Shown here: one piece after another, positions 1-64,000 of the stretch
How positions within the stretch are numbered: the stretch's first letter is position 1
Layout of the letters: each line of letters begins with the position of its first letter
From: Candidatus Deferrimicrobiaceae bacterium
GTDB taxonomy: Bacteria; Desulfobacterota; Deferrimicrobia; Deferrimicrobiales; Deferrimicrobiaceae
Direction: 5' to 3'
DNA length: 64,000 nucleotides
NCBI GenBank assembly: GCA_963792415.1
Contig: CAWBVY010000006.1
Coordinates: 544,001-608,000, forward strand
Notes under the pieces: model-generated
Told to the model about the DNA's origin: nothing
Database searches by the model: none
The model's input: only the letters and a program-made list of their open reading frames with translations
Translations under genes and position numbers: made by a program

Positions 1-418
1 ACGAAATGGGGCTGCTGTTTCGCGGCGGGAGACACGAAATTGTAAGGGAAGCATAACATAATACGAATACGACATTCGGACGTGTTTTGTGCGGGAAGTG
101 CGGGTATTTGCGCTAGAGCATGGACACCCACGGAATGTGCGGCGACTACACGGGCCTATGCGGCGGACGCCCCCGATCCGTTTTGTTGGTCGAGATCCGG
201 GCAGAGAAAATTGAGGAGAGAACCTCCGGCGTGGACGCCGGTAGTGGCAACTGCGTGACCGAGATATCCGTGTCCAACCTCTTCAGGTCGATCACGGGTG
301 GCGGTGCCAGTCCCGCGAATGCCACCGCACCCGTTTTACACGGTAAAGAAATCCTGTCCCGCTGACGGGTCGGGAGAGTAAACGGTCTATGACAATCGCT
401 CACGCCTGCGAAAACAGA

Positions 419-445
419 AAGGGCGGGGTTTGCGGCCCCGCCCTT
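419..445 (-). terminator. Rho-independent terminator downstream of the small secreted protein gene
   Basis: Inverted repeat AAGGGCGGGG/CCCCGCCCTT, followed on the minus strand by TCTGTTTT. Confidence 0.6.
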
Positions 446-484
446 CAGATGCAAACGGTTCAAGCATCGGCCGTTTTACGTTTA

Positions 485-655
485 TTATCCCCAGGTACAG
501 GTAATCGGGGACCCATCCTTGCCCAAGGTACACTTTATCCCGGCAGGACCAATTGAAATCGTTTTTGCCGGGGAGGACGCCAAAACCGCGAATGCCGCCA
601 GAACCAGAACCGTACCAGCCAACGAGTTGACGGTGGATTTCTTTTTCATGCTCAT
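485..655 (-). CDS. Small secreted hypothetical protein (about 55 aa, two Cys)
   Basis: MSMKKKSTVNSLAGTVLVLAAFAVLASSPA signal-peptide-like N-terminus; G-rich RBS-like sequence before the ATG at 655 (alternative start 649); terminator downstream. Confidence 0.55.
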   Translation of the reverse strand: MSMKKKSTVNSLAGTVLVLAAFAVLASSPAKTISIGPAGIKCTLGKDGSPITCTWG

Positions 656-1081
656 TCCCCCCGCTCGAATTTCTCTTTCCTGAAAGGTAGACGCCCGGAG
701 CGTGAGCATGGTTTCCCGATCCGGGAAGTTTCCTCCGGGACCGAAAGGGGTATTCACGGACGATGATCATATCGCCGTCGGCAACCTTCACGGTAGCAAC
801 TTGGTAGTCAAGGTACTAAAGGATAAATACCCCTGCCCCAAGAAGTAGGTGGTCGTAAGCGTCTAACTGCTCGGGCGGTGCATCTTCGGCACGAAAACAG
901 AATGGGCGGGGGTGAAGTTCTGGCCAACCGGAAGTGGCAGGGTAGGCGAACAAGTATCCGGAGGATTGGTGGTGCCTGTTTCACGCGTTCACGTACTCGA
1001 TTGGCGGAGGGATCGGCGAATCTGGGAAGATACGGATCAACTGAGAACCCAATCACGAAACCGGCAACCCGATCAAACAGC

Positions 1082-1102
1082 GGCCCTCGCAATGCGAGGG
1101 CC
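1082..1102 (-). terminator. Hairpin, probable terminator of the 1145..1330 gene
   Basis: GGCCCTCGC-AAT-GCGAGGGCC perfect stem. Confidence 0.4.
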
Positions 1103-1144
1103 CCGCGAACAGGGTGCCGAGGATGATTCCGGCCGTGTCATCGG

Positions 1145-1330
1145 CTACGCGGTGGCAAATTCAACGGGGAGCTTCTCGGCGATGGACTTAAGAACCTTTA
1201 CCTGTTCCTTCAGTTCCCCGAGAGCCTTGGGGCTTTTGGCCCCGGACGCCCTCTTCTCTCGGTTGATGATATCGGTTTCCAGCATTGCCCTGAGGACGTG
1301 GATCTCCGTTCCAGTAAGGTTGACTTCCAT
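1145..1330 (-). CDS. Small hypothetical protein (61 aa, helical)
   Basis: GGGAGG RBS upstream of the ATG at 1330; MEVNLTGTEIHVLRAMLETD... has a normal protein composition. Confidence 0.65.
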   Translation of the reverse strand: MEVNLTGTEIHVLRAMLETDIINREKRASGAKSPKALGELKEQVKVLKSIAEKLPVEFATA

Positions 1331-1476
1331 AACGCACCTCCCTTGATTCCCCCGGAAGACCATACACCCTGTCCTAGTTCCATTTTACTTCAATGAGTGA
1401 GGTCTTTAGTGATCTCCTTCTTGAGGGGCCGGGAGGAAACCCTTGGGGGTTCGAGTCCAACGTGCAGCCTTGAAAC

Positions 1477-1513
1477 CAAAAAATCCGGGCACCCCATCAA
1501 GGATGTCCGGATT
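1477..1513 (-). terminator. Rho-independent terminator of the 1537..1839 gene
   Basis: AATCCGGGCA...TGTCCGGATT stem followed by a T-run on the minus strand. Confidence 0.55.
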
Positions 1514-1536
1514 CCTCCGCCCTGTCTCAATCGGGA

Positions 1537-1839
1537 TCAGTTAGAGGGGTTGTCGCTCCCCCAATACTGGTGGATATTCCCCTCGATCGGAACAGCTGAA
1601 TGATCCAAATCGGTCACATCGCTCTTGTCAGGCAGACTCCCGGTCTCTACCGGTTCCCTTATCTGCTGCGACTCCGCCACTTGAGCCGGTTCCGGCAAAT
1701 TCCCGGTTTCAATCTGGTCGGCGATGCTCCATGCCGGGCTATCTGACTGGTTTCCTGCTGCCTGCGCGGTTCCGATACCGACGCCTGCCACGAGCATCAG
1801 AATCGCGCCCGAAACAATCCCGATCGAAGACGTTTTCAT
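1537..1839 (-). CDS. Secreted acidic hypothetical protein with two ETGxLP repeats
   Basis: Signal peptide ending AQA; AAGGAGG RBS; IETGNLP and VETGSLP repeats. Confidence 0.75.
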   Translation of the reverse strand: MKTSSIGIVSGAILMLVAGVGIGTAQAAGNQSDSPAWSIADQIETGNLPEPAQVAESQQIREPVETGSLPDKSDVTDLDHSAVPIEGNIHQYWGSDNPSN

Positions 1840-1951
1840 TTTCGATACCCTCCTTCCCCAAGGCGAATCTCCTGGGGTTCGTCAGGTTAAAAACTGACGC
1901 CTACGATTAGATTATGCTCCTCATCCCAATTGTCCTTCGGCCTGAAAGCGA

Positions 1952-1999
1952 TTACCGGTAGACTTCCCCGACGATGGTTCCGGGTTTTCCTTTTTCCAT
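1952..1999 (-). CDS. Putative 15-aa micro-ORF (MEKGKPGTIVGEVYR)
   Basis: Strong AAAGGAGG RBS a few nt before the ATG at 1999; TAA at 1952-1954. Confidence 0.35.
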   Translation of the reverse strand: MEKGKPGTIVGEVYR

Positions 2000-2229
2000 G
2001 GCGCGCCTCCTTTCGGTTGTTTGTTGTTTGCTCTTATCAACAGAATTACGAATGCCAATAGGAGCAGTAATTGGAGTTGGCCCCTAAGTAGCTATCTTTT
2101 AACAATAAATACGGGAAACATGTTCGCGGGACGAATAACTACTTCCCTGCTTGGTGGTGATATATGGCCTACATGTCAGCATGTCGACATATTACCCATT
2201 AGTGGTTATCGGAGATGCGTGGAACACCA

Positions 2230-2363
2230 TGTCGAGCTCGTGGACCGAGACTATCTCTCTCACCGCCACAGCAACTTACGGGCGTCTACTCGGGGCTTGA
2301 AGTCCCTGCGACCAGCGGCGGAAATCCCCTCGTCCTGTTGGTCCAAAACCGGGGGGCAGGTCA
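2230..2363 (+). mobile_element. Decayed right end of an IS3-family (IS407-group-like) insertion sequence
   Basis: Ends in ...GGTCCAAAACCGGGGGGCAGGTCA (TGACCTGCCCCCC terminal IR), which reads LVQNRGAGH; upstream RDYLSHRHSNL resembles the IS3 OrfB tail RDYN.RPHSSL. Confidence 0.55.
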
Positions 2364-2711
2364 CATGCCATCGCATACCAGAAACACTTTTCAAAAAATT
2401 GCACGCACCTCAGAAGGGGTTTTCACGCTATCGGGGGACAATGCCGGGGAGGGGGGGGACCACTAGGACTATGAAGTAAAATGTGAAGCGAGCCTCGCCT
2501 AGCAGACACGAAAAGAACGAACTCCAGGAGAAGCAGGAAGCTGTGACCCCTGCTTGTCGGGAGTAACCCTATCCCCCGGAGTGTCGCACTGCCACCTCAA
2601 TAATGCCTGCTACGCAACATAGATGCGATTTATCGCGATGCCGTGGAAAGGTCCAATATATATCGTTTTGATGGTATGCAGGGTGGTATGCACGACCTGT
2701 TAGAAAAAAAT

Positions 2712-2741
2712 AAGGGGTTACGGTTTAACCCGTAACCCCTT
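2712..2741 (-). terminator. Terminator hairpin after tRNA-Glu
   Basis: AAGGGGTTACGG/CCGTAACCCCTT stem flanked by A/T runs. Confidence 0.75.
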
Positions 2742-2751
2742 GTTTTTATTA

Positions 2752-2829
2752 TGGCGTCCCCAGGGGGATTTGAACCCCCGTCGCCGCCGTGAAAGGGCGG
2801 TGTCCTTGGCCGAACTAGACGATGGGGAC
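2752..2829 (-). tRNA. tRNA-Glu(TTC)
   Basis: GTCCCCATCGTCTAG...CCGCC-CTTTCAC-GGCGG...GGTTCAAATCC...GGGGACGCCA cloverleaf with encoded CCA. Confidence 0.97.
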
Positions 2830-2837
2830 GCGCACGG

Positions 2838-2913
2838 TGGTGAGCCCAGTTGGGATCGAACCAACGACCCTCTGATTAAAAGTCAGATGCTCTGCCAACT
2901 GAGCTATGGGCTC
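2838..2913 (-). tRNA. tRNA-Lys(TTT)
   Basis: GAGCCCATAGCTCAG...TCTGA-CTTTTAA-TCAGA...GGTTCGATCC...GGGCTCACCA. Confidence 0.97.
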
Positions 2914-2953
2914 CCCCGGAACTGGTAATTCTACGTTCCGGGAGCGGGAAGTG

Positions 2954-5843
<2,890 letters not shown>

Positions 5844-6068
5844 GCGGGTCTCTCCTGTTTTCCGGTTCGTTGGTGGTCGTGGGGAAATGCAACTGCATTA
5901 CCTATCAAAGGGGCCCGGAAAAGTCAATCTCGGGATGCGCAGAAAACCCTTGTAGGCGGGCGCGGACCTTGCGAGAATGCGGGGGATTGGCAGACCCTTC
6001 TCCCGGCCCGCGGCCGGCAACGCGGCGCGCCCCGCGGGAATCCCCCGCGCGCCCATGCGAGGACACCG

Positions 6069-7193
6069 ATGAAACGAACGGTCAATTTCAACGCCGGACC
6101 CGCCGCCCTTCCACTGCCCGCGCTGGAGCGCGCCCGCGACGAATTCCTCGACTTTGCCGGAAGCGGCATGTCGGTGATGGAGCACAGCCACCGCGGAAAG
6201 GAGTACGAGGCTGTCCACGACGAGGCGATCGCCCTCGTGCGGGAACTGCTCGGCGTGCCGGCGAGCTACGAAGTCCTACTGCTTCAGGGAGGAGCCACGG
6301 CGCTGTTCGCACAGATTCCGATGAACTTCCTGGAGAAGGGTGCAACCGCACAGTACCTTATCACCGGTGCCTGGGGAGAGAAGGCGCTCGGCGAGGCGAA
6401 GCTCGTCTCGGCGATGTTCGGCGCCTCCGTCGCGGTCCAGAGCCTGGGCGTCGGCGAGGGGAAGGAGAAGAGCTACACCCGCGTGCCCGCTCCCTCCGAG
6501 GTGAAGGTCGCCCCCGGGTCCGCCTACCTGCATATCACCTCGAACGAGACGATCCACGGCGTCGAGTACAACGTCGACCCGTCCCGCGCCTTCCCGGCCC
6601 CGGGGGACGTGCCGCTGGTCGCGGACATGTCGAGCGACTTCCTCTGGCGCCCGTTCGACGTGACGAAGTTCGGCATGGTCTACGCCGGCGCCCAGAAGAA
6701 CATCGGCCCGTCGGGCGTTGTGGTTGCGGTGGTGTCGAAGCAACTCCTCGACCGGGGGCGGAAGGATATCCCGAAGATCTTCCAGTTCCGGACCCACGCC
6801 GAGAACAAGTCGCTCTACAACACGCCGCCCACCTTCGGCGTCTACATGGTCCGCAACGTCCTCTCCTGGCTCAAGGGACAGGGGGGGCTCGCCGGGATGG
6901 AGGCAATCAACCGGAAGAAGGCGGCGCGCCTCTACGGCGTCATCGACGGCAACCCGGAATTTTTCCGTTCGCCGGTGGAGCGGGAGAGCCGCTCGGTGAT
7001 GAACGTGGTCTTCCGGCTTCCGGCCCCCGAACTCGAAGAGCGGTTCATCGCCGAGGCGAAGAAACAGGGGATGATCGGCCTCAAGGGACACCGCTCCGTC
7101 GGGGGGATCCGGGCTTCGATCTACAACGCCGTTCCGTACGAATGGGTGGAGACGCTCGCCGCCTTCATGGAGGCGTTCGCGCGGGCGAAGTGA
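6069..7193 (+). CDS. serC: Phosphoserine aminotransferase
   Basis: [58 protein letters not shown]; real start is the ATG at 6069. Confidence 0.97.
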
Positions 7194-7207
7194 GAGGCGC
7201 CGAGGCG

Positions 7208-7654
7208 ATGAGCGTCCGCGGCGTGCGCATTCCGGCGGGACTGCTGGCGGCCCTGGCCGGCATTCTCTGCTTCGCCCCGGCGCTCGTCGCCTCGGACGGA
7301 TCCCGGCGCGGCGACTCGCACGCGCATTTCCGGAACCCGGACCAGTGCCCGAAATGCCACCCCTCCCCGGGTTCCGAGCTGGCTCCAGGACGCCTCTCGA
7401 TCGAAGCGGACGCCTTCTGCCTTGAATGCCACACGAAGGAAAGCCTGGGGCGCTCCCACCCCGTGAACGTGCGCCCGGAAGAGAAGCACCGCAAGATGAA
7501 GGTGCCCCCCGACCTCCGGCTGGATGACGACGGCCGGATCACGTGCCTGACCTGCCACACGGCGCACGGCCCGTATGCGCCGTACTTCCTCCGCAGGTCG
7601 GGTCCGGACCGCGGCTTCGATCTGCTTTGCGAAGCGTGCCACGGAAAACGATGA
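7208..7654 (+). CDS. Periplasmic tetraheme c-type cytochrome
   Basis: Signal peptide plus CPKCH, CLECH, CLTCH and CEACH. Confidence 0.88.
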   Translation: MSVRGVRIPAGLLAALAGILCFAPALVASDGSRRGDSHAHFRNPDQCPKCHPSPGSELAPGRLSIEADAFCLECHTKESLGRSHPVNVRPEEKHRKMKVPPDLRLDDDGRITCLTCHTAHGPYAPYFLRRSGPDRGFDLLCEACHGKR

Positions 7655-8205
7655 AGAACCGGATCCTGCAGCAGCGACAACCCAGGGTCCGCTACGTAAA
7701 TCCCCGCTTCCAGGGCCCGGCGGTGCTGGCGTTCACCGCCATCATCGCGATCGGGGGCGTGATCTTCTGGAAACTGGTCGACAGCGAGTTCCAGCGCATC
7801 TTCCTGCAAACCGCCATCCGGGGACACTACACGTTCGTCTCCGCGTACGACATCGTCCGGGATCTGCTCTCCTGGCACCTGGCGGGTCTCTTCCTCGGCG
7901 TATTTCTGGCCGGTTCGGTCCTTGTCCTGCTCCTTGTCGCTGCCACACGTCACGGCATCGGCAAGGCCGTCGACTCCCTTCGGGCGTCTGCGGACAGGGA
8001 CCTGTCCACCCCCATCGCCACGGGGACCATCGGCGAATTCGCCCGGTTCGGGGAAAAGATCGACGCCGCGCGCTCCGACACCCTCGCCTCCGTCCAGGAG
8101 ATCCGGAACGAGGCGGCGGCCCTCGCAGCGGGGGGGATCTCCCCGGAGGAGTTCCGGCTCCGATGGGACGAGTTGAAGCAGCGGATCCGGAGGATCGCCT
8201 CATGA
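7651..8205 (+). CDS. Two-TM membrane protein with HAMP-like segment and no output domain
   Basis: ATGA overlap with the cytochrome gene; two hydrophobic helices followed by DLSTPI...GEFARFG HAMP-like pattern. Confidence 0.7.
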   Translation: MKNRILQQRQPRVRYVNPRFQGPAVLAFTAIIAIGGVIFWKLVDSEFQRIFLQTAIRGHYTFVSAYDIVRDLLSWHLAGLFLGVFLAGSVLVLLLVAATRHGIGKAVDSLRASADRDLSTPIATGTIGEFARFGEKIDAARSDTLASVQEIRNEAAALAAGGISPEEFRLRWDELKQRIRRIAS

Positions 8206-8759
8206 GCGGGCCCGAAGCGGGGGGCAACACCCCCCTGATCCACCCCCGGTACGTCTTCGGTCTTCTGCTCCGTCTCTGCGTCAACTTCGCCGGGGGGGTG
8301 GGCATTCTTTTCGTCATCCTCTACTTCGCCCTCTCCCGGCCGCTCCCCGGGGACTACGGAGAGGTCTTCCTGGCCCTGCGCAACCTCTCCCCGTTCCTCC
8401 GGCCGATCCTCGCCGTCTCCGTCCTTGTGTACGCACTGCTGGCCTGCGGCTCGACGGCGGCCCTTTGCGTCTTCATCCTCCCCAAGGTGGCGGGGCCGTT
8501 GTACCGGATGGAACGGATCGTGGAACAGTATCGCTCCGGCGCCCACACGCGGACGGTCTCCTTCCGGCACGACGACCAGATCCAGCCGCTCGCGCATGCG
8601 TTCAATCACTGGATCGGAACCCTCCGCCGGGACCGCCAACGGTGGCTGGCCACGATGATGGACGCGGAACGACACTGCCTCCAGGACGAGGCGACGTGCC
8701 GCGTAAAAATGGAGGATGCGCTCCGGAAGGTCGCCGGGGACATGGGGAGATATCGCTGA
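8202..8759 (+). CDS. Two-TM membrane protein with HAMP domain and no output domain
   Basis: ATGA overlap; KVAGPLYRMERIV...FRHDDQIQPLAHAFN HAMP motif. Confidence 0.75.
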   Translation: MSGPEAGGNTPLIHPRYVFGLLLRLCVNFAGGVGILFVILYFALSRPLPGDYGEVFLALRNLSPFLRPILAVSVLVYALLACGSTAALCVFILPKVAGPLYRMERIVEQYRSGAHTRTVSFRHDDQIQPLAHAFNHWIGTLRRDRQRWLATMMDAERHCLQDEATCRVKMEDALRKVAGDMGRYR

Positions 8760-8769
8760 AAATAAAAGA

Positions 8770-8794
8770 GGCGGGGGGATTGTGTCCCCCCGCC
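8770..8794 (-). terminator. Terminator hairpin between convergent genes
   Basis: GGCGGGGGGA-TTGTG-TCCCCCCGCC with a T-rich tail on the minus strand. Confidence 0.7.
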
Positions 8795-8847
8795 CGCGGG
8801 TCCATGGAAAGCCCTTGTGGGGCCGGACCGCTACCCGGAAAAACGGG

Positions 8848-9147
8848 TTACTTCTTCTCCGCCGGCGTTGCAGGGGCCGCCGCAGGGGCCTTCTCGGCTG
8901 CCGGCTTCGCCTCTTCCTTCGGCGCCGCCTTCTTCGACTTCTTGGAGGACTTCTTCGACTTCTTCTCGGCCTTCTTGTCGGCCTTCTTCTCGGGCGCAGG
9001 GGCCTTCTCCGCTGCCGGGGCCGCCGCAGGAGCCTTCTCCATTGCCGGGGCCGCCGCAGGAGCCGCCGCCTTCTCCGCCGCGACCGCGAAGCCCACGACC
9101 GAGAACGCAAACGCAACTGCCATTACTACCGCGAAAATCTTCTTCAT
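8848..9147 (-). CDS. Secreted Ala/Lys/Pro-rich low-complexity protein (Asr-like)
   Basis: MKKIFAVVMAVAFAFSVVGFAVA signal peptide; EKAPAAAPA repeats; KKSKKSSKK basic tract; GGAGGGG RBS. Confidence 0.8.
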   Translation of the reverse strand: MKKIFAVVMAVAFAFSVVGFAVAAEKAAAPAAAPAMEKAPAAAPAAEKAPAPEKKADKKAEKKSKKSSKKSKKAAPKEEAKPAAEKAPAAAPATPAEKK

Positions 9148-9194
9148 TTCGTTTCCCCTCCAAAGGGAGTATTTGAATTCCTGGAAGGGGAACA

Positions 9195-9210
9195 TACAAG
9201 GATGGTGCCA
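9195..9210 (-). promoter_or_regulatory. Sigma-54 (-24/-12) promoter for the Asr-like gene
   Basis: TGGCAC-CATCC-TTGTA, one mismatch to TGGCAC-N5-TTGCW. Confidence 0.6.
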
Positions 9211-9284
9211 ACCGCTCCGGCGGATGCAACCACAGGAACTTCATCAGGTTTCCAACAACGGCCCGCAAAGACTCCTCCCCGTTC

Positions 9285-9320
9285 TTCCCCAATTGAGGCA
9301 AGCATTCCCCATTTGAGGAA
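9285..9320. promoter_or_regulatory. Tandem putative enhancer (activator-binding) sites
   Basis: TTCCCCAATTGAGGCA and TTCCCCATTTGAGGAA, near-palindromes 20 bp apart, upstream of the sigma-54 promoter. Confidence 0.55.
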
Positions 9321-9324
9321 CCGA

Positions 9325-10683
9325 TCAGGGAGGAAGGATCCCGAACTTCCTCAACCGGTAGATGTACGCCTTGTAGCTCATCCGGAGCAGTTCGGCCCCC
9401 CGGGTGTGAACCCCCCCGGAACGCCCCACCGCCTGCCGCAGCAGGTGCTCCTCGACCTTCTCGAACTCCACCCCCTGGGGAGGAAGGTCGAACGCCCTCG
9501 CGGGGACGGCATCCGCACCCTCCCGCAGTTCCAGCGGCAACTCCCCGGGCCCGATCTTCCCGCCTTCCGCGAGGACGACCGCCCGTTCGACGACGGAGGA
9601 GAGTTCACGGACGTTCCCGGGCCACGGGTACCGCATCAGGAGCCGCATCGCCTCCTTCGTGATCTCGCGCACGGGGGGGACGCCCTTCTCGCCGTGCTTC
9701 GCGAGGAAGTGCTCCGCAAGAAGGGGGATGTCGGAGATCCGGTCCCGCAGGGGCGGGAGGGTGAGCTTCACGATGTTCAACCGGTAGAAGAGGTCCGCCC
9801 GGAACTTCCCCTCCCGCACCGCTTCGTCGAGATCCCGGTTCGTCGCGGCAACGATCCGGACGTCGACGGGGATGTTCTCCTTCCCGCCGATCCGGCGGAC
9901 CTCCTTTTCCTGCAGGGCGCGCAGCAATTTCGCCTGCGTCTCCAGCTTGACCTCCGCGATCTCGTCGAGGAAGATCGTCCCCCCTCCGGCCGCCTCGAAA
10001 AGACCGATCTCCCTGCGCACCGCGCCGGTAAACGCACCCCGCTCGTGGCCGAACAGTTCGCTCTCGAACAGGGTGTCCGGAAGGGAAGCGCAGTTGACCG
10101 CGAGGAACGGGGCGGCGCTGCGGCCGCTCATGGAATGGACGTTGCGGGCGATCACCTCCTTCCCGGTGCCGCTCTCGCCCGTGAGGAGGATGGTGCTCTC
10201 GCTTCTGGCGACGCGGGGCAGGATTCGCTTGATCTCGCGGATCGCGGCGTGCTCGCCCAGGATCGGGACGGATCCGGGGAAGAGCTTCTCCGACAGCATC
10301 CGATGGGACTCGCGCAGGTGCAGGTTCTCGATGGCCCGTTCGACGATGATCAGAAGGCGGGCCCGGTCGACCGGCTTTTCGAAGAAGTAGTACGCCCCCT
10401 TCTTGATCGCGTCGACCGCCGCTTGGATCGTGCCGTAGGCGCTGCTGAGCAGGATGGGCATCCCGGGGCTGCGGGCGAGGACCGAGTCGATCAGTTCCTC
10501 CCCCGTCATCCCCGGCATGACAAGGTCGGTGATCACAAGGTCGACCGCCTCCCGCTCGAGGATCCGCAGCGCCTCCGCCCCCCCGGAGGCCAGCAGCGGG
10601 TTGTACCCCGCGCTCTTGAGGATCGCGCCGAGAATCTCCCGCTGGTTGCGTTCGTCGTCGACGACGAGGACGGTTCCTTTCAT
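9325..10683 (-). CDS. Sigma-54-dependent response regulator (NtrC family: REC-AAA+-HTH)
   Basis: VLVVDDE, GESGTGKE, ESELFGHERGAFTGA, FLDEI, WPGNVREL. Confidence 0.95.
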   Translation of the reverse strand: MKGTVLVVDDERNQREILGAILKSAGYNPLLASGGAEALRILEREAVDLVITDLVMPGMTGEELIDSVLARSPGMPILLSSAYGTIQAAVDAIKKGAYYFFEKPVDRARLLIIVERAIENLHLRESHRMLSEKLFPGSVPILGEHAAIREIKRILPRVARSESTILLTGESGTGKEVIARNVHSMSGRSAAPFLAVNCASLPDTLFESELFGHERGAFTGAVRREIGLFEAAGGGTIFLDEIAEVKLETQAKLLRALQEKEVRRIGGKENIPVDVRIVAATNRDLDEAVREGKFRADLFYRLNIVKLTLPPLRDRISDIPLLAEHFLAKHGEKGVPPVREITKEAMRLLMRYPWPGNVRELSSVVERAVVLAEGGKIGPGELPLELREGADAVPARAFDLPPQGVEFEKVEEHLLRQAVGRSGGVHTRGAELLRMSYKAYIYRLRKFGILPP

Positions 10684-12140
10684 CCCTGCGCCCCCTCCGC
10701 GGAGGGTCCCACCGGAAGCGCAACCTCGATCCGCGTCCCCTTGCCGGGTGTGGAATCCACGAAGATCTCCCCCTTGTGGGCGTCGACGATCTTCTTCGTG
10801 AGGACAAGCCCGAGTCCCAGCCCGGACGCCTTGGTGGTGAAGTACGGCTCGAAGATCTTTTCCCGTTCTTCCGCCGGGATGCCCATGCCCGTGTCCTCCA
10901 CGACCACGGAGTATCTCCCGTCGGTTCGGGGTCCCGCGGAAACGGAGAGCGTTCCGCCGTCCGGCATCGCGTCGACGGCGTTCCCCACCAGGTTCACCAG
11001 CGCCCTCCGCAGCATGTCGGGATCGGCGTGGATCTCCCGGGTATCGATGAACTCCGTGCGGCAGGAGATCGATTGCGCGCGCAGACGCTCCTCCGCCATC
11101 CGCAGCACCCCGGCCGCGAGCTCGGGGATCCGCACGGCGGCGCGGTGCAGCTCTGGGGGGCGCCCGTAGAGGATGAAATTGGTCACCAGCTCGTTCAGCC
11201 GCCCGATCTCCTCCTTGATCCGGTCGATCACCTGGCGCTTCTCCGCTTCCTCCTCGGCCCCCTTCCCCTCCATCATCGCGCCGAGGTGGTCCACCGCGAG
11301 CCCGATGAAGTTGAGCGGGTTGCGGATTTCGTGGGCCATCCCCGAGGAGAGCTTCCCGAGGTGCGTCAGGTACTGGTTCTCCCGGACCGCCTCCTCGAGC
11401 GCCCGGTTCTGCCGGAGCCGGACGATCATCTCGTTGAAGGATCGGGTGAGCCGTCCCACCTCGTCCTTCCCCTCCACGGGAAGCTCTTGCGAAAGGTCCC
11501 CGGCCGCCACGGTCTCGGCGGCGTGCGCCAGCCGCTCCACCGGGGAGACGTAATGGGCGGCGATGATGACCGAGAGGACAAGCCCCCCGAAAAAGATGAG
11601 AATCGTGCTGAAAAGACGCAGGTAAAGGTTCTTCCGGATCGGCTCGCCGAAGTCGTCGATCTGCATCCGGATGTGAATATAGCCGAGCGTATCCCCCCCC
11701 ACCTTGACCGGCACCACGAGATCCCTGGCCTGAAGCTTCTCTCCGGCCTCGTCGCCGAACGTGGCGTTGATCACCAGCTGCTTTGGCGGACGCTTGATCT
11801 TCGCCGGCCGGCCGATCGCCTTGGGGTTGGTGCTGTCGATGACGCCCATGTCCTCGTCGACGATCGACACCTCGCGGATCCCCGTTCTCTTCAGCGACTC
11901 CACGTAATGGTACAGGCGATCCTGATCGGAGGCCTCCGTCGTCGTCAACTGGTCGACGCTGACGCTGATCGCGTTGGAGAGTTCGAGGAAGCTCTTCTCG
12001 AGGTCTCTCTTCAGCGAGTCCCGCCCGAAAAGGTACGGGATGTACACCGACCCGATGGAGCAGGCGAAGAGGATCAGCATGACCATTGTGAGCTTGAACT
12101 GCAGCCCGCGATCGCGCCACGGAATGCCTTGAAACTTCAT
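10680..12140 (-). CDS. Membrane sensor histidine kinase (periplasmic sensor, HAMP, HisKA, HATPase)
   Basis: Two TMs; DEVGRLTRSFN; MAHEIRNPL; NLVGNA; DTGMGI; FEPYFTTK; GLGLGL; start at 12140 with GGAGG RBS. Confidence 0.93.
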   Translation of the reverse strand: MKFQGIPWRDRGLQFKLTMVMLILFACSIGSVYIPYLFGRDSLKRDLEKSFLELSNAISVSVDQLTTTEASDQDRLYHYVESLKRTGIREVSIVDEDMGVIDSTNPKAIGRPAKIKRPPKQLVINATFGDEAGEKLQARDLVVPVKVGGDTLGYIHIRMQIDDFGEPIRKNLYLRLFSTILIFFGGLVLSVIIAAHYVSPVERLAHAAETVAAGDLSQELPVEGKDEVGRLTRSFNEMIVRLRQNRALEEAVRENQYLTHLGKLSSGMAHEIRNPLNFIGLAVDHLGAMMEGKGAEEEAEKRQVIDRIKEEIGRLNELVTNFILYGRPPELHRAAVRIPELAAGVLRMAEERLRAQSISCRTEFIDTREIHADPDMLRRALVNLVGNAVDAMPDGGTLSVSAGPRTDGRYSVVVEDTGMGIPAEEREKIFEPYFTTKASGLGLGLVLTKKIVDAHKGEIFVDSTPGKGTRIEVALPVGPSAEGAQG

Positions 12141-12188
12141 GGCTCCTCCAATACTCCCTGCCGGTGTTTCAGCCCCCGTGCGCCGGGA

Positions 12189-12397
12189 CCCGTGCCCCCC
12201 GTTTTTCCTGCTGCGGGGGTACCCCAGCGGCGCGAAGCTCGTGATGCCCCCTTGGCCTACCGTCCTTGGGGGTACCCAACCTGCGCGAAGCTCGAGGTGG
12301 GGTGGGGTGCGGCGGCGGCCAGGGGGATCGTCCCCGCTGCGCCCCGTGCCCCCCGTCTTTCCTTCTGCAGGGGTACCCCGGCGGCGCGAAGCTCGTG
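12189..12397. repeat. Imperfect direct repeats of about 55 bp with a palindromic GGGGTACCC core (REP-like)
   Basis: 12189-12243 and 12343-12397 are near-identical; a partial third copy (GGGGGTACCC...GCGCGAAGCTCG) lies at about 12268-12294. Confidence 0.75.
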
Positions 12398-12994
12398 TCG
12401 GGGCGACGCCCGCGCGACTTCCGACGCGATCCGGGCCACGCGCGTTTCCTGCGCCTTGACGGACGGCGCCGCGTATCTCTCCGTGCCCATTCCCGCCGCC
12501 GTTGCCACCGTTACATCCACGGACCCGTCGGACGCCGCAACCGCCACGACCTCGCGGACTTCCTTCCCCGCCGCCGTCTCGACCGCCGTGACCCTGCCGG
12601 CCCCGTCGTCGCGGACCCGGAGGGTGGAGACGAGCTTCTCCCCTTCGTACCGCTCGATCACCGCCACCGTCGAGGAACCGTCGCGGGAGAGGGTGAGGAC
12701 CGTTCGCGCGGACCCCTGCGCGTACACCTTGGTCACCTTTGCTTCGGCGGCGGGGTTCTCGCCCGTCCAGAACTCGATCACGTTGAAGACAAGGAAGTCC
12801 AGGAGTCCTGTCAGGGCGTACGGGATGACGAAGATCCATGTCGCCGCGCTGCGGACGTACTTCTCGTCGATCGACTGGTTGACGTCGTACAGTTTTCGCG
12901 TCAACTGGAACTTGCCGAAGCACCCCGCGGAGAGCGTCCCCACCGCCGCCGCCAGCATCAGCGCGATCCCCTTCGCGAACCGGCTCCCCCGCAT
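12257..12994 (-). CDS. DUF3332-family lipoprotein
   Basis: Lipobox-like SAGC then FGKFQLTRKLYDVN...DFLVFNVIEFWTGENP; C-terminus runs through the repeat element. Confidence 0.8.
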   Translation of the reverse strand: MRGSRFAKGIALMLAAAVGTLSAGCFGKFQLTRKLYDVNQSIDEKYVRSAATWIFVIPYALTGLLDFLVFNVIEFWTGENPAAEAKVTKVYAQGSARTVLTLSRDGSSTVAVIERYEGEKLVSTLRVRDDGAGRVTAVETAAGKEVREVVAVAASDGSVDVTVATAAGMGTERYAAPSVKAQETRVARIASEVARASPRHELRAAGVPLQKERRGARGAAGTIPLAAAAPHPTSSFAQVGYPQGR

Positions 12995-13259
12995 GGCCGT
13001 ACCCCCTTCCCGGTGAATTACGGAATGACCCATTCTAACAGCCACACACCCCATCAACCACATGATCGACGCCCGCAACGGATGGGATTTCCCGGCGGGA
13101 GGCACGGCAGGGGGTTCCCTCCTGTTCTTCCGGCGAGAAATCCATCCGTGTCGTCCCACCCCGGTTGGAGGAGTGTCCCTCGCCAGCCCCGTCGGGGAAG
13201 CCCACCACCCGCAATCCCCGGTGTGGTGTAAGATGCCCGGATGGGAGGAGGGAGGAACG

Positions 13260-13988
13260 TTGCGTAAACGCAGGAGGTGGGACGTACTCAAGCTCGCCGC
13301 GTTCCTGCTCTTTGCCGCCGCCGTCACATACGCCATGCTCTTCACCCCCACCGGCGCGCTCTTCCGGACCGCGGAAGGGCGGAGCGCCCTGGTCAAAGGC
13401 CTGGATACGCTGGTCCAGTCGGCGGGCCCGCTGGGGCCCGTCGTCTTCGTCCTGATCTACACCATCGGGGTTCTCTTCCTCCCCGCCACCCCGTTCACCA
13501 TCGCGGGGGCGGTCATCTTCGGGAAGTTCCACGGGATGCTGTACAACCTCGCGGCCGACACGCTCGGGGCATCGATCTCCTTCTACCTCGGAAGGTACTT
13601 CCTTCACGGGGTCGCCCGCGGGTTCCTGGAGACCAGGATGCCATGGCTCGACCGGAAGGCGGCCGAGGAGGGATTCTCGGTGGTCTTCTACCTGCGGATC
13701 TTCTGGTTCCCTTTCATCGTCCTGAACTACGCCGCCGGGGCGACGCGGATCCGGTTCCGCGACTACCTCCTCGGGACGGCACTGGGCCTGCTCCCGCCCG
13801 TCTTCATCTTCACCTACTTCGTCGGGGCGATGAAGGAGGTCCTCGCCACGTACCGGAGACCGGCGGACCTGTTGACGCTCGACCTGCTCTTCCCCATCCT
13901 GCTCCTCGTCTTCTCCTTCTTCCTCCCGACCCTCCTGAAGCGCCTCCGCAAGGGCCGCGAGCTCCTGCCGCCGGGCGGGCAGCCATGA
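13260..13988 (+). CDS. TVP38/TMEM64 (VTT/DedA superfamily) membrane protein
   Basis: GGAGG RBS and TTG start; FLPATPFTIAGAVIFG, LRIFWFPF.LNYAAG, YLLGT.LG..P. Confidence 0.88.
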   Translation: MRKRRRWDVLKLAAFLLFAAAVTYAMLFTPTGALFRTAEGRSALVKGLDTLVQSAGPLGPVVFVLIYTIGVLFLPATPFTIAGAVIFGKFHGMLYNLAADTLGASISFYLGRYFLHGVARGFLETRMPWLDRKAAEEGFSVVFYLRIFWFPFIVLNYAAGATRIRFRDYLLGTALGLLPPVFIFTYFVGAMKEVLATYRRPADLLTLDLLFPILLLVFSFFLPTLLKRLRKGRELLPPGGQP

Positions 13989-14725
13989 TGCCCGCCGGCG
14001 TCTCCATCATCATCCCCGTGCTCGACGAGGAGGAGACGGTCGCCCGCGCGATCCGGTCGTGCCGGGAGGCGGGGCCGTGCGAGGTGGTCGTCGTCGACGG
14101 CGGAAGCCGGGACCGGACGGTGGAGATCGCCCGGGGTGAGGCGGATACCGTGATCGCCGCTTCGCGGGGGAGGGCGGCGCAGATGAACGCCGGCGCGGCC
14201 GTCGCCCGCGGGGAGGTCCTCCTCTTTCTGCACGCGGACACTTTCCTGCCCGTGGGGTCCGTTCCCTCCGTGGTCGCCGCGCTGCAAGACCCGGCGGTGA
14301 TCGGCGGCGCCTTCCGCGTCCGGCTGGCCGCGTCCCCCGGCGCGGGCCGGTACGTCCGTGCCACGCTCGGGATCACGGGGCGGATGATCGGGGTGCGGGC
14401 GGGCGCCACGCGGGCGTTCACGGGAGACCAGGCGATCTTCGTGCGGGCGGAGGCGTTCCGCTCCCTGGGCGGCTACCCGGAGGTCCCTCTGATGGAGGAC
14501 GTCGAGCTGTCGCGGCGCATGCGCCGGGGCGGAAAGACGGTCCTGCTGCCGCTGCGCGTGGAATCGTCGGGACGCCGCTGGGAGGCGTGGGGCCCCCTCC
14601 GGACCGTCCTGTTCATGTGGCGGATCCGGACCGGCTACCTCCTCGGGTGGACGCCGTCGCGATGCGCCGATGCGTACCGCCGCGGACCGGCGCTCACGCG
14701 TCGGGAACCGGCTCCTCCCACGTGA
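13985..14725 (+). CDS. Family-2 glycosyltransferase (TIGR04283-like)
   Basis: SIIIPVLDE, VDGGSRDRT, GRAAQMNAGA, FLHADT, GDQAIFV, PLMEDVEL, SSGRRW. Confidence 0.88.
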   Translation: MMPAGVSIIIPVLDEEETVARAIRSCREAGPCEVVVVDGGSRDRTVEIARGEADTVIAASRGRAAQMNAGAAVARGEVLLFLHADTFLPVGSVPSVVAALQDPAVIGGAFRVRLAASPGAGRYVRATLGITGRMIGVRAGATRAFTGDQAIFVRAEAFRSLGGYPEVPLMEDVELSRRMRRGGKTVLLPLRVESSGRRWEAWGPLRTVLFMWRIRTGYLLGWTPSRCADAYRRGPALTRREPAPPT

Positions 14726-17258
14726 TCGACAGCGGGGTGAACGGGTTCGCAAGATCCGGGTGCCGGGGAAGAACCCGCGCCGAGAAGCCGTACCGGCCGC
14801 TCGCGGCGCACGGTATCTCGACGCGGTAGATCTCCTCGTCGCCGTCGCGCCCGTCGTGGTGCGCCGGCAGAATGGTCCCCATGCGCACCTCTCCGGCGGC
14901 ATCGTAGAAGCCGCAACGGATCTCGACCGCCACCTCGGCGGGATCGAGGCTCCCCAGCCGGACGCGGAGGGATATTCCCACCGTGTCCCCCACGCGCATC
15001 CCCTTGTGCTTCCGGGTCTCCTCCACCCGGATGGAGACCCCCGGCCACGCCGCCGCGGTGCGCTGCCGCCACGCGGCCAACTCCCGTGCGACGGAATGAT
15101 CGTTCGCGGACAGCCGCTCCCCCGCGCGATGGGCGGGCAGGTACGAAGTCTCCGTATACTCCTTGAGCATCCGGTGGGTGTTGAAGTACGCGCCCAGCTT
15201 CCGGATCGACGCCTTCATCATCGCGATCCAGGCCCTCGGCAGTCCTCCACGGTCCCGATCGTGGAACAGGGGGACGATCTCGTTCTCCAGGAGGCTGTAG
15301 AGGGCCTCGCACTCGACCCGGTCCTGCTCCTCCGGGTCGTCGTACATCTCCCCGCTCCCGATCGCCCACCCGAGGTCGGGGGAGTACCCCTCGTCCCACC
15401 AACCGTCGAGGATCGACACGTTCAGCGCGCCGTTGGCCGCCGCCTTCATCCCGCTCGTCCCCGACGCCTCCAGCGGGCGCCGCGGGTTGTTCAGCCACAC
15501 GTCGACCCCCTGCACCATGTACCGCGCGACGTTGATGTCGTAATCCTCCAGGAAGACCAGCCGGTCGCGGACCCTCGGGTCCGAGGCGAAGTGGATGACC
15601 GACCGGATGATCTCCTTCGCCGGGAGGTCCTGGGGGTGCGCCTTCCCGGCGAAGAGGATCTGAACGGGCCGGGCCGGGTCCGTCAGGAGCCGGACCAGCC
15701 GATCGGGCTGCCGGAAGAGCAGGTTCGCCCGCTTGTACGTGGCGAAGCGCCGCGAGAAGCCGATCGTCAGCGCATCGGGGTTCAACGCCTCCTCCGCCGC
15801 CCGCTGGAGCGCCATCCCGGCACCCTGGCGGCGCAGCTGGTTCCTCAGCCGCTTGCGGGCGAAGAAGACGAGCCGCTCCCTGCGGGACTGGTGGATCCGC
15901 CAGAGTTCGCTGGGGGGGATCGCCTCCGTGCGTTCCCAAACCGCGTGGTCCGCGGGCTTCTCGACGAACCGCGGCCCGAAGTACCGCGCGTACAGCTCCG
16001 CCATCTCGTGGCTGATCCAGGAATGCGTATGGATCCCGTTGGTGATCGCGCGGATCGGCACCTCGGCTTCGGGGAGCGCCGGCCACAGATCCTTCCACAT
16101 CGCGCGGGAGGTCTCGGCGTGGAGCTTCGCGACCCCGTTCGCGAACGCGGACGACCGGAGGGCGAACACCGTCATCCCGAACTCCTTCGACCGCGGACTG
16201 CCCGACTGGCCGAGGGCGAGGAACTCCTCCCACGCGATCCCGAGGGACCGGATCTTCGGATCGAGGTATTTCCGCAGCAGGTCCGGATCGAACCGTTCAT
16301 TCCCCGCGGGAACGGGGGTGTGGGTGGTGAAGACGCCGGTCGCGAGCACCACCTCCCGCGCCTGCGCGAAGGTGAGACCGTGCGACGCCATCAGATCGCG
16401 GATCCGCTCGACGATGAGGAACGCGGAGTGCCCCTCGTTCATGTGGTACACGGTCGGATGGATCCCGAGCGCCTTCAGCGCCCGCACTCCGCCGATGCCA
16501 AGCAGGATCTCCTGGCGGATGCGCATGTCCCGGTCCCCTCCGTAGAGGGTCGAGGTGATCTCCCGGGAGCGCCCGGAGTTCCCCTTGATGTTGCTGTCGA
16601 GAAGGTACAGGGGGGTGCGGCCGACGTCGACCCTCCAGACGCGCGCCTTGACCGTTTCGGGGCCGATTTCCACCGCGATCTCGAGGGGGCGCTCCTCCGC
16701 CGTCCTCTCCATCGTCACCGGCATGTTGTACCAGTCGTTGTCCGGGTACAGCTCCTTCTGCCAGCCGTCCAGCGACAGCACCTGGCGAAAATATCCCTTT
16801 TGGTACAGGAGCCCGACGCCGACGAGCGGGACATCGAGGTCGGAGGCCGATTTCAGGTGGTCGCCCGAGAGGACTCCGAGCCCCCCGGAATAGATCGGAA
16901 GCCCCTCGTCGATCCCGTACTCGCACGAGAAATACGCCACCCGGGCGCCGGCGTCCGCTCCGTGGACCTCCTGGAACCACGACACCCTTTTCCGGTACTC
17001 CTGGAACGAGCGGTGCACCCGCTCGACGTTCGCGACGAAGCTCTCGTCCTTCGCGGCGGCCTCGAGGTCCGCCTGCGGCAACGTCCCGAGCATCAGGACC
17101 GGATTCTGGTACGCCTGCTCCCAGAGAACGGGATTCAGCCGGATGAAGAGCTGCACCGCCTCCCAGTTCCAGGAAAACCAGAGGTTCCGGGCGATCTCCT
17201 CGAGCGGAACGAGTTCCTTCGGGATGTTCGGTCGGACGTGGAAATGACGGATTCGCAT
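14694..17258 (-). CDS. glgP: Alpha-glucan (glycogen/starch) phosphorylase
   Basis: YSGGLGVLSGDHLKSASD, HMNEGH, FTTHTPVPAG, RRFATYKR, EASGTSGMK; start could be 17291. Confidence 0.95.
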   Translation of the reverse strand: MRIRHFHVRPNIPKELVPLEEIARNLWFSWNWEAVQLFIRLNPVLWEQAYQNPVLMLGTLPQADLEAAAKDESFVANVERVHRSFQEYRKRVSWFQEVHGADAGARVAYFSCEYGIDEGLPIYSGGLGVLSGDHLKSASDLDVPLVGVGLLYQKGYFRQVLSLDGWQKELYPDNDWYNMPVTMERTAEERPLEIAVEIGPETVKARVWRVDVGRTPLYLLDSNIKGNSGRSREITSTLYGGDRDMRIRQEILLGIGGVRALKALGIHPTVYHMNEGHSAFLIVERIRDLMASHGLTFAQAREVVLATGVFTTHTPVPAGNERFDPDLLRKYLDPKIRSLGIAWEEFLALGQSGSPRSKEFGMTVFALRSSAFANGVAKLHAETSRAMWKDLWPALPEAEVPIRAITNGIHTHSWISHEMAELYARYFGPRFVEKPADHAVWERTEAIPPSELWRIHQSRRERLVFFARKRLRNQLRRQGAGMALQRAAEEALNPDALTIGFSRRFATYKRANLLFRQPDRLVRLLTDPARPVQILFAGKAHPQDLPAKEIIRSVIHFASDPRVRDRLVFLEDYDINVARYMVQGVDVWLNNPRRPLEASGTSGMKAAANGALNVSILDGWWDEGYSPDLGWAIGSGEMYDDPEEQDRVECEALYSLLENEIVPLFHDRDRGGLPRAWIAMMKASIRKLGAYFNTHRMLKEYTETSYLPAHRAGERLSANDHSVARELAAWRQRTAAAWPGVSIRVEETRKHKGMRVGDTVGISLRVRLGSLDPAEVAVEIRCGFYDAAGEVRMGTILPAHHDGRDGDEEIYRVEIPCAASGRYGFSARVLPRHPDLANPFTPLSITWEEPVPDA

Positions 17259-17367
17259 GGGTACCTCGTCAAGGGAAGTCGTGTCCACCATGAAACATCA
17301 GGAGGCGGGCCAAGTCAATTCAGCAGGGGGTTAAAGATTCCCGGGGGGTTTGCCGAAACGATCCTTG

Positions 17368-18966
17368 ATGAGCGTTGATCAGCCCATATCCTTGTCCGAC
17401 GTCGGGGGGGGTGACCGCCCGGCGACATCCCGGATCCTCGCCACCCTCATCGAGGCGTCCCCTCTGGCGATCGTCACGTTCGACCCGGAAGGCATCGTCA
17501 CGATGTGGAACCCGGCGGCCGAGCGGATCTTCGGGTGGTCCGAGAACGAGGCCCTCGGGACGCGCCTGCCCTTCGTCCCGGCCGAGAAGCAGGCCGAGTT
17601 CCTCGAGCTTCGGCGACGCGCCCTCCTTGGGGAGGCGTTCACCGAGCCCGAACTGCACCGGAGGAGGGTCGACGGGTCCCCGATCGTCGTCAGCGTCTCC
17701 ACCGCCCCCCTCCGCCGGCCCGACGGGGCCATCTACGGGATCATGTCGATCCTGATGGACGTCACCGAGCAGAAGGCGGCCGAAGAGACACGAAACCGGC
17801 TGACGATGGTGGAGGAGCAGCTCCGCCAATCGCAGAAGATGGAGGCCGTGGGAAGGCTCGCCGGGGGCGTCGCGCACGACTTCAACAACCTGCTGACCGC
17901 CATCTCGGGCTACTCCGACCTTCTGCTCCACCGTCTCCCCGACTACTCGACGCTTCGCCGCGACGTGGAGGAGATCCGGAAGGCGGGAGACCGCGCCGCG
18001 GCGCTCACGCGCCAGCTGCTCGCCTTCAGCCGCCGCCAGATCCTGCAGCCGAAAGTTCTGGACCTGAACGCCATGGTGACGAAGATGGGACGGATGCTGC
18101 GCCGCCTGATCGGCGAGGGCATCGAACTGTCGATCGACCTGACCGCTTCCCTTTCTCGGGTGAAGGCCGACCCGGGGCAGATCGAGCAGGTGATCGTGAA
18201 CCTGACGGCCAACGCCCGGGACGCGATGCCCGACGGGGGCCGCATCACCATCGCGACCGCCGACGCGGATCTGTCCTCCTCCTACGCGGCCGCCCACCCT
18301 GGTGTGGTTCCTGGACCGCACGTCCTCCTCTCCGTGGCGGATACGGGACGCGGGATGAACGACGAGACCCAGGCGCACCTGTTCGAACCGTTTTTCACCA
18401 CGAAGGAGAGGGGAAAGGGGACCGGCCTTGGCCTGGCCACGGTCTACGGCATCGTGCAGCAGAGTGGCGGGCACATCCGGGTGAACAGCGCTGCCGAACA
18501 CGGGTCGATGTTCCTCATTTACCTGCCGCGGGTCGAGGATCCCGAAGATGGCGTCGAGGGGGCGGATCTCCCGCTCCTCCCCCACCCTTCCCCGGGGACC
18601 GAGACGGTCCTCCTGGCCGAGGACGAGGAGGTTGTGCGGCGGATCGCGCGGAAGATCCTGGCGGGGAACGGCTACAAGGTGCTCGAGGCGGGGAGCGGCC
18701 GCGAGGCGTTGCTGCTCTCCGAAGCCAACCGGGGGGAGATCCATCTGCTGTTGACCGACGTGGAGATGCCGAAGATGAGCGGGAGGGAGCTCGGCGAGCG
18801 GATCCGGCTCCAGCGTCCGGACCTGCGGATCCTGTACATGTCGGGATACACCGACGACGCCATCCTCCGCCACGGCGTCCCGGAGGACGGGTTCCCCTAT
18901 CTGCAGAAGCCGTTCACCGCGGAAGAGCTCGCCCGGAAGGTGCGCGAGGTGCTCGACAGCGCTTGA
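17368..18966 (+). CDS. Cytoplasmic hybrid sensor kinase (PAS-HisKA-HATPase-REC)
   Basis: [14 protein letters not shown]; [11 protein letters not shown]; GKGTGLGLA; LLLTDVEMP; YLQKPF. Confidence 0.93.
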
Positions 18967-18994
18967 CCTTCCCCGTGATGCGGGAAACGGGTTT

Positions 18995-19447
18995 TCACCG
19001 ATGGAACGATGGCGACGGTGCCTCCGAAGAGATGCACATCGGTGCAAACCTGTCCGGCGGGACGACGGTGTTCGAACCCTCCCTCGTCAGGCCAAGCAGG
19101 ACCACCGCGAGGACGAACAGGGTCACCGCGACATAGGTCCCGTCCCTTTGCAGGGCGAAGGCGGCCACGGAGAAGGCAACCCGCGCCAACGGGGTTGCGA
19201 TCAGCAACAGCAGCCCGAACTGGATCAACCCCAGGGGGTTCAGGGAAACCGCTTCCCTCACGATCCCGGTCACCACCCGCAGTTCCGGCGGTTCCCCGCG
19301 GAACACCTTGTAGTCGGGAATCGTGGACCCGCAGCTGCCCAAGTACATGGCGCCCCCCGCCAGGACCATCGCGGCGGCCAATATGACTCCCCACCGCAGG
19401 AACGTCCCGATCACCCACTGGATCCGATCATCGCTCCATGCGCGCAT
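18995..19447 (-). CDS. DUF1634-family membrane protein
   Basis: IG.FLR.GV, IQFGLLLLIATP.ARV; directly downstream of a TauE-family gene, its usual partner. Confidence 0.8.
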   Translation of the reverse strand: MRAWSDDRIQWVIGTFLRWGVILAAAMVLAGGAMYLGSCGSTIPDYKVFRGEPPELRVVTGIVREAVSLNPLGLIQFGLLLLIATPLARVAFSVAAFALQRDGTYVAVTLFVLAVVLLGLTREGSNTVVPPDRFAPMCISSEAPSPSFHR

Positions 19448-19460
19448 CCGCGATTCCCCC

Positions 19461-20297
19461 CTAAATCCTTCCCGTCAGCCCGTTGTAGATGAGTTCCGCT
19501 CCGAGCGCCAGGACGACCAGGCTGAAAACGACGCGCAGGATCCGGGTATCCGTGCCGGCCAGTATCCTGGCGCCGCCCATGGATCCCGCGAGGACCCCCA
19601 GCATGACCGGCATGGCAAGGACCGGGTCGATGTATCCGCGGCTCAGGTAGACTCCGGCGCTTGCGGCCGCCGTCACGCCGATCATGAAGGTGCTGGTGGT
19701 GGTCGAAACCTTGAACGGGATGCGCATGACCTGGTCCATCGCGAGCACCTTGACGGCCCCCGACCCGATTCCGAGGAGGCCGGAGAGCGTTCCGGCGACG
19801 AACATCAGGCTGAAACCGCCCGGGACATTGCACACGCGGTAGGATTGCGGTCCATTCACCGTCGGATAGTTCGAATCCATTTTCAGGAAGGATGCCACCC
19901 GATCCGGGGCGGCGGTTTCCGGCCGTTCCGGCCGCGGGCGGTTCGACTGGTACGCCGAGTACAGGAGAACGACCCCGAAGACGACCGCGATCGCGGAAGG
20001 CGCAATCTTGGCCGCCAGGAACGCCCCGACCATGGCCCCGACGGTCGTCGCGATCTCCAGGAACATCCCGATCCGGAAGTTCGTGTATCCTTCCTTCACG
20101 TAGACCGCGGCGGCCCCGGAAGAGGTGGCGATGACCGAGATGAGGGACGCGCCGATCGCATACCGGATGTCGACCCCGAACCACAAGGCCAGGAGCGGCA
20201 CGATGACGATGCCGCCCCCCAACCCCGTCAGGGAACCGAGAAATCCCGCTGCCACGCCCCCCAGCCAAACCAGTAGGGAGAATTCCAGGGAATTCAT
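19461..20297 (-). CDS. Sulfite exporter TauE/SafE (TSUP) family
   Basis: GSLTGLGGG.VIVP, SGLLGIGSG, KVSTTTS.FMIGVTA. Confidence 0.9.
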   Translation of the reverse strand: MNSLEFSLLVWLGGVAAGFLGSLTGLGGGIVIVPLLALWFGVDIRYAIGASLISVIATSSGAAAVYVKEGYTNFRIGMFLEIATTVGAMVGAFLAAKIAPSAIAVVFGVVLLYSAYQSNRPRPERPETAAPDRVASFLKMDSNYPTVNGPQSYRVCNVPGGFSLMFVAGTLSGLLGIGSGAVKVLAMDQVMRIPFKVSTTTSTFMIGVTAAASAGVYLSRGYIDPVLAMPVMLGVLAGSMGGARILAGTDTRILRVVFSLVVLALGAELIYNGLTGRI

Positions 20298-20472
20298 GAA
20301 CCACCTCGCAATCCTTCATCCATCTCTCTTTGAAACATCTCGCCCTCGGGGGGATTCCCTGGAAGATGCGATTTTCCCACGAAGGCGGGAACCTTCTCCG
20401 GAGGGGAACGATCGGAACGGGGGAATTCGAAGGGTGGGCGGGATGGTTTCCGGGAACGCTCGATGCCGTTAA

Positions 20473-21393
20473 TCAGTCTTTGGAATGTGGTTGCCCATGT
20501 AGGTCCTTGCGCACCTTTTTGGCAACGGAATCCAACGATGAAAATATCTCATCCCCCTTTTTCCAGAAATCCCTAATTGATTTAGGATCCAGGTACAACC
20601 GATATTTCTGCAAAATATCTATTTTCGATATAATTTCTGCAATATTTTTAATTATATCCTTACTGAATATTTCGACGAGCGATACCCTGAGACTTAATAT
20701 TTCCGTTTTCAATTCTTTAAGAATCTTCTTTCCTTCGTCAAAATTTGTCGGTTTACTGTTTTTTTCTCTTGTCCAATCCAATATATATCTCTCAATAAGG
20801 TCACAAAATTTCCTGGATATCATATCATTTAATTTTTTCCTGGCGGCTTCATTTGGATCCCTCGAGGTTTCATCTTCTGGCATATTTCGTATTTTCAATA
20901 TCTTTTGGGCAATTTGTCTACTTAACTTCTCTCGAAAATCAACGATGGAATCATATCTTTCTACCAAACCTTGCTTAACGCAATCATCCATAAACTTCAT
21001 TAGTAATCCATATTTTTTTAAGTCAACGCTGCCTGGCACCACTGGTGTCGTTGAAAAATATAGCATCACTGGCTTTTCTGCCTTTTGGAATTCCATAATT
21101 TCTTCTATAGTACGTGATTCTGAAAAACCAGTATCTGCTCCAAGACTCGTCCAAAATGCTCCGATCAAAATGTCGCAATCTTTTGCAATCTGTAAACTTA
21201 ATCCTGTCTTGGAGTGACCTCTCATTTCTTGAATAAAAAGTTCTTCCAAAATAACTGGAAGTAACAGTGCTCTCATCTTCGGAAAATAGGTTCTGTTCCA
21301 TGACGCAATTATCTCTTGAATGATTTTCCGTTCTGCCATTACGTCATTAGGCGATACAATTAAAATACGATAAACGGTGGCTTGAAAAGTCAT
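20473..21393 (-). CDS. DUF4062-like domain protein, AT-rich
   Basis: ILIVSP.DV..ER, CDILIGAFWT.LG.TG..S.T.EEI, KPVMLYFS; strongly AT-rich relative to its flanks. Confidence 0.7.
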   Translation of the reverse strand: MTFQATVYRILIVSPNDVMAERKIIQEIIASWNRTYFPKMRALLLPVILEELFIQEMRGHSKTGLSLQIAKDCDILIGAFWTSLGADTGFSESRTIEEIMEFQKAEKPVMLYFSTTPVVPGSVDLKKYGLLMKFMDDCVKQGLVERYDSIVDFREKLSRQIAQKILKIRNMPEDETSRDPNEAARKKLNDMISRKFCDLIERYILDWTREKNSKPTNFDEGKKILKELKTEILSLRVSLVEIFSKDIIKNIAEIISKIDILQKYRLYLDPKSIRDFWKKGDEIFSSLDSVAKKVRKDLHGQPHSKD

Positions 21394-21612
21394 GTGCCTC
21401 CCCCCGCATTTCTCCGAATGCCCCCTGCGATCGAATGAACCCCTTCCTTCTTGACGGTCTTCCTCATTTCATGGTCCCGATAACGTATGTCCTATGTTCC
21501 CGTAGCGTTATATCGGCAAGGAAGACAACAAACTTTATGACGCTTCGCGGGACAATTTCCCCCCCGCCGCAAACAGGGTGGCCCTATCCCCTTGTCACTC
21601 GCCTGAATGTAT

Positions 21613-21632
21613 GGCGGTATATACACACCGCC
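21613..21632. promoter_or_regulatory. Palindromic putative operator
   Basis: GGCGGT-ATATACAC-ACCGCC just upstream of the small DNA-binding-like gene. Confidence 0.45.
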
Positions 21633-21649
21633 GGAAGAGGCAGGGGAAG

Positions 21650-21823
21650 ATGGAAGACGAAATCAAGGTGATTGCCAGGATGGACCGGAAGAAAAAAATC
21701 CGGCTGTACCACGTCCTCCTTGACGAGGGGAAAACCTTTTCCGCATGGCTTCGGGATCAGATTGATGCCTACCTCGCGGAGAAGGAACCGAAGGGGAAAC
21801 GGCACAAGGGGAAGAAGGGGTGA
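21650..21823 (+). CDS. Small putative ribbon-helix-helix DNA-binding protein
   Basis: MEDEIKVIARMD...EGKTFSAWLRDQIDAYL strand-helix-helix pattern; AGGGG RBS. Confidence 0.6.
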   Translation: MEDEIKVIARMDRKKKIRLYHVLLDEGKTFSAWLRDQIDAYLAEKEPKGKRHKGKKG

Positions 21824-21826
21824 GGG

Positions 21827-22048
21827 TTGGACCGGAAAATCCGATATTGGATAGTGGTTTGGATGGTGTTGTTGTGTGCGGGGTGCGCACACTCAAAGGA
21901 CCAGATAACGAAGGATGCCGAGTCCAAAGAGATGTATATGAAGGATGTAGATTCCTGCACCCGGAAGTCGAGAAGGACAGGGGTCTGGGCCAAATTGTTC
22001 AAGCCTCCCTCATACCATGAATGTATGAGCGAACGTGGGTGGAAATAA
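21827..22048 (+). CDS. Small lipoprotein
   Basis: Lipobox CAGC; D...C...ECM.ERGW pattern. Confidence 0.6.
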   Translation: MDRKIRYWIVVWMVLLCAGCAHSKDQITKDAESKEMYMKDVDSCTRKSRRTGVWAKLFKPPSYHECMSERGWK

Positions 22049-22078
22049 CCGCCAAGAAGGCCAGGTGCGAACAGAATG

Positions 22079-22165
22079 AAAAAGGGGTCAGGCCGGTAAG
22101 CCTAACCCCTTGAATCGTCTGGTGGAGCTGATCGGGATCGAACCGACGGCCTCCTGAATGCCATT
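22079..22165 (-). repeat. att-type duplication of the tRNA-Ala 3' half plus terminator (copy 3)
   Basis: Near-identical to 24807-24893. Confidence 0.9.
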
Positions 22166-22283
22166 GCGTCATAATAGACGGAACCACAATAACTTCAATG
22201 GGTTGTGGGATGCAGAATGCGGCAATCCGCACCCTTCTGAAGGCAACACTGGCAACGGAATGGCAACTGGAACCTGAAGCCAT

Positions 22284-22357
22284 GTACGTCGTCAGAAGGA
22301 ATGGCAATTATCAGGGCCTGTGTTAAGGTACGGTTTTTCCCCGTCCGGTCCCCGCGG
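22284..22357. repeat. 74-bp direct repeat, copy A
   Basis: Matches 23528-23601 with two mismatches. Confidence 0.92.
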
Positions 22358-22407
22358 GAGAGGCCGCTGTGGACCTCGAAGAACACCTGCATCCCCTTTT
22401 CCGTCAT
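22358..22407 (-). pseudogene. Truncated 5' end of a probable class I SAM methyltransferase gene
   Basis: GGAG RBS; MTEKGMQVFFEVHSGLSR resembles the FFEIHSGLPREGPG N-terminus; cut off at the repeat. Confidence 0.4.
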
Positions 22408-22424
22408 CCGGAAGATCTCCGGGG

Positions 22425-22955
22425 TCACAGGTTCTTCTTCTCGAACCAGAAAAACAGGCCGGCGACCGCCGCCCAGAAGAAGGGGGCGATCACCCACGGT
22501 GAAACGCCCAGCGCCTCCGGCAGTCCGATCCTGCCGTAATCCTTCCACGCGAGGACCGTCGACTTGAAGAAGGGGTAGAGCTCGGCGTAGACGGCGGCCC
22601 CCGTCACCATCCCCGCGATGGCGAACAGCGCATGCCAGCGTCCTTCCCCGACAGCGCCCACCGACGTTCCGGGGCAGAAACCCATCACCGCCCACCCGGC
22701 TCCGAAGAGCGCCCCCCCGATCACCACCGCACCCACGTTCATCGGTTTGTGGCCCAGCTTGATGATCCCCGCGTCGGAAAGGAGCAGGATCCCGACCATA
22801 CCCACCAGGATCGACGATAACATGAACTTGAGGATCGTCATGTCCTTCAGCAGCAGCGCGCCCAGCTGCTTTTCGTAGCGCAGCACGCGCCCCTTCTGCA
22901 ACAGGAACCCGAAGATCACCCCGGTGATGAGTCCCAGCGCCTGATCGACGGTCAT
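22425..22955 (-). CDS. YeeE/YedE-family sulfur-compound transporter subunit
   Basis: G..FGFLLQKG, GG.LFG.GW...GFCPGTS. Confidence 0.88.
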   Translation of the reverse strand: MTVDQALGLITGVIFGFLLQKGRVLRYEKQLGALLLKDMTILKFMLSSILVGMVGILLLSDAGIIKLGHKPMNVGAVVIGGALFGAGWAVMGFCPGTSVGAVGEGRWHALFAIAGMVTGAAVYAELYPFFKSTVLAWKDYGRIGLPEALGVSPWVIAPFFWAAVAGLFFWFEKKNL

Positions 22956-23494
22956 GACGGCCTCCTACTGTAGACCAGCCGGGCGACCACGACGCCCGCG
23001 CCGAAGAACATGACAAGCGCCACGAACGCGCTCACCGAAAGCTGCATCATCCCGCTCAGGCCGTGCCCGCTGGGACAGCCGTCCGCCATGCGGGCCCCCA
23101 CCATGGCGACGATCCCGCCCAGGAACGCGGCGGCCGCCCGTTTCCCGACGGATGGGCCGAACCGTTCCTCCCAAGTCGGGGGCACGCCCTCCGACTTGAA
23201 GCTGTTGTCCATCCTAGAGGAGATCAGCGCGCCGAGGAAAATGCCGAGGACCAGCATGAACTGCCAGTCCACGCGGACCTTTTCCTTGGTGAAATACTCG
23301 CTTTCCGCCACGTGCTCCGGGGCGACCGTCCGCTCGAGAAGCCCCGCGGCCCGGACGAACGTGGTCGACGCGCCCAGGTAGGTCGTTTTCCCCAGAAGCT
23401 GCGTGGTCGCGATCACGGAAGCGATGGCTAGCAATCCCAGCAGCGCTCCCGCTACGTAAGGGTTCCATCCCCCGTCACCGGATTTCCGTTCCAT
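22952..23494 (-). CDS. YeeE/YedE-family sulfur-compound transporter subunit
   Basis: WNPYVAG.LLG, LGAST, DWQ, GARMADGCPSGHG. Confidence 0.88.
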   Translation of the reverse strand: MERKSGDGGWNPYVAGALLGLLAIASVIATTQLLGKTTYLGASTTFVRAAGLLERTVAPEHVAESEYFTKEKVRVDWQFMLVLGIFLGALISSRMDNSFKSEGVPPTWEERFGPSVGKRAAAAFLGGIVAMVGARMADGCPSGHGLSGMMQLSVSAFVALVMFFGAGVVVARLVYSRRPS

Positions 23495-23527
23495 CGTTGC
23501 CCCCTTTCCCTCGCAGGCTGTGGCCTC

Positions 23528-23601
23528 GTACGTCGTCAGAAGGAATGGCAATTATCAGGGCCTGAGTTAAGGTACGGTTTTTCCCCGTCCGGTCCCTGCG
23601 G
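23528..23601. repeat. 74-bp direct repeat, copy B
   Basis: Matches 22284-22357. Confidence 0.92.
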
Positions 23602-23689
23602 TTGATGGTTGGTCACCCTGCACCGGGATAGGGTTTCTCGCTTTAGTTTCTCCCGACGCGTCGGAATCGACTCCCTCCTTCCATCCATA

Positions 23690-24200
23690 TTACACATCAT
23701 CCTGCGTCACGTTGCCAATCGCTTCGTGATATCGCTGTCCGCTGTAGAAGAAGGTGAACCGGCCGATCTCCTCCTCCAGTTCCGCCGGCGTTTCCCACGT
23801 AAAGAGGTTCACCCGCTCCTTGCAGGAGCGGTGATACCGCTCGATCTTGCCGTTGGTCTGCGGGTGGAACGGCGAGGCGAAGATGCGCCCGATCCCCTTG
23901 GCCTCGAAGTAATCGCCGAAGGGCTTCGAGATCCGCGCCGCGCCGTTGTCCGACAGAAGCTTCGCACGGTTTTCGACGGGAACCTCGTGCATCCCCGTCG
24001 CCTCGCACGCCAGCTCCACCACCTCGCTGAACGCGCCCGCATCCATGGCACTCTGAAGCTTCCACGCCAGGGTCTTCCGGCTGAAGTCGTCCAGGATCGA
24101 GATCAGGTAGTACCAGCCCCAGCTCTTCACCAGCAGGTACGTCGCGTCCGTCTGCCACATCTGATCGGGCCGCTTCGTCTTCACGCGATATTCCGGGGGG
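23690..24200 (-). mobile_element. IS3-superfamily DDE transposase fragment (rve core)
   Basis: [35 protein letters not shown]; truncated at both ends. Confidence 0.85.
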
Positions 24201-24214
24201 GGATGCCGGGAACC

Positions 24215-24545
24215 GCCGCGGCGGCGCTCAAGGCGGGGAAACCGATGCCGGAGCTGGTCTTCCCTTCCACCACCTGGACAGCCCTTGACCCCTCGCACAT
24301 CCAGAGGGATTTCCACTTCGTGCTGAAGAAGGCGGAGATGCGAAGGATTCCGTTCCACGACACGCGGCATCCCTTTGCCTCCCTGCTGCTGCGGAAGGGT
24401 GAGAGCCCGGTCTATGTGCCGCACCAGCTGGGACACCACGACATCTCGATGACGGTGGGGACCTGCGGCCACCTGATCCCGGGTGACAACCGGCAGGCCG
24501 TCAACCGGCTCGCCGATGCCGACTGGCGGGGGAAAAAGGTTACCG
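24215..24545 (+). pseudogene. Tyrosine integrase C-terminal fragment
   Basis: FHDTRH.FAS.L, QLGH.DISMT; the catalytic Tyr position reads Cys (MTVGTCGHL); N-terminus absent. Confidence 0.85.
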
Positions 24546-24593
24546 GAAAGGCAGTTCAGACCCGGACTGGTAACAGATTGGCAACTGGGCAAG

Positions 24594-24677
24594 AAAAAGG
24601 GGTCAGGCTGGTAAGCCTAACCCCTTGAATCGTTTGGTGGAGCTGATCGGGATCGAACCGACGGCCTCCTGAATGCC
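24594..24677 (-). repeat. att-type duplication of the tRNA-Ala 3' half plus terminator (copy 2)
   Basis: Near-identical to 24807-24890; ends in the anticodon loop. Confidence 0.9.
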
Positions 24678-24678
24678 C

Positions 24679-24807
24679 GAAACCGCAACGACCGAAAGAC
24701 TCTACGCGAACCTCACCCCCGGCGCGGCGCGTGAATTGCCGAACGTCATAGAGCAGTTTGTAAGGAATGAGGGGGCACGGAATGCGAACGGGATGCGAAC
24801 AGAGTAA
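24679..24807 (+). pseudogene. Extreme C-terminal remnant of a second tyrosine integrase
   Basis: ETATTERLYANLTPG...RNANGMRTE*; TT..Y..L catalytic-Tyr motif next to the att site. Confidence 0.5.
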
Positions 24808-24847
24808 AAAAGGGGTCAGGCTGGTAAGCCTAACCCCTTGAATCGTC

Positions 24848-24923
24848 TGGTGGAGCTGATCGGGATCGAACCGACGGCCTCCTGAATGCCATTCAGGCGC
24901 TCTCCCAGCTGAGCTACAGCCCC
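24848..24923 (-). tRNA. tRNA-Ala(GGC)
   Basis: GGGGCTGTAGCTCAGCTGGGAGAGCG-CCTGA-ATGGCAT-TCAGG...GGTTCGATCC...AGCTCCACCA. Confidence 0.97.
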
Positions 24924-24989
24924 ACGTTATGTAACGACGAAGATTACCCCATCATGCCGCGAAATGCAATGGCGATCACTTTTTCGTGA

Positions 24990-25598
24990 TCACTTTTTCG
25001 AGAGGAGGTACACCGCGGACTCGGCGAACAGGTTGGGGCCGAACCCGCGCAGCACCCTCCCCCCGCGGTCGTTGGAGAGGTAGACCCGCTGCTCCACCCG
25101 CAGGGAGTACTTCCGGCAATACTCCTCGAAATCCGTCACCGTGCAGAAGTGGATGTTCGGCGTGTCGTACCACTCGTAGGGGAGATACTCCGTCTTCGGC
25201 ATCCGGCCGCGCAGCAGCAGGTACGACCGCATCTTCCAGTGGGCGAAGTTGGGGAACCCGACCACCGCCTTCTCGCCCACCCGCAGCATCTCCGAGAGGA
25301 CGACGTGGGGCTTCTTCACCGCCTGGAGCGTCTGGTTGAGGATGATGTAGTCGAACGACCGGTCGGGGTAATCCTTCAACCCGTGGTCGATGTCTTCCTG
25401 CAGGACCGCGAGCCCCCTGGCGATGCACTCCCGGATCCCCTCGTCCGAGATCTCGATGCCGCTGCCGCGGACATCCTTCGTTCGCACCATCTTCTCGAGG
25501 AGGGACCCGTCGCCGCACCCGAGGTCGAGCACCTTCGCGCCGCGGGGGACGATGTCGAGGATGATGTCGTGGTCGATCCTTGTCCCTGCCGGGCTCAA
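24990..25598 (-). CDS. metW: Methionine biosynthesis protein MetW (SAM methyltransferase fold)
   Basis: VLDLGCGDG, LNQTLQ, FPNFAHW, GRMP...LPYEWYDTPNIH; start approximate (TTG with GGAG RBS). Confidence 0.9.
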   Translation of the reverse strand: MSPAGTRIDHDIILDIVPRGAKVLDLGCGDGSLLEKMVRTKDVRGSGIEISDEGIRECIARGLAVLQEDIDHGLKDYPDRSFDYIILNQTLQAVKKPHVVLSEMLRVGEKAVVGFPNFAHWKMRSYLLLRGRMPKTEYLPYEWYDTPNIHFCTVTDFEEYCRKYSLRVEQRVYLSNDRGGRVLRGFGPNLFAESAVYLLSKK

Positions 25599-25660
25599 CG
25601 GGGTGACGCTCCTGTTCCGCGGGTGTGGGGAGGCATTGTAGGCGCCCGGCGAAGGCCGTG

Positions 25661-26284
25661 TCAAACCGCCGCGCCGCAGTGCGGCAGGCGCAACGCCAGC
25701 TCGGCGAGGTTGTGGAGAATGCGCGCCGTCGCCCCCCAGATCGTGAAGCGGTCGTAGTCGAGGAAGTACACCATGTACGGCTTCCCGAGGAAGGTCGTAC
25801 AGGCGGCGCGGTACCGGGAGAGGTCGGTGAACGCCGACAACGGGGCGTCGAACGTCTCCGCCACCTCGAACCCGTCCAGGTGAAACCGGGCGTCCCACGG
25901 GATCCGGGCGACGAACGGCTGGATGCAGAACCCGGTGACCGTCGGGACCCGCTCCATCGCCCCCAGCAACTCCACGTCCCCCCCCCGGATTCCCAGCTCC
26001 TCCTCCGCCTCGCGCAGAGCGGTGCCGAGGAGGTCCCGGTCGCCCGGGTCGCGGCTTCCGCCGGGAAAGCAGATCTGCCCCTTGTGGTGGGGGACGCGCT
26101 CGGTCCGGCGGGAGAGCGTCACCGTGATCTCCCCGCCGGCATCCCGCAACGGGACCAGAACCCCCGCGGAGCGCAGCCCCGGGGCCGCCGGCTCGGTGGT
26201 CGCAACCGGGGAAAGCGCCCCCCGGAGCGCGCCGAAGAACCGGTCCGTCGACTCCACGGCGCCGCTCGATCCCCCAAGATGCAT
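25661..26284 (-). CDS. Nudix hydrolase, CoA pyrophosphatase type
   Basis: H.GQICFPGG, ALREAEEELGI Nudix box, IWGATA; start uncertain. Confidence 0.88.
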   Translation of the reverse strand: MHLGGSSGAVESTDRFFGALRGALSPVATTEPAAPGLRSAGVLVPLRDAGGEITVTLSRRTERVPHHKGQICFPGGSRDPGDRDLLGTALREAEEELGIRGGDVELLGAMERVPTVTGFCIQPFVARIPWDARFHLDGFEVAETFDAPLSAFTDLSRYRAACTTFLGKPYMVYFLDYDRFTIWGATARILHNLAELALRLPHCGAAV

Positions 26285-26373
26285 CAATGCGCGTTCCTTC
26301 ACCGGAGCCTTCCCTTCCCTATTGGGATTCCGACGGCAGGCCGCGGGTTCCGGCCCGCGGTCCATTTCTCCGC

Positions 26374-28401
26374 TCATTCCCCCCCGGGATCGAGCACGGC
26401 GAGGAGCTGCCCCTCTTCGACCCGGTCGTTCACTTTGACGCACAGTTCGCGGATGACGCCCGCCAGCGGGGACTTCACCGCGTTCTCGGTCTTCATCACC
26501 TCGATGTTCATGATCTCCTCCCCCTTCCGGAGGCGGTCCCCTTCCTTCAGCGTCCGGTCCTTCGTCCCGATCCGCCACACGGTCCCGGTGACGGTCGCGC
26601 CGACCTCCCCCTTGTTCCCGGGGGACGCCTTCCGGACCGTCTTGCGCGCCGCCGCGGCCTCGGGCAGCTCCACGGGGAAGACGTGCATGATGTTGTCCAC
26701 GGAAAGCACCACTTGTTTTACGCCCCCAACCCCCTCGCCGATGGAGACCAGCCGGATGGCGTGCGGCTTCTTGCCGATCGTGATCATCACCTCGTCCCCG
26801 GGCCGGCGAAGGCCGTGGAACCAGACGTTGGTCGGCAGCACCGTGGTGTCGCCGTACCGGGCGCGGAACTTGAGGAAATCGGTCGCCGCCTTCGGGTGCA
26901 TCAGGTAGAGGACGAATTCCTCCTGCGTGACGGAGCGGCCCATCTCGGCTTCCATCGCCGCCCGCGCTTTTTCCAGGTCCTCGTCCGGAAGCGCAGACAG
27001 CGGGGAGGAGGGGACCCGCTCCGCCTCGACCTTCTCGGCCCACCCTTCCCCGAAGGCGCTCCGGTAGACCCAGTCCTTCGGCCACCCGAACGGGAGGGGG
27101 CCGTACTTCCCGAGCAGGAGGTTTTTGAGATCGTCGGTGGCCACCGTGTAGAGCCGCAGCAGCACGTTCTGATCGGCGTGGGCAAGCGCCTCGAGACGTT
27201 CCCCCGCCTCGAAGTACCGGTCGAGGACGCTGAACAGCCGCTTGACGCTGTGCTCCCCGCCCTCCTTGTGGTACCGCTGCAGGATCGCCGCCCACGTCGT
27301 CCACGTGATCTGCGACCCCGGGGTCACGTCGAAATACTTGATGATCCGGTTCCCGTACGACATCCCCTTCAGGACGTGCGGCATGAGATCGAGGAACCCC
27401 CCCTTCTCCGCCTGCTCGAAGGAGGAGGGGAAGGCGCCGCCCGGCATCCGGTGGGCAGTGACGTCGTTGGAGAACCCCTTGAACTGCGATTCGAACCGAT
27501 CGTAGTTCCGGATGAAGCCGCGGACCGCGTCGGACGCCTCGTCGGCCCGCGCCATGTCGAACCGGACCTCGTGCCCCAGCTCCCGCAGGTACCGCACCAG
27601 CGGACGCACCGGCGGGTGCCCGTAGAACCGGGAAAAGGCGTCGTCGGTCACGTCGAAGAGCTTCGCCCCCGCCTCCGCGGCCGCGGCCATGGCCGGCATC
27701 ACCAGGCCGTCCGTGGAGTGCCGGTGGTACAGGATGATGAGCCCCGGGTACTTCTGGAGAAACGCGTCCACGAGGCGCCGGATCCGGGCCGGGCTGCCCA
27801 CCCCGGCCATGTCCTTGATCACCAGGATGATGTCCTTCGTTCCGCCGCACAGGGAGACGATCTCCTTGAGCACCCGGAGGTAGTAGGCGTCCGTCGTCTC
27901 GGGGGATTCGGTGAAGGAGATGGCCGGCGAGAAGATCTTCCCCCCCCGCAGGACCTCCTCGGCCACCGGCGCCATGTTCGGGACGTAGTTCAGGAAGTCG
28001 AAGCACCGCCACACGTCGATCGTGGGGAGGAACGACTCGACCGCCAGCCGCACGGTGTTCCTGGAGTACATCCGGTACCCCCAGAGGTTCGTGCCGCGAA
28101 CGAGCGTCTGGGTGAGGACGTTCGGCATGAGCGACGCGAAGAGGCGCGCCTCCTCGAAGGGGTCGATCATGTTGTTCATCATGTTCTGGTGCAGGCGGGC
28201 GCCGCCGTGGGAGTCGATGGCGAAGTATCCCGAGGCGTCGTAGATCCGGAGCAGGCGGGACATGTCGTGGAGCGTGAACCGGTTCTTGAAGTCGCTCTGG
28301 CCGGTGTCGCGCGGACCGGTCCCGACGAGCCAGATCGCCTTCCCGTCCCGGATGGTCTTGAGGACCTTCCGGTACCCCTTCTTCTTCAGGCTGCCCGGCA
28401 T
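26374..28401 (-). CDS. pycB: Pyruvate carboxylase beta subunit (carboxyltransferase plus biotinyl domain)
   Basis: RDTGQS, KDMAG, HRHST, MPGG, VTPGSQ; C-terminal EVMKTE biotin-attachment Lys. Confidence 0.8.
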   Translation of the reverse strand: MPGSLKKKGYRKVLKTIRDGKAIWLVGTGPRDTGQSDFKNRFTLHDMSRLLRIYDASGYFAIDSHGGARLHQNMMNNMIDPFEEARLFASLMPNVLTQTLVRGTNLWGYRMYSRNTVRLAVESFLPTIDVWRCFDFLNYVPNMAPVAEEVLRGGKIFSPAISFTESPETTDAYYLRVLKEIVSLCGGTKDIILVIKDMAGVGSPARIRRLVDAFLQKYPGLIILYHRHSTDGLVMPAMAAAAEAGAKLFDVTDDAFSRFYGHPPVRPLVRYLRELGHEVRFDMARADEASDAVRGFIRNYDRFESQFKGFSNDVTAHRMPGGAFPSSFEQAEKGGFLDLMPHVLKGMSYGNRIIKYFDVTPGSQITWTTWAAILQRYHKEGGEHSVKRLFSVLDRYFEAGERLEALAHADQNVLLRLYTVATDDLKNLLLGKYGPLPFGWPKDWVYRSAFGEGWAEKVEAERVPSSPLSALPDEDLEKARAAMEAEMGRSVTQEEFVLYLMHPKAATDFLKFRARYGDTTVLPTNVWFHGLRRPGDEVMITIGKKPHAIRLVSIGEGVGGVKQVVLSVDNIMHVFPVELPEAAAARKTVRKASPGNKGEVGATVTGTVWRIGTKDRTLKEGDRLRKGEEIMNIEVMKTENAVKSPLAGVIRELCVKVNDRVEEGQLLAVLDPGGE

Positions 28402-28420
28402 CCCTGGAGAATCCTCCCCC

Positions 28421-29860
28421 TTACCCGCTGTGGATGTTGCGGCCCAGGCCGGAGACCTCGGCGACGAACCCCGCCACCTTGAAGATCTCCTCCTCGGAAT
28501 CCACATATTCGGTCAGCCCGGCGATGTTCTCCTCGATGAACCCGGTGTCGATCCTTCCCGCCACGAAATCCGGGTTGTCCATGATCCGCCGAAGGAGCGG
28601 GATCGTCGTGCGAACGCCCCAGATGTCGTATTCCCGCAAGGCGCGCCGCATCCGCTGGATCGCCGTCTCCCGGTCCTTCCCGACCGAGCAGATCTTCGAC
28701 AGCAGGGAGTCGTAGAACGGGGGGACCTCCCACCCCTGGTAGATCCCGGACTCGGTGCGGACGAAGGGGCCGCTGATCTGGCGCAGGAAGGCGATCCTCC
28801 CGAAAGCGGGGGCGAAGTTGTTCTTGGGGTCCTCCGCGTTGATCCGGCACTGGATCGCGTGGCCGCGCAGCAGCACGTCCCCCTGCCGCAGGGAGAGCCG
28901 CTCGCCGGCCGAGATCTTGTACATCTTCCGGATGATGTCGAAGCCGCTGATCATCTCGGTGACCGTGTGTTCCACCTGGATCCGCGTGTTCACCTCGAGG
29001 GCGTAGAACTTCCCTTCCCGGTCCACGAGGAATTCCAGCGTCCCCGCCGTCTCGTACCCGATGTCCTTCATCGCCTTGACGACCACCGCCCCCATCTTCG
29101 CCCGGACCTCGGGGGTCAGCAGGGAGCTCGGCGCCTCCTCCACCAGCTTCTGGTGCCGCCGCTGGATGGAGCATTCGCGCTCGCCGAGGTGGATGACGTT
29201 GCCGAACCGGTCCGCGAGGAACTGGAATTCGATGTGGCGGCCGCCCTCGATGAACTTCTCGACGAAGACCGTCCCCACCCCGAACGCCTTCTCCGCGACG
29301 GAGCGCGCCGAGGCGAGGCTTTCCTCGACCTCGTCGGCGGAGTAGACCTTCTGCATCCCCTTCCCGCCCCCGCCGGCGGACGCCTTGATGAGGATCGGCC
29401 ACCCCACCCGGTCGCCGAACGCGATCACCTTCCGGGGATCGTCCACGTCCTCGAGGGCGGGGGTCACCGGCACGCCGGAGGCCGAGAGCGCCTTGCGCGC
29501 CGCGATCTTGTCTCCCAGGATCCGCATGACGCGGCCGGACGGCCCGATGAAGACCAGCCCCTCCCGCTCCACCGCCTCCGCGAAGTCGGGGTTCTCCGCG
29601 AGAAACCCGTACCCCGGGAAGACCGCGTCGCAGCCGGAGTCCTTCGCCGCGCGCAGGACCGCGTCGATGTCGAGGTAGCTCATCGAGGCGGGGGACGGTC
29701 CCAGCCGCACCGCCTCGTCGGCGAGCTTCACGTGCAGGGACAGGGCGTCGCAGTCGGAGTACCCCACCACGACGGGGATCCCCAGCTCCCGCGCCGGCCG
29801 GATCGCCCGGCAGGCGATCTCCCCCCGGTTCGCGACGAAGATTTTGCGGAAGACGCCCAC
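28421..29860 (-). CDS. pycA: Biotin carboxylase (pyruvate carboxylase alpha subunit)
   Basis: [45 protein letters not shown]; adjacent to the carboxyltransferase. Confidence 0.85.
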
Positions 29861-29870
29861 GGGCCCGGAC

Positions 29871-30768
29871 CTACCCGATGTCCTTGCCGGTGAGGATCAC
29901 AAGCGCCTCGCGGTATTTCAGGGCGGTCTTTTCCACCACGTCCGCCGGAAGGCGCGGCCCCGGCGCCGTCTTGTTCCACGGCAGCGTCAGCAGGTAGTCG
30001 CGGACGAACTGCTTGTCGAAGCTCTTCTGCGGACCCCCGGGCTGCGTAGTCGGCGACGGGCCAGAACCGGGAGGAGTCGGGGGTGAGCGCCTCGTCGATC
30101 AGGATCAGGTCCCCGTCGACGGTCCCCAGCTCGAACTTCGTGTCGGCGATGATGATCCCCTTTCCGAGGGCATACGCGGCCGCCTTGTCGTAGAGGGCGA
30201 CGGCGATCGAGCTCACCTTCTCCGCGGTCTCCATGCCGACGATCGCGACCATCCGCTCGAAGGAGATATTCTCGTCGTGCTTCCCCTTCTCCTCCTTCGT
30301 GGCGGGGGTGAAGATCGGCTCGGGAAGGCGGTCCGATTCGCGCAGCCCTTTCGGCAGCCGGATGCCGCACACCTCGCCCTTCTCCCTGTATTCCGACCAT
30401 CCGGAGCCGGAGAGGTACCCGCGGACGACGCACTCCACGGGGAACGGCTTCGCCTTCCGGCACAGCATCGCTCGGCCGCGCAACGTTTCCGCGTGGGCAC
30501 GGGCCTCCGGCGGGAACGCGTCGACGTCGATGGAGATCATGTGGTTGGGGATGATGTCTTCGAGCATGTCGAACCAGAACGCGGAGATCTGGGTCAGCAC
30601 CTTCCCCTTCCCCGGGATCCCGTCCGGCATCACCACGTCGAACGCGGAGAGCCGGTCGGAGGCCACCAGGAGCAGTTTCCCGTCCACCTCGTAGATGTCG
30701 CGGACCTTTCCGCGGCCCAGCAGTTTCAAACCGGAAAGAGACGTCTCGACCACCGTGGCCTGGCTCAC
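29871..30768 (-). CDS. purC: SAICAR synthetase with an apparent 1-bp insertion near 30045
   Basis: [43 protein letters not shown]; [11 protein letters not shown]...KYREA continues in a shifted frame to TAG at 29871. Confidence 0.92.
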
Positions 30769-30807
30769 GTTGCGGACCTCCGAAAATATCGTTGAAAGAA
30801 TTTTCAT

Positions 30808-30816
30808 ACTATAACA
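30808..30816 (-). promoter_or_regulatory. Extended -10 promoter element upstream of purC
   Basis: TGTTATAGT. Confidence 0.45.
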
Positions 30817-31051
30817 GAAACGGCCCCGGAATCGCCGGATCAGTCGACGGGGGAGGTGCACAAATATCCAGATACACAGAAGGCGACTGCTCATATCGGT
30901 GTTAGATACATCTTGATCATCTCGTTGGAATACTTGAGAATGGTTCGAGCATATCCCGATGAACGAATTCCGAAAGGTTATTCGCAGGTACCGGGGAGAA
31001 CACAAGGTCCGATAATTCTCTTGCCTCGATCAATATCTCGGCGAAGACATA

Positions 31052-34039
31052 TCATCGGACCCCGCTCTCCGCGACGAGCAGGCGAAAGAGAAGGCCGGGT
31101 TCGCTCCCTCCAAACGCCGTGCTTCTGTATTGATTCCACAACCGCAAGGATTCCTCCCGTTTCCCCTGCGCGAGCGCCCCCAGCATCCCGGTCGCCAGAA
31201 GATACCTCCGCTCCATGGGAGGAACTTTCTGCACGTTTTCGAGCAATGCACGAGCCGACTCCAGCATCCGGGGAGCGTCCCGGTTGCCGACCGCCTTGAG
31301 CAGACCGTGCCAGATCCGCTCCCGGTGCGAAAACAACGTCGCGCACTTCCCGGAATCGAGGGTTTTCCAGAACGGATCCAGTTCCGAAGGCGCCAGGTAG
31401 GGAGTCATGGCGACGGACAGGCTGAATACGATTCCGGCCCGCTCGTCCTCGCCGGAAAGGGATTTCCCGGCACAGATCTGCTTCATCAGGACCGCTTTTT
31501 TCCTCAGTTCGTCCGGCACCCCCAGAACACTCTCGTCCCCGGAGAAGAAGTACTCCCGCAGCCCCATGGCGATGAAGGAATTCTGCGACTTTTCATATTC
31601 CACGGATGGGGTGATATCCGTGTACGTCCTTCCCGGAGCGGAATGTTCGAGGATTTCCATGGCCGGAATCGGGATATGGGAAAGATTCATCAATACTTGC
31701 GCCGAAGCACCAAGGAACCGGGCCCGTGCCGCGTTCTGGTCGAGAACGGGGTGGTAATCCGAATTGGCACGAATGGGGAACGATTCCAGGAACCCGGCAA
31801 GATATCTCTTCGTTCCGATCCTTCGAATCGTGATGTCCTGGTCCCTGAAGACGTGAATCCGGCGCAAGGCCGCAGCGATTTCCGGAACGTTTCGAACCGT
31901 GTAATCCGGGTAATCCGGCGGGGGAAGCGGACCGTTCTTGCCTGCGACGATAATCACGTCCCCGCTGTTTGCCGCATAGATCGCAAAGTCGGAGAAATTG
32001 GCCGAGATGGCCTTGAGCACCGAAACAACCAGGTCCATGTCAATTTCGTAGAGCTGCAGCCACTGCACGAAAAGTCCGTCCTCGTTCAGCCGGCCTCCGA
32101 TCATGCGATAGAACTCGTCCGAGAAGAGCCCCGCGACACCGCTTACCCACGGGTTCGACGGCTCGGAAATGATCAGGTCGTATTTCCGGTCGTACGTCGA
32201 AAAAAACGTCTTGGCGTCCTCGTTGTAGATCCTGCTTCGCGGATCGGTGTAGACCCGCTCCACCCGCGGGCGGAAGTTGTTCGCCGCTTCGATCATCCCC
32301 GCCTCGATCTCCACGGTGTCAACCCGTTGAATCGCGGGGTTGGATAGAAGGATGCTAGAGGTCAGGCCGGATCCCAGGCCGATGGAGGCCGCTGTCCGGG
32401 CCTGCGGGTGCATTGTCATCGGAATCACGCCGAGAAGGATCATGGTGTACTCATCGACGCATGGGGGTGCCCCGGGCCGGAACGATATCGCCGCGTCCGA
32501 CTTCCCGTTGGTACGGATCGAAAGGAGCCCGGAACTGTCGAGGAAGGCGCTGATCGTCGCCGTCTTGCCGTCTTTATGGTACAGAAGCCGGTTCGTATCC
32601 GGACCCGCCAGGATTCCCAGCCGGAAGACCCCCGATCCCATCTTGTAAGGATCCAGGTCCACGAAGAAAAGCGTCCCCGCGATCGCGCCGATCGCGCCCG
32701 CCGTGACGATCGCCGGCCGCAGGGAGCTCCGTCGTTCCCCTCCCGCACGCCAGTACAACGCCACGCCGAGAGCGATGTCCAGCCCGGCTCCAAGGATGAT
32801 CAGCCCTTTCAGCCCGAGGGACGACATCCCGATGTGTATGGAAAACACGACCCCGAGGATCGCGCCGACGGTGTTGGCGGCGTACACCGCTCCGATGCTC
32901 CGTTCGCCATGACCCTCCCGGAACAGGGCGAAGGTGATGAGCGGCAGGGTCATTCCGGCGAAAAACGTGGCGGGCAGCATGATCGCTATGGCGATGGCGC
33001 CGCTCGAAAGGTTGAACAGCGCGTATCCGGCAACGGTCTTGTCGAGGGTCTTGACAATCCACTGCATGACCGTGAAGGTGTTCCCGTAGAGGGGAAGCGT
33101 CGACAACGCCAGCAGCCCCATGACGAGCTGCACCCCCGCCAGATACCGGACCGGGCTGGGGATATGGTCGATCCGCCGCTGGATCCAGAACCCCCCAAAC
33201 GCCAGCCCGAGGATGAAAGCGCAAAGCATGAGCTCGAACGCATGGGTGGAGCTGCTCAATACGAGGCTCAACATCCGGATCCAGCCGATTTCGTAGATGA
33301 ACGAGGCCGCCCCCGTCACCGCGGCGGCGAACAGGAAGAACCGGTACCACGCCGCAGAACCCGCAGCCGGAGGTGCCGCAGCGGGCGAGCGCTCGCGGTG
33401 CCCACGTGCTTCTTTTTCCGGGGACATCCTCACCAGGTACCAGACCGCGATCGCCAAGGTGATGTTGATCAGGCCCGCAACCCTAATCGTTCCCGGCAGG
33501 CCGATCCACCGGATGAGCAGAAAACCGCTCGCCAGCACGCCAAGCGCAGCTCCGATGCTGTTGGTAAAGTAGAGCATGGCGATGGACCGACCGGGTCTGT
33601 CGGGGAAAAGGCGCAGGACGCCGGCGCTCATCAGGGGGAAGGTCATTCCCAGCAGGACGGACTGTGGCAGTATCAACGACGCCGCGAGGGTCCATTTGAA
33701 GGCGCTGATCACCGCCGGATTCCCCAGTCGCGGAATGATGGAAGCGTAGGACCAATCGATGGCATGGATGAACACGTCGTGAAAAGCCAAGGCGCAAAGG
33801 CCGACGACCCCTTCCGCGAATGCATATCCCAGCAGCACGTTATTCCAGCGGGTGGAGACTCTGCTGCAGATCCACGACCCGATGGCCATCCCGCCCATGA
33901 AGATGACGAGCACCAGCGTCTGGGCGTAGGCGGCGTGACCCAGAAAGAGCTTCAGGTAATGTGTCCAGATCGATTCGTAGATGAGCCCTGAAAATCCGGA
34001 CAAGGTGAAGAGGAGAAAATAGACGGATATGCCGGCCAT
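31052..34039 (-). CDS. Membrane domain / spermidine-synthase-like SAM-dependent transferase fusion (995 aa)
   Basis: Two repeated TM blocks (SG..GLIYE..W; LY..N..GA..G), then TNGKSD, IGLGSG.T, VEIE, EDAK, YDLIISEPSNPW.SG, QWLQLYE. Confidence 0.88.
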   Translation of the reverse strand: MAGISVYFLLFTLSGFSGLIYESIWTHYLKLFLGHAAYAQTLVLVIFMGGMAIGSWICSRVSTRWNNVLLGYAFAEGVVGLCALAFHDVFIHAIDWSYASIIPRLGNPAVISAFKWTLAASLILPQSVLLGMTFPLMSAGVLRLFPDRPGRSIAMLYFTNSIGAALGVLASGFLLIRWIGLPGTIRVAGLINITLAIAVWYLVRMSPEKEARGHRERSPAAAPPAAGSAAWYRFFLFAAAVTGAASFIYEIGWIRMLSLVLSSSTHAFELMLCAFILGLAFGGFWIQRRIDHIPSPVRYLAGVQLVMGLLALSTLPLYGNTFTVMQWIVKTLDKTVAGYALFNLSSGAIAIAIMLPATFFAGMTLPLITFALFREGHGERSIGAVYAANTVGAILGVVFSIHIGMSSLGLKGLIILGAGLDIALGVALYWRAGGERRSSLRPAIVTAGAIGAIAGTLFFVDLDPYKMGSGVFRLGILAGPDTNRLLYHKDGKTATISAFLDSSGLLSIRTNGKSDAAISFRPGAPPCVDEYTMILLGVIPMTMHPQARTAASIGLGSGLTSSILLSNPAIQRVDTVEIEAGMIEAANNFRPRVERVYTDPRSRIYNEDAKTFFSTYDRKYDLIISEPSNPWVSGVAGLFSDEFYRMIGGRLNEDGLFVQWLQLYEIDMDLVVSVLKAISANFSDFAIYAANSGDVIIVAGKNGPLPPPDYPDYTVRNVPEIAAALRRIHVFRDQDITIRRIGTKRYLAGFLESFPIRANSDYHPVLDQNAARARFLGASAQVLMNLSHIPIPAMEILEHSAPGRTYTDITPSVEYEKSQNSFIAMGLREYFFSGDESVLGVPDELRKKAVLMKQICAGKSLSGEDERAGIVFSLSVAMTPYLAPSELDPFWKTLDSGKCATLFSHRERIWHGLLKAVGNRDAPRMLESARALLENVQKVPPMERRYLLATGMLGALAQGKREESLRLWNQYRSTAFGGSEPGLLFRLLVAESGVR

Positions 34040-34075
34040 GGTCCTATTCCCGCCACCCCGCGTCGGTTATGTTTT

Positions 34076-34513
34076 TCACGGTCCTTGCTCCACGACGACT
34101 TCGATATTGTTTACCACCCCGTTGGTAATCACCTTATAGGTGGTGGTATTTTTGAAAAGAAGGCGGCGGCCCTGCTGGATGCGCGCCTGCACCGCATATG
34201 TGTGCATAGGGTCAATGTCTGCCGCCCTGTAGCCGATTTCGAACGGGATGGGGACCTGCCTGCCCCCGGTTTCAATTTCCTGCGTCCCAATGGTGAGCGC
34301 GGGAGCGCCTTGACGCGAGATATCGACCAGATCCACACGGATCAAGGCATCCGTGGGCAGAACCATCCTGATCCGATAGGTGACGGTCCCCCTCACCCTG
34401 GCTACTCCCTGCTGCGATCCGATATCCGCAATATCTTTTTGGTACGAGGCGCAACCGGCCGCCAAAGTCGCGAGCAGGACAAGAACCCCACGTATTGCCG
34501 ACCTTTTTGCCAT
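34076..34513 (-). CDS. YbaY/YscW-family lipoprotein
   Basis: Lipobox AAGC; GTVTYR.R..LP..A...V.L.DISR, QVPIPF, Y.V.ARI; start could be 34543. Confidence 0.82.
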   Translation of the reverse strand: MAKRSAIRGVLVLLATLAAGCASYQKDIADIGSQQGVARVRGTVTYRIRMVLPTDALIRVDLVDISRQGAPALTIGTQEIETGGRQVPIPFEIGYRAADIDPMHTYAVQARIQQGRRLLFKNTTTYKVITNGVVNNIEVVVEQGP

Positions 34514-34578
34514 CGCTACCATCCTTTCCTTCGATCGAACCATGTTCACCCCCACGGAAGCAGGAGGTCCCCAGGGAT

Positions 34579-36333
34579 TCACCGTGGAAGATTCCCCTTC
34601 GACAGGGCAGCTTCCAGGTTCCTCCTGGCGACGACATTGTTCGGCTGGAGTTCCAACAGTTGCCGGAATTGCTCGATGGCCTCGCCGGTTTCCCCGTGTC
34701 GGAGAAGCATCACGCCAAAGTTGTTGTGGACCTCCGGTGGAAAATCGCCTTTCTTTTGCACCACGAATCGGTATTGGGCGATGGCGTCATCAATATTTCC
34801 CATCTGGGTGAACGCGACGGCCAGATTGTATCTTGCCTTTACGTACTCGGGATCGATCCACAACGCGTACTGGAAGTGACCCACCGCGCGGCCGAGATTT
34901 CCCAGCCGGAGATAAGACAGTCCGAGATTGTAATGGGCGAACTTGCCGGCTGGACTGAACCGGGGCTCGGTCCGGAGGACCTCCTTGAAATGAGGGATCG
35001 CCTCTTCCGGTTTCCCTTCGTCGAGGAGCGCGGTTCCCAAGTGGGTTTGGCTTACCCAGTTGCTCGATGTAACCTCCAGTGCGTGCCGGAAAAGTGTGAC
35101 GTTTTTCGCCCAATTGCGGATCTGAACCCACGACACCGTCATCGCCGAAAGAAGCATCAACCCGCACGCAACTCCCAACCCGACGCGGCGATCCTTCCAG
35201 GCGGCCGTCGCCTCGGAGATTCCCCAAGCCGCCATGATGAAGATTCCAATCAGGGGGACATACGTGTACCGGTCCGCCATGGCTTGTCCCCCAACCTGCA
35301 CGATCCCGATCACAGGCACGAGGGTCCCGAGGTACCAGAGCCATCCGGCAAGGAAATAGGGACGTTTTCCTGCCCCCCGGAGAACAAGAAAGGATACGGC
35401 AACGAGAACGATGGCGGAACCTGCAATCTCCCAGGTCGGAATATTGACCGGGTACGGATAGAATATGGACAGAGACGTGGGCCACACCGTCTTGACCAAG
35501 TAAATGACGTACGATATTGCCGCATTCATGGCCCGCACGGCGACAGGCAAATCCGCCGCCGCGACCACCGCCTCCCCCTTCCTCTGAGCAAGAAAAGTGA
35601 CGATGGAGGAAGCCGCCGCCATTCCCAGGAGGGGGACCTTTTCCATCACGAGTCGTTTCCATGTCTCCGACTTCCCTGTGCCCGCATCCTCTTTACCCGA
35701 CTGGAATCGCTGCAACGGCCAGTAATCGAGCACCAGGAGAACGAAGGGAAGCGTCACCAGCATCGGTTTGCTCATCAGGCCGAGGGCCAGGAAGGCGGCC
35801 ACGAGGAAGTATCTTCCGATGCCGGGCGACGTCGTGTATCGCCAATACGCCCACATCGTTGCCATCCAGAAAAACGTGCTCAGGACATCCTTTCGTTCCG
35901 CCACCCACGCCACGGACTCCACGTGCAGCGGATGCACCGCGAAGAGCGCGGCAACGACCAAGGAACGGGGCACGTTGCCGGTCATCCGGAACAGGACCAA
36001 AAACAGCGCGAGCGAACTCAGCCCATGGAAAAACACGTTGACCAGGTGGGAACCTCCCGGCCACAACCCGAACAGTTCGACATCCGCCATGTGGGAAATC
36101 CATGTCACCGGATGCCAGTTGCCCATGTGCATCGTCGTGAAGGCCCACGCAAGCCCCGCTTTCGTCAGACCTGCTTTCACGCTCGGATTATCGAAGACGT
36201 ACCCGGGGTCGTCAAAGGATGTGAAGGGATGGCTCCGGACCTGGCCGAAGACCAGGAGAACCATGATCACCAAGGCGGCACACCCAAGGGCTTGCGGCGA
36301 GATGGAGCGTGTATTACCCGTGGTATGTAGCAC
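34579..36333 (-). CDS. TMTC-like GT-C membrane glycosyltransferase with C-terminal TPRs
   Basis: FDDPGY, NWHPVTW.SH, HPLHVESVAWV.ERKD, SKPM, ADRYTY.P; several TPR repeats. Confidence 0.85.
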   Translation of the reverse strand: MLHTTGNTRSISPQALGCAALVIMVLLVFGQVRSHPFTSFDDPGYVFDNPSVKAGLTKAGLAWAFTTMHMGNWHPVTWISHMADVELFGLWPGGSHLVNVFFHGLSSLALFLVLFRMTGNVPRSLVVAALFAVHPLHVESVAWVAERKDVLSTFFWMATMWAYWRYTTSPGIGRYFLVAAFLALGLMSKPMLVTLPFVLLVLDYWPLQRFQSGKEDAGTGKSETWKRLVMEKVPLLGMAAASSIVTFLAQRKGEAVVAAADLPVAVRAMNAAISYVIYLVKTVWPTSLSIFYPYPVNIPTWEIAGSAIVLVAVSFLVLRGAGKRPYFLAGWLWYLGTLVPVIGIVQVGGQAMADRYTYVPLIGIFIMAAWGISEATAAWKDRRVGLGVACGLMLLSAMTVSWVQIRNWAKNVTLFRHALEVTSSNWVSQTHLGTALLDEGKPEEAIPHFKEVLRTEPRFSPAGKFAHYNLGLSYLRLGNLGRAVGHFQYALWIDPEYVKARYNLAVAFTQMGNIDDAIAQYRFVVQKKGDFPPEVHNNFGVMLLRHGETGEAIEQFRQLLELQPNNVVARRNLEAALSKGNLPR

Positions 36334-36343
36334 CGGTTTTATT

Positions 36344-37084
36344 TTACTTGCGGAAGAGGGAATCTTTCCTGATTCCCATTTTCTGCAGGCGGTATTTCAT
36401 GGCCGTGGACAGGACCCCGAATCCATACGTGACGCTTCTGGAAAAATTGATGGAGGATGCGTCCGCGAAATATCTCGTTGGACAGCTGATCTCGCCGATG
36501 CGGAACCCGAAGAAAACGGCCTGAACGAGCATCTCGTTATCGAAGACGAAATCGTCCGAGTTCCGCTCGATGGGGATCGTCTCGAGTACATTCCTTCCGA
36601 AGGCGCGGAACCCAGTATGGAATTCGGACAACTTGATCCCCAACAGGATATTTTCTACCAGGGTGAGGAACCGGTTCGCCACGTATTTGTAGATCGGCAT
36701 CCCTCCCTTGAGAGTTTCCCCCGTGAGGATCCGCGACCCCAGGACCACATCGTAATGCCCAGATGCGACCATCGAGGCCATCGCGGTGACCAGTTTCGGG
36801 GAGTATTGATAGTCGGGGTGGATCATGACGACGATATCCGCCCCGAGCCGGAGGGCTTCCTTGTAGCAGGTTTTCTGGTTGGCTCCGTATCCCCTGTTTT
36901 CAGTGTGAACGATGGTGTTAATCCCGAGGGCGCGGGCAACCTCCACGGTGCTGTCCCTGGAAGCATCGTCGACCAGGATCACCTCGTCGACGTATTCATG
37001 GGGCAATTCCCCGAACGTCTGGCGGAGCGTCTTCTCCGCGTTATACGCCGGCATGACGACCACCAGTTTCTTCCCCTGGATCAT
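36344..37084 (-). CDS. GT2 glycosyltransferase, polyprenol-phosphate sugar synthase (DPM1-like)
   Basis: [43 protein letters not shown]. Confidence 0.88.
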
Positions 37085-37429
37085 CCGGGAAGATCTCCCG
37101 ATTTTATCGCATGGATCTCGAACGTCCCTCCTTCATTCAGCAAATACGCCTCCGCAAGGGAAAGGATCAGCGCCAATGGTGCAAAAACCGGCAAGAGGAT
37201 GAAGATCGTGCAGGTCCACTGCAAGTCGCGATTACCGAGACCCATTGTATCTTTCATCCCTTATGGGAACGAACCGTTCCATTTTCATGAATAGTTTTAT
37301 ACCATCTCCGCATGGGAGGAGTCTTTCGGGTTTTCCCCCTCTTCGTACGGGCACTCGTGGTTTCTATAAGCAAAAGGGATTCGTACTTGGAATGGCCAAA
37401 GCCGCCTGCGGTTCCAAAAGGAAATTCGG

Positions 37430-39265
37430 ATGAGAGTGAAAACATGGACTTGCATTCTTCTTGTTCTAATAACCCTTGGCATATATTACCAGACCAGCAA
37501 TCATCATTTCATAAACTACGATGACCCTTCTTACATTATTGACAACCTGCATGTTAACACCGGATTAAACGCAAATAACATCGCTTGGGCGTTCACTTCC
37601 GTTCACTCCTCAAACTGGCATCCCGTAACCTGGCTATCGCATATGCTAGATGTACAATTATTCGGCCTCGCTCCAAAGGGCCACCACCTTGTTAATGTAA
37701 TGTTCCATCTTATCAACACCTTGCTATTGTATTTTCTGTTATTTGGAACTACCAAGTCGCACTGGAAAAGTTCCTTCGTTGCGGCGTTGTTCGCTCTTCA
37801 TCCACTCCATGTGGAGTCCGTTGCATGGGTCTCCGAGCGGAAAGACGTACTGAGCGCGTTTTTCTTCTTCATCACATTGATATTATATGTTTGGTACGTG
37901 AGGCGCCCCGTTTTCCGGAGGTACCTGCTTGCTTTATTCGCCTTCGCCCTTGGTCTCATGTCGAAACCCATGCTCGTTACACTCCCGTTTATTCTCTTGC
38001 TCATGGATTATTGGCCGTTACAGCGAATAACTCAATATGAGGGAATAGTTGATGCCAAAGGAAACAGTATCACGGAAAAGGAACAATCAACCCTCAGGCA
38101 ATTGATTCTCGAGAAATTCCCGTTTCTTGCTCTTTCCACCTTGTCCTGCATCATCACATTTTATGCTCAATCCAGAGGAGGAGCGGTAGCGAAAATAAAA
38201 TCAGTCCCGATAAGCTTCAGATTTTTAAACTCACTAGTCGCTTACGCAAATTACATATTCAAAACAATCTTGCCGCTTAAATTATCCGTAATCTATCCGT
38301 TACCCGATACCATAACAGTTTTACATGGGCTAGCGACCGGACTGCTCCTGACTGTCATTTCCACCATATCCATTCGAATGTGGCGGCGTCATCCATACTT
38401 TATTGTCGGGTGGCTTTGGTATATCGGGATGCTGGTTCCTGTAATCGGCTTGGTACAAGTAGGAAGACAATCCATGGCGGACCGGTACACGTATTTACCG
38501 CTCACAGGCCTGTTTATCATTGTCGCATGGGGCGTTCCATCAATCCTGAAAAATTGGCGTTACAGAAATACGCTTCTTTCCATTATGTCTGTGCTATTTC
38601 TGTTTACGTATTCACTATTAACCTGGTTTCAACTAGGATATTGGAAAAACAGCGTTACCCTCTTCCGGCATGCGACACAAGCAATTTCAAAAAACTATGT
38701 GGCTTACAATCTGCTTGGGAGTACTTATACCCAGTCAGACATGCTTGATGAAGCAATCTCCAATTACTTGGAGGCATTGCGTATATCTCCAGATGACGAA
38801 GAAGCCATTAGCGGGATAGGTATTGCCTTGGCGAAAAAAGGAGATCTCGAAAGAGCAACCTCGTATTTCAGGAAGGCAGCCTATCTGGAACCGGACTCGG
38901 CAGAGTGTCATTCCAACCTGGGATTCGCGTTATCGCAGCAGGGGCAATTTGAGGATGGAATTCGCCACTTGCTGGAAGCAGTAAGACTGCAACCCGGCAA
39001 CCCGAAAAATGCGGAGATACATTTCCACATAGGTACTTCCTTGGCAGCGCTGGGGGAAATCGATCCATCCATAGATCACTTCGTCAAGGCAATTCGGATA
39101 AAACCGGATTTCGTGGAGGCTCACTACAATTTGGGGGTTGCCCTGGCGAAGCAAGGGAGATGGGACCAGGCGATTGCCAGTTTTTCCATGGCACTTCAAT
39201 TGAAACCTGACCTGCAGGAGGCTTCCCTGTCCCTGGAGAAAGCAAAACGCATGAAGGGAAAATGA
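37430..39265 (+). CDS. Second TMTC-like GT-C/TPR protein, AT-rich
   Basis: YDDPSY, NWHPVTWLSH, HPLHVESVAWVSERKD, ADRYTYLP; TPRs. Confidence 0.87.
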   Translation: MRVKTWTCILLVLITLGIYYQTSNHHFINYDDPSYIIDNLHVNTGLNANNIAWAFTSVHSSNWHPVTWLSHMLDVQLFGLAPKGHHLVNVMFHLINTLLLYFLLFGTTKSHWKSSFVAALFALHPLHVESVAWVSERKDVLSAFFFFITLILYVWYVRRPVFRRYLLALFAFALGLMSKPMLVTLPFILLLMDYWPLQRITQYEGIVDAKGNSITEKEQSTLRQLILEKFPFLALSTLSCIITFYAQSRGGAVAKIKSVPISFRFLNSLVAYANYIFKTILPLKLSVIYPLPDTITVLHGLATGLLLTVISTISIRMWRRHPYFIVGWLWYIGMLVPVIGLVQVGRQSMADRYTYLPLTGLFIIVAWGVPSILKNWRYRNTLLSIMSVLFLFTYSLLTWFQLGYWKNSVTLFRHATQAISKNYVAYNLLGSTYTQSDMLDEAISNYLEALRISPDDEEAISGIGIALAKKGDLERATSYFRKAAYLEPDSAECHSNLGFALSQQGQFEDGIRHLLEAVRLQPGNPKNAEIHFHIGTSLAALGEIDPSIDHFVKAIRIKPDFVEAHYNLGVALAKQGRWDQAIASFSMALQLKPDLQEASLSLEKAKRMKGK

Positions 39266-39272
39266 AACCGTG

Positions 39273-39290
39273 GGGACGCAGTCCCCTTTT
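39273..39290 (+). terminator. Short terminator hairpin
   Basis: GGGGAC-GCA-GTCCCC followed by TTTT. Confidence 0.5.
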
Positions 39291-39294
39291 CTCG

Positions 39295-42200
39295 CTACTT
39301 CACGCCGTCCCCGGCAATCTTCCGGACCTTCTGTTTTATGACCGCCCTCATTCTCCCCGTGGTAACCACGAGATCGGGGAATGAATTCCCTTGCGTCCTG
39401 GCCAGGTCCGCCTCCTTCCTGTAGACCTCCTCCAGGCCCGCGTTCACGTCATCGACGAAGTTTCCGATGATCACGTCCATTTCCCCAGGCTGCGCGTCGA
39501 AATATCTTTGCCCGTAGATGATCTTGGCCCGGTTGTCGGCAAAGACAACTACGGCCCGCTCCGGACCAATTCGCATAGTAACCGATGAGATTTCCAGGAC
39601 GGCCTTCTCCCCGTCCCCCTTTCTCAATGCAAACGACTTCTCCTTAAGCAGTTTCGGGGCTCTTGCCAGTTCGTCCAGGTATTCCCGCTTCAGGAAGCGC
39701 GCCGGTGCATACCCCGGATCCGTTTCCTCCAGGCGTGCCAGCAACAGCCGGAATTCGGGCGTGTTGCTCCCCCCCCCGAGGTAGAGGGCATGCGCTCGAT
39801 CGTACACCTGCGCAACCTCCATACGGTGGTCCCAACGCGCCATCTGTTCACTTCGTTCCAACGCTCCCTTTGCAGGCAGGAGGTATGGGAACAGGTTCTC
39901 CCGGTATCTCGTCAAGGCGTATGCATTCCGTCCCATAAGGTTCTTCCCGACGGAGAAGGGAGCGGAAAATTCCAGGTACAGGTTGTCGTCCGTATTCACC
40001 GTGCCTTCCCGGCTGAATTCCGCCAACCCTTTCGTTCCGGCCACGAAATAGCTCAGGAGATTGGATGCCGATCCCATCTCGACGGCCTTCAGGTCTCCCG
40101 CGACGGCCGACGCGGAAATTCTGCGCTCCAGGTCCGCCTCGTCGATCCGGATCGGCTCGTTGCTTCCGATCAACTCCGCATCCCAATGGGTCGACCAGAG
40201 CATGGCGTACCGGAAATTTTTCATGAACGTCCTGACGACGCTTTTCAGGTCGTCGACGGTCAATTCGTAGAGCGGGAGCCACTGGCACATGATGCCGCCC
40301 GGAAGCAGCCTCGTCGCGGCAAGTCGATAGTACTCCGTCGTGTACAGGTACGCCGCCCCCTGCGCCCAGGGGTGTATCGGGTCCGCGGTGATCACATCGT
40401 ACTTTTCCGTGGTGGTGAGCAGGTCGTTCCGTCCGTCATTGTAGCGGATCGAGAGTTTCGGGCTGTCCAGGACATCGTGATTGAAGCGACGGAACGTTCT
40501 TGCCGCGGGGAGGACGTTGGCGCTCGATTTCGGCGAGGATGATCTTCTCGACTTCCGGGTGGACGGAAACCGCTCCGAGCGTCATTCCGGTCCCAAGCCC
40601 CAGGACCCAGACCTTCCCCGGGTTTCGGTGCAGCAGCACCGGCAGGTGCCCCAGGGCCATCTGGCACTGGATGTCCTGCTTTATGGAGGAGGCGACCGTT
40701 TTCCCGTTGACCAGCAACGCCTGGGGCGCCCCTTTCGGCTTGATCACGCTTATCGTCTCATTGATCCCTTCCCGGAAGAACAGCACGTCGGTGTTCTCCA
40801 TCGCGTCCTCGATCTCTCCCGGGCTGTCGAATGCCTCGCGCTGGTTGTTTCGGTAGATGGCGAAATATTTCGTGTCCCAGCCTTTCCAGCGGTCGGGATT
40901 GAGCGCGAGGGCGAGGAGTACCGCCGCGGTCACGGCCGCAGTCCCCCAGGTAGCCAGGGGTCGCTCCGCCGTGCTCGCGGCAATCAACAGGCCGGTCCCC
41001 ATGTTCAGTGCGACAAGGATCTGGAGAGACCGCTCGATTCCGAAGAGGTAGATCAGGACGAACCCGCTGACCGAGGCGCCGAGAATCGCCCCGATCGTAT
41101 TGTAGGTGAGAACCTCCCCCACCGAACTCCCCGCCGTGTTCCGGAAATTTGCGTGGATCGTCCCCGCCAGCGGAAAAGCGACCCCCATGAAGAACGCCGG
41201 GAGAAACATGTAGCAGAACGCCACCAGGATATTCGCAACCAGCCTCACCTCGAACACACTGATATCCGTTCCCAGAATCAGGTTCTGGATACGAATCGCC
41301 TCCGCCGGTAAATCCCGCAGGGTGTACGTCACCAGCAGGGCGGTGACCCCGATGAGGAACTGCACCAGCCCGAAGCCGGTGATGAACCTTCTGCCTCCTT
41401 CCCTGCCGCGCGCGATTTTCAGGAAGATGCCGCAGGCACCGCTGCCGGATGCGATCCCTGAAAGGAAGGCAGCCAGCATGATGGTAAAGCCGTACACCGA
41501 AGTTCCGATCACCATACTGAGGACCCGGGTCCAAAGCACCTCGTACCCCAGCGCACAGAACCCACTGATCCCGATTCCCCAGAGCACAAGCCGATAGGGG
41601 ATACGGCTCTTCGGTCCGTTAAACGCGAAGGTTTCGGGTTTCACGGCAACCCCCTTCTCCCACGGCGGGTGCGCAGCCTCCCTCGCAAGATGGGACGACA
41701 CCGTGTCCTGCAGGGCGATCGAGGAAAGACCGATTGCCAGGTTGATTCCGATTGCGACCGCAAGGGTACCGTTCACGCCCAGGTACGGGAGGAGGAGAAA
41801 CCCCGCCGCCAGGGTGCCCGCCACGGCGCCGATGGTGTTGATGCCATAGAGGAAGGAGAGACGCGCTCCCAGCCGCTCCGGCCCCGATGAAACCAGGCGC
41901 GCCAGCACAGGGAGCGTTCCACCCATCAGCGTGGCAGGCACAAGCATGGACGCAACTGCGAGCACGATCCGCAGGGAGGAAAGGTACACCGTGTTGTTCG
42001 CCCCCAACCGCGCGAGGGGTACATACACGTGAGGATACAGCTTCATCAGAAGAACGAAGAAAACCGCAAATACGGCGATCCCAACCTCCAGGAAACCGTA
42101 CAATCTCAGAGGCTTCGCGTGGTGCTCGACACGTTTTCCGAGGAGATGGCTTCCGAGCGCCAGTCCTCCCATGAACACGAATAGCACGGTCGATACCGCA

Positions 42201-42319
42201 AGGTGGGATGCGCCGAAGATGAGCGAAAAAGACCGGAACCAGACCACCTCGTAGATCAGGGCGACCGCGCCGGAGAGGAAGAACAGCGGGTAAATCAATG
42301 CGAATATCGGGCAGGACAT
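39295..42319 (-). CDS. Second membrane / spermidine-synthase-like fusion, split by an apparent 1-bp insertion near 40521
   Basis: TM blocks, VNGK, LGLGTG.T, AEIE | NVLPAARTF...NDGRN, YDVITADPIHPW, QWLPLYE once the frame is corrected. Confidence 0.85.
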
Positions 42320-42386
42320 TCCGAACCCGGATTATACCGCGCGGTGTTTTCCGATACGCTGGCCACCTCTCTTCGGTATTGGCCTG

Positions 42387-43298
42387 TTATCTGGCCGTGG
42401 AAAATATCTGTATCCTGTTATTATCCCTGTCCGCGACGAAGACTTCGCCTTTGTCGTTGACGCACACCTGGCATGGATAGCGGAGTTGCCCCTCTTTCCA
42501 CCCCATGGTCAACTGCTCTCCCTTTAAGGAACCGTCCTGACCGACGATATATATATTGCCGCCGTTTTTATCCGCAAGATAGATGTTCCCGTGCGCATCG
42601 GTGGTGATCGTGGCAGGGAATTTCATCACTTCTTTCATGGATTCCGTCAGAGGGGAAAATTTTCCCGATCCTTTCGCCGCGACATACACCATTGCCTTGA
42701 CGCTGTCGACCAGGAACACATTTTCCTTCCCGTCGACCGCCAGATCGGAAATCACTTCATAACCTGCCGGAAAATCAATGGATTTTAAAAATTTCCCCTC
42801 TGGACTCAGGATCATCACCCTGGCCCCAAAGACGTCGAGAAGGTAAATGGAGTCGTCCTTGCCGATGTCGAAACTTCTAGGGACGACGGTTGAGGGGGGA
42901 GGAGAACCCGCGGGATCCAGCCGCCCCAGGTACTCTCCGGCCGGACTGAATCGAACGATTCGTTTCTGGCGGCCGTCAAGGACAAAGATCTCGCCTTTCG
43001 AATTGGATTGAACCCGCACCGGGAACGACAATTCGGGCGCCCTGATTTCCTTGTCGGGCATCGCATTCCCATTGATCAAGGTAAATTGAACGAGACGCCC
43101 GTTTCCCGAATCCGCCACGAGGATGTGGCCTTTCCCGTCGCAACCTACCCCCTCGGGAGAACGGAATCCCGCTTCCTTGCCGTCGGCATAGACGGACTGG
43201 AAATGCCTCAACTTCAACGCCTCCGCGCCGAAGGACACCTTCGCCAACAACAGCATCGCGACAATGGAGACGATGATTCTCACCAAGGGATTTCCCAT
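42387..43298 (-). CDS. Secreted NHL-repeat beta-propeller
   Basis: Signal peptide; P.G...D..G.I.VAD.GN.R repeats; VADRDNNRIQIF. Confidence 0.88.
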   Translation of the reverse strand: MGNPLVRIIVSIVAMLLLAKVSFGAEALKLRHFQSVYADGKEAGFRSPEGVGCDGKGHILVADSGNGRLVQFTLINGNAMPDKEIRAPELSFPVRVQSNSKGEIFVLDGRQKRIVRFSPAGEYLGRLDPAGSPPPSTVVPRSFDIGKDDSIYLLDVFGARVMILSPEGKFLKSIDFPAGYEVISDLAVDGKENVFLVDSVKAMVYVAAKGSGKFSPLTESMKEVMKFPATITTDAHGNIYLADKNGGNIYIVGQDGSLKGEQLTMGWKEGQLRYPCQVCVNDKGEVFVADRDNNRIQIFSTAR

Positions 43299-43311
43299 CG
43301 AATCACCTCGT

Positions 43312-44568
43312 TTACTGTTTATGACACTGTGTGCACAGGTCCGTGGATGTTGTGAAGGGAACCATCTTCTTGTACGGCGTCCCGTGCGATCGGTGACAAC
43401 TCATGCAATCCACGCTCAAGTTCTTGTTGCGCATATCGCGAACTTTCTCTCCGACGGGGTGCGAAGAATGCTTCCCCCAATTATGGCAACTGCCGCATAG
43501 ATCGTTGACCGAAGGATTCGTCATCAACAGGGGGACATCGGACGCGTGCGGGGAATGGCATGCCGTGCACTCCCCTTTCGCGACGGGCTCATGCTTCGTG
43601 AGGGACGTTGCCTGCCGTTTGATCGTATCGGCGTGACAAGCGCCGCATACGGAAATCATGGGCCCCTTCAGCAGCGCCGCCTCCGAGGACGCATGAGGGG
43701 CATGGCATGCAAGGCAACTGCCCTTGCCGACCAACGCCCAGTGCAACTGGTTCTTCCCGAAGGTTTCGTTGACCATTTTCGAGTGGCATCCCCGGCACAA
43801 TTCATACCCTGTTTTAATGAGCTTGAACGGGGTCGGGGAGGACGGGGATTCATGGCACTGATTGCACATTTTGCTCAGGACAGGACGGTGGACATTCGCG
43901 TACATGATGGCGGCCTTTTCCGACCCGTGGGGGTTGTGGCAGGAAGTACACCGAGCCTTCGCAACCGGGTAACCGCTGTGCTGCCGAATAAACGCGGGTT
44001 TGTCCACCTTGTGGCATTTTGTGCACAATTCGGGCACATCGGTTTTCAGAAGATGCCCGAATTTTTCGGACGCGTGCGGGTCGTGGCAGTTGAGGCACCC
44101 CTTCTCCACGGGCGAGTGTTTGAACTTCGCCTTCGTCACCGCCTGCCCGAGATCCTTGTGACACCCGAAGCAGAGTTCGTTCCCCGCCTTCACGAGGTTC
44201 CCCTTGTTGCCCGCCGCGTGGGGATCGTGGCAACTTGTGCATTTGCCATCGACGACGACCTTGTGCGTGCTCTTCGCTTTTTTCCGCGCAATCCCCTCAT
44301 GGCAGCGGAGGCAGATCCTGGAGGGATCGGCCTCCAGCAATTTTCCGTGGGAGGAAGTGTGGGGATTGTGGCAGCCGGAACAGTCTCCCTTTTTTACAGG
44401 CGTATGAAGGAACGGTCGCTTGAGCTTGTCCTGGAAGTCCACGTGGCAGTTCACGCAGATCTTCCCTTTCGCCCCGGGTTTGAGACGGTAGACGTCGGCC
44501 GGGAACGCCGTGGCGGCGGAAAAAAGGACAAGGAGAAAAAATATCCCAAGAGATACCCTGTACCGCAT
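43312..44568 (-). CDS. Periplasmic 16-heme c-type cytochrome (doubled-CXXCH type)
   Basis: Signal peptide; 16 CxxCH motifs counted; CxxCH-x-PH pattern. Confidence 0.93.
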   Translation of the reverse strand: MRYRVSLGIFFLLVLFSAATAFPADVYRLKPGAKGKICVNCHVDFQDKLKRPFLHTPVKKGDCSGCHNPHTSSHGKLLEADPSRICLRCHEGIARKKAKSTHKVVVDGKCTSCHDPHAAGNKGNLVKAGNELCFGCHKDLGQAVTKAKFKHSPVEKGCLNCHDPHASEKFGHLLKTDVPELCTKCHKVDKPAFIRQHSGYPVAKARCTSCHNPHGSEKAAIMYANVHRPVLSKMCNQCHESPSSPTPFKLIKTGYELCRGCHSKMVNETFGKNQLHWALVGKGSCLACHAPHASSEAALLKGPMISVCGACHADTIKRQATSLTKHEPVAKGECTACHSPHASDVPLLMTNPSVNDLCGSCHNWGKHSSHPVGEKVRDMRNKNLSVDCMSCHRSHGTPYKKMVPFTTSTDLCTQCHKQ

Positions 44569-44585
44569 GGTCGCAGCCTCTCCCT

Positions 44586-46559
44586 TCACTGTTTTTCCCC
44601 GGCGACATGACACTCCCCGCAGGAGCGTGACGCAAACGGCGGGTGCGTGACCTCTTTGAAGAACTTCGGGTCCGTCGATGCATGAGGGGTATGGCAGCTC
44701 ACGCAGTGCATGGCGCTTGCCTCGATGGAGAAGTGGGCTTTCCGGAACGGCCCCCCTTTGAGATCGTGGCACTCCCCGCACAGTGTGAGGACAGGTGTCG
44801 TGAGCAGGGGGGATTCCGGGGAAACGTGGGGCTTGTGGCACCGCAGGCAATCCCTGCGCGCCGGCGAATGCACCTTCTCCCGGTCGAACCTCGCCTTCAG
44901 ATCCTTGTGACAGGTCAGGCACATGTCCGGGCTGCTTGCCAGCAGGAGCTTCTCAAGTTTCGCCTTGTGCGGGCTGTGGCACTTCGTGCACTCCCCTTTC
45001 AGAACCGGAGCGTGCCTGCTCTTGCCCTCCTTGATCCCTTTTTCCAGTTCGGAATGACACTCGGCACAAACCTTGTCCTGCGATTTGACGATCATCCCGG
45101 CGACATTGCTCCCGTGGGCGTCGTGGCAGGCAAGGCACTCCCCTCCCGCAAAGGGGTCGTGGCTCGACCCGCCCTCCGCCTTCTTCATCAGGTCGCCGTG
45201 GCAGTTGGAACAGAGTGCCGGAGGGACCGCTTTCAGGAGATTCTTCTCCTCGGACCCGTGGACGTTATGGCAGGCGTTGCACTGCGCATTGGCGACCGGC
45301 TTGTGCGTGTTCGCCTTGACGAATTTCCCCTCCGCTTCCGCGTGACAGGAGTAGCAGACCTCGTCCATCCGGGCCCGGAACATCCCCTCGAAATTCGAAC
45401 CGTGGGGATTGTGGCAGGACGTGCAGGAATCTTCCATGAAGGGGTCGTGTCGGACCTTCGCGGTCTTGGCCGCCTTTGCCTTCGCGTGGCAGGAATAGCA
45501 GAGGTCCCCTTCCTTCGACAACAGGAGCTTCGGGTTTTTTGCAGCATGGGGACGATGACAGGAGAGGCATCCCTTCCCCCCGGTGGCGGCTGCGTGGGGT
45601 TTTGCCACCTTCTCCCCTTTTCCCTTGTGGCATCCGATGCAGAGCTGGTTCCCCTCCCCGGAAAGGAGGGCCGGATTCTCCGAACCGTGGGGATTGTGGC
45701 AGGAAAGACACGCCCCCTTCCTGAAGGGCTCGTGCTCCACCCCGCCCGCCTTCAGTCCCTTCTCGTCATGGCACTGGTAGCAGAGAGTGCTCCCCTTCTC
45801 CGTGGTTCCGAACGGCTTCGGAGAGGCGGCCGGGTTGTGGCAATCGCCGCAGCCTGCGTCGGCGACGGGTTTATGGGAACTCGTTTTCAGTAGTTTCGGT
45901 TGCGCAGAAGCATGGGGGTTGTGGCACAGGGAGCACGAGGACGTTTCCACAGGATAGCCGCCGTGCGCCTTCTTGAACGCCCCTTTCCCCGGATCGTGAC
46001 AGGAGATACAGAGAGGGATTGCCGCCTTGACCAGCAGGTTCTTTTCGTCGGAAGCGTGGGAGAGGTGGCATGCCTTGCATCCGCCCGTGGTCAAGACTTT
46101 GTGGACGGTTTTCTTTTCGTAGCTTTCCTTATTGTGGCACTGGTAGCAGAGTTCGGGACCTTCCCCCTTCAGGAGGTGGCTTGCCTGGGAGGCATGCGGG
46201 TTATGGCACGTGGTGCATTTCCCCTGCGTCAATACGGTGTGAACGTTGGCCTTGTTCACCCCGATTTTCTCCTTGCTGTGACAGGCGTAGCAGACCTCGT
46301 TGCCGTCTTTCTTGAGGAGCAGCCTCGGAACGACCCCGTGGCGGATATGGCACTCCTCGCATTTCTTCTCCTTGGTCACGGTGTGCACGTATTTCATCGG
46401 GAAATATTGATCGGCGAATTTCTTATGGCAGTCGAGACACTCCTTCTTCGTGAAGGACTGCCTCACGACCGTGGGCCCGCAGGCCAGGAAGAGCGCCCCG
46501 CACAGAAGGAATGCCGCCGCGATGAGAAAGGCCTTTTCCTTTGCGCACACCGTTTTCAT
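44586..46559 (-). CDS. 26-heme c-type cytochrome, probable lipoprotein
   Basis: FLAC lipobox-like site; 26 CxxCH motifs counted. Confidence 0.93.
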   Translation of the reverse strand: MKTVCAKEKAFLIAAAFLLCGALFLACGPTVVRQSFTKKECLDCHKKFADQYFPMKYVHTVTKEKKCEECHIRHGVVPRLLLKKDGNEVCYACHSKEKIGVNKANVHTVLTQGKCTTCHNPHASQASHLLKGEGPELCYQCHNKESYEKKTVHKVLTTGGCKACHLSHASDEKNLLVKAAIPLCISCHDPGKGAFKKAHGGYPVETSSCSLCHNPHASAQPKLLKTSSHKPVADAGCGDCHNPAASPKPFGTTEKGSTLCYQCHDEKGLKAGGVEHEPFRKGACLSCHNPHGSENPALLSGEGNQLCIGCHKGKGEKVAKPHAAATGGKGCLSCHRPHAAKNPKLLLSKEGDLCYSCHAKAKAAKTAKVRHDPFMEDSCTSCHNPHGSNFEGMFRARMDEVCYSCHAEAEGKFVKANTHKPVANAQCNACHNVHGSEEKNLLKAVPPALCSNCHGDLMKKAEGGSSHDPFAGGECLACHDAHGSNVAGMIVKSQDKVCAECHSELEKGIKEGKSRHAPVLKGECTKCHSPHKAKLEKLLLASSPDMCLTCHKDLKARFDREKVHSPARRDCLRCHKPHVSPESPLLTTPVLTLCGECHDLKGGPFRKAHFSIEASAMHCVSCHTPHASTDPKFFKEVTHPPFASRSCGECHVAGEKQ

Positions 46560-46679
46560 GTCTGCTCCCGCCAGGAGATATCGAGGGTGATGACGGCAAG
46601 TTCGGACAATATCGATAACGCATACCGTATACTAGTTTCGGGTTCCGGGGTCAATTTCAAAATGCGAGGCATCGGCAGT

Positions 46680-48341
46680 CTATGACCCCGGTGATTTCAG
46701 GAAGATCTTGACAGGATACGTCTCCCTGAGCTTCGCGGCGTACTCCTCCACCTCCCGCTTCGTTTTCTCACCGGCGACCTTCCCCGCGATCTCCTCCCTT
46801 ACCTTCTCATAGGGCTGCGGCTTCGGTGAGAAGACCTCCCGCAAGGACAGGGCATAGAAGTAACCCTCCGGGCTTTCATAGAGCCTGAACTCCCCCGGCT
46901 TCGCCCCGGAAACGACCTTCTGGAGATCCCCCGGCAAGGCGTCCACAGCCACGAGGTTTCCTTCAAACTTCAACAGTTTCTCCTCTTTGTCCGCCACAAG
47001 TCCTTCCGCGTTCGCGCCGAGCCAGGAAAAGTCCGTGCCCCCACGGAGTTTTCGAATCGCCTCTTCCGCAAGGTCTTTCCTTGAAAAAACGAGACTGTTG
47101 ATCCTCATCATCTCGGGGGAGGAGAATTCCGCGATATGCTTTTCGTAATAAGACGTTAAATCCCCTTCCTCCAGTCGGATCCCCGGGCGGATGACCTTCT
47201 GTAGGAATACCCCGAAAAGGACCGAGTTCCGGTACTCCCCGACCATCTCCTTGTACGCCTCGGACTTGTCGATCCCTTGCCGAAGCGCCTCCGCGCGGAC
47301 GGCGCGCCTGTCGAGGATCGGATCGAGAACATCGAACTTTCTGTTGTTGATCCGTTTTTTCGCCGCGGCCATTTCCGTCCCGTGGAAATATTTCTTCCGG
47401 ATCGCCTCGCTCAACTCCCCCACGGTAACCGGTTCGCCCCCCTTGATCTCGGCGACCACGCGCCGGTCGTTCAGCAGCGCCTCGAACCCGGGGGTTTCCG
47501 CCTCGTAATCCAGACCGTCAAGGACCTCTTGGTTCACGTTCACATATTCCTTCCTCAAGTCGGCAATGAACTGGAATTTTACTTCGGTCTCCCTGGATTT
47601 CAAGGCGGTAACCTGTGCCCGCTCCCTCGCGCCCGCATCTTCCGGGAAACGGATTTCCTCCAGTTTCAGGATGACGAATCCCGGCTTACTCCTGATGATG
47701 GGGCTCATGGCGCCGACTTCCATTCGCGATACCGCTTTCCTTATCTCCGGAAGGAGTTGTTCCTGTTTCAGATACTCTCCTTCCCCTGCCCCCTTCGCGA
47801 TCCCTTCCGCGGTCGCTCTCTTCACGATCACATTGAAGTCCTGTCCCGACTTGATCTCCGCCTCGATCCGTTTCGCATCCTCCTCTTTTCCGAACACCAG
47901 AGACAGCAACTTGTATTCCTTCACGGACTCCTTGTAAATCCTGTCCGCTTCGTTTTCATCCGCGCGGACCCCCTTTGTCTGCTGCATCAGCAACACCGCC
48001 ATCAGAGCGCCGCGGGAGTAACTGTCCACACTTTCCTTGACCTCCGGCAATTCGTCGAGTCCGATATTTCTGGCCTCCAGGAGGATAAGCCGGATGTTGA
48101 TCAAACGATTCAGGATCTCCGTATAATCCACTTTTCCGACCCGTTTACCCGCGGCCATCTCGGCATGCCCCATCCCGAGCGCCTGGTTCAACTCCTCCAC
48201 CGTGATCGGGTCCCCGTTGACCGTGGCGACGGCCTCTTTCCCGCCGATCCGGGGGAGCGGCGGTTCCCCGGCGAACCCGGTAGCCGCCATCAGGAGAAAT
48301 GTCGCGATTAGAATGTTGATCGTCTTGAATACCCGTCTCAT
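46680..48341 (-). CDS. SurA/PpiC-type periplasmic chaperone with two parvulin-like modules (OscH-like)
   Basis: Signal peptide; VATVNGDPIT..EL and a repeated VAEIKG.PVTV.EL; EA..I...I..G.DF; degenerate rotamase segments. Confidence 0.8.
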   Translation of the reverse strand: MRRVFKTINILIATFLLMAATGFAGEPPLPRIGGKEAVATVNGDPITVEELNQALGMGHAEMAAGKRVGKVDYTEILNRLINIRLILLEARNIGLDELPEVKESVDSYSRGALMAVLLMQQTKGVRADENEADRIYKESVKEYKLLSLVFGKEEDAKRIEAEIKSGQDFNVIVKRATAEGIAKGAGEGEYLKQEQLLPEIRKAVSRMEVGAMSPIIRSKPGFVILKLEEIRFPEDAGARERAQVTALKSRETEVKFQFIADLRKEYVNVNQEVLDGLDYEAETPGFEALLNDRRVVAEIKGGEPVTVGELSEAIRKKYFHGTEMAAAKKRINNRKFDVLDPILDRRAVRAEALRQGIDKSEAYKEMVGEYRNSVLFGVFLQKVIRPGIRLEEGDLTSYYEKHIAEFSSPEMMRINSLVFSRKDLAEEAIRKLRGGTDFSWLGANAEGLVADKEEKLLKFEGNLVAVDALPGDLQKVVSGAKPGEFRLYESPEGYFYALSLREVFSPKPQPYEKVREEIAGKVAGEKTKREVEEYAAKLRETYPVKIFLKSPGS

Positions 48342-48379
48342 GCCCTTCCTTTCTTTACCCGGAAATTGGAATCCCGTTC

Positions 48380-49528
48380 TCACTTCCACATCATTCCTCT
48401 CACGATCCGCGACATCTCGGAGGCCATCGCATTTGCCGTACGCTCCCTGCCCATGTCGAAGAACCAGACGCCGTCCGTCCCCCGGTTGTAACTCTTGGAG
48501 GACCACCCCACCTCCCGCCCCTTTCTCTCCATCACCTCCAGGGAGAAATCGACGACGGGAGCGCCGTCGGCGCCCTGATAATCCTGGTAATCCATCACCT
48601 TTCCCGTGACAAGCAGGTCCGCGTTCAACGCGTTCCAGGCAATGTCGGCCTGCGCAAGGGAGATGCCGTCCTCCATGATGATCCGAAGGGCCAGAAGCTC
48701 CTTCCGCACGACCCCGGGCTCGATGACCTCGATGTTCCCCACCTTCGTCATCTCCCGAACAAGGTGCAGCTGCATGATCTCCCCCGCATACTTCCTGAGG
48801 CTCTCATTGAAGAAGGGGATGACCGCCACGGTATGCCGGGCCCGGGGGTCGAATGCTGGAGAGCGGTAGATTATTTTCGGGCGGAACTTCTTCCTCTTCT
48901 CCTCCGCGGAATCCCTGCCCCCCTTTTCCGACAGGCTTCCCGCAAGGGAGACCGAAAGGGAGCGCAGCGCCTTGTCCCGGAGGACGACGGGATTCTCGAT
49001 CAGGCCGAGATCCAGGATCCCCGGAGCGTCGTCCCCCGCGAGCCCCACGCTGTCCATCCACAAAATGACCGGGGACTCCTCTGTCGAAACCAACCGTGAG
49101 GTCAAGGCGATCTTGGGTGGAATCGTGTCATTGTAGAGCTCCAGCGAGGTGATGAGGACGGATGCGGACCCCGTCTCTTCTCTGATGGCCTTGGCCGTGG
49201 CCCCGTCGATCCCGCCGATGTACCGTAAACGGCGCCTTGCCATGAATTTCTCGAGGAGTTCCTCTTCAAGGACGTTGAAGCCCCGCGCCTGCAGACCCTC
49301 GATCAACGCCTTACGGATATCCCTCAGGGGGGCGGCGGATCCGCTCAGGTTTTCCACCGGCAGTATGGCGATCGGATGGGTATAAATCGATTTGTTGGAA
49401 ATATTCTGCGGGAGCGTTGACGGCGCCTCCGACACTCCTTTCCTGGTCGCGGAGCACCCCGAAAGGAAAACCAGGCCAGTCACCAATATGAGGATCGTCC
49501 TATTTGTAAAGCTTGTTGATGAGGTCAA
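48380..49528 (-). CDS. Lipoprotein with two CsgG/GNA1162-like domains (OscG-like)
   Basis: Lipobox LSGC; IAILPVENLS and VAVIPFFNES duplicated domains. Confidence 0.75.
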   Translation of the reverse strand: MTSSTSFTNRTILILVTGLVFLSGCSATRKGVSEAPSTLPQNISNKSIYTHPIAILPVENLSGSAAPLRDIRKALIEGLQARGFNVLEEELLEKFMARRRLRYIGGIDGATAKAIREETGSASVLITSLELYNDTIPPKIALTSRLVSTEESPVILWMDSVGLAGDDAPGILDLGLIENPVVLRDKALRSLSVSLAGSLSEKGGRDSAEEKRKKFRPKIIYRSPAFDPRARHTVAVIPFFNESLRKYAGEIMQLHLVREMTKVGNIEVIEPGVVRKELLALRIIMEDGISLAQADIAWNALNADLLVTGKVMDYQDYQGADGAPVVDFSLEVMERKGREVGWSSKSYNRGTDGVWFFDMGRERTANAMASEMSRIVRGMMWK

Positions 49529-50084
49529 CGACCGCCTCTTCCGTGACGATGTTCATCGGTCTGCCACCCCCTCCGAACAGCCGGTCCGTCGTGCTGACCC
49601 CGCCTTTTGTCGAGGATGCCGACCAGACGACCTTTCCGGTCTTGACCTCGAACATCATCATGCTAAAGGATACCAGGTTCGCAGACACCGAGCCGGACCG
49701 GACCTCTCCGTACTCCTTGACCACACCGGCCATCACCGCATCCACGCCGAGAACGCCTCCCAGTCTCTTGATCTCCTCCTCGGAAGGAGCCGACCGGTCG
49801 ATGGGCTGCGCCCTGGAAATCCCCCGCGCGACCTCTCCGGTGGGGAGGAGATAGAGGCCTCCCGTAGCCATGAGCATGTTCATATATACATCCCGCACCC
49901 GGTCCGCCGCTTTCTCGTCCCTGGTCAGATTCGCGAACGGAAGCACCGCGACTTTCCGGATGGATCCGAAATCCATGTTCGGATCACGGTACGTGTTCGG
50001 ATCACGGTGCCTGGCCGGACCGGTACCGGCACAGGCGCCGACACAGAGAAGGATAAGAACGGCAAGGATGTTTTTCGTGGTCAC
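49500..50084 (-). CDS. CsgG/GNA1162-like lipoprotein (OscF-like)
   Basis: GGAG RBS and GTG start; VGAC lipobox; KVAVLPFANLT, LGVDAV..G.V.EY, TGKVVWS. Confidence 0.78.
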   Translation of the reverse strand: MTTKNILAVLILLCVGACAGTGPARHRDPNTYRDPNMDFGSIRKVAVLPFANLTRDEKAADRVRDVYMNMLMATGGLYLLPTGEVARGISRAQPIDRSAPSEEEIKRLGGVLGVDAVMAGVVKEYGEVRSGSVSANLVSFSMMMFEVKTGKVVWSASSTKGGVSTTDRLFGGGGRPMNIVTEEAVVDLINKLYK

Positions 50085-50151
50085 CGCGTCTCTCCTGTTT
50101 TCGAGATCAATCCTTTTCCCCCGTATTCTATACTTTCCTCCGCGCGTCTTC

Positions 50152-52350
50152 TCAGAAGTACGCCCGCATCCTCGTGGAGAAGATCTTATCGTCCGATTCC
50201 CCGGTCCTGGACTCATCCTTTACGACCTGGTACGACATGTCGAGAGAGATCCGGTTGGTGACGTTCCATCGCAAACTGGGGCGGATGGTCTGGACCTTCG
50301 CGTTGTCCCTCGTCGACAGGTCCTGATTGAAGGCGAAGTTGAACAGGAGGGCCCCGGACGGAAAGGGGGACCAGTTGAGGGAGTAATTTTGCGTGTTTTC
50401 AATAATGCCTGGTCGTTCGATCCGGCTGAAGGCGGCGAGCAGGTAAAGAGTGTCGAAGGGCCTGTAGGAGATGCTGGCGTCCCCCCTCCGGTCCACGATG
50501 GCCTCGTCCGGCCTTTCCCCGCCGGACCGGTCCGTCCACGTTCCGTTGAAGTTCAGCGTCACGGTCAGGGTCCGGTTCGGCACGAAAGAGGCGCCGAAAA
50601 GCAGGTTCTCGATCTCCTGCCTTTCGCCCGTGTCCGATTTCTCCCTGGTGACCCCCCCGTTGAGGAAAACATCGATACCCTTGTAGAGTTGGGCCGAGTT
50701 CTGCAATATCAGGGTATACACGTCCCGCAACTCCTCGACCAGTTGCTCGTTCCGCCCGCTGAACAGGAGGACGTGGCGCAACGTCTTCAGCGGTACGGCC
50801 TGCAATGAGGCGGTGTAGGCATAAGCGGACTCTTTCAGGCCATCAACCGTACGGTTATCCTCCCTCGTGACCCTCCCGTTGGCGGAAAATATCCTGGAAA
50901 AGACGTGCGAGGCCGAAAGGCCGTTGATCATGCTGCTCTGCGTACGGGACGGAGGGCTCACATTCACGGTGTTGTAAGAGAAATCGTAGTAAAGGGAGGG
51001 GCGGTCCAGCAGCCTCGTCCGGAAATCGACGGACCCGGTCTGCGTGGTCCGGGTGATTTCCCCCTTCACCTCGTCCGCGGGCCTGGTAAGGAAAGCCTGG
51101 ATCTCCGTCACGAAGATCTCCGGAAATTCCGACGCTCCTGGCACGATGGCCGTGAGCGGCCGGGTCACCACCTTGATGTATCGCGACGTCACGTTCGGGA
51201 GGCGGATCTCGAAACGGTTCTGGAAAGGGCCGAACGGGGCAGTGGCAACGGCCGTCACCAGGTTCCAGACCTTGTTGTCCGGGCTGGTGTAAACCACCCA
51301 GGAAAAGGCGTTTGCGATTTCCGGAAGGAGTTCCCTGTCGACCCAGACGTAGAGGGTGGTCATCTCCTGCGGGATCAGAAAATCGAGCCCCATGTTCCTC
51401 GGCCGGGTGTCTCCGCCCAGCGGGGGGAGCCCCAGGTTCAGGCCGGCGCTTGCGGCCAGGTTTCCGTCGATCAGGGCGGGGTTCGGATCAAGTTCTCCGT
51501 CTGCCGGGCTGTCGTCCAGGGCGGAGAGCCCGGAAAGGGGAATCAGCGGAAAACTCACCTCGCCCCCACCGCTGGTGATGACTTCCGTCTCCGAGCGGGT
51601 CGCCTCGTAGTTTGCGGACAGGGTGGTCCGCCCCTGGAAAAAGGAACCCGAATATCTCGCCCGTCCGTTGTGAGTCCGATTTTTCAGCTCGAGGTCGTCG
51701 ATCCTGTTCACCTCGTCCCTGTAGGAAGGCTGATACCGGAGGTCCAACCCCTTGTAGGCATAATGTACTGCCAATATCGCCTGTTCCGTGCTGGTGTCCT
51801 GATGGACCCGCTCCTTGTCGAACGTGTCGGATTTTTCCAGCCGCAGGTTCCAGTCGGGAAACCCTTCCGGCAACCATCCCAGGACCGCGTATTGCCGCTC
51901 GTTCACATCCGTGGTGGAAGGAGCGCCGGAGCTCTTCAGCTCGTTCTCCCTTCTGCTGTACCCCACCCCCGCCTTGTAGAGGGGGGTTGTCAGCCTCAGG
52001 TCGAAGGAGGGCTGGATAATGGTGTTTGTCGACGTGGTTTGCACGCCGCCCGAATCCGAATCCGTCATCAGTTTCTCGAAGACGCCGCCGGCGATCAGGT
52101 TTAGGTTGGGATAGAACGATTTGTTCAATCCAAGACGGTACTGCTGGAAGAAACCGCTCGTTTGGGTGTTCGTCTCCGCCCCGGAGATGTCCTTGGTTTT
52201 TACGTCGCTACTGGCGTAACCGATATCCAGCAGCCCTGTCAGGCTGTCGGCGGAGGCCACTTCCGTCGTGAACGGGACGGGGCTGAATCCCGCGATCAGG
52301 AAGAAAGCCAGGAGCCGGAAACGGAAGGCTCTCTTCGCCTTGATTTTCAA
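50152..52350 (-). CDS. Large outer-membrane beta-barrel protein (OscE-like)
   Basis: Signal peptide; alternating amphipathic strands; C-terminal Phe (RMRAYF); central soluble insertion (W.VYTSPDN..W...RYIKVV). Confidence 0.78.
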   Translation of the reverse strand: MKIKAKRAFRFRLLAFFLIAGFSPVPFTTEVASADSLTGLLDIGYASSDVKTKDISGAETNTQTSGFFQQYRLGLNKSFYPNLNLIAGGVFEKLMTDSDSGGVQTTSTNTIIQPSFDLRLTTPLYKAGVGYSRRENELKSSGAPSTTDVNERQYAVLGWLPEGFPDWNLRLEKSDTFDKERVHQDTSTEQAILAVHYAYKGLDLRYQPSYRDEVNRIDDLELKNRTHNGRARYSGSFFQGRTTLSANYEATRSETEVITSGGGEVSFPLIPLSGLSALDDSPADGELDPNPALIDGNLAASAGLNLGLPPLGGDTRPRNMGLDFLIPQEMTTLYVWVDRELLPEIANAFSWVVYTSPDNKVWNLVTAVATAPFGPFQNRFEIRLPNVTSRYIKVVTRPLTAIVPGASEFPEIFVTEIQAFLTRPADEVKGEITRTTQTGSVDFRTRLLDRPSLYYDFSYNTVNVSPPSRTQSSMINGLSASHVFSRIFSANGRVTREDNRTVDGLKESAYAYTASLQAVPLKTLRHVLLFSGRNEQLVEELRDVYTLILQNSAQLYKGIDVFLNGGVTREKSDTGERQEIENLLFGASFVPNRTLTVTLNFNGTWTDRSGGERPDEAIVDRRGDASISYRPFDTLYLLAAFSRIERPGIIENTQNYSLNWSPFPSGALLFNFAFNQDLSTRDNAKVQTIRPSLRWNVTNRISLDMSYQVVKDESRTGESDDKIFSTRMRAYF

Positions 52351-52357
52351 CGGATTA

Positions 52358-53752
52358 TTACCTTTCCCCCATCACGGCCACCCAACAGGCTCCTTCCCCG
52401 ACGTCGATCAAGGGAGCCATCTTCCTGCTGACGAGGCCGAGGACCGCCACCGCCTTCCTTTCCGGGAGGACCAAGTAGAGGCTGTTTTCATCCCCGTCGA
52501 TCGTCATGTGGGATGTTCCTCCCCCGGCCGGAATGGAGTCCACGGGGAAAAGGGAAAATGGGTCGAGGATCTCCAGGGCGTCCGGCTTCCTGCCGACATA
52601 CAGGAGGTCGGTCCGCTCGTCCACCTTGACCGCGGTCATCCCGGCCCCGACAAAGACCCGCTTCACGGAAAGCGAGGACGGATCGATGACGGTCATGTAG
52701 GGGGACTGTTCATGGATCACGTAAAGCCGGTCCCCCTTCCGGTTGAACTGCCCCCTCAGGGGTCCCGGCAAGGTCGTGATGGTCGCCGCGAGGGACCGGG
52801 AGACGACGTCGATCACGGAGATCGTGTTGGAGAGGGTGTTGAAAACGTACGCCCGTTTCCCGTCGCGGCCCATCAGAACCGAGTTCGGGCCTTTCCCCAC
52901 CGGGATCCGGTTCCTTTCGATCAGGGAGGCGGTGTCGACGACGCTCACCGAGTCCGAACCGGAGTTGGCGGTGAGAAGGATCGAGCCATCCCCGGAAAGC
53001 GCCGGCTCCTGCGGATGGTCGCCGGTCTGGAGTCGTAAACGGTTTACGACGTCCCACGCTTCCGTATCCACCACTTCGATGGTGTCGTCCCCCGCGAGAG
53101 TCACATAAGCCCTCCGCGACCGTTGGTTCAGTGCGATCCCGCTGGGCCCCCTCCCTGTGGCGATCACCCCGACGACCTGCCCCTCCTTTTTATCGAAGAC
53201 CGTGACGTTGTTGGATCCGGAATTGGCCGCGTACCCTAAGAGGCCTACGGGGGGCCGGTCGGGGACGAAGATGGAAAAGGCGGGGGAAAAACGGTACCGG
53301 TCCCCGGCCGATTTTCTGTAGTCGAGACCCAGTGAGAGAAGGAGCGCCTTTCTCCTGGCGACCTGGAAGGGAAAGCCGATCGTTACGGGCTCTTCCGGGA
53401 CCAGGAGGGCGGCTGTACCCTCCTCCCCTTTGAGAGAAGCGTTCTTAATCTTGAACGAAAGCCCGGTGTACCTCCCGGGGGGCAAATTGCCCGATGCGAG
53501 GAACCGCTGTCTTTGGAGTTTCCCCCCTCGCATCTCCGCCAGGTACAGGGTGAGTGGGTAGGAGCCCCCCCCCTCCTTCACCGCCGAGATCCCCTCCAGG
53601 GTGAAGGCCAGAGGCTCCGCCTCCTGCGGCAGGGGGCGGAGGTAAACGAGCAACTCCCCTTCCTCTTCCAGAGCCGGTTTCACCAGGACGGATTTCGCCT
53701 GGCAACCGGAGAATATCGCCAACGTGAGAATGGCAATGCAGAGACGCTTCAA
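52358..53752 (-). CDS. YVTN/YncE beta-propeller lipoprotein (OscD-like)
   Basis: Lipobox FSGC; YAANSGSNNVTV, ANSGSDSVSVVD, SNTISVID repeats; start could be 53791. Confidence 0.85.
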   Translation of the reverse strand: MKRLCIAILTLAIFSGCQAKSVLVKPALEEEGELLVYLRPLPQEAEPLAFTLEGISAVKEGGGSYPLTLYLAEMRGGKLQRQRFLASGNLPPGRYTGLSFKIKNASLKGEEGTAALLVPEEPVTIGFPFQVARRKALLLSLGLDYRKSAGDRYRFSPAFSIFVPDRPPVGLLGYAANSGSNNVTVFDKKEGQVVGVIATGRGPSGIALNQRSRRAYVTLAGDDTIEVVDTEAWDVVNRLRLQTGDHPQEPALSGDGSILLTANSGSDSVSVVDTASLIERNRIPVGKGPNSVLMGRDGKRAYVFNTLSNTISVIDVVSRSLAATITTLPGPLRGQFNRKGDRLYVIHEQSPYMTVIDPSSLSVKRVFVGAGMTAVKVDERTDLLYVGRKPDALEILDPFSLFPVDSIPAGGGTSHMTIDGDENSLYLVLPERKAVAVLGLVSRKMAPLIDVGEGACWVAVMGER

Positions 53753-53865
53753 GAGGCCCCTTCCCTTCTCCTGTCCCCGGCGGAAATCCACGAAAGGACA
53801 GATCCATTGCCATGGCGTTGCGACCTATGCACTTCTATCAGAACTTCGTCCGAGGCTCAACAATG

Positions 53866-53897
53866 AGGAAGGGCCGGCAGTTCCTGCCGGCCCCTCC
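53866..53897 (-). terminator. Strong hairpin downstream of omcS (terminator or mRNA-stabilising stem)
   Basis: GAGGAAGGGCCGGCAG-TTC-CTGCCGGCCCCTC; no clear U-tract. Confidence 0.55.
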
Positions 53898-53947
53898 CCT
53901 TGCTTCACCCAGCGAGGGAGAATACCCCCCTCGCTATATTTCCCCGA

Positions 53948-55204
53948 TCAGTCTTTCGCGTGGCACTTGTTGCAGAGGGACCGCTGGTACGAGCCGTAGT
54001 GCATCGTCGTGTCGTTGTACGCCTTCGTCGTCTCCGCCACCGTGCGGCCCTGGGCGTACTTCGCCGACGCCGCTATCGTAGATGGGGAGTCCGTCCCGGG
54101 CCACACGCCGTCGACGGCGATGAATTCATTCCCGGTGGCGTTCCACCGCGCCATGTAGTCCCATCCGGTGGCGTGCGCCCGGTGGCACGACAGGCACATC
54201 ACCCTGTCGCTGGTCGCCGGGCCGGTGGTTACCGTGGTCGGATTCGCGAGGGTTTTGAGAGTTGTATAATTGCTGGTGTTGTTCGACTGGAAGGGAACGA
54301 TCGAATCGTAGGATGTCGCTACGGTTCCCGTCATGTCGCCGCTGCCTTTATACGCGTTGTAGTTGGCCACTACAGCGGCACTCAGCCCCTGGTTGACGGG
54401 GTGCGTCATTTTGGAAGAGGTCCCGCTGTGCATATCGGGATGGCAGGCCGCGCACCAGTCGGAAGTTCCAGCGCCATACGCAACACGGGTGGCCGAGACC
54501 GCCTCGGTACGATTGTACGTGGACGGCGAGGAGGCGTTGAAAACGGCGGAAAAAGTCTTGCCGCCCGGACCGGCCGTGGAACCGTCCCCGCGCAGGATCC
54601 GGTACGCGCCGACTGCCTGGCCGGCCGCGGGTTCCACGCTGTTCCAGTAGGAGCCGGAGGCGATGATGGGGCCGCCGGTCACGCCGAACGTGGGAGCGGC
54701 ATCGGTCCCCGTTCTCCGCAGCTTGCCGTGCTGGTCGTGGCAGCTGGTGCAGCTGAACAAGGTCGAATCCATGTCCCCGCCCGGAGCGGTCGTGTTCTGG
54801 ACGTCCGCAATATAACCGAAATCGGCCGCGATGATGTTGTGTCCCTTCTTTTCGGCGAAACTGGTCTCGGTGGTTCCAGAGCGCGGAGACCAGGTGTACC
54901 CTTTCTTCAGCCACCCGAAATCACCGCCCGGGGTCCGGTTTCCCGGAGGGGTCCCGACGGGCATGTCCGCATCGGGGGTCGCGATGTGGTAGCTGGAGGC
55001 ACCGGACGCTCCGTGGCAGCTGAGGCAGGTGGAGCTGGCGTCTGTATTCGCCAGGAGAGACGATGTCGATTTCGCATCGTGGATGTTGTGGCACCCCATG
55101 CACTCGGCGACGCCGCCCGAATGGAAGGCGAGCGCCATCCCGCTGAGCCCCACGGTGATCAGGGCCGCGGCAAAGACGATAAAACCGATTCGTAAGCCTT
55201 TCAT
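53948..55204 (-). CDS. omcS: OmcS-family hexaheme nanowire cytochrome
   Basis: Signal peptide then FHSGGVAECMGCHNIH, TPGGDFGW.KK, GHNI, SGSY, TRVAYG, CLSCHRAHA, YQRSLCNKCHAKD; 6 CxxCH. Confidence 0.92.
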   Translation of the reverse strand: MKGLRIGFIVFAAALITVGLSGMALAFHSGGVAECMGCHNIHDAKSTSSLLANTDASSTCLSCHGASGASSYHIATPDADMPVGTPPGNRTPGGDFGWLKKGYTWSPRSGTTETSFAEKKGHNIIAADFGYIADVQNTTAPGGDMDSTLFSCTSCHDQHGKLRRTGTDAAPTFGVTGGPIIASGSYWNSVEPAAGQAVGAYRILRGDGSTAGPGGKTFSAVFNASSPSTYNRTEAVSATRVAYGAGTSDWCAACHPDMHSGTSSKMTHPVNQGLSAAVVANYNAYKGSGDMTGTVATSYDSIVPFQSNNTSNYTTLKTLANPTTVTTGPATSDRVMCLSCHRAHATGWDYMARWNATGNEFIAVDGVWPGTDSPSTIAASAKYAQGRTVAETTKAYNDTTMHYGSYQRSLCNKCHAKD

Positions 55205-55219
55205 CAGATCCCCCTTTTT

Positions 55220-55306
55220 CCTCTCCGGCAGCCCGGCCATCCGTTGCACATGGATCCGTCGGCTTTGTGTCCCCGCCTTTCGGTCGGGTTTACCCTTTTC
55301 GGAGGA
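55220..55306 (-). ncRNA. GEMM-I (cyclic-di-GMP-I class) riboswitch upstream of omcS
   Basis: CUCCGAAAAGGGUAAACCCGACC-GAAA-GGCGGGGACACAAAGCC...GGCCGGGCUGCCGGAG follows the GEMM-I consensus (GYAAAC, GNRA loop, GACRCAAAGC, P1 closure). Confidence 0.9.
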
Positions 55307-55438
55307 TCGGTTTGTTGGTTGGTTCCCTGAAGCCCCTCGAAGAATTACTCTCCGGATTCCACTTCGCACTTTCTATCGCTTCTTCTCCCCACCCCCTTTC
55401 GGATAATTTCGCGCCCCGGCCTTCCCCCGCTTTGCGGA

Positions 55439-56389
55439 TCATTCGTAGGAGACCCGGAAGACGCTGATCCCTCTTTTCCTTGCCTGGCTGACGAACACGC
55501 GGCCGGCTTTATCGACCACCAATTCATTCGGGGCGATCAGGTCGCCCGGCCCGGTACCCCGTTGGCCGAACTGCGCCTGGAACTTGAACTCCTTGTCGAA
55601 AACCGACACCGCGGAGCGCAGGGTGTCAGTCACGTAGATATCCCCCCTGCCGTCGACCGCGATCCCCGACACGATGTTGAACCTCCCGGGGAGGTTGCCG
55701 GAGGTCCCGAACGAGGAGAGCCGTCTGTCGGGAGAGAGCTTGAAGACTTTGAACAGCGTGGGCACGGTAAAGAACAGGTTCCCCTCCGGGTCCACGGTGA
55801 TGCCGGCGATGTTGTATTCGGCCCCGGGTTTCTGCTCGAAATCGACAAGGAGGGGGGCGATGTCGAACCCCTCCTGAAAAACACCGCTTGCATCCGTCAC
55901 CACCACCTTCTTCGCGACCAGGTCCGCAAGGTACAGTTTCCCGTTCCCGGAAAGGAGCCTCCCGGGGAAGATCCGGTCGAACTCGCTGGGGAGATTCCGG
56001 ATTTCGATCCCGGCCTGCGGCTCCCCCCGGTAGTCGCACCGCGTCACCCGGAACCGGTCCCCCGCGCGGGAAAGGATGAGGATGTTGCCGTCGCTCTCGA
56101 CGGCAACATCGATGAAACCGCCGATATCCAGGTCATCCCCGAACCGGTACACCTCCATCCCGCTGCTGTTGAAGACCGCCACGGAGTCGCCGGTGACCAC
56201 GTAGATTTCGCCTCTCTCCGGGTCGATGGATTGCTTGACCCAACCATACGGAACGGTTCCTGAAAAATTCGAGAGGCTGTACAGATAGGTTGCTTTTACC
56301 CCTGCAACGGACGAGGAAGGAGCGCATATCAACAGCAGGAGCAGTGCCGCCGCGAGACCTCCGATCGATGAAGAGCGAACCCGTATCAT
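55439..56389 (-). CDS. Secreted NHL-repeat beta-propeller upstream of omcS
   Basis: Signal peptide; GIAVD..G.IYVTD, FG..G.GPG.L..P repeats. Confidence 0.87.
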   Translation of the reverse strand: MIRVRSSSIGGLAAALLLLLICAPSSSVAGVKATYLYSLSNFSGTVPYGWVKQSIDPERGEIYVVTGDSVAVFNSSGMEVYRFGDDLDIGGFIDVAVESDGNILILSRAGDRFRVTRCDYRGEPQAGIEIRNLPSEFDRIFPGRLLSGNGKLYLADLVAKKVVVTDASGVFQEGFDIAPLLVDFEQKPGAEYNIAGITVDPEGNLFFTVPTLFKVFKLSPDRRLSSFGTSGNLPGRFNIVSGIAVDGRGDIYVTDTLRSAVSVFDKEFKFQAQFGQRGTGPGDLIAPNELVVDKAGRVFVSQARKRGISVFRVSYE

Positions 56390-56401
56390 GCCGAAAGGCA
56401 G

Positions 56402-56417
56402 AGCAACAGGCATGCCA
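56402..56417 (-). promoter_or_regulatory. Sigma-54 promoter for the NHL-omcS operon
   Basis: TGGCAT-GCCTG-TTGCT, near-consensus -24/-12. Confidence 0.75.
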
Positions 56418-56685
56418 GACCAATTCCAGGAAAAATGTCTTTAATAACAAAGAGGTATGGATTAAAGCCTTCGATCCTCCCGGTGCAATGGTGGATTCCC
56501 CGGGTTCCTTGTGGGGATATGACCACATCGGGAGCGCGGGTAGGGCGGGGGTTTCCGACGGGAAGCGCCCCATTGCGGGACCCGGCGGGACGGGTTGCCA
56601 TGCAGGCAGGAAATTTCCCTCAATAAAACGAGCCGCATTGCCGATATCTCCCCTTAGCGGATATGTGCCCGAATGGAGAAACATT

Positions 56686-57984
56686 GTGGCGTTAACATCC
56701 TGCCCCAGGGGTAGTTCCCTTGGTTTCTGGATCTTCCTTCTTGCCGCCGCTACGGTGGGAAATCCCGCTTCCGCCTTCCACTCGGGAGGGACCGGTGAAT
56801 GCACCGGGTGCCACGACATGCACCAGGCGCAATCGTCCCCGGAAGGGACGGATAACAATGTCGCGCTGCTGGCAGGGAAGGACCCGGGATCCGTCTGCCT
56901 GGAGTGTCACCAGAGGGCCGGACAGAAGCAGCCCGATTCCCACCTCGTGGCAACCGCAGACCCGGACATGCCCGCCGGAATGCCACCCGTTCAGCTCACA
57001 CCTGCAGGGGATTTCGGCTGGGTAAAGAAAAGTTACCGCTGGGGGACCGGGGGGGGGGAAGACGGAGGGTACAGCCCCGGAGAGCGTCACGGTCACAATA
57101 TCGTCGCGGACGGATACCGGTTCTCCCCCGACGCGGAACGGGTCACGGCTCCTGGAGGGACCTACCCGTCGATCAGCCTTTCCTGCATCAGCTGTCACGA
57201 CCCGCACGGGAAGTACAGGCGGTTTGCCGGCGGTTCCATCGGAACCGTGGGCGCACCGATCCAGGCATCGGGGTCCTACGACTCGAGCCCGGACCCTTCC
57301 GGGGACCGTTCCGTCGGGGTCTACAGGCTCCTCGGGGGGAAAGGGTACAGGACGTCCTTGTATGATGGCGAGCCATTCACCGCCGACCCTCCCTCCGCGG
57401 TATCCCCCGCGACGTACAACCGCAAGGAAGATGCGGGCGACACGCGGGTCGCCTACGGCGCCGGTTTCTCGGAGTGGTGCGCCAACTGCCATCCCCGGTT
57501 CCTGTCCGGCGGAGGCACGGGCGCGAAGAGCCACCCCGCGGGAACCACCGTAAAACTTTCGCGGAACGTAATCGCGAATTACAACTCCTACGTGGCCTCG
57601 GGGAATCTCTCGGGGAGCAGTTCCACGTCGTATACCTCCATGGTTCCGTTCGAGGCCGGTACGTCGGATTACGGGCTATTGAAAAGGATGGCGAAGAGCG
57701 ACGGATCCGCGGCCGCGGGTCCCGGGTCCCAGGCCAACGTGATGTGCCTCTCCTGCCACCGGGCCCACGCCTCCGGGTGGGACCACGGGGGCCGGTGGAA
57801 CCTGAAGTCGGAATTTCTCGTCTACAACGGGCAGTTCCCGGGAATCGACGACGGGACCGTGCCGGCAAGATTCTCCCAAGGGCGCACGGGCGCCGAAACC
57901 CGGAAGGCGTATTACGATCGACCGCCGACCGCCTATGCCACCTACCAGCGTTCGCTCTGCAACAAGTGCCACGCGAAGGATTGA
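56686..57984 (+). CDS. Second OmcS-family hexaheme cytochrome (OmcT/OscC-like paralog), divergently transcribed
   Basis: GGAG RBS and GTG start; FHSGGTGECTGCHDMH...GDFGWVKK...CISCHDPHGKYRRF...YQRSLCNKCHAKD; 6 CxxCH. Confidence 0.9.
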   Translation: MALTSCPRGSSLGFWIFLLAAATVGNPASAFHSGGTGECTGCHDMHQAQSSPEGTDNNVALLAGKDPGSVCLECHQRAGQKQPDSHLVATADPDMPAGMPPVQLTPAGDFGWVKKSYRWGTGGGEDGGYSPGERHGHNIVADGYRFSPDAERVTAPGGTYPSISLSCISCHDPHGKYRRFAGGSIGTVGAPIQASGSYDSSPDPSGDRSVGVYRLLGGKGYRTSLYDGEPFTADPPSAVSPATYNRKEDAGDTRVAYGAGFSEWCANCHPRFLSGGGTGAKSHPAGTTVKLSRNVIANYNSYVASGNLSGSSSTSYTSMVPFEAGTSDYGLLKRMAKSDGSAAAGPGSQANVMCLSCHRAHASGWDHGGRWNLKSEFLVYNGQFPGIDDGTVPARFSQGRTGAETRKAYYDRPPTAYATYQRSLCNKCHAKD

Positions 57985-58119
57985 CGCCGTGGATGGGGAA
58001 ATTCCCACCCAAGGTGGTGAATTCGCATGAATTCTTATATCGGAATTTATTACCGGGAAATTGCTCCGACCAGGAGATTGATAAAAAAGGGAAATTTCTC
58101 CCCCCGCCCGCTTTATTAA

Positions 58120-58135
58120 CGGTACCGAATTTGCA
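58120..58135 (+). promoter_or_regulatory. Putative sigma-54 promoter for the REC-PilZ gene
   Basis: CGGTAC-CGAAT-TTGCA (GG-N10-GC), preceded by repeated GGGAAATT(T/G/C)C motifs. Confidence 0.55.
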
Positions 58136-58148
58136 TTCATTCATGGAC

Positions 58149-58829
58149 ATGCCCCTGCAAATTCAGCCAAGAATCCTTGTCGTCGACGACGACAAGCTGA
58201 TTTGCTGGGCTCTTGAGAAGGAATTTGCAGGCTTGGGCCTTGTCACCCGGGTTGTCGAAAACGGGGAGGAGGCGCTCGCGGAACTTCGCAGGCAACCTTA
58301 CGACATCGTCTTCCTCGACATCCACCTTCCCGATGCGAACGGGATCGAACTCCTCCGCGACATCGATGCGATTTCCCGGGATGTGAAGATCATCCTCATG
58401 AGCGGCGACGCCACCGAGGCGAACCGGGAAAGAGCGTTCGCAAGCGGCGCGCTGCAATTCCTCGAAAAGCCGCTCGATCTCCCGGAAATCCACAGCATCC
58501 TGAAAAGCACCCTGGGAAAACACGCGCATAAGAGGAAACACCCGCGGCACATCTGCCGCATCCCGCTCCGAATCTCGGTCCTGGATCCTTCTCCCGAAGA
58601 AACCCAGTACGATCTAAAGAACCTGAACGGCACGGCGGCCGACTTCGGATCCGGGGGGCTGCGGCTTCACATGGAATATCCGCTGCGTGTGGGACAGCGT
58701 GTGCGCGCGCAGGCGGAAGCGGACAATGAACGGTTCAGGAGGTTCGTTCCCCCCGAATCCCCCGCACGGGTGGTATGGGTCACCCCGGCGCAGGATGGGG
58801 TCATGGCCGGTCTGCAGTTCGTGAACTGA
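58149..58829 (+). CDS. Response regulator receiver fused to a PilZ-like domain
   Basis: ILVVDDD, FLDIHLPD, EKP; then RKHPR (RxxxR), DFGSGG (DxSxxG-like), ARVVWV, GLQF. Confidence 0.82.
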   Translation: MPLQIQPRILVVDDDKLICWALEKEFAGLGLVTRVVENGEEALAELRRQPYDIVFLDIHLPDANGIELLRDIDAISRDVKIILMSGDATEANRERAFASGALQFLEKPLDLPEIHSILKSTLGKHAHKRKHPRHICRIPLRISVLDPSPEETQYDLKNLNGTAADFGSGGLRLHMEYPLRVGQRVRAQAEADNERFRRFVPPESPARVVWVTPAQDGVMAGLQFVN

Positions 58830-58830
58830 T

Positions 58831-60219
58831 CTACTCCAGCCCGAACTTCTTCACCTGGTACCGCAGGGAGTCGTAGGTAATCCCGAGGAGCTTCGCCGCA
58901 AGCGTCTTGTTTCTCCCCGCTTTCTCGAGCGCCTGGAGGATCAGGGTCCTCTCCACCTCCTCCAGGGAGAGCCCCTTGTCGGGGATCGTCAGCCTCGGGG
59001 CTGCCTTCGTCTCGGCCTCCCCCTTGCAGTGCAGGATCTCCCCGGGAAGGTGTTCCGGCCGGACGATCTCGTCGCTTTCCAGGACGACGATCCGCTCGAC
59101 GACGTTCCGCAGTTCCCGGACATTCCCCGGCCAACGGTAGGCGACCAGCATCTCCTCCGCTTCGGGGGAGATATCCTTCAGCGCCATCTTGTTGTACTTC
59201 TCCGTGTAGCCCCGCAGGAAGTGTCGCGCGAGCAAGGGAATGTCCCCTTTCCTCTCCCGCAGCGGCGGCAGATGCAGTGAAAAAGCGGTGAGCCGGTAGT
59301 AGAGGTCGACGCGGAACTCTCCCGCCGCCACCGCCCCCTCGAGGTCCCGGTTCGTTGTGGCGAACACCGTGGCATCGATCGGAAAATCCTGTCGTCCTCC
59401 GATCCGCCGGAACTTCCGTTCCTCGATCACGCGGAGGAGCTTCGCCTGCAGGTCCAGACGCATCTCCCCGATCTCGTCGAGGAGGATCGAGCCGCCGTCC
59501 GCCTGCGCGAAGATCCCCTTCTTCTCGGTCTTGGCGTCCGTGAACGCCCCCTTCTCGTGTCCGAAAAGCTCGCTTTCGATCAACGGCTCCGGCAGGGCGG
59601 CGCAGTTGATCCCGAGGAACGGGGCGAAGGAGGCGAATTCGGACGGGTGCATCAGGTGGTGGATGTGCCGCGCGAAGACCTCCTTCCCGGTGCCGCTCTC
59701 GCCCGTGATGAGGACCAGTGGAACTCCGGCGTCGGCGAATTTTTTACACTTCTCCTTCAGCTTGTAGACCTTGTTCGTCTTCCCGATGATCTCCTGGTCG
59801 GCCAGGTTTAAACTGACCCTCCGGAGGTATTCGACCTCGAGCTTCAGGTTTCCTTTCTCGATGATCCGCCCGACGACGATCTTCACCTCGTCAAGGTTGA
59901 ACGGCTTCGTCAGGTAGTCGGCGGCGCCGATCTTCATCGCCTTGACAGCCGTTTCCGCCGTGTCGTCCGAAGTCAGCATCACCACCTGGGTGGAAATCCC
60001 CTGCCCGACGATCTCCCCGAGGATGTCGATTCCGTCCCGCCCCGGGAGTTTAATGTCGAGCAGCACGATGTCGGGGGAGAATGCCCGGATCCTGTCGAGG
60101 ACGCCCTCGGGGTCGCTCACCGCGTGGACGTCGTATCCGTCCCCGCGCAGCGCCCGCTCGAGCATGGAGACGATCAGTTCGTCGTCGTCCAGCAGGAAGA
60201 CTTTCCCCTTGGTCTTCAT
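58831..60219 (-). CDS. Sigma-54-dependent response regulator (NtrC family)
   Basis: REC, GESGTGKE, ESELFGHEKGAFTDA, LDEIGE, WPGNVREL, Fis-type HTH. Confidence 0.95.
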   Translation of the reverse strand: MKTKGKVFLLDDDELIVSMLERALRGDGYDVHAVSDPEGVLDRIRAFSPDIVLLDIKLPGRDGIDILGEIVGQGISTQVVMLTSDDTAETAVKAMKIGAADYLTKPFNLDEVKIVVGRIIEKGNLKLEVEYLRRVSLNLADQEIIGKTNKVYKLKEKCKKFADAGVPLVLITGESGTGKEVFARHIHHLMHPSEFASFAPFLGINCAALPEPLIESELFGHEKGAFTDAKTEKKGIFAQADGGSILLDEIGEMRLDLQAKLLRVIEERKFRRIGGRQDFPIDATVFATTNRDLEGAVAAGEFRVDLYYRLTAFSLHLPPLRERKGDIPLLARHFLRGYTEKYNKMALKDISPEAEEMLVAYRWPGNVRELRNVVERIVVLESDEIVRPEHLPGEILHCKGEAETKAAPRLTIPDKGLSLEEVERTLILQALEKAGRNKTLAAKLLGITYDSLRYQVKKFGLE

Positions 60220-61664
60220 CCCGCCGCCCCTTCCGCCTTGACGGGGAGCAGGATGGTGAACAGCACCCCACCGCCGGGCCGGTTCGCGACGGTGATCGTG
60301 CCGTCGTGCTGCTCGATCATCTGGTGGGAGAGCGCCAGCCCCAGCCCGGTCCCCTTCGGTTTTGTCGTGAAGAACGGCTGAAAGACCTTGCCGATGAGGT
60401 CTTCGCGGATCCCGCTCCCTGTGTCGGAAACCTCGATCCGGATCGTCTTTCCGTCCTCTTCCAGGCAGGTCCGGACGCCCAGCTTGCCTCCGCGGGGCAT
60501 CGCGTGAAGGGCGTTGAGGAACAGGTTCAGGAAGACCTGCTGCAGCAGGGTGGGGTCGGCCTGCATCGGAGGAAGTTCTCCAAACTCCTTTACGATCTCG
60601 ATATTCCCGGATCCGCCCGACCCGCCGGCCCGGTGCTTCAGGTGGAAGGCGAGGGTCGTGTTCAGCGTCTGGTTCACGTTGACCGGTTCCAGCCGAGGCT
60701 TCTGCGGCTTGGCGAAGTTGAGGAAGCTCTTCATCAATCCTTCCAGCTGGGTGATCTCGGCGACCACCTTCTGAAGGACCCCCTTGTCCTCCGGGGAGAT
60801 GTACGCTTCTTCGGAGAGGACGCTCATCGCGACCTTGATCCCCGCCATCGGGTTCTTGATCTCGTGGGCCAGCCCCGCCGCCAGCTCCCCGACCACCACC
60901 ATCTGCTCCGCCCGCTGCATCTTCTGCATCTGTTCCTTCAGGGAGAGGGACATTTCGTTGAATGCGTCGGCCAGTTCGCCGAATTCGTCCTTCAGGCGAG
61001 GAACCCGGTGGTCCAGTTCCCCTCCCTTCAATTTCCGGGTGGACTCGACCAGGACCTTGACGGGGCGGGTCAGCCCCGAGATGAAGACGAACCCAAACAA
61101 TGCCGAAACCAGGGGGCCCAGCGACACGAGCCCGTACAGGTAGTATTTCGTGCGCTCGATCTCGTTCATCGCTTTCTGCGTGCTTTCCCCGAGCCTGGAG
61201 GTGGTGAAGGCGATCACTTCACGGACGTCCTCGATCAACTGTTCCCCGATCCGGAAGGCGGCATCCTCCTCCGCAGCGCGCCTGGAGGCGTTCGCCCGGA
61301 TGGTCAACACCCTGCTCAGGGCGTCCTTGTATTTCTCCGTCTGCTGCTTCAACGCGCTCAGCCGCTCCATCCCTCGCGGGGAATGGTGGCAGTCGAAGCA
61401 GGTGTCGATGATTCTCCCCATGCCCCTGACGTGTTTTACGATGGTATCGAAGCTTCTTTCATACTGCGTATCCTTGAGCGTGAGATCCGCCTGCACTCTC
61501 TTGATCTCCAGCAGGTAGTGCTCCCGCAGGATCTCCACCTGGTGAAGCGTGATCAGCCGGTCCAGGCTGACCGTGGCGGTACGGATGGTGCGGATGACGT
61601 ACACGCCGACCAGGAGGAAGATGGCGGTGTAGATCGCCAGCCCGATGACGACCTTCCGTTTCAT
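60216..61664 (-). CDS. Sensor histidine kinase with a periplasmic CxxCH heme motif
   Basis: CFDCH between two TMs; HAMP (DEFGELADAFN); AHEIKNP; FTTK..GTGLGL. Confidence 0.92.
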   Translation of the reverse strand: MKRKVVIGLAIYTAIFLLVGVYVIRTIRTATVSLDRLITLHQVEILREHYLLEIKRVQADLTLKDTQYERSFDTIVKHVRGMGRIIDTCFDCHHSPRGMERLSALKQQTEKYKDALSRVLTIRANASRRAAEEDAAFRIGEQLIEDVREVIAFTTSRLGESTQKAMNEIERTKYYLYGLVSLGPLVSALFGFVFISGLTRPVKVLVESTRKLKGGELDHRVPRLKDEFGELADAFNEMSLSLKEQMQKMQRAEQMVVVGELAAGLAHEIKNPMAGIKVAMSVLSEEAYISPEDKGVLQKVVAEITQLEGLMKSFLNFAKPQKPRLEPVNVNQTLNTTLAFHLKHRAGGSGGSGNIEIVKEFGELPPMQADPTLLQQVFLNLFLNALHAMPRGGKLGVRTCLEEDGKTIRIEVSDTGSGIREDLIGKVFQPFFTTKPKGTGLGLALSHQMIEQHDGTITVANRPGGGVLFTILLPVKAEGAAG

Positions 61665-62581
61665 CAGTCGTTCCTGTAATCGTAGGTGGCCAGGTCCAGG
61701 TGGATGTCTTCCGCGTACTCCTGGATGATGTGGTACTCCTCGTTCCGGGTTTCGATGAACCTCCGCGCGCCGAACCGCTCCAGCACCTTTTTTCCGTCCG
61801 GGTCCAGGTTCATCTTGAGGAGTACATCCTTCAACCGGTCCCGCACCGACGCGTCGATATCCTTCCTGAGGGCGAGGGCGTTTTCCGGCACGTCGGGGGA
61901 CCTCTCGAGGACGATCAACTCTTTCATGATCCGCGGGTTGGCCTTCGCGAGCCGCTCGAACACCGTGTTCTTCGCCGCGCCGATATCGGCCTTCCGTTCG
62001 AGAACGTCGGAGATGGCGTCCTCGTGCGTCCCGGCGAAATAGGCCTCCTTCAGGTATCTCTTGTAATTCGATATCCCGTTTTTATGGAAATATTCGAGCG
62101 GGAGGAGGTACCCGGCCGTGGTCGCCTTGTCCACGAAGGCGAACCGTTTCCCCTTCATGTCGCGGGCGGTCCGGATGGAGCTGTCTTTCCGGACGAAGAT
62201 CAGCCCGTGGTAGGTGGAGGTGTTGTCGGGCGCCACCGGCCGCGCGAGGACCTCCACCCCGACCTTCGCGTGGGCCAGCGTGTAGGTGAAGCTGCCGAAA
62301 AAGGCGCCGTCAAGGCCGGAGGAGTTGAAATTGTCGACGATGTTCCCGTACCGGGGGAGGATCATCAACTTCATCTTCGTGGCGGTTTTCCGGTGGAGAT
62401 ACTCCATCAAAGGCTCGTACCGCTCCATCTGCTTGAAGATGTTCTGCTCCGGGATCAGGCCGATCCGCAACTCCTTGACGGGGGGCTTCTCCGCGGGGGC
62501 CGGCGGCGCCTGCGGGGAACAGGCCGCGAGGAGCGGAAGGCCCAGCACGAGCAGGGTGCAGGCGATCGGTCGGTTTCGCAT
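61664..62581 (-). CDS. PhnD-family (phosphate/phosphite/phosphonate-type) periplasmic binding lipoprotein
   Basis: LAAC lipobox; LRIGLIPE, Y.G.I.VRKDS, GKRFAFVD..TT.GYL.P, GTHED; stop overlaps the kinase start (TGATG). Confidence 0.85.
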   Translation of the reverse strand: MRNRPIACTLLVLGLPLLAACSPQAPPAPAEKPPVKELRIGLIPEQNIFKQMERYEPLMEYLHRKTATKMKLMILPRYGNIVDNFNSSGLDGAFFGSFTYTLAHAKVGVEVLARPVAPDNTSTYHGLIFVRKDSSIRTARDMKGKRFAFVDKATTAGYLLPLEYFHKNGISNYKRYLKEAYFAGTHEDAISDVLERKADIGAAKNTVFERLAKANPRIMKELIVLERSPDVPENALALRKDIDASVRDRLKDVLLKMNLDPDGKKVLERFGARRFIETRNEEYHIIQEYAEDIHLDLATYDYRND

Positions 62582-62645
62582 CGCGACATAGTAGCATGAA
62601 GTTCGGGAGCGACGGCAAGGGCGGCATGCACCGCCATGGTTCGAT

Positions 62646-64000
62646 TCAGGCCCCGGGGGCCTCCTCGAACTGCAGGGCGTACAGCCGCCGGTAGATCCCC
62701 CCCGCGGCCATCAGTTCCTCGTGCGTCCCCGTCTCCCGCACCTTCCCCTTGTGCATCACGAGGATCCGGTCGGCGGACAGGACCGTCGACAGCCGGTGGG
62801 CGACGACGAGGGCGGTCCGCCCGGGAAGGATCCCGGACAGCGCCTCCTGGATCCGGCCCTCCGTCACGGGATCGACGCTCGACGTCGCCTCGTCCAGCAG
62901 GAGGACGCGCGGCTCCCGCGCCAGCGCGCGGGCGAACGACACCATCTGGCGCTGCCCCGTCGACAGCCGCACCCCCCGCTCCCCCACGTCCGTCGCCAGC
63001 CCCTCGGACCATTCCCGGGTGAACCGTTCCACGCCGATCGCCGACAGCGCGGCCCCGACCGCCTCGCCGCCCGCCGCGACGTTCTCCCGCACCGTCCCGG
63101 AGAAGAGGAACGGATCCTGTAGGACGAGGGCGAGCGACCCGCGCAGCTCTTCCCGCGGGATCTCGCGGATGTCCCGACCGAAGAGCAGGATCTTCCCGCG
63201 GCGGATCTCGTAGAAGCGGCACAGCAGGGAGAGGATCGTCGTCTTTCCCGCCCCCGTCGCCCCCACGATCGCCCCCGTCTGCCCTTCCTCGAGAACGAAG
63301 GAGACACCGCGAAGGACCGGCGGCCCCTCCTCTCCCCCTCCCGCCTCTGCGCCGACGGATCGGGGGTAGGAGAACCAGACGTCCCGGAACTCGATCGCGG
63401 GGACGGCGAGACCGGAGGGGAGCGGGGACGGCGCCGGCCGTGCATCGGGCCCGGATTCCGGTCGGACTTCCGCGTATTCGGGGGATACCTCCTCGTCGAG
63501 GAACCGGAAGATCCGCTCCGAGGAGGCCAGCGCCGTCTGCAGGATGTTGTACTTGTCGCTCATGTCCTTGATCGGGTCGTAGAACCTTCGGGCGTATTCG
63601 AGGAACGCCACGAGCGTCCCGAAGGTGAGGGCACCGGACAGCAGGCCGACGCCGCCGCGCCACAGCAGGAGCGCCACCGCGATCGAGGCGAGCATCTCCA
63701 CGCCCGGGAAGTAGACGGAGTAGAGGTTGGTGAGCCGGACGCTCTCCGCGGCGTACTCCCCGTTCAACCCGTCGAACCTCCGCTCCGACTTCCCCTCCCT
63801 TCCGAACGCCTTGACCACCGCCACCCCGGTCACATGCTCCTGCAGGAAGGCGTTCATCCGCGCGAGCTTCCGCCGCATCTCCCGGTTCGCCTCGCGGATC
63901 CTCTTCTTCATCAGTTCGACGAACAGCACGAGGACGGGGAGGACGGCGAATGTGACGAGCGCCAGGCGCGGGTCCATCCAGAGCAGGATCGCGGTCGTGC
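62646..64000 (-). CDS. ABC exporter (fused TMD-NBD, MdlB/MsbA-like); 5' end lies outside the window
   Basis: GATGAGKTT Walker A, LSTGQRQ signature, LLLDEATS, IAHRL-like VAHRLST. Confidence 0.92.
   Translation of the reverse strand, partial: TTAILLWMDPRLALVTFAVLPVLVLFVELMKKRIREANREMRRKLARMNAFLQEHVTGVAVVKAFGREGKSERRFDGLNGEYAAESVRLTNLYSVYFPGVEMLASIAVALLLWRGGVGLLSGALTFGTLVAFLEYARRFYDPIKDMSDKYNILQTALASSERIFRFLDEEVSPEYAEVRPESGPDARPAPSPLPSGLAVPAIEFRDVWFSYPRSVGAEAGGGEEGPPVLRGVSFVLEEGQTGAIVGATGAGKTTILSLLCRFYEIRRGKILLFGRDIREIPREELRGSLALVLQDPFLFSGTVRENVAAGGEAVGAALSAIGVERFTREWSEGLATDVGERGVRLSTGQRQMVSFARALAREPRVLLLDEATSSVDPVTEGRIQEALSGILPGRTALVVAHRLSTVLSADRILVMHKGKVRETGTHEELMAAGGIYRRLYALQFEEAPGA

Follow-up and report, generated by a model that had tools for sequence, protein, structure and literature searches.

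The window, that is, the whole stretch of 64,000 nucleotides analysed, carries on its minus strand an osc-like core (42387..55207), which was identified by profile searches and gene order. In the order of transcription, the core consists of an omcS homologue with six CXXCH motifs (53948-55207) and the genes for a beta-propeller protein (52358-53791), a 732-aa barrel-like protein (50152-52350), a lipoprotein (48380-49528), a PPIase (46680-48344), a 26-heme cytochrome (44586-46559) and a 16-heme cytochrome (43312-44571), and is closed by the gene for an NHL protein (42387-43298). The same core order, from omcS through the beta-propeller, barrel, lipoprotein, PPIase and 26-heme and 16-heme cytochrome genes to NHL, is found in the osc cluster of Geobacter sulfurreducens, whereas the host here is a Nitrospirota-type genome. 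The order is also repeated in relatives and in one Geobacterales genome that is arranged as the published omcS-omcT-GSU2502-GSU2501. The nearest named relatives of the present genome are Nitrospirota MAGs.

The core lies upstream of, and, save for one plus-strand gene, co-oriented with, an island in which all seven genes claimed by a first-pass annotation of this DNA were confirmed at the same coordinates. The first of them, 67 nt beyond the NHL gene, is fusB, which encodes an OscB/GSU2502-type fused MFS/SpeE-like protein and is split into an N-terminal part of 627 aa (40436..42319, minus strand; NF037959, 97.1 bits against a cut-off of 40) and a C-terminal part of 366 aa in another frame (39295..40395, minus strand). 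Of the two fusions of about 1000 aa that had been proposed, FusA (995 aa; 31052..34039, minus strand; 87.3 bits with NF037959, 'fused MFS/spermidine synthase', whose cut-off is 40; E 6.9e-18 with Pfam Spermine_synth) is intact, but FusB is represented by two open reading frames. The Spermine_synth match in FusB stops at profile position 51 of 186 and continues in the other frame, the frameshift being one extra base near 40521 in the assembly. The orthologs of FusB are uninterrupted single reading frames of 976-1002 aa, and its N-terminal part is 49-58% identical to intact orthologs placed after or within osc clusters. A single 244-nt contig from the independent sediment run X2 (six mismatches) has exactly one base fewer at 40521, which brings FusB into frame and restores the EIEP motif conserved in the family.

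The island is composite. The osc unit ends with FusB, and a separate minus-strand operon follows in the order of GT2 (36344..37084), GT-C/TPR (34579..36333), YscW-like lipoprotein (34076..34582) and FusA. Between these two parts, a second GT-C/TPR gene is located on the plus strand (37430..39265), convergent with the FusB end of the osc unit and divergent from the GT2 gene. A terminator-like hairpin readable on both strands (39264..39286) lies between the convergent ends; it was called by consensus scan only, which gave 22 sites in the region against 13.7 expected. The divergent intergenic region (37085..37429) is presumed from gene positions to hold the start of the GT2 operon, and the scan gave no convincing sigma-70 match (five found against 6.6 expected). 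Between 36 and 40 kb the GC content is lowered to 0.505-0.52, with about 0.6 on both sides, and the part lowest in GC holds the plus-strand GT-C/TPR gene. The description of the whole set as attached to the omcS operon was therefore overstated: only the frameshifted FusB belongs to the osc transcription unit, and the rest is set apart by the hairpin and the convergent gene. The clustering is not accidental, since both of the fusion genes of this genome and two of its three genes of the GT-C/TPR family are located in the island.

The GT2 (246 aa) is a soluble enzyme of the dolichol/polyprenol-phosphate-sugar synthase type (Glycos_transf_2, E 2.6e-22), for which sequence prediction gave no membrane helices. 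Its best NCBIfam models are AglJ, PpgS and dolichyl-phosphate hexose transferase, each under its cut-off, and the sole PDB sequence match is DPMS of P. furiosus (5MLZ, E 1e-9), bearing out the DPM1-like character first assigned to it. HPD is present in place of DXD (DAD in DPMS), and HPDYQY is kept in all four fusion-adjacent GT2 orthologs.

The loop-1 motifs and TPRs reported for the two GT-C proteins were also found, with the TPRs at the C terminus. The minus-strand protein (584 aa; FDDPGY) matches PMT_2 with 27.8 bits against a cut-off of 26.1, and its plus-strand paralogue (611 aa; YDDPSY; 43% identical) matches TPR families and, with the membrane domain alone, PMT_2 with 22.2 bits, under the cut-off. 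No PDB sequence match was obtained for the GT-C membrane domain. Comparison of the AF2 model of the minus-strand protein (pLDDT 90.8) with known structures confirmed the GT-C fold, the membrane domain matching AglB (Z 19.7), Pmt1-Pmt2 (Z 19.5 over 348 residues), Pmt4 (Z 18.3) and ArnT (Z 16.9). D41 and D42 are invariant in all 23 relatives. TMTC1-4 (GT105) and PMT (GT39) are protein O-mannosyltransferases that use a polyprenol-phosphate-sugar as donor and carry, within a GT-C fold, an acidic pair in the first loop on the lumenal or periplasmic side. The island enzymes share with TMTC the combination of GT-C and C-terminal TPR, but match, weakly, only PMT_2 in Pfam; the TMTC-associated DUF1736 was not matched in the Pfam search, and MIR domains are absent.

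Lipid-carrier glycosylation in the periplasm is represented by GtrA/B/C, ArnC-ArnT, mycobacterial PpgS with its GT-C partner and the TfpW arabinosylation of Pseudomonas pilin, the last being an earlier case of a filament subunit decorated by a GT-C. As in these systems, a GT2 would load polyprenyl phosphate and a GT-C would transfer the sugar outside the cytoplasm; unlike all four systems, the GT2 here is free of membrane helices and carries HPD rather than DXD, and the GT-Cs bear TPRs and are present in at least two copies. The proposal that GT2 and GT-C constitute such a route is supported by family and fold (DPMS-like GT2, invariant DD, TPRs), and the island probably encodes a module of this kind. 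No GtrA-type flippase was identified among its genes. The YbaY-type lipoprotein was confirmed as a member of the YscW/YbaY family (at most 168 aa; PF09619, E 1.1e-31; lipobox-like AAGC), but of the loci compared only one other (L018, in genome G049) gave a homologue, so that the lipoprotein does not count as a conserved component of the module.

In FusA, a 12-TM MFS fold and a 13th TM helix precede the SpeE-like domain (about 463-774), which is followed by a C-terminal domain of helices. In its AF2 model (pLDDT 92.7, pTM 0.92), residues 1-438 match MFS structures at Z 28-30 and residues 463-786 match SpeE structures at Z 24-29 (Foldseek E about 1e-8; TM 0.6-0.73 on target). The MFS part resembles DHA1/VMAT-type transporters over the full fold, whereas Pfam MFS_1 scores of 27.0 and 24.6 fall under the cut-off of 33.4, and the fusions add the 13th helix and about 530 extracytoplasmic residues. 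Placed behind a complete 12-TM fold and one helix, the SpeE-like domain should face the periplasm and is, on the model, probably periplasmic. In comparison with SpeE (1INL, 1IY9, 1UIR and others), the fold is complete including the N-terminal beta domain, and both GxGxG and the acidic residue that follows strand 2 are retained; together with D608, D621 and P630-W631, these are fully or almost fully conserved across 75 sequences. The domain is, by its sequence, non-canonical: GLGSGL stands where the solved enzymes carry GGGDGG, SEPSNP (FusA) or ADPIHP (FusB) stands in place of D-S-T-D-P, and the GGGDGG aspartate and D-x-x-D of solved spermidine synthases, canonical for aminopropyl transfer, are thus absent; the speE equivalog score of 66.4 is far under the cut-off of 249.55. 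The label of SAM-transferase attached to the fusions is itself an interpretation.

The first-pass annotation knew of no description of such a pathway, which was overstated. The osc (omcS-companion) cluster of G. sulfurreducens, according to the accessible part of the literature, includes GSU2502 (Shen et al. 2025, Cell Chem Biol, as cited in PMC13194489; PMC10599522), and in a regulator mutant GSU2502 decreases along with omcS and omcT (PMC10599522). FusB is the ortholog of GSU2502, a recurrent member of osc clusters, for which the name OscB would follow from the naming series. It is 49-53% identical to the fusion located between omcT-like and oscC-like genes in the Geobacterales genome with the published order, but is found here after the NHL gene rather than omcT and is frameshifted in the assembly; the operon of GT2, GT-C and second fusion appended here is absent there. 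Surfaces of OmcS and OmcE are reported, in the passages available, as glycosylated and possibly insulated. Nanowire-linked glycosylation clusters have already been published for OmcE: GT2, GT4, GT39, TPR and methyltransferase genes come after the omcE clusters of freshwater Geobacter and Geomonas (mBio 2026, PMC13712944). The available text of that paper proposes glycan decoration of the filament, and the presence of GT2/GT39-type, TPR and methyltransferase-like genes beside a cytochrome-nanowire operon is shared with the present locus. The clusters described there comprise 15-70 genes and concern OmcE, whereas the island here has six genes, is next to OmcS and is centred on fused MFS/SpeE-like proteins, of which no mention was found in the accessible part of PMC13712944.

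Linkage with omcS was examined in two sets of genomes, the counts of which include related genomes and are not independent samples. Cross-tabulation of two match tables for 77 genomes of the class gave OmcS in 13, a fusion in 18 and both in eight. In seven of these eight, the fusion lies about 20 kb or less from omcS or shares a contig with osc genes: wherever omcS and a fusion are on one contig, they are within 20 kb (4/4), and in three further genomes the fusion contig bears osc genes. Of eight osc clusters with a readable downstream flank, chosen from the OmcS and fusion match tables, seven have a fusion within 6 kb of the NHL gene, GT-C/TPR being present in four and the same GT2 subfamily in two. 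No fusion was found in five of the 13 OmcS-positive genomes of the class, and G049 has a full osc cluster with neither fusion nor GT-C within 8 kb.

In a sample of 121 Geobacterales genomes, the fusion is present in 14 of 32 OmcS-positive and 22 of 89 OmcS-negative genomes, and was not found in the other 18 OmcS-positive ones. When on the same contig, it is within 12 kb of omcS in eight of nine cases, and in three genomes it is inserted between omcT-like and oscC-like genes, as is GSU2502. A close GT-C/TPR was found within 6 kb of an omcS homologue in at least eight of the 32 OmcS-positive genomes, among the best 150 of 540 matches. In two Geomonas-type genomes of this second phylum (loci L117 and L119), NHL-omcS-omcS is directly preceded, in the same orientation, by GT-C genes, an ortholog of FusA (53-58% identical) and one more GT-C (41-42%); the HPD-type GT2 (66% identical) is present only at L119 (G158), the GT2 at L117 (G078) being canonical (33%). 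In a G. sulfurreducens-like genome, neither GT2 nor GT-C follows the osc cluster. FusB orthologs occur in five genomes with no OmcS match, among mostly housekeeping neighbours, and no osc gene lies within 10 kb in 78 of the 80 closest FusA loci. The linkage of omcS with the fusions, and less often with GT-C and GT2, is recurrent and non-random but neither universal nor exclusive; it is real but partial.

The reading we tentatively prefer is that the island is a composite accessory to an omcS/osc cluster for nanowire biogenesis, placed at its 3' end and made up of FusB, which belongs to osc, and a glycosylation module, formed by the separate operon and the convergent GT-C/TPR gene, with nanowire products as likely acceptors. 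A monosaccharide would be loaded on polyprenyl phosphate at the cytoplasmic face by the soluble GT2, as its family suggests; the lipid-linked sugar would then be flipped, the MFS domain of FusA being a candidate flippase; and the GT-C enzymes with the invariant loop-1 DD would, from fold and architecture, move the sugar onto exported proteins in the periplasm, the TPR domains possibly choosing the targets. The recurrent gene linkage suggests the neighbouring nanowire-system products, above all OmcS, as the most likely acceptors. A functional tie between the fusions and the nanowire system is rather likely, while it is plausible but doubtful that the glycan is received by OmcS or an osc product. 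Judging from sequence, the same gene pairing recurs in distant bacteria, and the module probably decorates exported nanowire proteins. The GT2 operon forms its own transcription unit and the GT2 has HPD against DAD of DPMS, both of which are counted against this reading. The Ser/Thr-rich stretch quoted earlier as a feature of OmcS is present, but is a variable loop without correlation to the presence of the module; nor does the Ser/Thr content of OmcS, 21.8% here and 14-22% in 17 other homologues, go along with the module.

A less probable though serious alternative is an island for general glycosylation of the envelope or of proteins at a variable spot, acting on other exported proteins, pilins or envelope polymers and adjoining osc through a gene-gain hot spot between the osc cluster and purC-pycA. 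The NHL-to-purC content varies from genome to genome in seven relatives, and the GC drop and the separate transcription of the GT2 unit agree with it. The GT-C/TPR family is present in 106 of the 121 Geobacterales genomes, a single genome having as many as 17 matches, five GT-C/TPR genes, GT2 and fusion are grouped in G060 (100% complete, no OmcS match) and similarly in G059, and OmcS-negative loci L115 and L116 have FusB orthologs with GT-C neighbours. A local hot spot, however, fails to explain the placement of fusion and GT-C at the opposite (5') end of omcS clusters in the two Geomonas-type genomes of another phylum, one of them with the same GT2 subfamily. The fusions inside three Geobacterales osc clusters and the concentration of GT-C/TPR and fusion genes of this small genome in the island also argue against it.

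It is improbable that the fusions are the functional core as self-contained periplasmic alkyl-transfer devices with the GT genes as an optional add-on, the MFS part exporting a cationic SAM-derived donor or amine and the SpeE-like domain passing it on to filament subunits (OmcS, type IV pilins) or their glycans. The MFS fold is nearest to carriers of organic cations and monoamines (NorA and VMAT2, Z 30.4; VAChT, 28.6) and is followed by TM13 and a complete SpeE fold with the conserved residues noted above, and no other addition to osc clusters is as constant as the fusions. FusA orthologs of Beta- and Gammaproteobacteria are located in type IV pilus clusters; among 80 FusA loci, a pilin gene is found in 21 (directly downstream in at least seven), a PilB/MshE-like ATPase in 19 and an HD-GYP protein in 14. 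Against this, the catalytic D-x-x-D and the GGGDGG aspartate are altered, the periplasmic topology is itself a prediction, the structural neighbours of the MFS part include the lipid flippase LtaA (Z 23.4), many fusion loci have neither pilin nor omcS nearby, and we know of no periplasmic pool of SAM or decarboxylated SAM.

The pathway originally proposed, in which SAM-dependent fusions methylate or aminoalkylate the lipid-carried sugar before a GT-C attaches it to OmcS, is very improbable: GT2, GT-C and FusA do share one operon here, GT2 adjoins or is near FusA in G022, L029, L119 and G060, SpeE has a fold of the class I SAM type, and loss of the GGGDGG aspartate is the type of change that lets spermidine-synthase relatives such as plant putrescine N-methyltransferase accept SAM, but with the SpeE-like domain predicted to be periplasmic, apart from cytoplasmic SAM, and non-canonical, the fusions are, on the model, not cytoplasmic SAM-dependent sugar-tailoring enzymes, most FusA orthologs lack an adjacent GT2 or GT-C (GT-C membrane-domain matches in 4 of 80 loci), and FusB works in G. 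sulfurreducens-type osc clusters without adjacent GT genes.

The gene order was determined from the ORF listing together with Pfam and NCBIfam scans of the window. On the minus strand, the row of osc genes (the omcS-companion cluster of nanowire genes) begins, in the order of transcription, with an NHL protein (55439–56413), and continues with the OmcS homologue (53948–55207; six CXXCH motifs), a YncE-type beta-propeller lipoprotein, a 732-aa barrel-like protein, a 382-aa lipoprotein, a SurA/PpiD-like prolyl isomerase, a 26-heme cytochrome, a 16-heme cytochrome and a second NHL protein (42387–43298). This minus-strand row (56413 down to 42387) matches the published osc order as given in citing papers, in which OscD is associated with morphology, OscEFG with secretion and OscH with folding, and oscI and oscJ correspond to GSU2495 and GSU2494 (PMC13194489). 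A second OmcS paralogue (56707–57984, plus strand; six CXXCH motifs, 51% identical) is located divergently from the osc row, and beside it are an ORF with receiver and PilZ domains (57474–58829, plus strand; domains at residues 234–451) and then a sigma-54 response regulator and a histidine kinase, an arrangement that is kept in relatives.

FusB (a fused MFS/spermidine-synthase-like gene, 42319 down to 39295, minus strand) follows directly after the second NHL gene, in the same orientation and with a spacing of 67 nt. A GT-C/TPR gene (37430–39265, plus strand) is convergent with FusB, and between the ends of these two genes a hairpin with T runs on both strands was recognized at 39264–39286 by consensus match only. 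Beyond this gene, all on the minus strand, are located the GT2 gene (37084–36344), another GT-C/TPR gene (36333–34579), the YscW/YbaY lipoprotein (34582–34076) and the second fusion, FusA (34039–31052), tightly packed with successive gaps of about 10, −4 and 36 nt, and after FusA come purC and then the pyruvate carboxylase subunits. The start of the GT2–GT-C–lipoprotein–FusA operon is probably located in the 345-nt divergent spacer (37085–37429). A scan for sigma-70 promoters found five sites versus 6.6 expected, and thus gave no support for promoters. Based on the hairpin, the convergent GT-C gene and the separately starting GT2 operon, only FusB belongs to the osc unit; the proposal in the first-pass annotation that the module is attached to the omcS operon therefore stands for FusB, the rest being a neighbouring operon past the hairpin and the convergent gene. 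The lipoprotein, as was claimed, carries both the YbaY domain (PF09619, E 1.1e-31, 109.8 bits against a cut-off of 22.6) and a lipoprotein signal (AAGC after a hydrophobic stretch).

FusB is 49–58% identical, over both parts, to the fusions that follow the NHL gene in four compared genomes (G055, G066, G067 and G168) and to those between omcS paralogues in two others (G084 and G095); for the fusion of G182, the same placement is taken from match coordinates. The published order is omcS (GSU2504), omcT (GSU2503), GSU2502 and oscC (GSU2501), and in the same source GSU2502 is listed as a "spermidine synthase" and, in a regulator mutant, decreases as omcS and omcT do (PMC10599522). Since the place of the orthologs between OmcS paralogues equals this order, FusB is assigned by sequence and position to the GSU2502 type; the name OscB for GSU2502 would follow from the naming series.

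A sample of 121 Geobacterales genomes was searched with the FusB-type query, and 36 gave matches, 13 of them with full-length orthologs of 46–57% identity, while OmcS was found in 32. The fusion is present in 14 of the 32 OmcS-positive versus 22 of the 89 OmcS-negative genomes. It lies on one contig with omcS in nine genomes, within 12 kb in eight of these; in the ninth, where the distance is larger, the fusion has a short form of 541 aa. Three genomes have two OmcS paralogues on one side of the fusion and a third on the other. Six FusB loci away from osc genes have housekeeping neighbours, a GT-C/PMT_2 gene adjoins in two of them, and no other neighbour is shared; five of the six are in OmcS-negative genomes, and in the sixth (G097) OmcS is on other contigs.

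The glycosyltransferase part appears only partly linked to omcS. Among the best 150 of 540 GT-C matches, a GT-C gene was located within 6 kb of an omcS homologue in eight of the 32 OmcS-positive Geobacterales genomes, and the GT-C/TPR family as a whole is present in 106 of the 121 genomes with up to 17 matches each. At the G. sulfurreducens-type locus, the NHL gene is not followed by any GT gene. In two Geomonas-type genomes (G078, locus L117; G158, locus L119), a FusA ortholog (53–58% identity), GT-C genes and a further GT-C (41–42%) form a row directly upstream of NHL-omcS-omcS and co-oriented with it, that is, at the other end of the cluster and in another phylum. A GT2 of the window's type (66% identical) is included only in the L119 row, and the L117 row carries a canonical GT2 at 33%.

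Within the window's own class (77 genomes), OmcS was found in 13 genomes and the fusion in 18, and cross-tabulation gave both in eight. Twenty stretches, picked from the hit tables and belonging to 12 of these genomes, were used to map the proteins of the window. The flank beyond the NHL gene is readable in eight osc clusters, and in seven of them a fusion lies no more than 6 kb away: a FusB-type gene directly after NHL in five (G000, G039, G055, G066 and G067), a FusA-type gene with GT-C and GT2 in G022, and GT-C with two fusions in G044; in G049, no fusion was found within 6 kb of the NHL gene. The position of the island (the genes from FusB to FusA), between the NHL gene and purC-pycA, is constant, and its content differs among genomes. 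The window's genome has three genes of the GT-C/TPR family and two fusions, of which two and both, respectively, are in the island. Five GT-C/TPR genes, GT2 and a fusion are also found together in a 100%-complete genome without OmcS match (G060), and G059 is similar. Co-occurrence with omcS, proposed earlier as a check, thus gave a linkage that recurs both in the class and in Geobacterales, together with modules in genomes without OmcS match; because of the kinship among genomes, fewer separate events underlie these ratios than the figures suggest. In G060, the five GT-C/TPR paralogues, GT2 and fusion stand in one 16-kb row (L013, G060:C14:1-20000). Nearly all osc genes of the 64%-complete genome G039 are in two or three pieces (L008-L009, G039:C8), which looks like an indel-rich assembly and not biology.

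The GT2 protein contains a PF00535 domain (E 2.6e-22, residues 9–169). Among the NCBIfam models it scores best with AglJ, PpgS and dolichyl-phosphate hexose transferase, in each case under the equivalog cut-off (71.7 versus 325, 64.6 versus 370 and 64.0 versus 375, respectively). Its sole PDB sequence match is the dolichol-phosphate mannose synthase (DPMS) of Pyrococcus furiosus (5MLZ, E 1e-9). These matches place the GT2 as a relative of lipid-phosphate sugar synthases and a member of no named equivalog, in agreement with the earlier description as DPM1-like. No hydrophobic segment was found, and the protein is predicted to be soluble. At the site of the DXD metal-binding motif, HPDYQY stands where DPMS has DADLQH (HPD versus DAD); D91 is invariant in all seven sequences aligned, and the HPD variant is conserved in all four GT2 orthologs beside FusA-type genes, with 66–77% identity across phyla. 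The four HPDYQY loci (window 36344–37084, L010:6741–7493, L119:5870–6601 and L029:9185–9916) each share a gene row with a FusA-type fusion, in Nitrospirota-type as well as Desulfobacterota-type genomes. A further GT2-domain ORF (13277–14725, plus strand) is located in the window about 17 kb past the island, in a high-GC part.

The structure model of the minus-strand GT-C/TPR protein (pLDDT 90.8) was subjected to an exhaustive structural search. Residues about 8–431 aligned to AglB (Z 19.7, 323 residues, rmsd 4.9) and to yeast Pmt1-Pmt2 (Z 19.5, 348 residues, rmsd 4.7), followed by Pmt4 (Z 18.3), ArnT (Z 16.9) and PglB (Z 16.1), and ALG12 and STT3 were matched as well. In the model, AglB, Pmt and the other matches are tied inside the GT-C class; no solved TMTC is among the structural matches listed, and the fold does not separate TMTC from PMT. 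A Foldseek search of the model against PDB returned TPR proteins only and did not see the membrane fold, and a sequence search of the membrane domain against PDB gave no match at E up to 10. By hand count, 11 or 12 helices are present, which is compatible with a TPR domain on either side of the membrane. All 23 relatives in the alignment share, without exception, the loop-1 acidic pair D41-D42 as well as F37, N49, H103, H134, P135 and K189, and both proteins of the window carry the pair (FDDPGY and YDDPSY). The C-terminal repeats gave TPR_1 matches of E 1.3e-23 and 8.1e-37 and TPR structures at Z 18–19.7 over residues 423–584. TMTC proteins have the same architecture of a GT-C domain with C-terminal TPRs, and the TMTC-specific Pfam region is DUF1736. 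Searched alone at E up to 5, the GT-C membrane domains did not match DUF1736 and gave PMT_2 only, weakly. "TMTC-like" is therefore a description of the build and not of family membership: the fold, upheld by structure prediction as had been suggested, the DD pair and the TPRs bear out the first-pass annotation, and the TMTC-specific region is unmatched.

Both fusions are members of the fused MFS/spermidine synthase family NF037959, with scores of 87.3 for FusA and 97.1 for the N-terminal part of FusB against a cut-off of 40. A FusA model was built from an alignment of 75 sequences (pLDDT 92.7, pTM 0.92). Residues 1–438 form a complete 12-helix MFS fold that matches MFS structures at Z 28–30 (30.4 to NorA and VMAT2, 28–29 to OxlT and VAChT) and also lipid flippases, for example LtaA (Z 23.4). 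A 13th helix (residues 440–459) follows right after the MFS fold, then a full SpeE fold including the N-terminal beta domain (Z 28.7 to 1UIR over 463–774; SpeE structures align 463–786, with Foldseek E about 1e-8 to many spermidine synthases), and finally a C-terminal helical domain (about 816–993). A search of the ESM Atlas with residues 700–995 returned unnamed clusters only. Both termini of MFS proteins are cytoplasmic. Since, in addition, the Lys/Arg-rich loops of FusA, counted on the model helices, are all on the N-terminal side, the 13th helix is predicted with good confidence to take the last ~530 residues into the periplasm.

By alignment to 1INL and 1IY9, FusA lacks the canonical SpeE residues, GGGDGG being replaced by GLGSGL and D-S-T-D-P by SEPSNP; FusB is likewise without the GGGDGG aspartate and D-x-x-D (GLGTGM and ADPIHP). 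The fusion is also under the speE cut-offs (TIGR00417, 66.4 versus 249.55; PRK03612, 112 versus 472). Invariant or nearly so in the fusions are GxGxG, the acidic residue that follows strand 2, D608, D621 and P630-W631. The kept residues, taken with the altered motifs, suggest that the SpeE-like domain is a ligand-binding site under selection and no canonical aminopropyltransferase. The SAM-dependent sugar tailoring earlier assigned to the fusions would be a cytoplasmic role, and is unlikely in view of the periplasmic prediction and the non-canonical site.

The neighbourhood of the 80 loci of public genomes that are closest to FusA, mostly from Beta- and Gammaproteobacteria (40–66% identity), was surveyed by clustering the neighbour proteins and scanning representatives for domains. 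Osc genes are located within 10 kb in two loci and a GT-C membrane-domain match in four. A type IV pilin (Pilin and N_methyl) is present in 21 of the 80 loci; in at least seven, it lies directly downstream in the same orientation. A signal-motif scan gave 20. Other common partners are a GAF-MshEN-T2SSE ATPase (19 loci) and a GAF-HD-GYP protein (14 loci), and two loci read whole have the order ATPase, HD-GYP, TPR protein, FusA and pilin(s). These surveys altogether show that the fused MFS/SpeE-like family adjoins genes for two kinds of filament subunit that are not related to each other, namely OmcS and type IV pilins. This tie bears on the handling of nanowire subunits between the two membranes. 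A part for Geobacter pili in the secretion of cytochrome filaments has reportedly been proposed. Pilus-like clusters with a FusA ortholog and one or two pilin genes directly downstream lie at L031:3626–19593, L048:7791–15385 and 19 more of the public loci L024-L103. Just after the pilin genes of L031 is an ORF of 986 aa (14275–17235) with a PAP2_3 phosphatase-like domain and a region that resembles the membrane part and the SpeE-like part of the fusions.

Two fusions of about 1000 aa had been annotated. FusA is intact (995 aa), and FusB is split into a 627-aa ORF that stops at 40436 and a 366-aa ORF that starts at 40395 in a different frame, the Spermine_synth match of the N-terminal part ending at profile position 51 of 186; FusB orthologs are single ORFs of 976–1002 aa. 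Contigs from four independent sediment runs were placed on FusB and cover the stretch piecewise, the best sequencing run containing 0.37 of the sampled words and none reaching half. One contig of 244 nt (6 mismatches, depth 3.5) has exactly one base fewer at 40521, and removal of this base joins the two halves in frame and yields the EIEP motif conserved in the family consensus. The break is therefore an error of the assembly or else a mutation at the strain level, and an intact, near-identical FusB allele, seen in this one low-depth contig (3.5), occurs in nature.

As for the function of the island, the GT2 would make a polyprenyl-phosphate sugar, and the lipid-linked sugar would then be flipped. 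No GtrA-type gene was recognized in the island, and one candidate for this step is the MFS half of FusA. The TPR-bearing GT-C enzymes would glycosylate exported proteins in the periplasm, with OmcS or another osc product as the preferred acceptor. This acceptor step is suggested only by the gene neighbourhood and by the glycosylated surfaces published for OmcS and OmcE filaments, for which an insulating role of the glycans has been proposed. The Ser/Thr-rich stretch quoted earlier is present in the omcS product, but lends no support to OmcS as the acceptor: it is a variable loop located ahead of the sixth CXXCH and does not track the module, the Ser/Thr content of 18 OmcS homologues not separating genomes with and without it. 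If the target is elsewhere, the island would be an ordinary envelope glycosylation cassette.

It is improbable, taken jointly, that the fused MFS/SpeE-like proteins are widespread, undescribed periplasm-facing modification enzymes for extracellular filaments, that the MFS half exports, for the protein's own use, a cationic donor derived from SAM (or an amine), that the periplasmic SpeE-like half uses it to alkylate OmcS subunits, type IV pilins or glycans thereof, and that the neighbouring GT2 and GT-C genes provide the sugar handle. If true, this would mean an aminoalkylated or methylated glycan coat on cytochrome nanowires and the first SAM-type chemistry beyond the cytoplasmic membrane.

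The earlier statement that no such pathway has been described does not hold as worded, since publications describe a glycosylation cluster appended to the OmcE nanowire operon (PMC13712944), the idea that glycans insulate OmcS and OmcE, and GSU2502 in the osc cluster. The literature searched named no genes for glycosylation of OmcS, the OmcE cluster being the sole nanowire-linked one found, and contained nothing relevant on fused MFS/spermidine-synthase-like proteins. Within the same literature, which lies outside the primary osc description, neither a GT2/GT-C/fusion module recurring at omcS in two phyla, nor a SpeE domain of non-canonical type that follows an MFS fold and is predicted to be periplasmic, nor a link of the fusion family to pilin loci was found. 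The island provides a short, testable list of candidate genes for the decoration of OmcS (one GT2, two GT-C/TPR enzymes and two fusions), and culturable relatives of the Geomonas type carry fusion and GT-C genes beside omcS, the GT2 type of the window being present in one of them. For the GSU2502-type proteins, a structural picture results in which a 13th helix connects an MFS fold with a non-canonical SpeE domain that is probably periplasmic.

The GC content of the window falls to 0.505–0.52 at 36001–40000, versus about 0.58–0.62 on either side. The dip extends over the GT2 gene and the GT-C/TPR gene of the plus strand and is a hint of their recent acquisition. A few kb past the pyruvate carboxylase genes, the segment 20001–24628 includes a 2-kb piece of GC 0.474 with ORFs without Pfam match and then a phage-integrase-type gene (23609–24628), and is possibly a small mobile island.

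Follow-up and report, generated by a model that had tools for sequence, protein, structure and literature searches.

Positions 39295–62581 of the window (the whole 64,000-nt stretch of DNA that was analysed) are probably an orthologous copy of the Geobacter osc nanowire cluster, carried by a Deferrimicrobiota/MBNT15-like bacterium with a small genome (2.84 Mb). The encoded proteins follow the same gene order as the corresponding region of G. sulfurreducens, with identities of 35–57% (tblastn), and since this collinearity is gene for gene, the locus is assigned to the published osc system. A likeness to the G. sulfurreducens omcS/osc region had been proposed in a preliminary description of this DNA, and is borne out by the synteny comparison. 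That description delimited a complete locus at 42387–62581; the genes it named are all present, including two NHL propellers, a YVTN/YncE propeller, a PpiC-type PPIase, a sigma-54 regulator and a HAMP kinase (Pfam, NCBIfam), but the left boundary lies further out, at about 39295. Apart from a GSU2502 homolog at the left end, the 15 genes of the locus read through without frame disruption and encode signal peptides or lipoboxes.

A six-frame scan gave 55 CxxCH motifs within 42387–62581, the number previously claimed, and only 4 in the remainder of the window. Those on the minus strand fall at 43335–44457 (16 motifs), 44621–46439 (26), 53974–55102 (6) and 61400 (1), and the remaining 6 are on the plus strand at 56800–57958. 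The closest named relatives of the host PurA are from MAGs labelled 'Deltaproteobacteria', 'Desulfobacteria' and 'Candidatus Deferrimicrobiaceae' (82–89% identity). The host is not a Geobacter, and the PurA result fits the earlier guess of an MBNT15-type organism.

Collinearity with other osc loci

Like the osc cluster of G. sulfurreducens (GSU2493–GSU2507), the locus has the order NHL, hexaheme(s), YVTN, barrel, two lipoproteins, PPIase, 26-heme, 16-heme, NHL, includes a homolog of GSU2502, is adjoined by genes for a sigma-54 regulator and a kinase, and has a GEMM-I riboswitch before the first OmcS gene. It differs in having two hexaheme genes where the G. sulfurreducens operon has three, the second being encoded alongside a REC-PilZ gene on the other strand; in the position of the GSU2502 homolog, which is at the far end and frameshifted; in a sigma-54 motif that it shares with 32 other loci and that was not found in G. 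sulfurreducens; and in its host, which belongs to another phylum. The kinase is also different, having a CxxCHH sensor instead of the Cache_1 sensor annotated in GSU2507 (PMC10599522).

The eight genes behind the hexaheme OmcS-1 are collinear with GSU2500–GSU2493, downstream of a GSU2501-type hexaheme (tblastn), and are followed by the GSU2502-like membrane protein. According to PMC12977616, homologs of GSU2501 always precede this eight-gene block, which is tied there to OmcS maturation and secretion. A further 51 loci were found in Nitrospirota, Thermodesulfobacteriota, Acidobacteriota, Rokubacteria and others; in 40 of these all detected core genes are in the same order, and 16 of the 40 have the complete ten-gene set.

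The GSU2502 homolog (39295..42331, minus strand) is a fused MFS/spermidine-synthase-like membrane protein, recognised by alignment and by NCBIfam (MFS_SpdSyn, E 1e-27). Its counterpart in G. sulfurreducens is a 1057-aa hemeless ORF between omcT and GSU2501, residues 35–640 of which align to 42331–40523 (frame -2, 52%) and residues 642–1044 to 40518–39307 (frame -3, 44%). This places a frameshift near 40519–40522, dividing the gene, and the Spermine_synth profile match, over two ORFs (40436–42319 and 39295–40395). The frameshift could reflect decay or an assembly error. Homologs of these ORFs lie within 7–8 further osc loci.

OmcS-family cytochromes

Two OmcS-family hexaheme cytochromes are encoded, OmcS-1 within the operon (53948..55204, minus strand) and OmcS-2 divergent from it (56686..57984, plus strand). 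Both match the 6EF8 OmcS chain over its residues 1–407, OmcS-1 with residues 27–418 (E 3.4e-98) and OmcS-2 with residues 31–432 (E 1.9e-118); in the G. sulfurreducens reference (G485), the ORF matching these 407 residues scores 938 bits, the match by which that genome was recognised. The mature proteins begin FHSGG..C.GCH..H and end YQRSLCNKCHAKD, so that the OmcS signature ends reported earlier for the two hexahemes are present, in full-length homologs. All 12 heme cysteines and all 12 ligand histidines are kept in each paralog, as they are in at least 97% of the 76 rows of the family alignment. The CxxCH histidines conserved in both are 13/51/144/243/332/404, and the further histidines His 2/16/110/147/257/335. 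His16 is kept in both paralogs and in 97% of the 76 rows, and is the residue through which one subunit of the 6EF8 filament provides a ligand to heme 5 of its neighbour, the subunit that follows.

In a tree of the 76 rows, OmcS-1 belongs to an 11-row clade (support 100) otherwise made up of nine Nitrospirota sequences and one unclassified sequence, OmcS-2 to a separate clade of 14 rows (support 99), and G. sulfurreducens OmcS and OmcT to another of 11 rows (support 98). G. sulfurreducens OmcS is not the sister of either paralog in this tree, which did not show orthology to GSU2504 itself, as against OmcT, OmcJ or the GSU2501 type. A copy of OmcS-2 (70% identical) occupies the equivalent place in the congener G007. 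OmcS-2 is followed on the plus strand by the REC-PilZ gene, which does not appear in the preliminary description.

The window proteins resemble OmcS (6EF8/6NEF) along their full length and share with it six CxxCH motifs, another six histidines (His16 among them), the mature N-terminus FHSGG and the C-terminus CNKCHAKD. They differ from it in being only 50–52% identical and in forming clades of their own, apart from OmcS/OmcT and the protein at the GSU2501 position. By homology, the OmcS proteins of the host would be expected to form filaments; against this, in PMC12977616 OmcS itself is the only one known as a wire former, and authentic nanowire subunits are described as unrecognisable by sequence across genera.

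The putative assembly block

All genes of the block are on the minus strand. A YVTN/YncE-type beta-propeller lipoprotein (GSU2500 position, 52358..53791) matches YNCE (E 1.1e-13) and TIGR02276 (E 9e-32), is 47% identical to its G. sulfurreducens counterpart and has the lipobox FSGC; we take it to be OscD. The 732-aa protein at the GSU2499 position (50152..52350), described earlier as an outer-membrane barrel, has no Pfam match and is indeed modelled as a large beta-barrel (pLDDT 84.2) of about 28 long strands (11 + 17 by DSSP), with an inserted domain at residues ~262–428 that gave only a sub-threshold match to F5/8 type C (E 0.05). It is 35% identical to the G. sulfurreducens protein, and 451 of the 8000 candidates scored were homologs at E ≤ 1e-5. 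The top Foldseek match of the model is MtrB (6r2q_B, E 1.5e-9), with TonB-dependent receptors and the PapC/FimD ushers ranking next; the TM-score to MtrB is low (0.36–0.39), and comparable to those for ushers and TonB-dependent receptors.

Two lipoproteins come next. The smaller (GSU2498 position, 49500..50084; lipobox VGAC) is GNA1162/LpoB-like (PF05643, E 1e-6; LpoB, E 3e-4) and 55% identical to its counterpart. The larger (GSU2497 position, 48380..49528; lipobox LSGC; 48% identity) has no Pfam match at E 0.01, but is predicted by AlphaFold (pLDDT 83.4) to consist of two tandem PelC/LpoB/TolB-N-like alpha/beta domains, with PelC as the top Foldseek match (5t0z/5t10, E 6.5e-9, TMt 0.70–0.77). 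CsgG ranked below PelC (E 3.8e-5, TMt 0.42), with no CsgG match in Pfam, and was rejected as the family. Of the two 'CsgG-like lipoproteins' named previously, the lipoprotein part stands, but the CsgG label is only approximate, PelC being the closest solved fold of the larger one. The resemblance to the PelBC exporter (5t0z, 5t10, 9h80) lies in both domains matching PelC best and in the lipoprotein gene, like that of PelC, being beside an outer-membrane barrel, which here would export a polymer. PelC forms a ring under the PelB barrel, for which the lipoprotein, at 16–20% sequence identity, would be a candidate counterpart; its domain is tandemly duplicated, a second, single-domain lipoprotein accompanies it, and the cargo would be a protein filament.

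The next gene encodes a periplasmic SurA/PrsA-like PPIase chaperone (GSU2496 position, 46680..48341; Rotamase_2, E 1.3e-22, plus Rotamase and SurA_N; 37% identity), presumably OscH. The components of an osc system are thus represented, with a PPIase chaperone and a beta-propeller by Pfam (Rotamase, YNCE) and, by predicted folds, channel-like outer-membrane components, which are presumed to be OscEFG. The motif counts agree with the 26- and 16-heme cytochromes claimed earlier: a 26-heme lipoprotein (GSU2495 position, 44586..46559; Paired_CXXCH_1, E 2e-148; 57% identity; lipobox LFLAC) and a 16-heme periplasmic cytochrome c with a visible signal peptide (GSU2494 position, 43312..44568; Paired_CXXCH_1, E 1.7e-89; 50–56% identity). 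The block ends with a secreted NHL-repeat beta-propeller (GSU2493 position, 42387..43298; Pfam NHL, E 1.6e-19), 42% identical to G. sulfurreducens L062:305-1216.

Putative regulatory elements

The operon opens with the gene for an NHL/SBBP beta-propeller (GSU2505 position, 55439..56413, minus strand; Pfam SBBP, DUF5128, NHL), 38% identical to G. sulfurreducens L063:1198-2106. Its start codon is uncertain, with the ATG at 56389 more likely than that at 56413. The latter is overlapped by a sigma-54 (-24/-12) promoter-like motif, TGGCATGCCTGTTGCT (56402..56417, minus strand), which agrees with the consensus at 9 of 11 positions and has its GG and GC correctly spaced. A motif of equal quality lies upstream of the operon NHL homolog in 33/44 loci, the background frequency being 0.027 per 390 nt, while at the corresponding places in G. 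sulfurreducens none was found at the same threshold. The motif would be a promoter served by the activator next door, a sigma-54-dependent response regulator (REC-AAA+-Fis HTH; 58831..60219, minus strand; Sigma54_activat, E 7e-59) that is 42% identical to the neighbouring gene in G. sulfurreducens.

The adjoining histidine kinase (60216..61664, minus strand; HAMP, HisKA, HATPase_c) has a periplasmic sensor with a CxxCHH heme-c motif, in which CFDCH is at residue 89 between two hydrophobic segments; CxxCHH is kept in 13/13 loci whose sensor domain aligns. No match to the sensor domain was found in Pfam or the PDB, and the leads from the protein atlas are four-helix-bundle sensor families. Because the sigma-54 motif is absent from G. 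sulfurreducens and the kinase there has a Cache sensor, the regulatory reading cannot be borrowed from that species. Encoded with the kinase, and preceding it in many loci, is a PhnD-like periplasmic binding protein (61664..62581, minus strand; Phosphonate-bd, E 2.2e-59). The REC-PilZ protein (58143..58829, plus strand; Response_reg, E 1.2e-25; PilZ, E 2.2e-8), a single-domain response regulator, is probably a c-di-GMP receptor, and homologs on the strand opposite the operon are found in 13/51 loci.

A c-di-GMP-I (GEMM-I) riboswitch aptamer (55224..55304, minus strand) ends 19 nt ahead of the OmcS-1 ATG. It matches the full RF01051 model (1–87) at 56.1 bits (gathering score 35; E 2.7e-8), and is the sole match in the whole host genome; the variant model RF03167 scored 56.5 bits, below its cut-off of 59. 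In the conventional numbering position 20 would be G, the c-di-GMP type, the candidate ligands being c-di-GMP and 3'3'-cGAMP. A riboswitch is found at the equivalent position in G. sulfurreducens, four other genomes and 10/19 further loci. The cGAMP/c-di-GMP riboswitch upstream of omcST in G. sulfurreducens, which is known experimentally (Kellenberger 2015 and Nelson 2015, as cited in PMC6456294), is of the same Rfam family and likewise directly precedes the first OmcS-family gene, but it is one of 17 in that genome (our count, and that of PMC6456294), compared with one here.

Directly after the OmcS-1 stop codon are two GC-rich hairpins (53800..53947, minus strand; MFE -89 kcal/mol, z -5.94, 0/200 shuffles as stable). 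The equivalent 130 nt has z ≤ -3 in 30/48 loci, against 2/100 random windows, and the hairpins are read as an intra-operon attenuator or stabiliser.

Variation among congeners

Comparison with congeners delimits a presence/absence segment of ~31.9 kb (30806..62663), which includes the whole osc locus together with a second MFS/spermidine-synthase-like gene, TPR genes and a GT2 gene. In congeners G002 and G011 the segment is absent and purC adjoins an ABC transporter gene (53 nt apart in G002), while G007 has a divergent cassette at the equivalent site. The barrel gene was found in only 1/18 other species of the genus. Between congeners, the structural genes are 39–61% identical, compared with 75–83% for the regulators.

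Alternative explanations

The same genes could specify a porin-cytochrome conduit and no filament, the barrel sheathing the 16- or 26-heme cytochrome in the manner of MtrB/MtrA, and the OmcS homologs acting as terminal reductases, either monomeric or in small oligomers, that the propellers hold on the cell surface. The Foldseek ranking of MtrB and the two very long multiheme cytochromes of the operon are in keeping with this, but the low TM-score, matched by ushers and TonB-dependent receptors, the retention of the presumed inter-subunit ligand His16 across paralogs and family, and the resemblance of the PelC-like lipoproteins, PPIase and post-subunit hairpins to polymer-export operons make it unlikely.

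An orthologous nanowire cluster might also be in use for electron uptake (Fe(II) or cathode oxidation, or inward interspecies transfer) by filaments or surface cytochromes, in place of Fe(III) reduction. Multiheme chains are reversible in principle, and the nearest OmcS-1 relatives and many of the collinear loci come from MAGs of Nitrospirota, Rokubacteria and Acidobacteriota, groups not counted among the classical iron reducers. Inward transfer nevertheless appears rather improbable, given that ~25 further ORFs of the host genome carry several CxxCH motifs each, some of them in a four-gene block resembling 'cluster 1' of PMC9386147, and that this MBNT15 genome paper predicts dissimilatory iron reduction for the phylum. 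Least probable is that in this strain the locus has lost its function and is decaying as an accessory island: the frameshift in the GSU2502 homolog, the lack of the segment in G002 and G011 and the rarity of the barrel gene in the genus would suit such a state, but the other 15 genes are intact, all heme ligands are kept, the motifs of the regulatory RNA and the promoter show no damage, and a lone frameshift could be an artefact of a MAG-type assembly.

Proposed mechanism and implications

For the nanowire cluster, the following scheme can be proposed. The OmcS subunits would be exported by Sec, loaded with heme and folded with the aid of the PPIase, then pass through a lipoprotein ring and the barrel to polymerise head to tail outside the cell, with the 26- and 16-heme cytochromes providing a periplasmic electron path to the filament base. 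Observed motifs and their comparative conservation lead us to infer three layers of control. The PhnD-like protein, heme-c sensor kinase and sigma-54 activator would act on the -24/-12 promoter of the operon, the c-di-GMP-I riboswitch abutting the OmcS-1 start codon would form a second layer, and the hairpins after OmcS-1 may set the excess of subunit over machinery. The REC-PilZ protein is co-encoded with OmcS-2.

The osc cluster of G. sulfurreducens was reportedly described by Shen et al. 2025 (Cell Chem Biol 32:239), and as widespread, going by the title. Because of this, and because the loci found here are collinear in many phyla, the novelty is small: the locus is a complete copy of an already described gene cluster, in an uncultured Deferrimicrobium-like bacterium. 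What is added are the leftward extension to 39295, the riboswitch, the sigma-54 motif, the kinase CxxCHH, the hairpins and the presence/absence segment. A more speculative possibility, held only tentatively, is that outside Geobacter osc is a self-contained, exchangeable nanowire cassette with its own sensory circuit. The circuit may run from a periplasmic heme-c redox sensor kinase to the sigma-54 promoter, with a single c-di-GMP riboswitch dedicated to the subunit gene and a PilZ receptor. Within the genus, one fixed chromosomal site would exchange its structural operon wholesale and retain its regulators, as the lower identity of the structural genes between congeners would suggest. If so, two different filaments or a primed heteropolymer would result from the OmcS paralogs, which are deeply diverged and would be separately controlled.

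Gene content and relation to the Geobacter sulfurreducens osc region

The genes named in the preliminary description are all present in the window, as judged from translations and Pfam/NCBIfam matches. In the order of minus-strand transcription, and with tblastn identities to the reference genome G485 in brackets, the locus consists of a PhnD-like binding protein (61664–62581), a HAMP histidine kinase with one CxxCH (60216–61664; 32%, core only), a sigma-54 response regulator (58831–60219; 42%), a first NHL propeller (55439–56413; 38%), the hexaheme OmcS-1 (53948–55204), a YVTN propeller (52358–53791; 47%), a 732-aa outer-membrane barrel protein without a Pfam match (50152–52350; 35%), a small lipoprotein (49500–50084; 55%), a large, 382-aa lipoprotein (48380–49528; 48%), a PPIase (46680–48341; 37%), a 26-heme cytochrome (44586–46559; 57%), a 16-heme cytochrome (43312–44568; 50–56%) and a second NHL propeller (42387–43298; 42%). 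The hexaheme OmcS-2 (56686–57984) and a REC-PilZ gene (58143–58829) are on the plus strand, between the sigma-54 regulator and the first NHL gene. Six-frame counting confirmed the 55 CxxCH motifs claimed for the locus (16 + 26 + 6 + 6 + 1), and found four in the remaining window. Signal peptides are readable in the translations of locus proteins; the YVTN propeller, the two lipoproteins and the 26-heme cytochrome carry lipoboxes. In the PilZ domain of REC-PilZ, RKHPR fits the RxxxR motif, and the second c-di-GMP motif reads DFGSGG, the usual form being D/NxSxxG.

The 51 loci from the barrel scan and the best 120 OmcS-2 homologs included no record named Geobacter, and the reference genome was reached by sampling the phylum, then the order, of a genome with a collinear cluster. 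It was absent from 14 control genomes and from the order of genome G412 (21 genomes), and turned up in the order of genome G287. G485 is a single contig of 3,814,128 bp with four OmcS-like genes. It was taken to be G. sulfurreducens because one of these genes matches residues 1–407 of the OmcS chain in structure 6EF8 with 938 bits, and because it carries 17 GEMM-I riboswitches, the number published for that species (PMC6456294). When the window proteins were compared with G485, the proposed resemblance to the omcS region was borne out, with the homologs lying in one order and on one strand. In G. sulfurreducens, the order runs from YVTN to the hexaheme at the GSU2501 position, the OmcT and OmcS positions, and then NHL, sigma-54 regulator and kinase. 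Locus tags of the region were taken from PMC12977616 and PMC10599522, and GSU tags were assigned to single ORFs by gene order.

The window also holds a counterpart of the 1057-aa hemeless ORF that separates omcT from GSU2501. This ORF aligns to 42331–40523 and, after a 4-nt gap and a frame change, to 40518–39307; the Spermine_synth profile is divided across the same two pieces. The locus therefore reaches to about 39295, and the GSU2502-like window gene is frameshifted, either truly or by an assembly error. In G485 itself, the 16-heme homolog aligns in two pieces that are 4 nt apart and in different frames (L062:1224–2484, L062 being a stretch of G485), where there is a single 446-aa frame with only 10 CxxCH. 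The gene at the GSU2494 position in the reference genome may be frameshifted or recoded.

The two OmcS paralogs

By sequence, OmcS-1 and OmcS-2 are members of the OmcS family. The sole solved protein matched by either is G. sulfurreducens OmcS (6EF8/6NEF), over its full length, with E-values to 6EF8 of 3.4e-98 (OmcS-1) and 1.9e-118 (OmcS-2). In an alignment of 76 family members, the 12 heme cysteines and six CxxCH histidines are kept in both window proteins and in at least 97% of rows, and the same is true of six further histidines (2, 16, 110, 147, 257 and 335, mature OmcS numbering). In the paper describing 6EF8, His16 is said to ligate heme 5 of the adjacent subunit. The window proteins are 51.6% and 50.4% identical to G. 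sulfurreducens OmcS and 49.7% identical to each other, and there is no third family copy in the host genome.

In a maximum likelihood tree (quick search, SH-aLRT support, three partial rows excluded), OmcS-1 joins nine Nitrospirota sequences and one unclassified sequence in a clade of 11 rows (support 100); hexahemes of this clade head osc-type operons. OmcS-2 falls in a separate clade of 14 rows (support 99), G. sulfurreducens OmcS and OmcT belong to a third, and the GSU2501-position protein lies elsewhere. With OmcS-1, OmcS-2 and the OmcS/OmcT pair in three different clades, neither paralog can be called the ortholog of GSU2504.

By homology, either paralog may form filaments. Structure prediction with two mature OmcS-2 copies, without hemes, returned a score of 0.01, a value that counts neither for nor against assembly. 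Contigs identical to the window gene were found for OmcS-1 only, in two runs of one study whose libraries are recorded as metatranscriptomic, yet are flagged as probably DNA. A true RNA-seq run from a second study gave only pieces that were 90–99% alike, 22 of the 32 being at 90–95%.

Predicted folds of the barrel and the large lipoprotein

The barrel model (pLDDT 84) has about 28 long strands and an inserted domain at residues ~262–428. Its best solved match is MtrB (E 1.5e-9, TM 0.36–0.39), followed by TonB-dependent receptors and PapC/FimD ushers; for the insert there was only a sub-threshold match to F5/8 type C (E 0.05). The 382-aa lipoprotein model (pLDDT 83) consists of two tandem alpha/beta domains, and is closest to PelC, of the PelBC exporter lipoprotein ring (E 6.5e-9, TMt 0.70–0.77), with GNA1162, TolB-N, CsgG (E 3.8e-5, TMt 0.42) and LpoB next. 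The term 'CsgG-like', used previously for this protein, therefore names the right superfold but not the nearest family, PelC scoring best and CsgG lower.

Putative regulatory elements

Four putative regulatory features are described here from motif or structure evidence. A c-di-GMP-I riboswitch aptamer is predicted at 55224–55304 on the minus strand (56.1 bits against a gathering score of 35), ending 19 nt before the OmcS-1 ATG, with a Shine-Dalgarno sequence between. It is the only one of its class in the host genome. In each of the five other genomes checked, a member of this family immediately precedes the first OmcS-family gene; these genomes include G. sulfurreducens (omcS) and the congener G007, where it is again the sole copy. 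Of a further 19 loci, 10 have a match at the equivalent site, and two of those without one lack the upstream DNA. The OmcST riboswitch of G. sulfurreducens responds to both cGAMP and c-di-GMP (PMC6456294).

A −24/−12 motif (TGGCATGCCTGTTGCT, 56417–56402, minus strand) overlaps the first ATG of the first NHL gene, and for this reason the true start of the gene probably lies later. Of 44 loci, 33 have such a motif (at least 9 of 11 consensus positions) ahead of the NHL homolog, against a background across the whole of the same loci of 0.027 per 390 nt; in two more loci the upstream DNA was too short for assessment. It was absent from the three G. sulfurreducens places examined, and the search ahead of OmcS-2 and REC-PilZ gave no sigma-54 motif that fits a start codon. 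When the divergent intergenic region was aligned with that of G007, no conserved block emerged, and a sigma-70/terminator scan performed no better than shuffles.

The kinase carries CFDCHH at residue 89, between two hydrophobic segments, and CxxCHH is kept in all 13 loci with an alignable sensor domain, down to 35% identity. The G. sulfurreducens kinase differs in aligning within the core only, and is annotated with a Cache_1 sensor (PMC10599522). A sequence search of the PDB found no match to the window sensor domain, and protein-atlas matches to four-helix-bundle sensor families serve as leads only.

Two long, GC-rich hairpins occupy the 150 nt after the OmcS-1 stop (MFE −89 kcal/mol, z −5.94, z-scores being from mononucleotide shuffles). 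The first 130 nt past the last hexaheme gene reach z ≤ −3 in 30 of 48 loci, versus 2 of 100 windows drawn at random from these loci. The spacer between OmcS-2 and REC-PilZ showed no structure (z −0.65). This conserved set of putative controls, made up of a heme-c sensor kinase, a sigma-54 promoter, a riboswitch and a hairpin behind the subunit gene, suggests how nanowire production is sensed.

A variable island among congeners

The barrel gene was found in one of 18 other species of the genus, and in none of seven from the sister family or five more distant relatives. Among 301 genomes of the phylum, a profile search returned 24 matches at E ≤ 1e-20, only eight of them below 1e-100. The congener G002 is collinear with window 2747–17781 and 24792–30805 at ~90% amino-acid identity, and resumes 53 nt later with window 62664–63908. 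The 31.9 kb between purC and an ABC transporter gene, containing the whole osc locus, is therefore missing there. The same purC/ABC adjacency is seen in G011, where the ABC transporter gene aligns in two frames, with pieces 84% and 95% identical (L071:148–1472, L071 being a stretch of G011), and is possibly disrupted. In G017, at the end of a contig, the kinase (82%) and PhnD-like gene (81%) adjoin the ABC gene.

The island is present in G007 too, at the same position and with the same architecture, OmcS-2 and REC-PilZ included. Identity to the window is 87–90% in the flanks, 75–83% in the regulators, 70% in OmcS-2 and only 39–61% across the structural operon (NHL to NHL). This pattern fits a fixed site at which the structural block was replaced, or at which alleles diverged deeply. 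In the GC profile, the locus itself does not stand out clearly as an island. Such strain-level variation at one site, whether by gain, by loss or by replacement of a cassette, suggests how the system spreads from one phylum to another.

The stretch from purC to the osc genes (31052–39265) holds a second fused MFS/spermidine-synthase-like gene, which is intact (995 aa), as well as two TPR genes and a GT2 glycosyltransferase. The set is also present inside the G007 island and may form a module for surface glycans or glycosylation that travels with the locus. Elsewhere in the window, a ~7 kb segment absent from G002 (17782–24791) resembles a small mobile element that has integrated. GC is low within it (0.47 at 20–22 kb), overlapping ORFs at 23.6–24.6 kb match rve-integrase (E 9.6e-17) and phage-integrase (E 2.8e-9), and the segment ends beside a tRNA-Ala (24848–24923).

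Distribution and host

Among 8000 candidates scored for each protein, 451 barrel homologs (E ≤ 1e-5) and 4078 OmcS-2 homologs (E ≤ 1e-10) were found. A genome scan with the barrel recovered 51 loci, in MAGs labelled Nitrospirota, Thermodesulfobacteriota, Acidobacteriota, Rokubacteria, Syntrophorhabdales and others. In 40 of these loci, all detected core genes share a strand and follow the canonical order; the full ten-gene set occurs in 16, many others being cut by contig ends. The kinase and sigma-54 regulator lie upstream on the same strand in 12 of the 51 loci, and a REC-PilZ gene is on the opposite strand in 13. The window locus adds a member, from a phylum that has been little studied, to a system already published and widespread.

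The host genome (2.84 Mb, 11 contigs) is rated 100% complete. The nearest named relatives of its PurA, at 82–89% identity, are labelled 'Deltaproteobacteria bacterium', 'Desulfobacteria bacterium' and, in four rows, 'Candidatus Deferrimicrobiaceae bacterium', a family of the phylum Candidatus Deferrimicrobiota. The founding MBNT15 genome paper predicted iron reduction from cytochrome counts (PMC9386147), and a term search of its main text returned no instance of 'nanowire', 'hexaheme' or 'NHL'. Elsewhere in the host genome (G000 C4:649698–657906), four adjacent cytochrome ORFs with 11, 11, 9 and 16 CxxCH resemble 'cluster 1' of MBNT15 genome SHF-111 (PMC9386147). Within the window, four CxxCH in one frame at 7346–7628 (plus strand; Paired_CXXCH_1, E 3.4e-7) probably mark a gene for a small tetraheme cytochrome, which lies just upstream of a further pair of sigma-54 regulator and HAMP kinase (~9.3–13.0 kb).

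Specialists may value the by-products, namely the conserved regulatory layers and the cassette-like variation within the genus, above the locus itself, and these make the most useful leads. The analysis places a complete OmcS/osc locus in a Deferrimicrobiota (MBNT15)-like bacterium, and the locus is a concrete candidate for the means by which these bacteria, abundant in sediment and peat, reach mineral acceptors.

Follow-up and report, generated by a model that had tools for sequence, protein, structure and literature searches.

A single-copy GEMM-I element in the leader of an OmcS-family cytochrome gene is predicted to be a translational ON switch with c-di-GMP as its most likely ligand

On balance, we favor the reading that the single-copy GEMM-I element in the leader of an OmcS-family cytochrome gene acts as a translational ON switch for which c-di-GMP is the most likely ligand. 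Translational ON logic is the best reading of the expression platform because the MFE fold, 17 of 18 related leaders, covariation outside P1, and the absence of a terminator all point to it, and as a computational prediction it is well supported. The element lies in the window, by which we mean the whole stretch of DNA that was analyzed (64,000 nt), in a leader of about 105 nt made up of the following parts, all on the minus strand:

53948 to 55204, minus strand: OmcS-family hexaheme c-type cytochrome gene, 418 aa (translation, phmmer, Pfam Paired_CXXCH_1).
55202 to 55204, minus strand: ATG start codon of the cytochrome gene (translation; the N-terminus aligns with relatives).
55207 to 55215, minus strand: ribosome-binding site AGGGGGAUC, 2 to 10 nt before the ATG (sequence, MFE pairing).
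55223 to 55304, minus strand: GEMM-I (c-di-GMP-I) aptamer with P1, P2 capped by a GAAA tetraloop, and P3 (RF01051 match and RNAalifold consensus).
55304-55300 with 55227-55223, minus strand: P1, CUCCG paired with CGGAG (sequence, cmscan alignment).
55294, minus strand: G at the position of Vc2 G20, unpaired before G21-C46, the first P2 pair (model position 11, cmscan alignment).
55266, minus strand: A at the A47 position, after the P2 closing pair (RF01051 and RF03167 consensus lines).
55228, minus strand: C at the C92 position, 5' of the P1 3' strand (cmscan alignment).
55301 to 55308, minus strand: anti-Shine-Dalgarno (anti-SD) strand GAUCCUCC (sequence, MFE pairing, conservation, covariation at positions 7 and 8).

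Scanning the 64-kb window with cmscan at the gathering thresholds detected a sole riboswitch, a match to RF01051 (c-di-GMP-I) at 55304-55224 on the minus strand that scored 56.1 bits (E 2.7e-08) against a gathering cut-off of 35 bits and was full-length, covering model positions 1-87 of 87. This covariance-model E-value is decisive, so the aptamer is more than a chance resemblance. Across the 2.84-Mb genome (11 contigs), GEMM-I likewise occurs once (E 2.8e-10 at genome scale), and c-di-GMP-II (RF01786) had no genome match at E≤0.01. A tandem riboswitch was rejected as an arrangement since the genome-wide match is single. Read along its minus strand, the window runs ...CCGAUCCUCCGAAAAGGGUAAACCC...GCUGCCGGAGAGGAAAAAGGGGGAUCUGAUGAAAGGC, and an RNAalifold consensus of 18 leaders recovers P1, P2, and P3 with two-sided compensatory changes in 12 of 24 pairs. 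The pocket bases are also kept outside the window: of 86 related leaders, 83 have A at the A47 position (the remaining 3 gave no regex match) and 85 have C at the C92 position. By its model score, its covarying P1, P2, and P3, and its G20/A47/C92 bases, the window element is a genuine GEMM-I aptamer. Its overall sequence is also very close to RF03167 (c-di-GMP-I-GGC), in whose name GGC stands for positions 20/47/92, but its score of 56.5 bits lies below that family's cut-off of 59, and at the A47 position (55266) it carries A (GCAAA), not the G of the RF03167 consensus (GCGAA); the 59-bit cut-off is exceeded by five leaders of the same genus.

The gene that follows the aptamer encodes a 418-aa cytochrome that carries a signal peptide and six CXXCH motifs and whose N-terminus shows the conserved pattern FHSGGVAEC..CH..H. 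A phmmer search against the PDB returned a single match, Geobacter sulfurreducens OmcS (6ef8/6nef, E 3.4e-98), in which residues 27-418 of the window protein align with residues 1-407 of the mature protein, the N-terminal FHSGGVAEC.GCH..H included. CMGCHNIH of the window cytochrome aligns with CEGCHTMH of OmcS, which keeps the His three residues past the first CXXCH; this conserved His ligates a heme of the neighboring subunit in OmcS. Judged by its sequence, with full-length homology, six CXXCH motifs, and the conserved His, the regulated gene encodes an OmcS-family cytochrome that is a candidate for polymerisation into conductive filaments. The RF01051 match ends 19 nt, and P1 ends 18 nt, before the cytochrome ATG. 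Antisense control and control of the upstream gene were both rejected because the aptamer shares the strand of the cytochrome gene and lies 19 nt from its ATG. A second OmcS paralog, divergently oriented and lacking a riboswitch, is found at 56686-57984 on the plus strand. A sequence-only reading of this DNA had described a GEMM-I riboswitch directly before an omcS-type gene, with G and C at the equivalents of Vc2 positions 20 and 92; the model match above cut-off, the OmcS homology, and the bases at 55294 and 55228 bear this out, and all of its sequence statements, coordinates, and bases agree with the sequence and the cmscan alignment.

That reading had further proposed that the 5' strand of the aptamer can pair either in P1 or with the ribosome-binding site, giving a translational ON switch, and both proposals are now backed by folding, by relatives, and by covariation, the second as the best-supported computational reading. 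The anti-SD strand GAUCCUCC (55308-55301) is complementary to GGGGGAUC (55214-55207) over 8 pairs, one of them G-U; its four 3' bases (55304-55301) also belong to the P1 5' strand, while 55308-55305 lie outside P1. The RNAfold MFE structure of 55312-55190 (-37.6 kcal/mol) lacks P1 and has the GAUCCUCC:GGGGGAUC helix, inside which P2 and P3 are both intact. An equivalent anti-SD:SD helix of 6-10 pairs, again without P1, is present in the MFE structure of 17 of 18 related leaders, the exception being L041, whose MFE structure already has P1 and for which enforcing P1 costs 0.0 kcal/mol. Enforcing P1 costs 0.5-10.9 kcal/mol in the 17 leaders and 5.7 kcal/mol in the window, and ligands bound at nanomolar to picomolar concentrations can pay such costs. 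An equivalent of the anti-SD strand, xxUCCUCC, is kept in 17 of the 18 related leaders, whereas the Rfam consensus has no such element 5' of P1, and the relatives carry GGAGGAxx at the same place as the window ribosome-binding site with a spacer of 4-7 nt. No terminator-like site was found in 55100-55500, and no sigma-70-like promoter was predicted in that interval. The platform thus combines a conserved, covarying SD-masking helix that excludes P1 with an 18-nt linker free of any terminator, as befits an ON switch that would act on translation.

Taken alone, the window gives modest support for anti-SD pairing beyond chance. The predicted probability of its anti-SD:SD helix depends strongly on the transcript ends assumed (0.20, 0.78, and 0.04 for three choices), and a pairing with CGGAUCC of P3 competes to mask the SD in the window folds; thermodynamic modelling of this one leader is thus unstable and does not serve as main evidence. 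When P1 was enforced, the mean unpaired probability of the window SD rose only from 0.17-0.49 to 0.43-0.60, and in 14 of 18 leaders the enforced fold left the SD more exposed. The window anti-SD duplex (-13.6 kcal/mol) was more stable than that of shuffled 10-mers (mean -9.2, sd 2.1), 176 of 5000 of which were equally good, and it was the best among the 206 natural 10-mers of the leader.

Part of the pairing in the CCUCC/GGAGG core is imposed by the P1 3' strand, whose CGGAG resembles an SD, so the comparative test rests on the bases 5' of P1, and its signal is carried by two columns. We scanned metagenomes with a pattern that fixes helix positions 1-6 and part of the aptamer, which matched at least 120 stretches; among the matches listed were 80 metagenomic loci, 68 of them usable after the exclusion of 10 that were cut or had no recognisable P1 3' strand and 2 that had no start. 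Covariation was counted over 49 distinct anti-SD/SD combinations by an ungapped register search, with the register set by the longest run; a MAFFT alignment of the 18 leaders misplaced the SD register. Among the matches listed, helix position 7 pairs in 37 of the 49 distinct leaders (shuffle mean 24.4, reached in 0 of 20000 shuffles) and position 8 in 29 of 49 (shuffle mean 20.6, reached in 17 of 20000), counts that are not to be taken as probabilities because the leaders are related by descent and the shuffle tests therefore overstate their independence. The pairs at position 7 are of all six standard types (A-U, C-G, G-C, G-U, U-A, and U-G). Positions 9 and 10 served as an internal negative control, pairing at or below expectation among the same listed matches (12 of 49 and 10 of 49, with shuffle means of 14.2 and 11.3). 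Across 17 non-redundant leaders, position 6 is U-A in 16; position 7 is A-U in 10, C-G in 3, G-U in 1, U-G in 1, and mismatched in 2; and position 8 is A-U in 4, G-U in 4, G-C in 1 (the window), and mismatched in 8. Cognate anti-SD/SD duplexes were more stable than non-cognate ones (-11.25 vs -10.41 kcal/mol, a difference reached in 159 of 20000 permutations), and over nine distinct anti-SD types the cognate advantage was reached in 297 of 20000 permutations.

Starting from the computed aptamer, pocket bases, alternative helix with its covariation, and absence of a terminator, we infer a direction of switching in vivo and the kinetics of a toehold. In ligand-free RNA, GAUCCUCC would pair with GGGGGAUC and mask the SD, and this anti-SD helix would exclude P1 by using up four of the five bases in the P1 5' strand. 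Ligand bound at the three-helix junction would be contacted through one guanine by G20 and through the other by C92, with A47 stacked between them. P1 (CUCCG/CGGAG) would then be held, the anti-SD strand locked away, and the SD left free for the 30S subunit. Bases 55308-55305 could act as the toehold from which the SD, once transcribed, displaces an unliganded P1. Since c-di-GMP is the likeliest ligand given G20/A47/C92, high c-di-GMP would be expected to raise synthesis of the extracellular cytochrome.

The aptamer could be real without its SD complementarity forming a ligand-controlled translational switch, if the element acted through mRNA stability or Rho-dependent termination, if the leader fold were constitutive, or if the 5' flank were not transcribed at all. 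We consider this quite unlikely. The promoter scan was empty, the predicted window fold shifts with the chosen ends, and the core complementarity follows in part from an SD-like P1; against these points, positions 7 and 8 covary outside P1 while 9 and 10 do not, UCCUCC is conserved 5' of P1 although the Rfam consensus lacks it, and in relatives the distance from the aptamer end to the start codon is always 13-45 nt. Transcription of the leader itself is weakly indicated by a 191-nt Logan contig from an RNA library that, with 3 differences, spans 55103-55293 and so joins coding sequence to part of the aptamer, evidence that is weak because DNA carry-over is possible. This search of public runs used Logan contigs, which show no start, strand, or level, and none of the runs contained as much as half of the words sampled. 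An OFF switch, in which ligand promotes masking of the SD, is highly improbable. It could be built by extending P1, as GAUC (55308-55305) could pair with GAUC (55210-55207) alongside it and close a 12-nt bulge, but such a 4-bp helix across a 12-nt asymmetric loop is absent from the P1-enforced folds, the full 7-8-bp helix of relatives needs P1 bases, and the SD is more exposed, not less, when P1 is enforced in most leaders. The translational ON switch therefore remains our preferred account of the platform.

With respect to the ligand, we consider it quite likely that the window aptamer is selective for c-di-GMP and somewhat unlikely that it is bispecific or binds cGAMP, an identity that we infer from the pocket. 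According to excerpts of PMC6140456, G20 of a Vc2-type pocket recognises one ligand guanine by its Hoogsteen edge, C92 forms a Watson-Crick pair with the second, and A47 stacks between the ligand bases. The same excerpts describe wild-type Vc2 (G20) as discriminating against cGAMP and its G20A variant as binding both ligands (PMC6140456), and a figure legend in PMC6456294 has A20G converting the Gmet_0970 aptamer from cGAMP to c-di-GMP. With G at position 20 and canonical A47 and C92, the window falls on the c-di-GMP side of these substitutions. GGDEF domains were matched 11 times in its genome, and 7 of these matches keep both the canonical Asp and an intact motif, so the cell surely makes c-di-GMP.

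The same architecture and ON logic could nonetheless serve a different signal, with 3',3'-cGAMP as the physiological ligand or an RNA that is bispecific, such that the cytochrome follows a Hypr GGDEF pathway, as OmcS and OmcT in part do in Geobacter. Three results lend this otherwise unlikely scenario some weight. One is the leader family itself: position 20 is G in 61 and A in 25 of the 86 related leaders (~29% A20), and G in 39 and A in 19 of the OmcS-type metagenomic leaders among the matches listed, with A20 leaders identical to their nearest G20 leaders at up to 76 of 80 positions (95%). When position 20 of the 86 aptamers was masked, G20/A20 changes numbered 16 on a quick tree vs 21-24 in the five shuffles listed, but this tree was built on ~85 columns and is poorly resolved, which makes the figure unreliable and the nearest-pair identities safer. 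A second is the Geobacter omcST riboswitch, described as sensitive to both ligands in an excerpt of PMC6456294 citing Kellenberger 2015.

The third is a GacA-like GGDEF protein of 469 aa encoded at G000:C1:86295-87701, in which the 348 position is Ser, the motif reads GGDEF and not GGEEF, and Gly replaces the conserved cross-dimer Arg. In excerpts of PMC6456294, the signatures of Hypr enzymes are Ser or Thr at the 348 position combined with GGDE[F/Y], and a cross-dimer residue other than Arg, so by its residues this protein is a candidate cGAMP synthase. Its best PDB match is 6d9m, the GacA Hypr domain, at 177 bits, compared with at most 105 bits for canonical cyclases, a 72-bit gap. Orthologs at 81-91% identity, which share these three residues without exception, occur in 25 of the 28 genus genomes and, counting high-quality genomes alone, in 19 of 19. 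When 121 genomes of the phylum were sampled, the best 30 loci comprised 23 with Ser/Thr and GGDE[F/Y], 4 with Gly at the 348 position, and 3 that gave no regex match, and the cross-dimer Arg is found in 0 of the 27 regex-matched loci. Against a role for this enzyme at the cytochrome leader, 25 of the 28 genus genomes have its gene but only 7 have the riboswitch, so the main targets of the Hypr-like enzyme must lie elsewhere, and a G at position 20 is the base that discriminates against cGAMP in Vc2 and that makes a cGAMP aptamer c-di-GMP-selective when introduced by A20G, as the excerpted parts of PMC6140456 and PMC6456294 describe. The sequence-only suggestion that nanowire synthesis responds here to c-di-GMP rather than cGAMP therefore holds as far as the G20/A47/C92 pocket goes, while its exclusion of cGAMP is weakened by the Hypr-like GGDEF, which a genome search of the kind it proposed turned up, and by the A20 leaders.

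The link between aptamer and gene is conserved. Each of the 7 genus genomes with GEMM-I has one copy, two of the seven elements lie at contig ends, and by tblastn an OmcS homolog lies downstream in 4 of 7 (L007 at 51%, L004 at 48%, L006 at 37%, and L008 at 27.5%). An OmcS homolog (E≤1e-20) is present in only 4 of the 28 genus genomes, and all four have an aptamer before one copy. Among 17 loci found by protein in species-representative genomes, the aptamer is directly upstream in 11; at L030, it precedes the preceding paralog rather than the locus found by OmcS itself; and L029, L034, and L042, together with the weak partial matches L043 and L044, have no upstream aptamer. Among the matches listed in the metagenome scan, an FHxGG OmcS-type N-terminus follows 58 of the 68 usable leaders. 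The closest OmcS homologs, at 68-75% identity, are from MAGs named Thermodesulfovibrionia, Nitrospiraceae, Nitrospirae, or Nitrospirota, and OmcS genes in Thermodesulfovibrionia MAGs are reported from a deep-mine study in an excerpt of PMC8478452.

The switch type itself, a translational ON device in which P1 competes with an anti-SD strand, is already known. The Vibrio vulnificus add adenine riboswitch, which is a translational ON switch, also has a ligand-stabilised P1 that competes with an SD-masking helix, as we propose for the window; it differs in aptamer class and ligand, and the OFF helix of the window would enclose the whole aptamer because the masking strand consists of the P1 5' strand and four upstream bases. 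With Vc2 of Vibrio cholerae, the window element shares the Rfam family, the three-helix junction, the G20/A47/C92 contacts, and a GNRA tetraloop on P2, but its P3 has no match to CUAAG...UAUG of the model consensus, and its relatives vary the tetraloop (GUAA, GCAA, GCGA, and GUGA). Their platforms and genes also differ: Vc2 has been reported to repress translation, whereas the window has an anti-SD strand overlapping the P1 5' strand, is predicted to be ON, and precedes a cytochrome gene.

Closer in function are the Geobacter GEMM-Ib elements (pgcA/GSU1761 and the omcST leader), which place the GEMM-I fold before extracellular multiheme cytochromes including OmcS and OmcT and which excerpts of PMC6456294 describe as ON switches tied to metal respiration. 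Those elements, with A at position 20, favor cGAMP, and the one at pgcA works via a terminator, again in excerpts of PMC6456294, whereas the window element has G at 55294, which sets it apart from GEMM-Ib, lacks a terminator, and apparently controls translation. G. sulfurreducens also has 17 GEMM-I copies compared with one in the genome of the window. A Geobacter setting, as the sequence-only reading had implied, accordingly does not fit: the nearest relatives are named Thermodesulfovibrionia or Nitrospirota, and there is one GEMM-I rather than about 17. In the literature searched, we found no report joining riboswitch, OmcS, and Nitrospir*, and a single review names Hypr GGDEF along with Nitrospir*. 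What is new here is the lineage, a platform for translational control that is conserved on OmcS genes, a leader that is polymorphic for G20/A20, and a Hypr-like GGDEF in the phylum.

OmcS filaments are the best-understood microbial "nanowires." Studies of how they are regulated have, to our knowledge, dealt almost exclusively with Geobacter, where cGAMP riboswitches act by transcription termination. The window presents the same aptamer fold and the same kind of gene outside Geobacter, with an apparently translational read-out and a pocket that predicts c-di-GMP. We tentatively suggest, as a proposal with rather less than even prospects, that in Thermodesulfovibrionia and allied uncultured anaerobes one conserved leader, built from a GEMM-I aptamer and an anti-SD strand overlapping P1, gates the translation of OmcS-type cytochromes and that single-base flips between G20 and A20 have repeatedly retuned it between c-di-GMP and cGAMP control. 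If true, cGAMP-riboswitch control of extracellular electron transfer would not be a Geobacter speciality, and the window would represent a natural two-ligand toggle in the state tuned to c-di-GMP, within a phylum in which Hypr GGDEFs of the GacA type are common. Since all 19 high-quality genus genomes encode a GacA-like GGDEF, these sequences suggest that cGAMP signaling may be far wider than Deltaproteobacteria. As a short, modular leader with natural G20 and A20 versions, the element would offer a test bed for one-base second-messenger specificity, and it could show which of the two messengers, c-di-GMP or cGAMP, governs mineral respiration in uncultured subsurface bacteria.

The aptamer-plus-anti-SD leader is not confined to genes of the OmcS type, as it also precedes two other families of secreted proteins, with the related locus L010 likewise listed. 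Seven leaders are followed by proteins whose N-termini carry G.(S)PH[ND]F (loci L092, L097, L107, L119, L143, L148 and L150), while the heme motif DCYDCHTMH lies behind two others (L117 and L161). Leaders of the window's design were also found on metagenome-assembled genome (MAG) records named "uncultured Actinomycetes" (L039) and "uncultured Syntrophales" (L040). These record names suggest either that the leader-gene module has been transferred horizontally or that contigs were misbinned.

Directly upstream of the anti-SD, by about 8-30 nt, a small GC hairpin (GCCGG-N4-CCGGC) is conserved in L028, L031, L033, L038, L039 and L040. Neither the window nor the other members of its genus have this hairpin; a CA-rich stretch common to them, CAACCNAAC, takes its place. 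An OmcS homolog with 74% identity to that of the window has a leader without an aptamer (L029:1440-1505, plus strand). Since this leader retains a GCCGGC-CUU-GCCGGC hairpin followed by an SD of the window type, GGAGGAUU, it looks as if the aptamer module were absent from between the two elements.

The regulated cytochrome gene of the window has the following neighbors.

50152-52350, minus strand: 732-aa ORF, downstream of the cytochrome gene and on the same strand
52358-53791, minus strand: 477-aa YncE-like beta-propeller protein, on the strand of the cytochrome gene and downstream of it
55439-56413, minus strand: NHL-repeat gene, between the two OmcS paralogs
56686-57984, plus strand: second OmcS paralog (432 aa, six CXXCH motifs, GTG start)
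58831-60219, minus strand: sigma-54-dependent response regulator, NtrC/AtoC-like (Rec, AAA+ and HTH_8 domains)

The second paralog is 51% identical to the regulated OmcS homolog, and the two are arranged divergently, as is the OmcS pair in two other genomes (G007 and G022). A riboswitch search of window positions 55000-57000 at E<=1 returned the main aptamer and no further match. The 732-aa ORF matched neither Pfam nor NCBIfam. The sigma-54-dependent regulator gene is 3.5 kb away from the cytochrome leader, on its upstream side. For this leader, no promoter of any kind could be identified.

Beyond the window, the same genome encodes a candidate Hypr GGDEF.

G000:C1:86295-87701 (locus L048/L056), minus strand: GacA-like Hypr GGDEF candidate, by residue signature and best PDB match

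In its product the specificity position is Ser, the motif reads GGDEF and the cross-dimer position is Gly; the top PDB match is 6d9m, and no Pfam family matches the N-terminal ~300 aa at E<=0.01. Orthologs occur in 25 of the 28 genus genomes, and GGDEFs of the Ser/Thr type were likewise found in 23 of the best 30 loci from a 121-genome phylum sample.

Among the relatives, one OmcS leader (L036:1403-1481, plus strand) differs in its pocket: position 20 is A, the C92 equivalent is U (CUGUCGGAG) and position 47 is followed by AAG. Its aptamer scores low (45.2 bits). In two MAGs, those of L036 and L041, an additional aptamer precedes the OmcS leader by ~1.2 kb.

L041:158-235 and L036:161-238, plus strand: additional GEMM-I aptamer, 68-71 bits on RF03167

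Because this upstream aptamer is followed by a hairpin and U-run that look like a terminator, a single neighborhood would hold both types of read-out.
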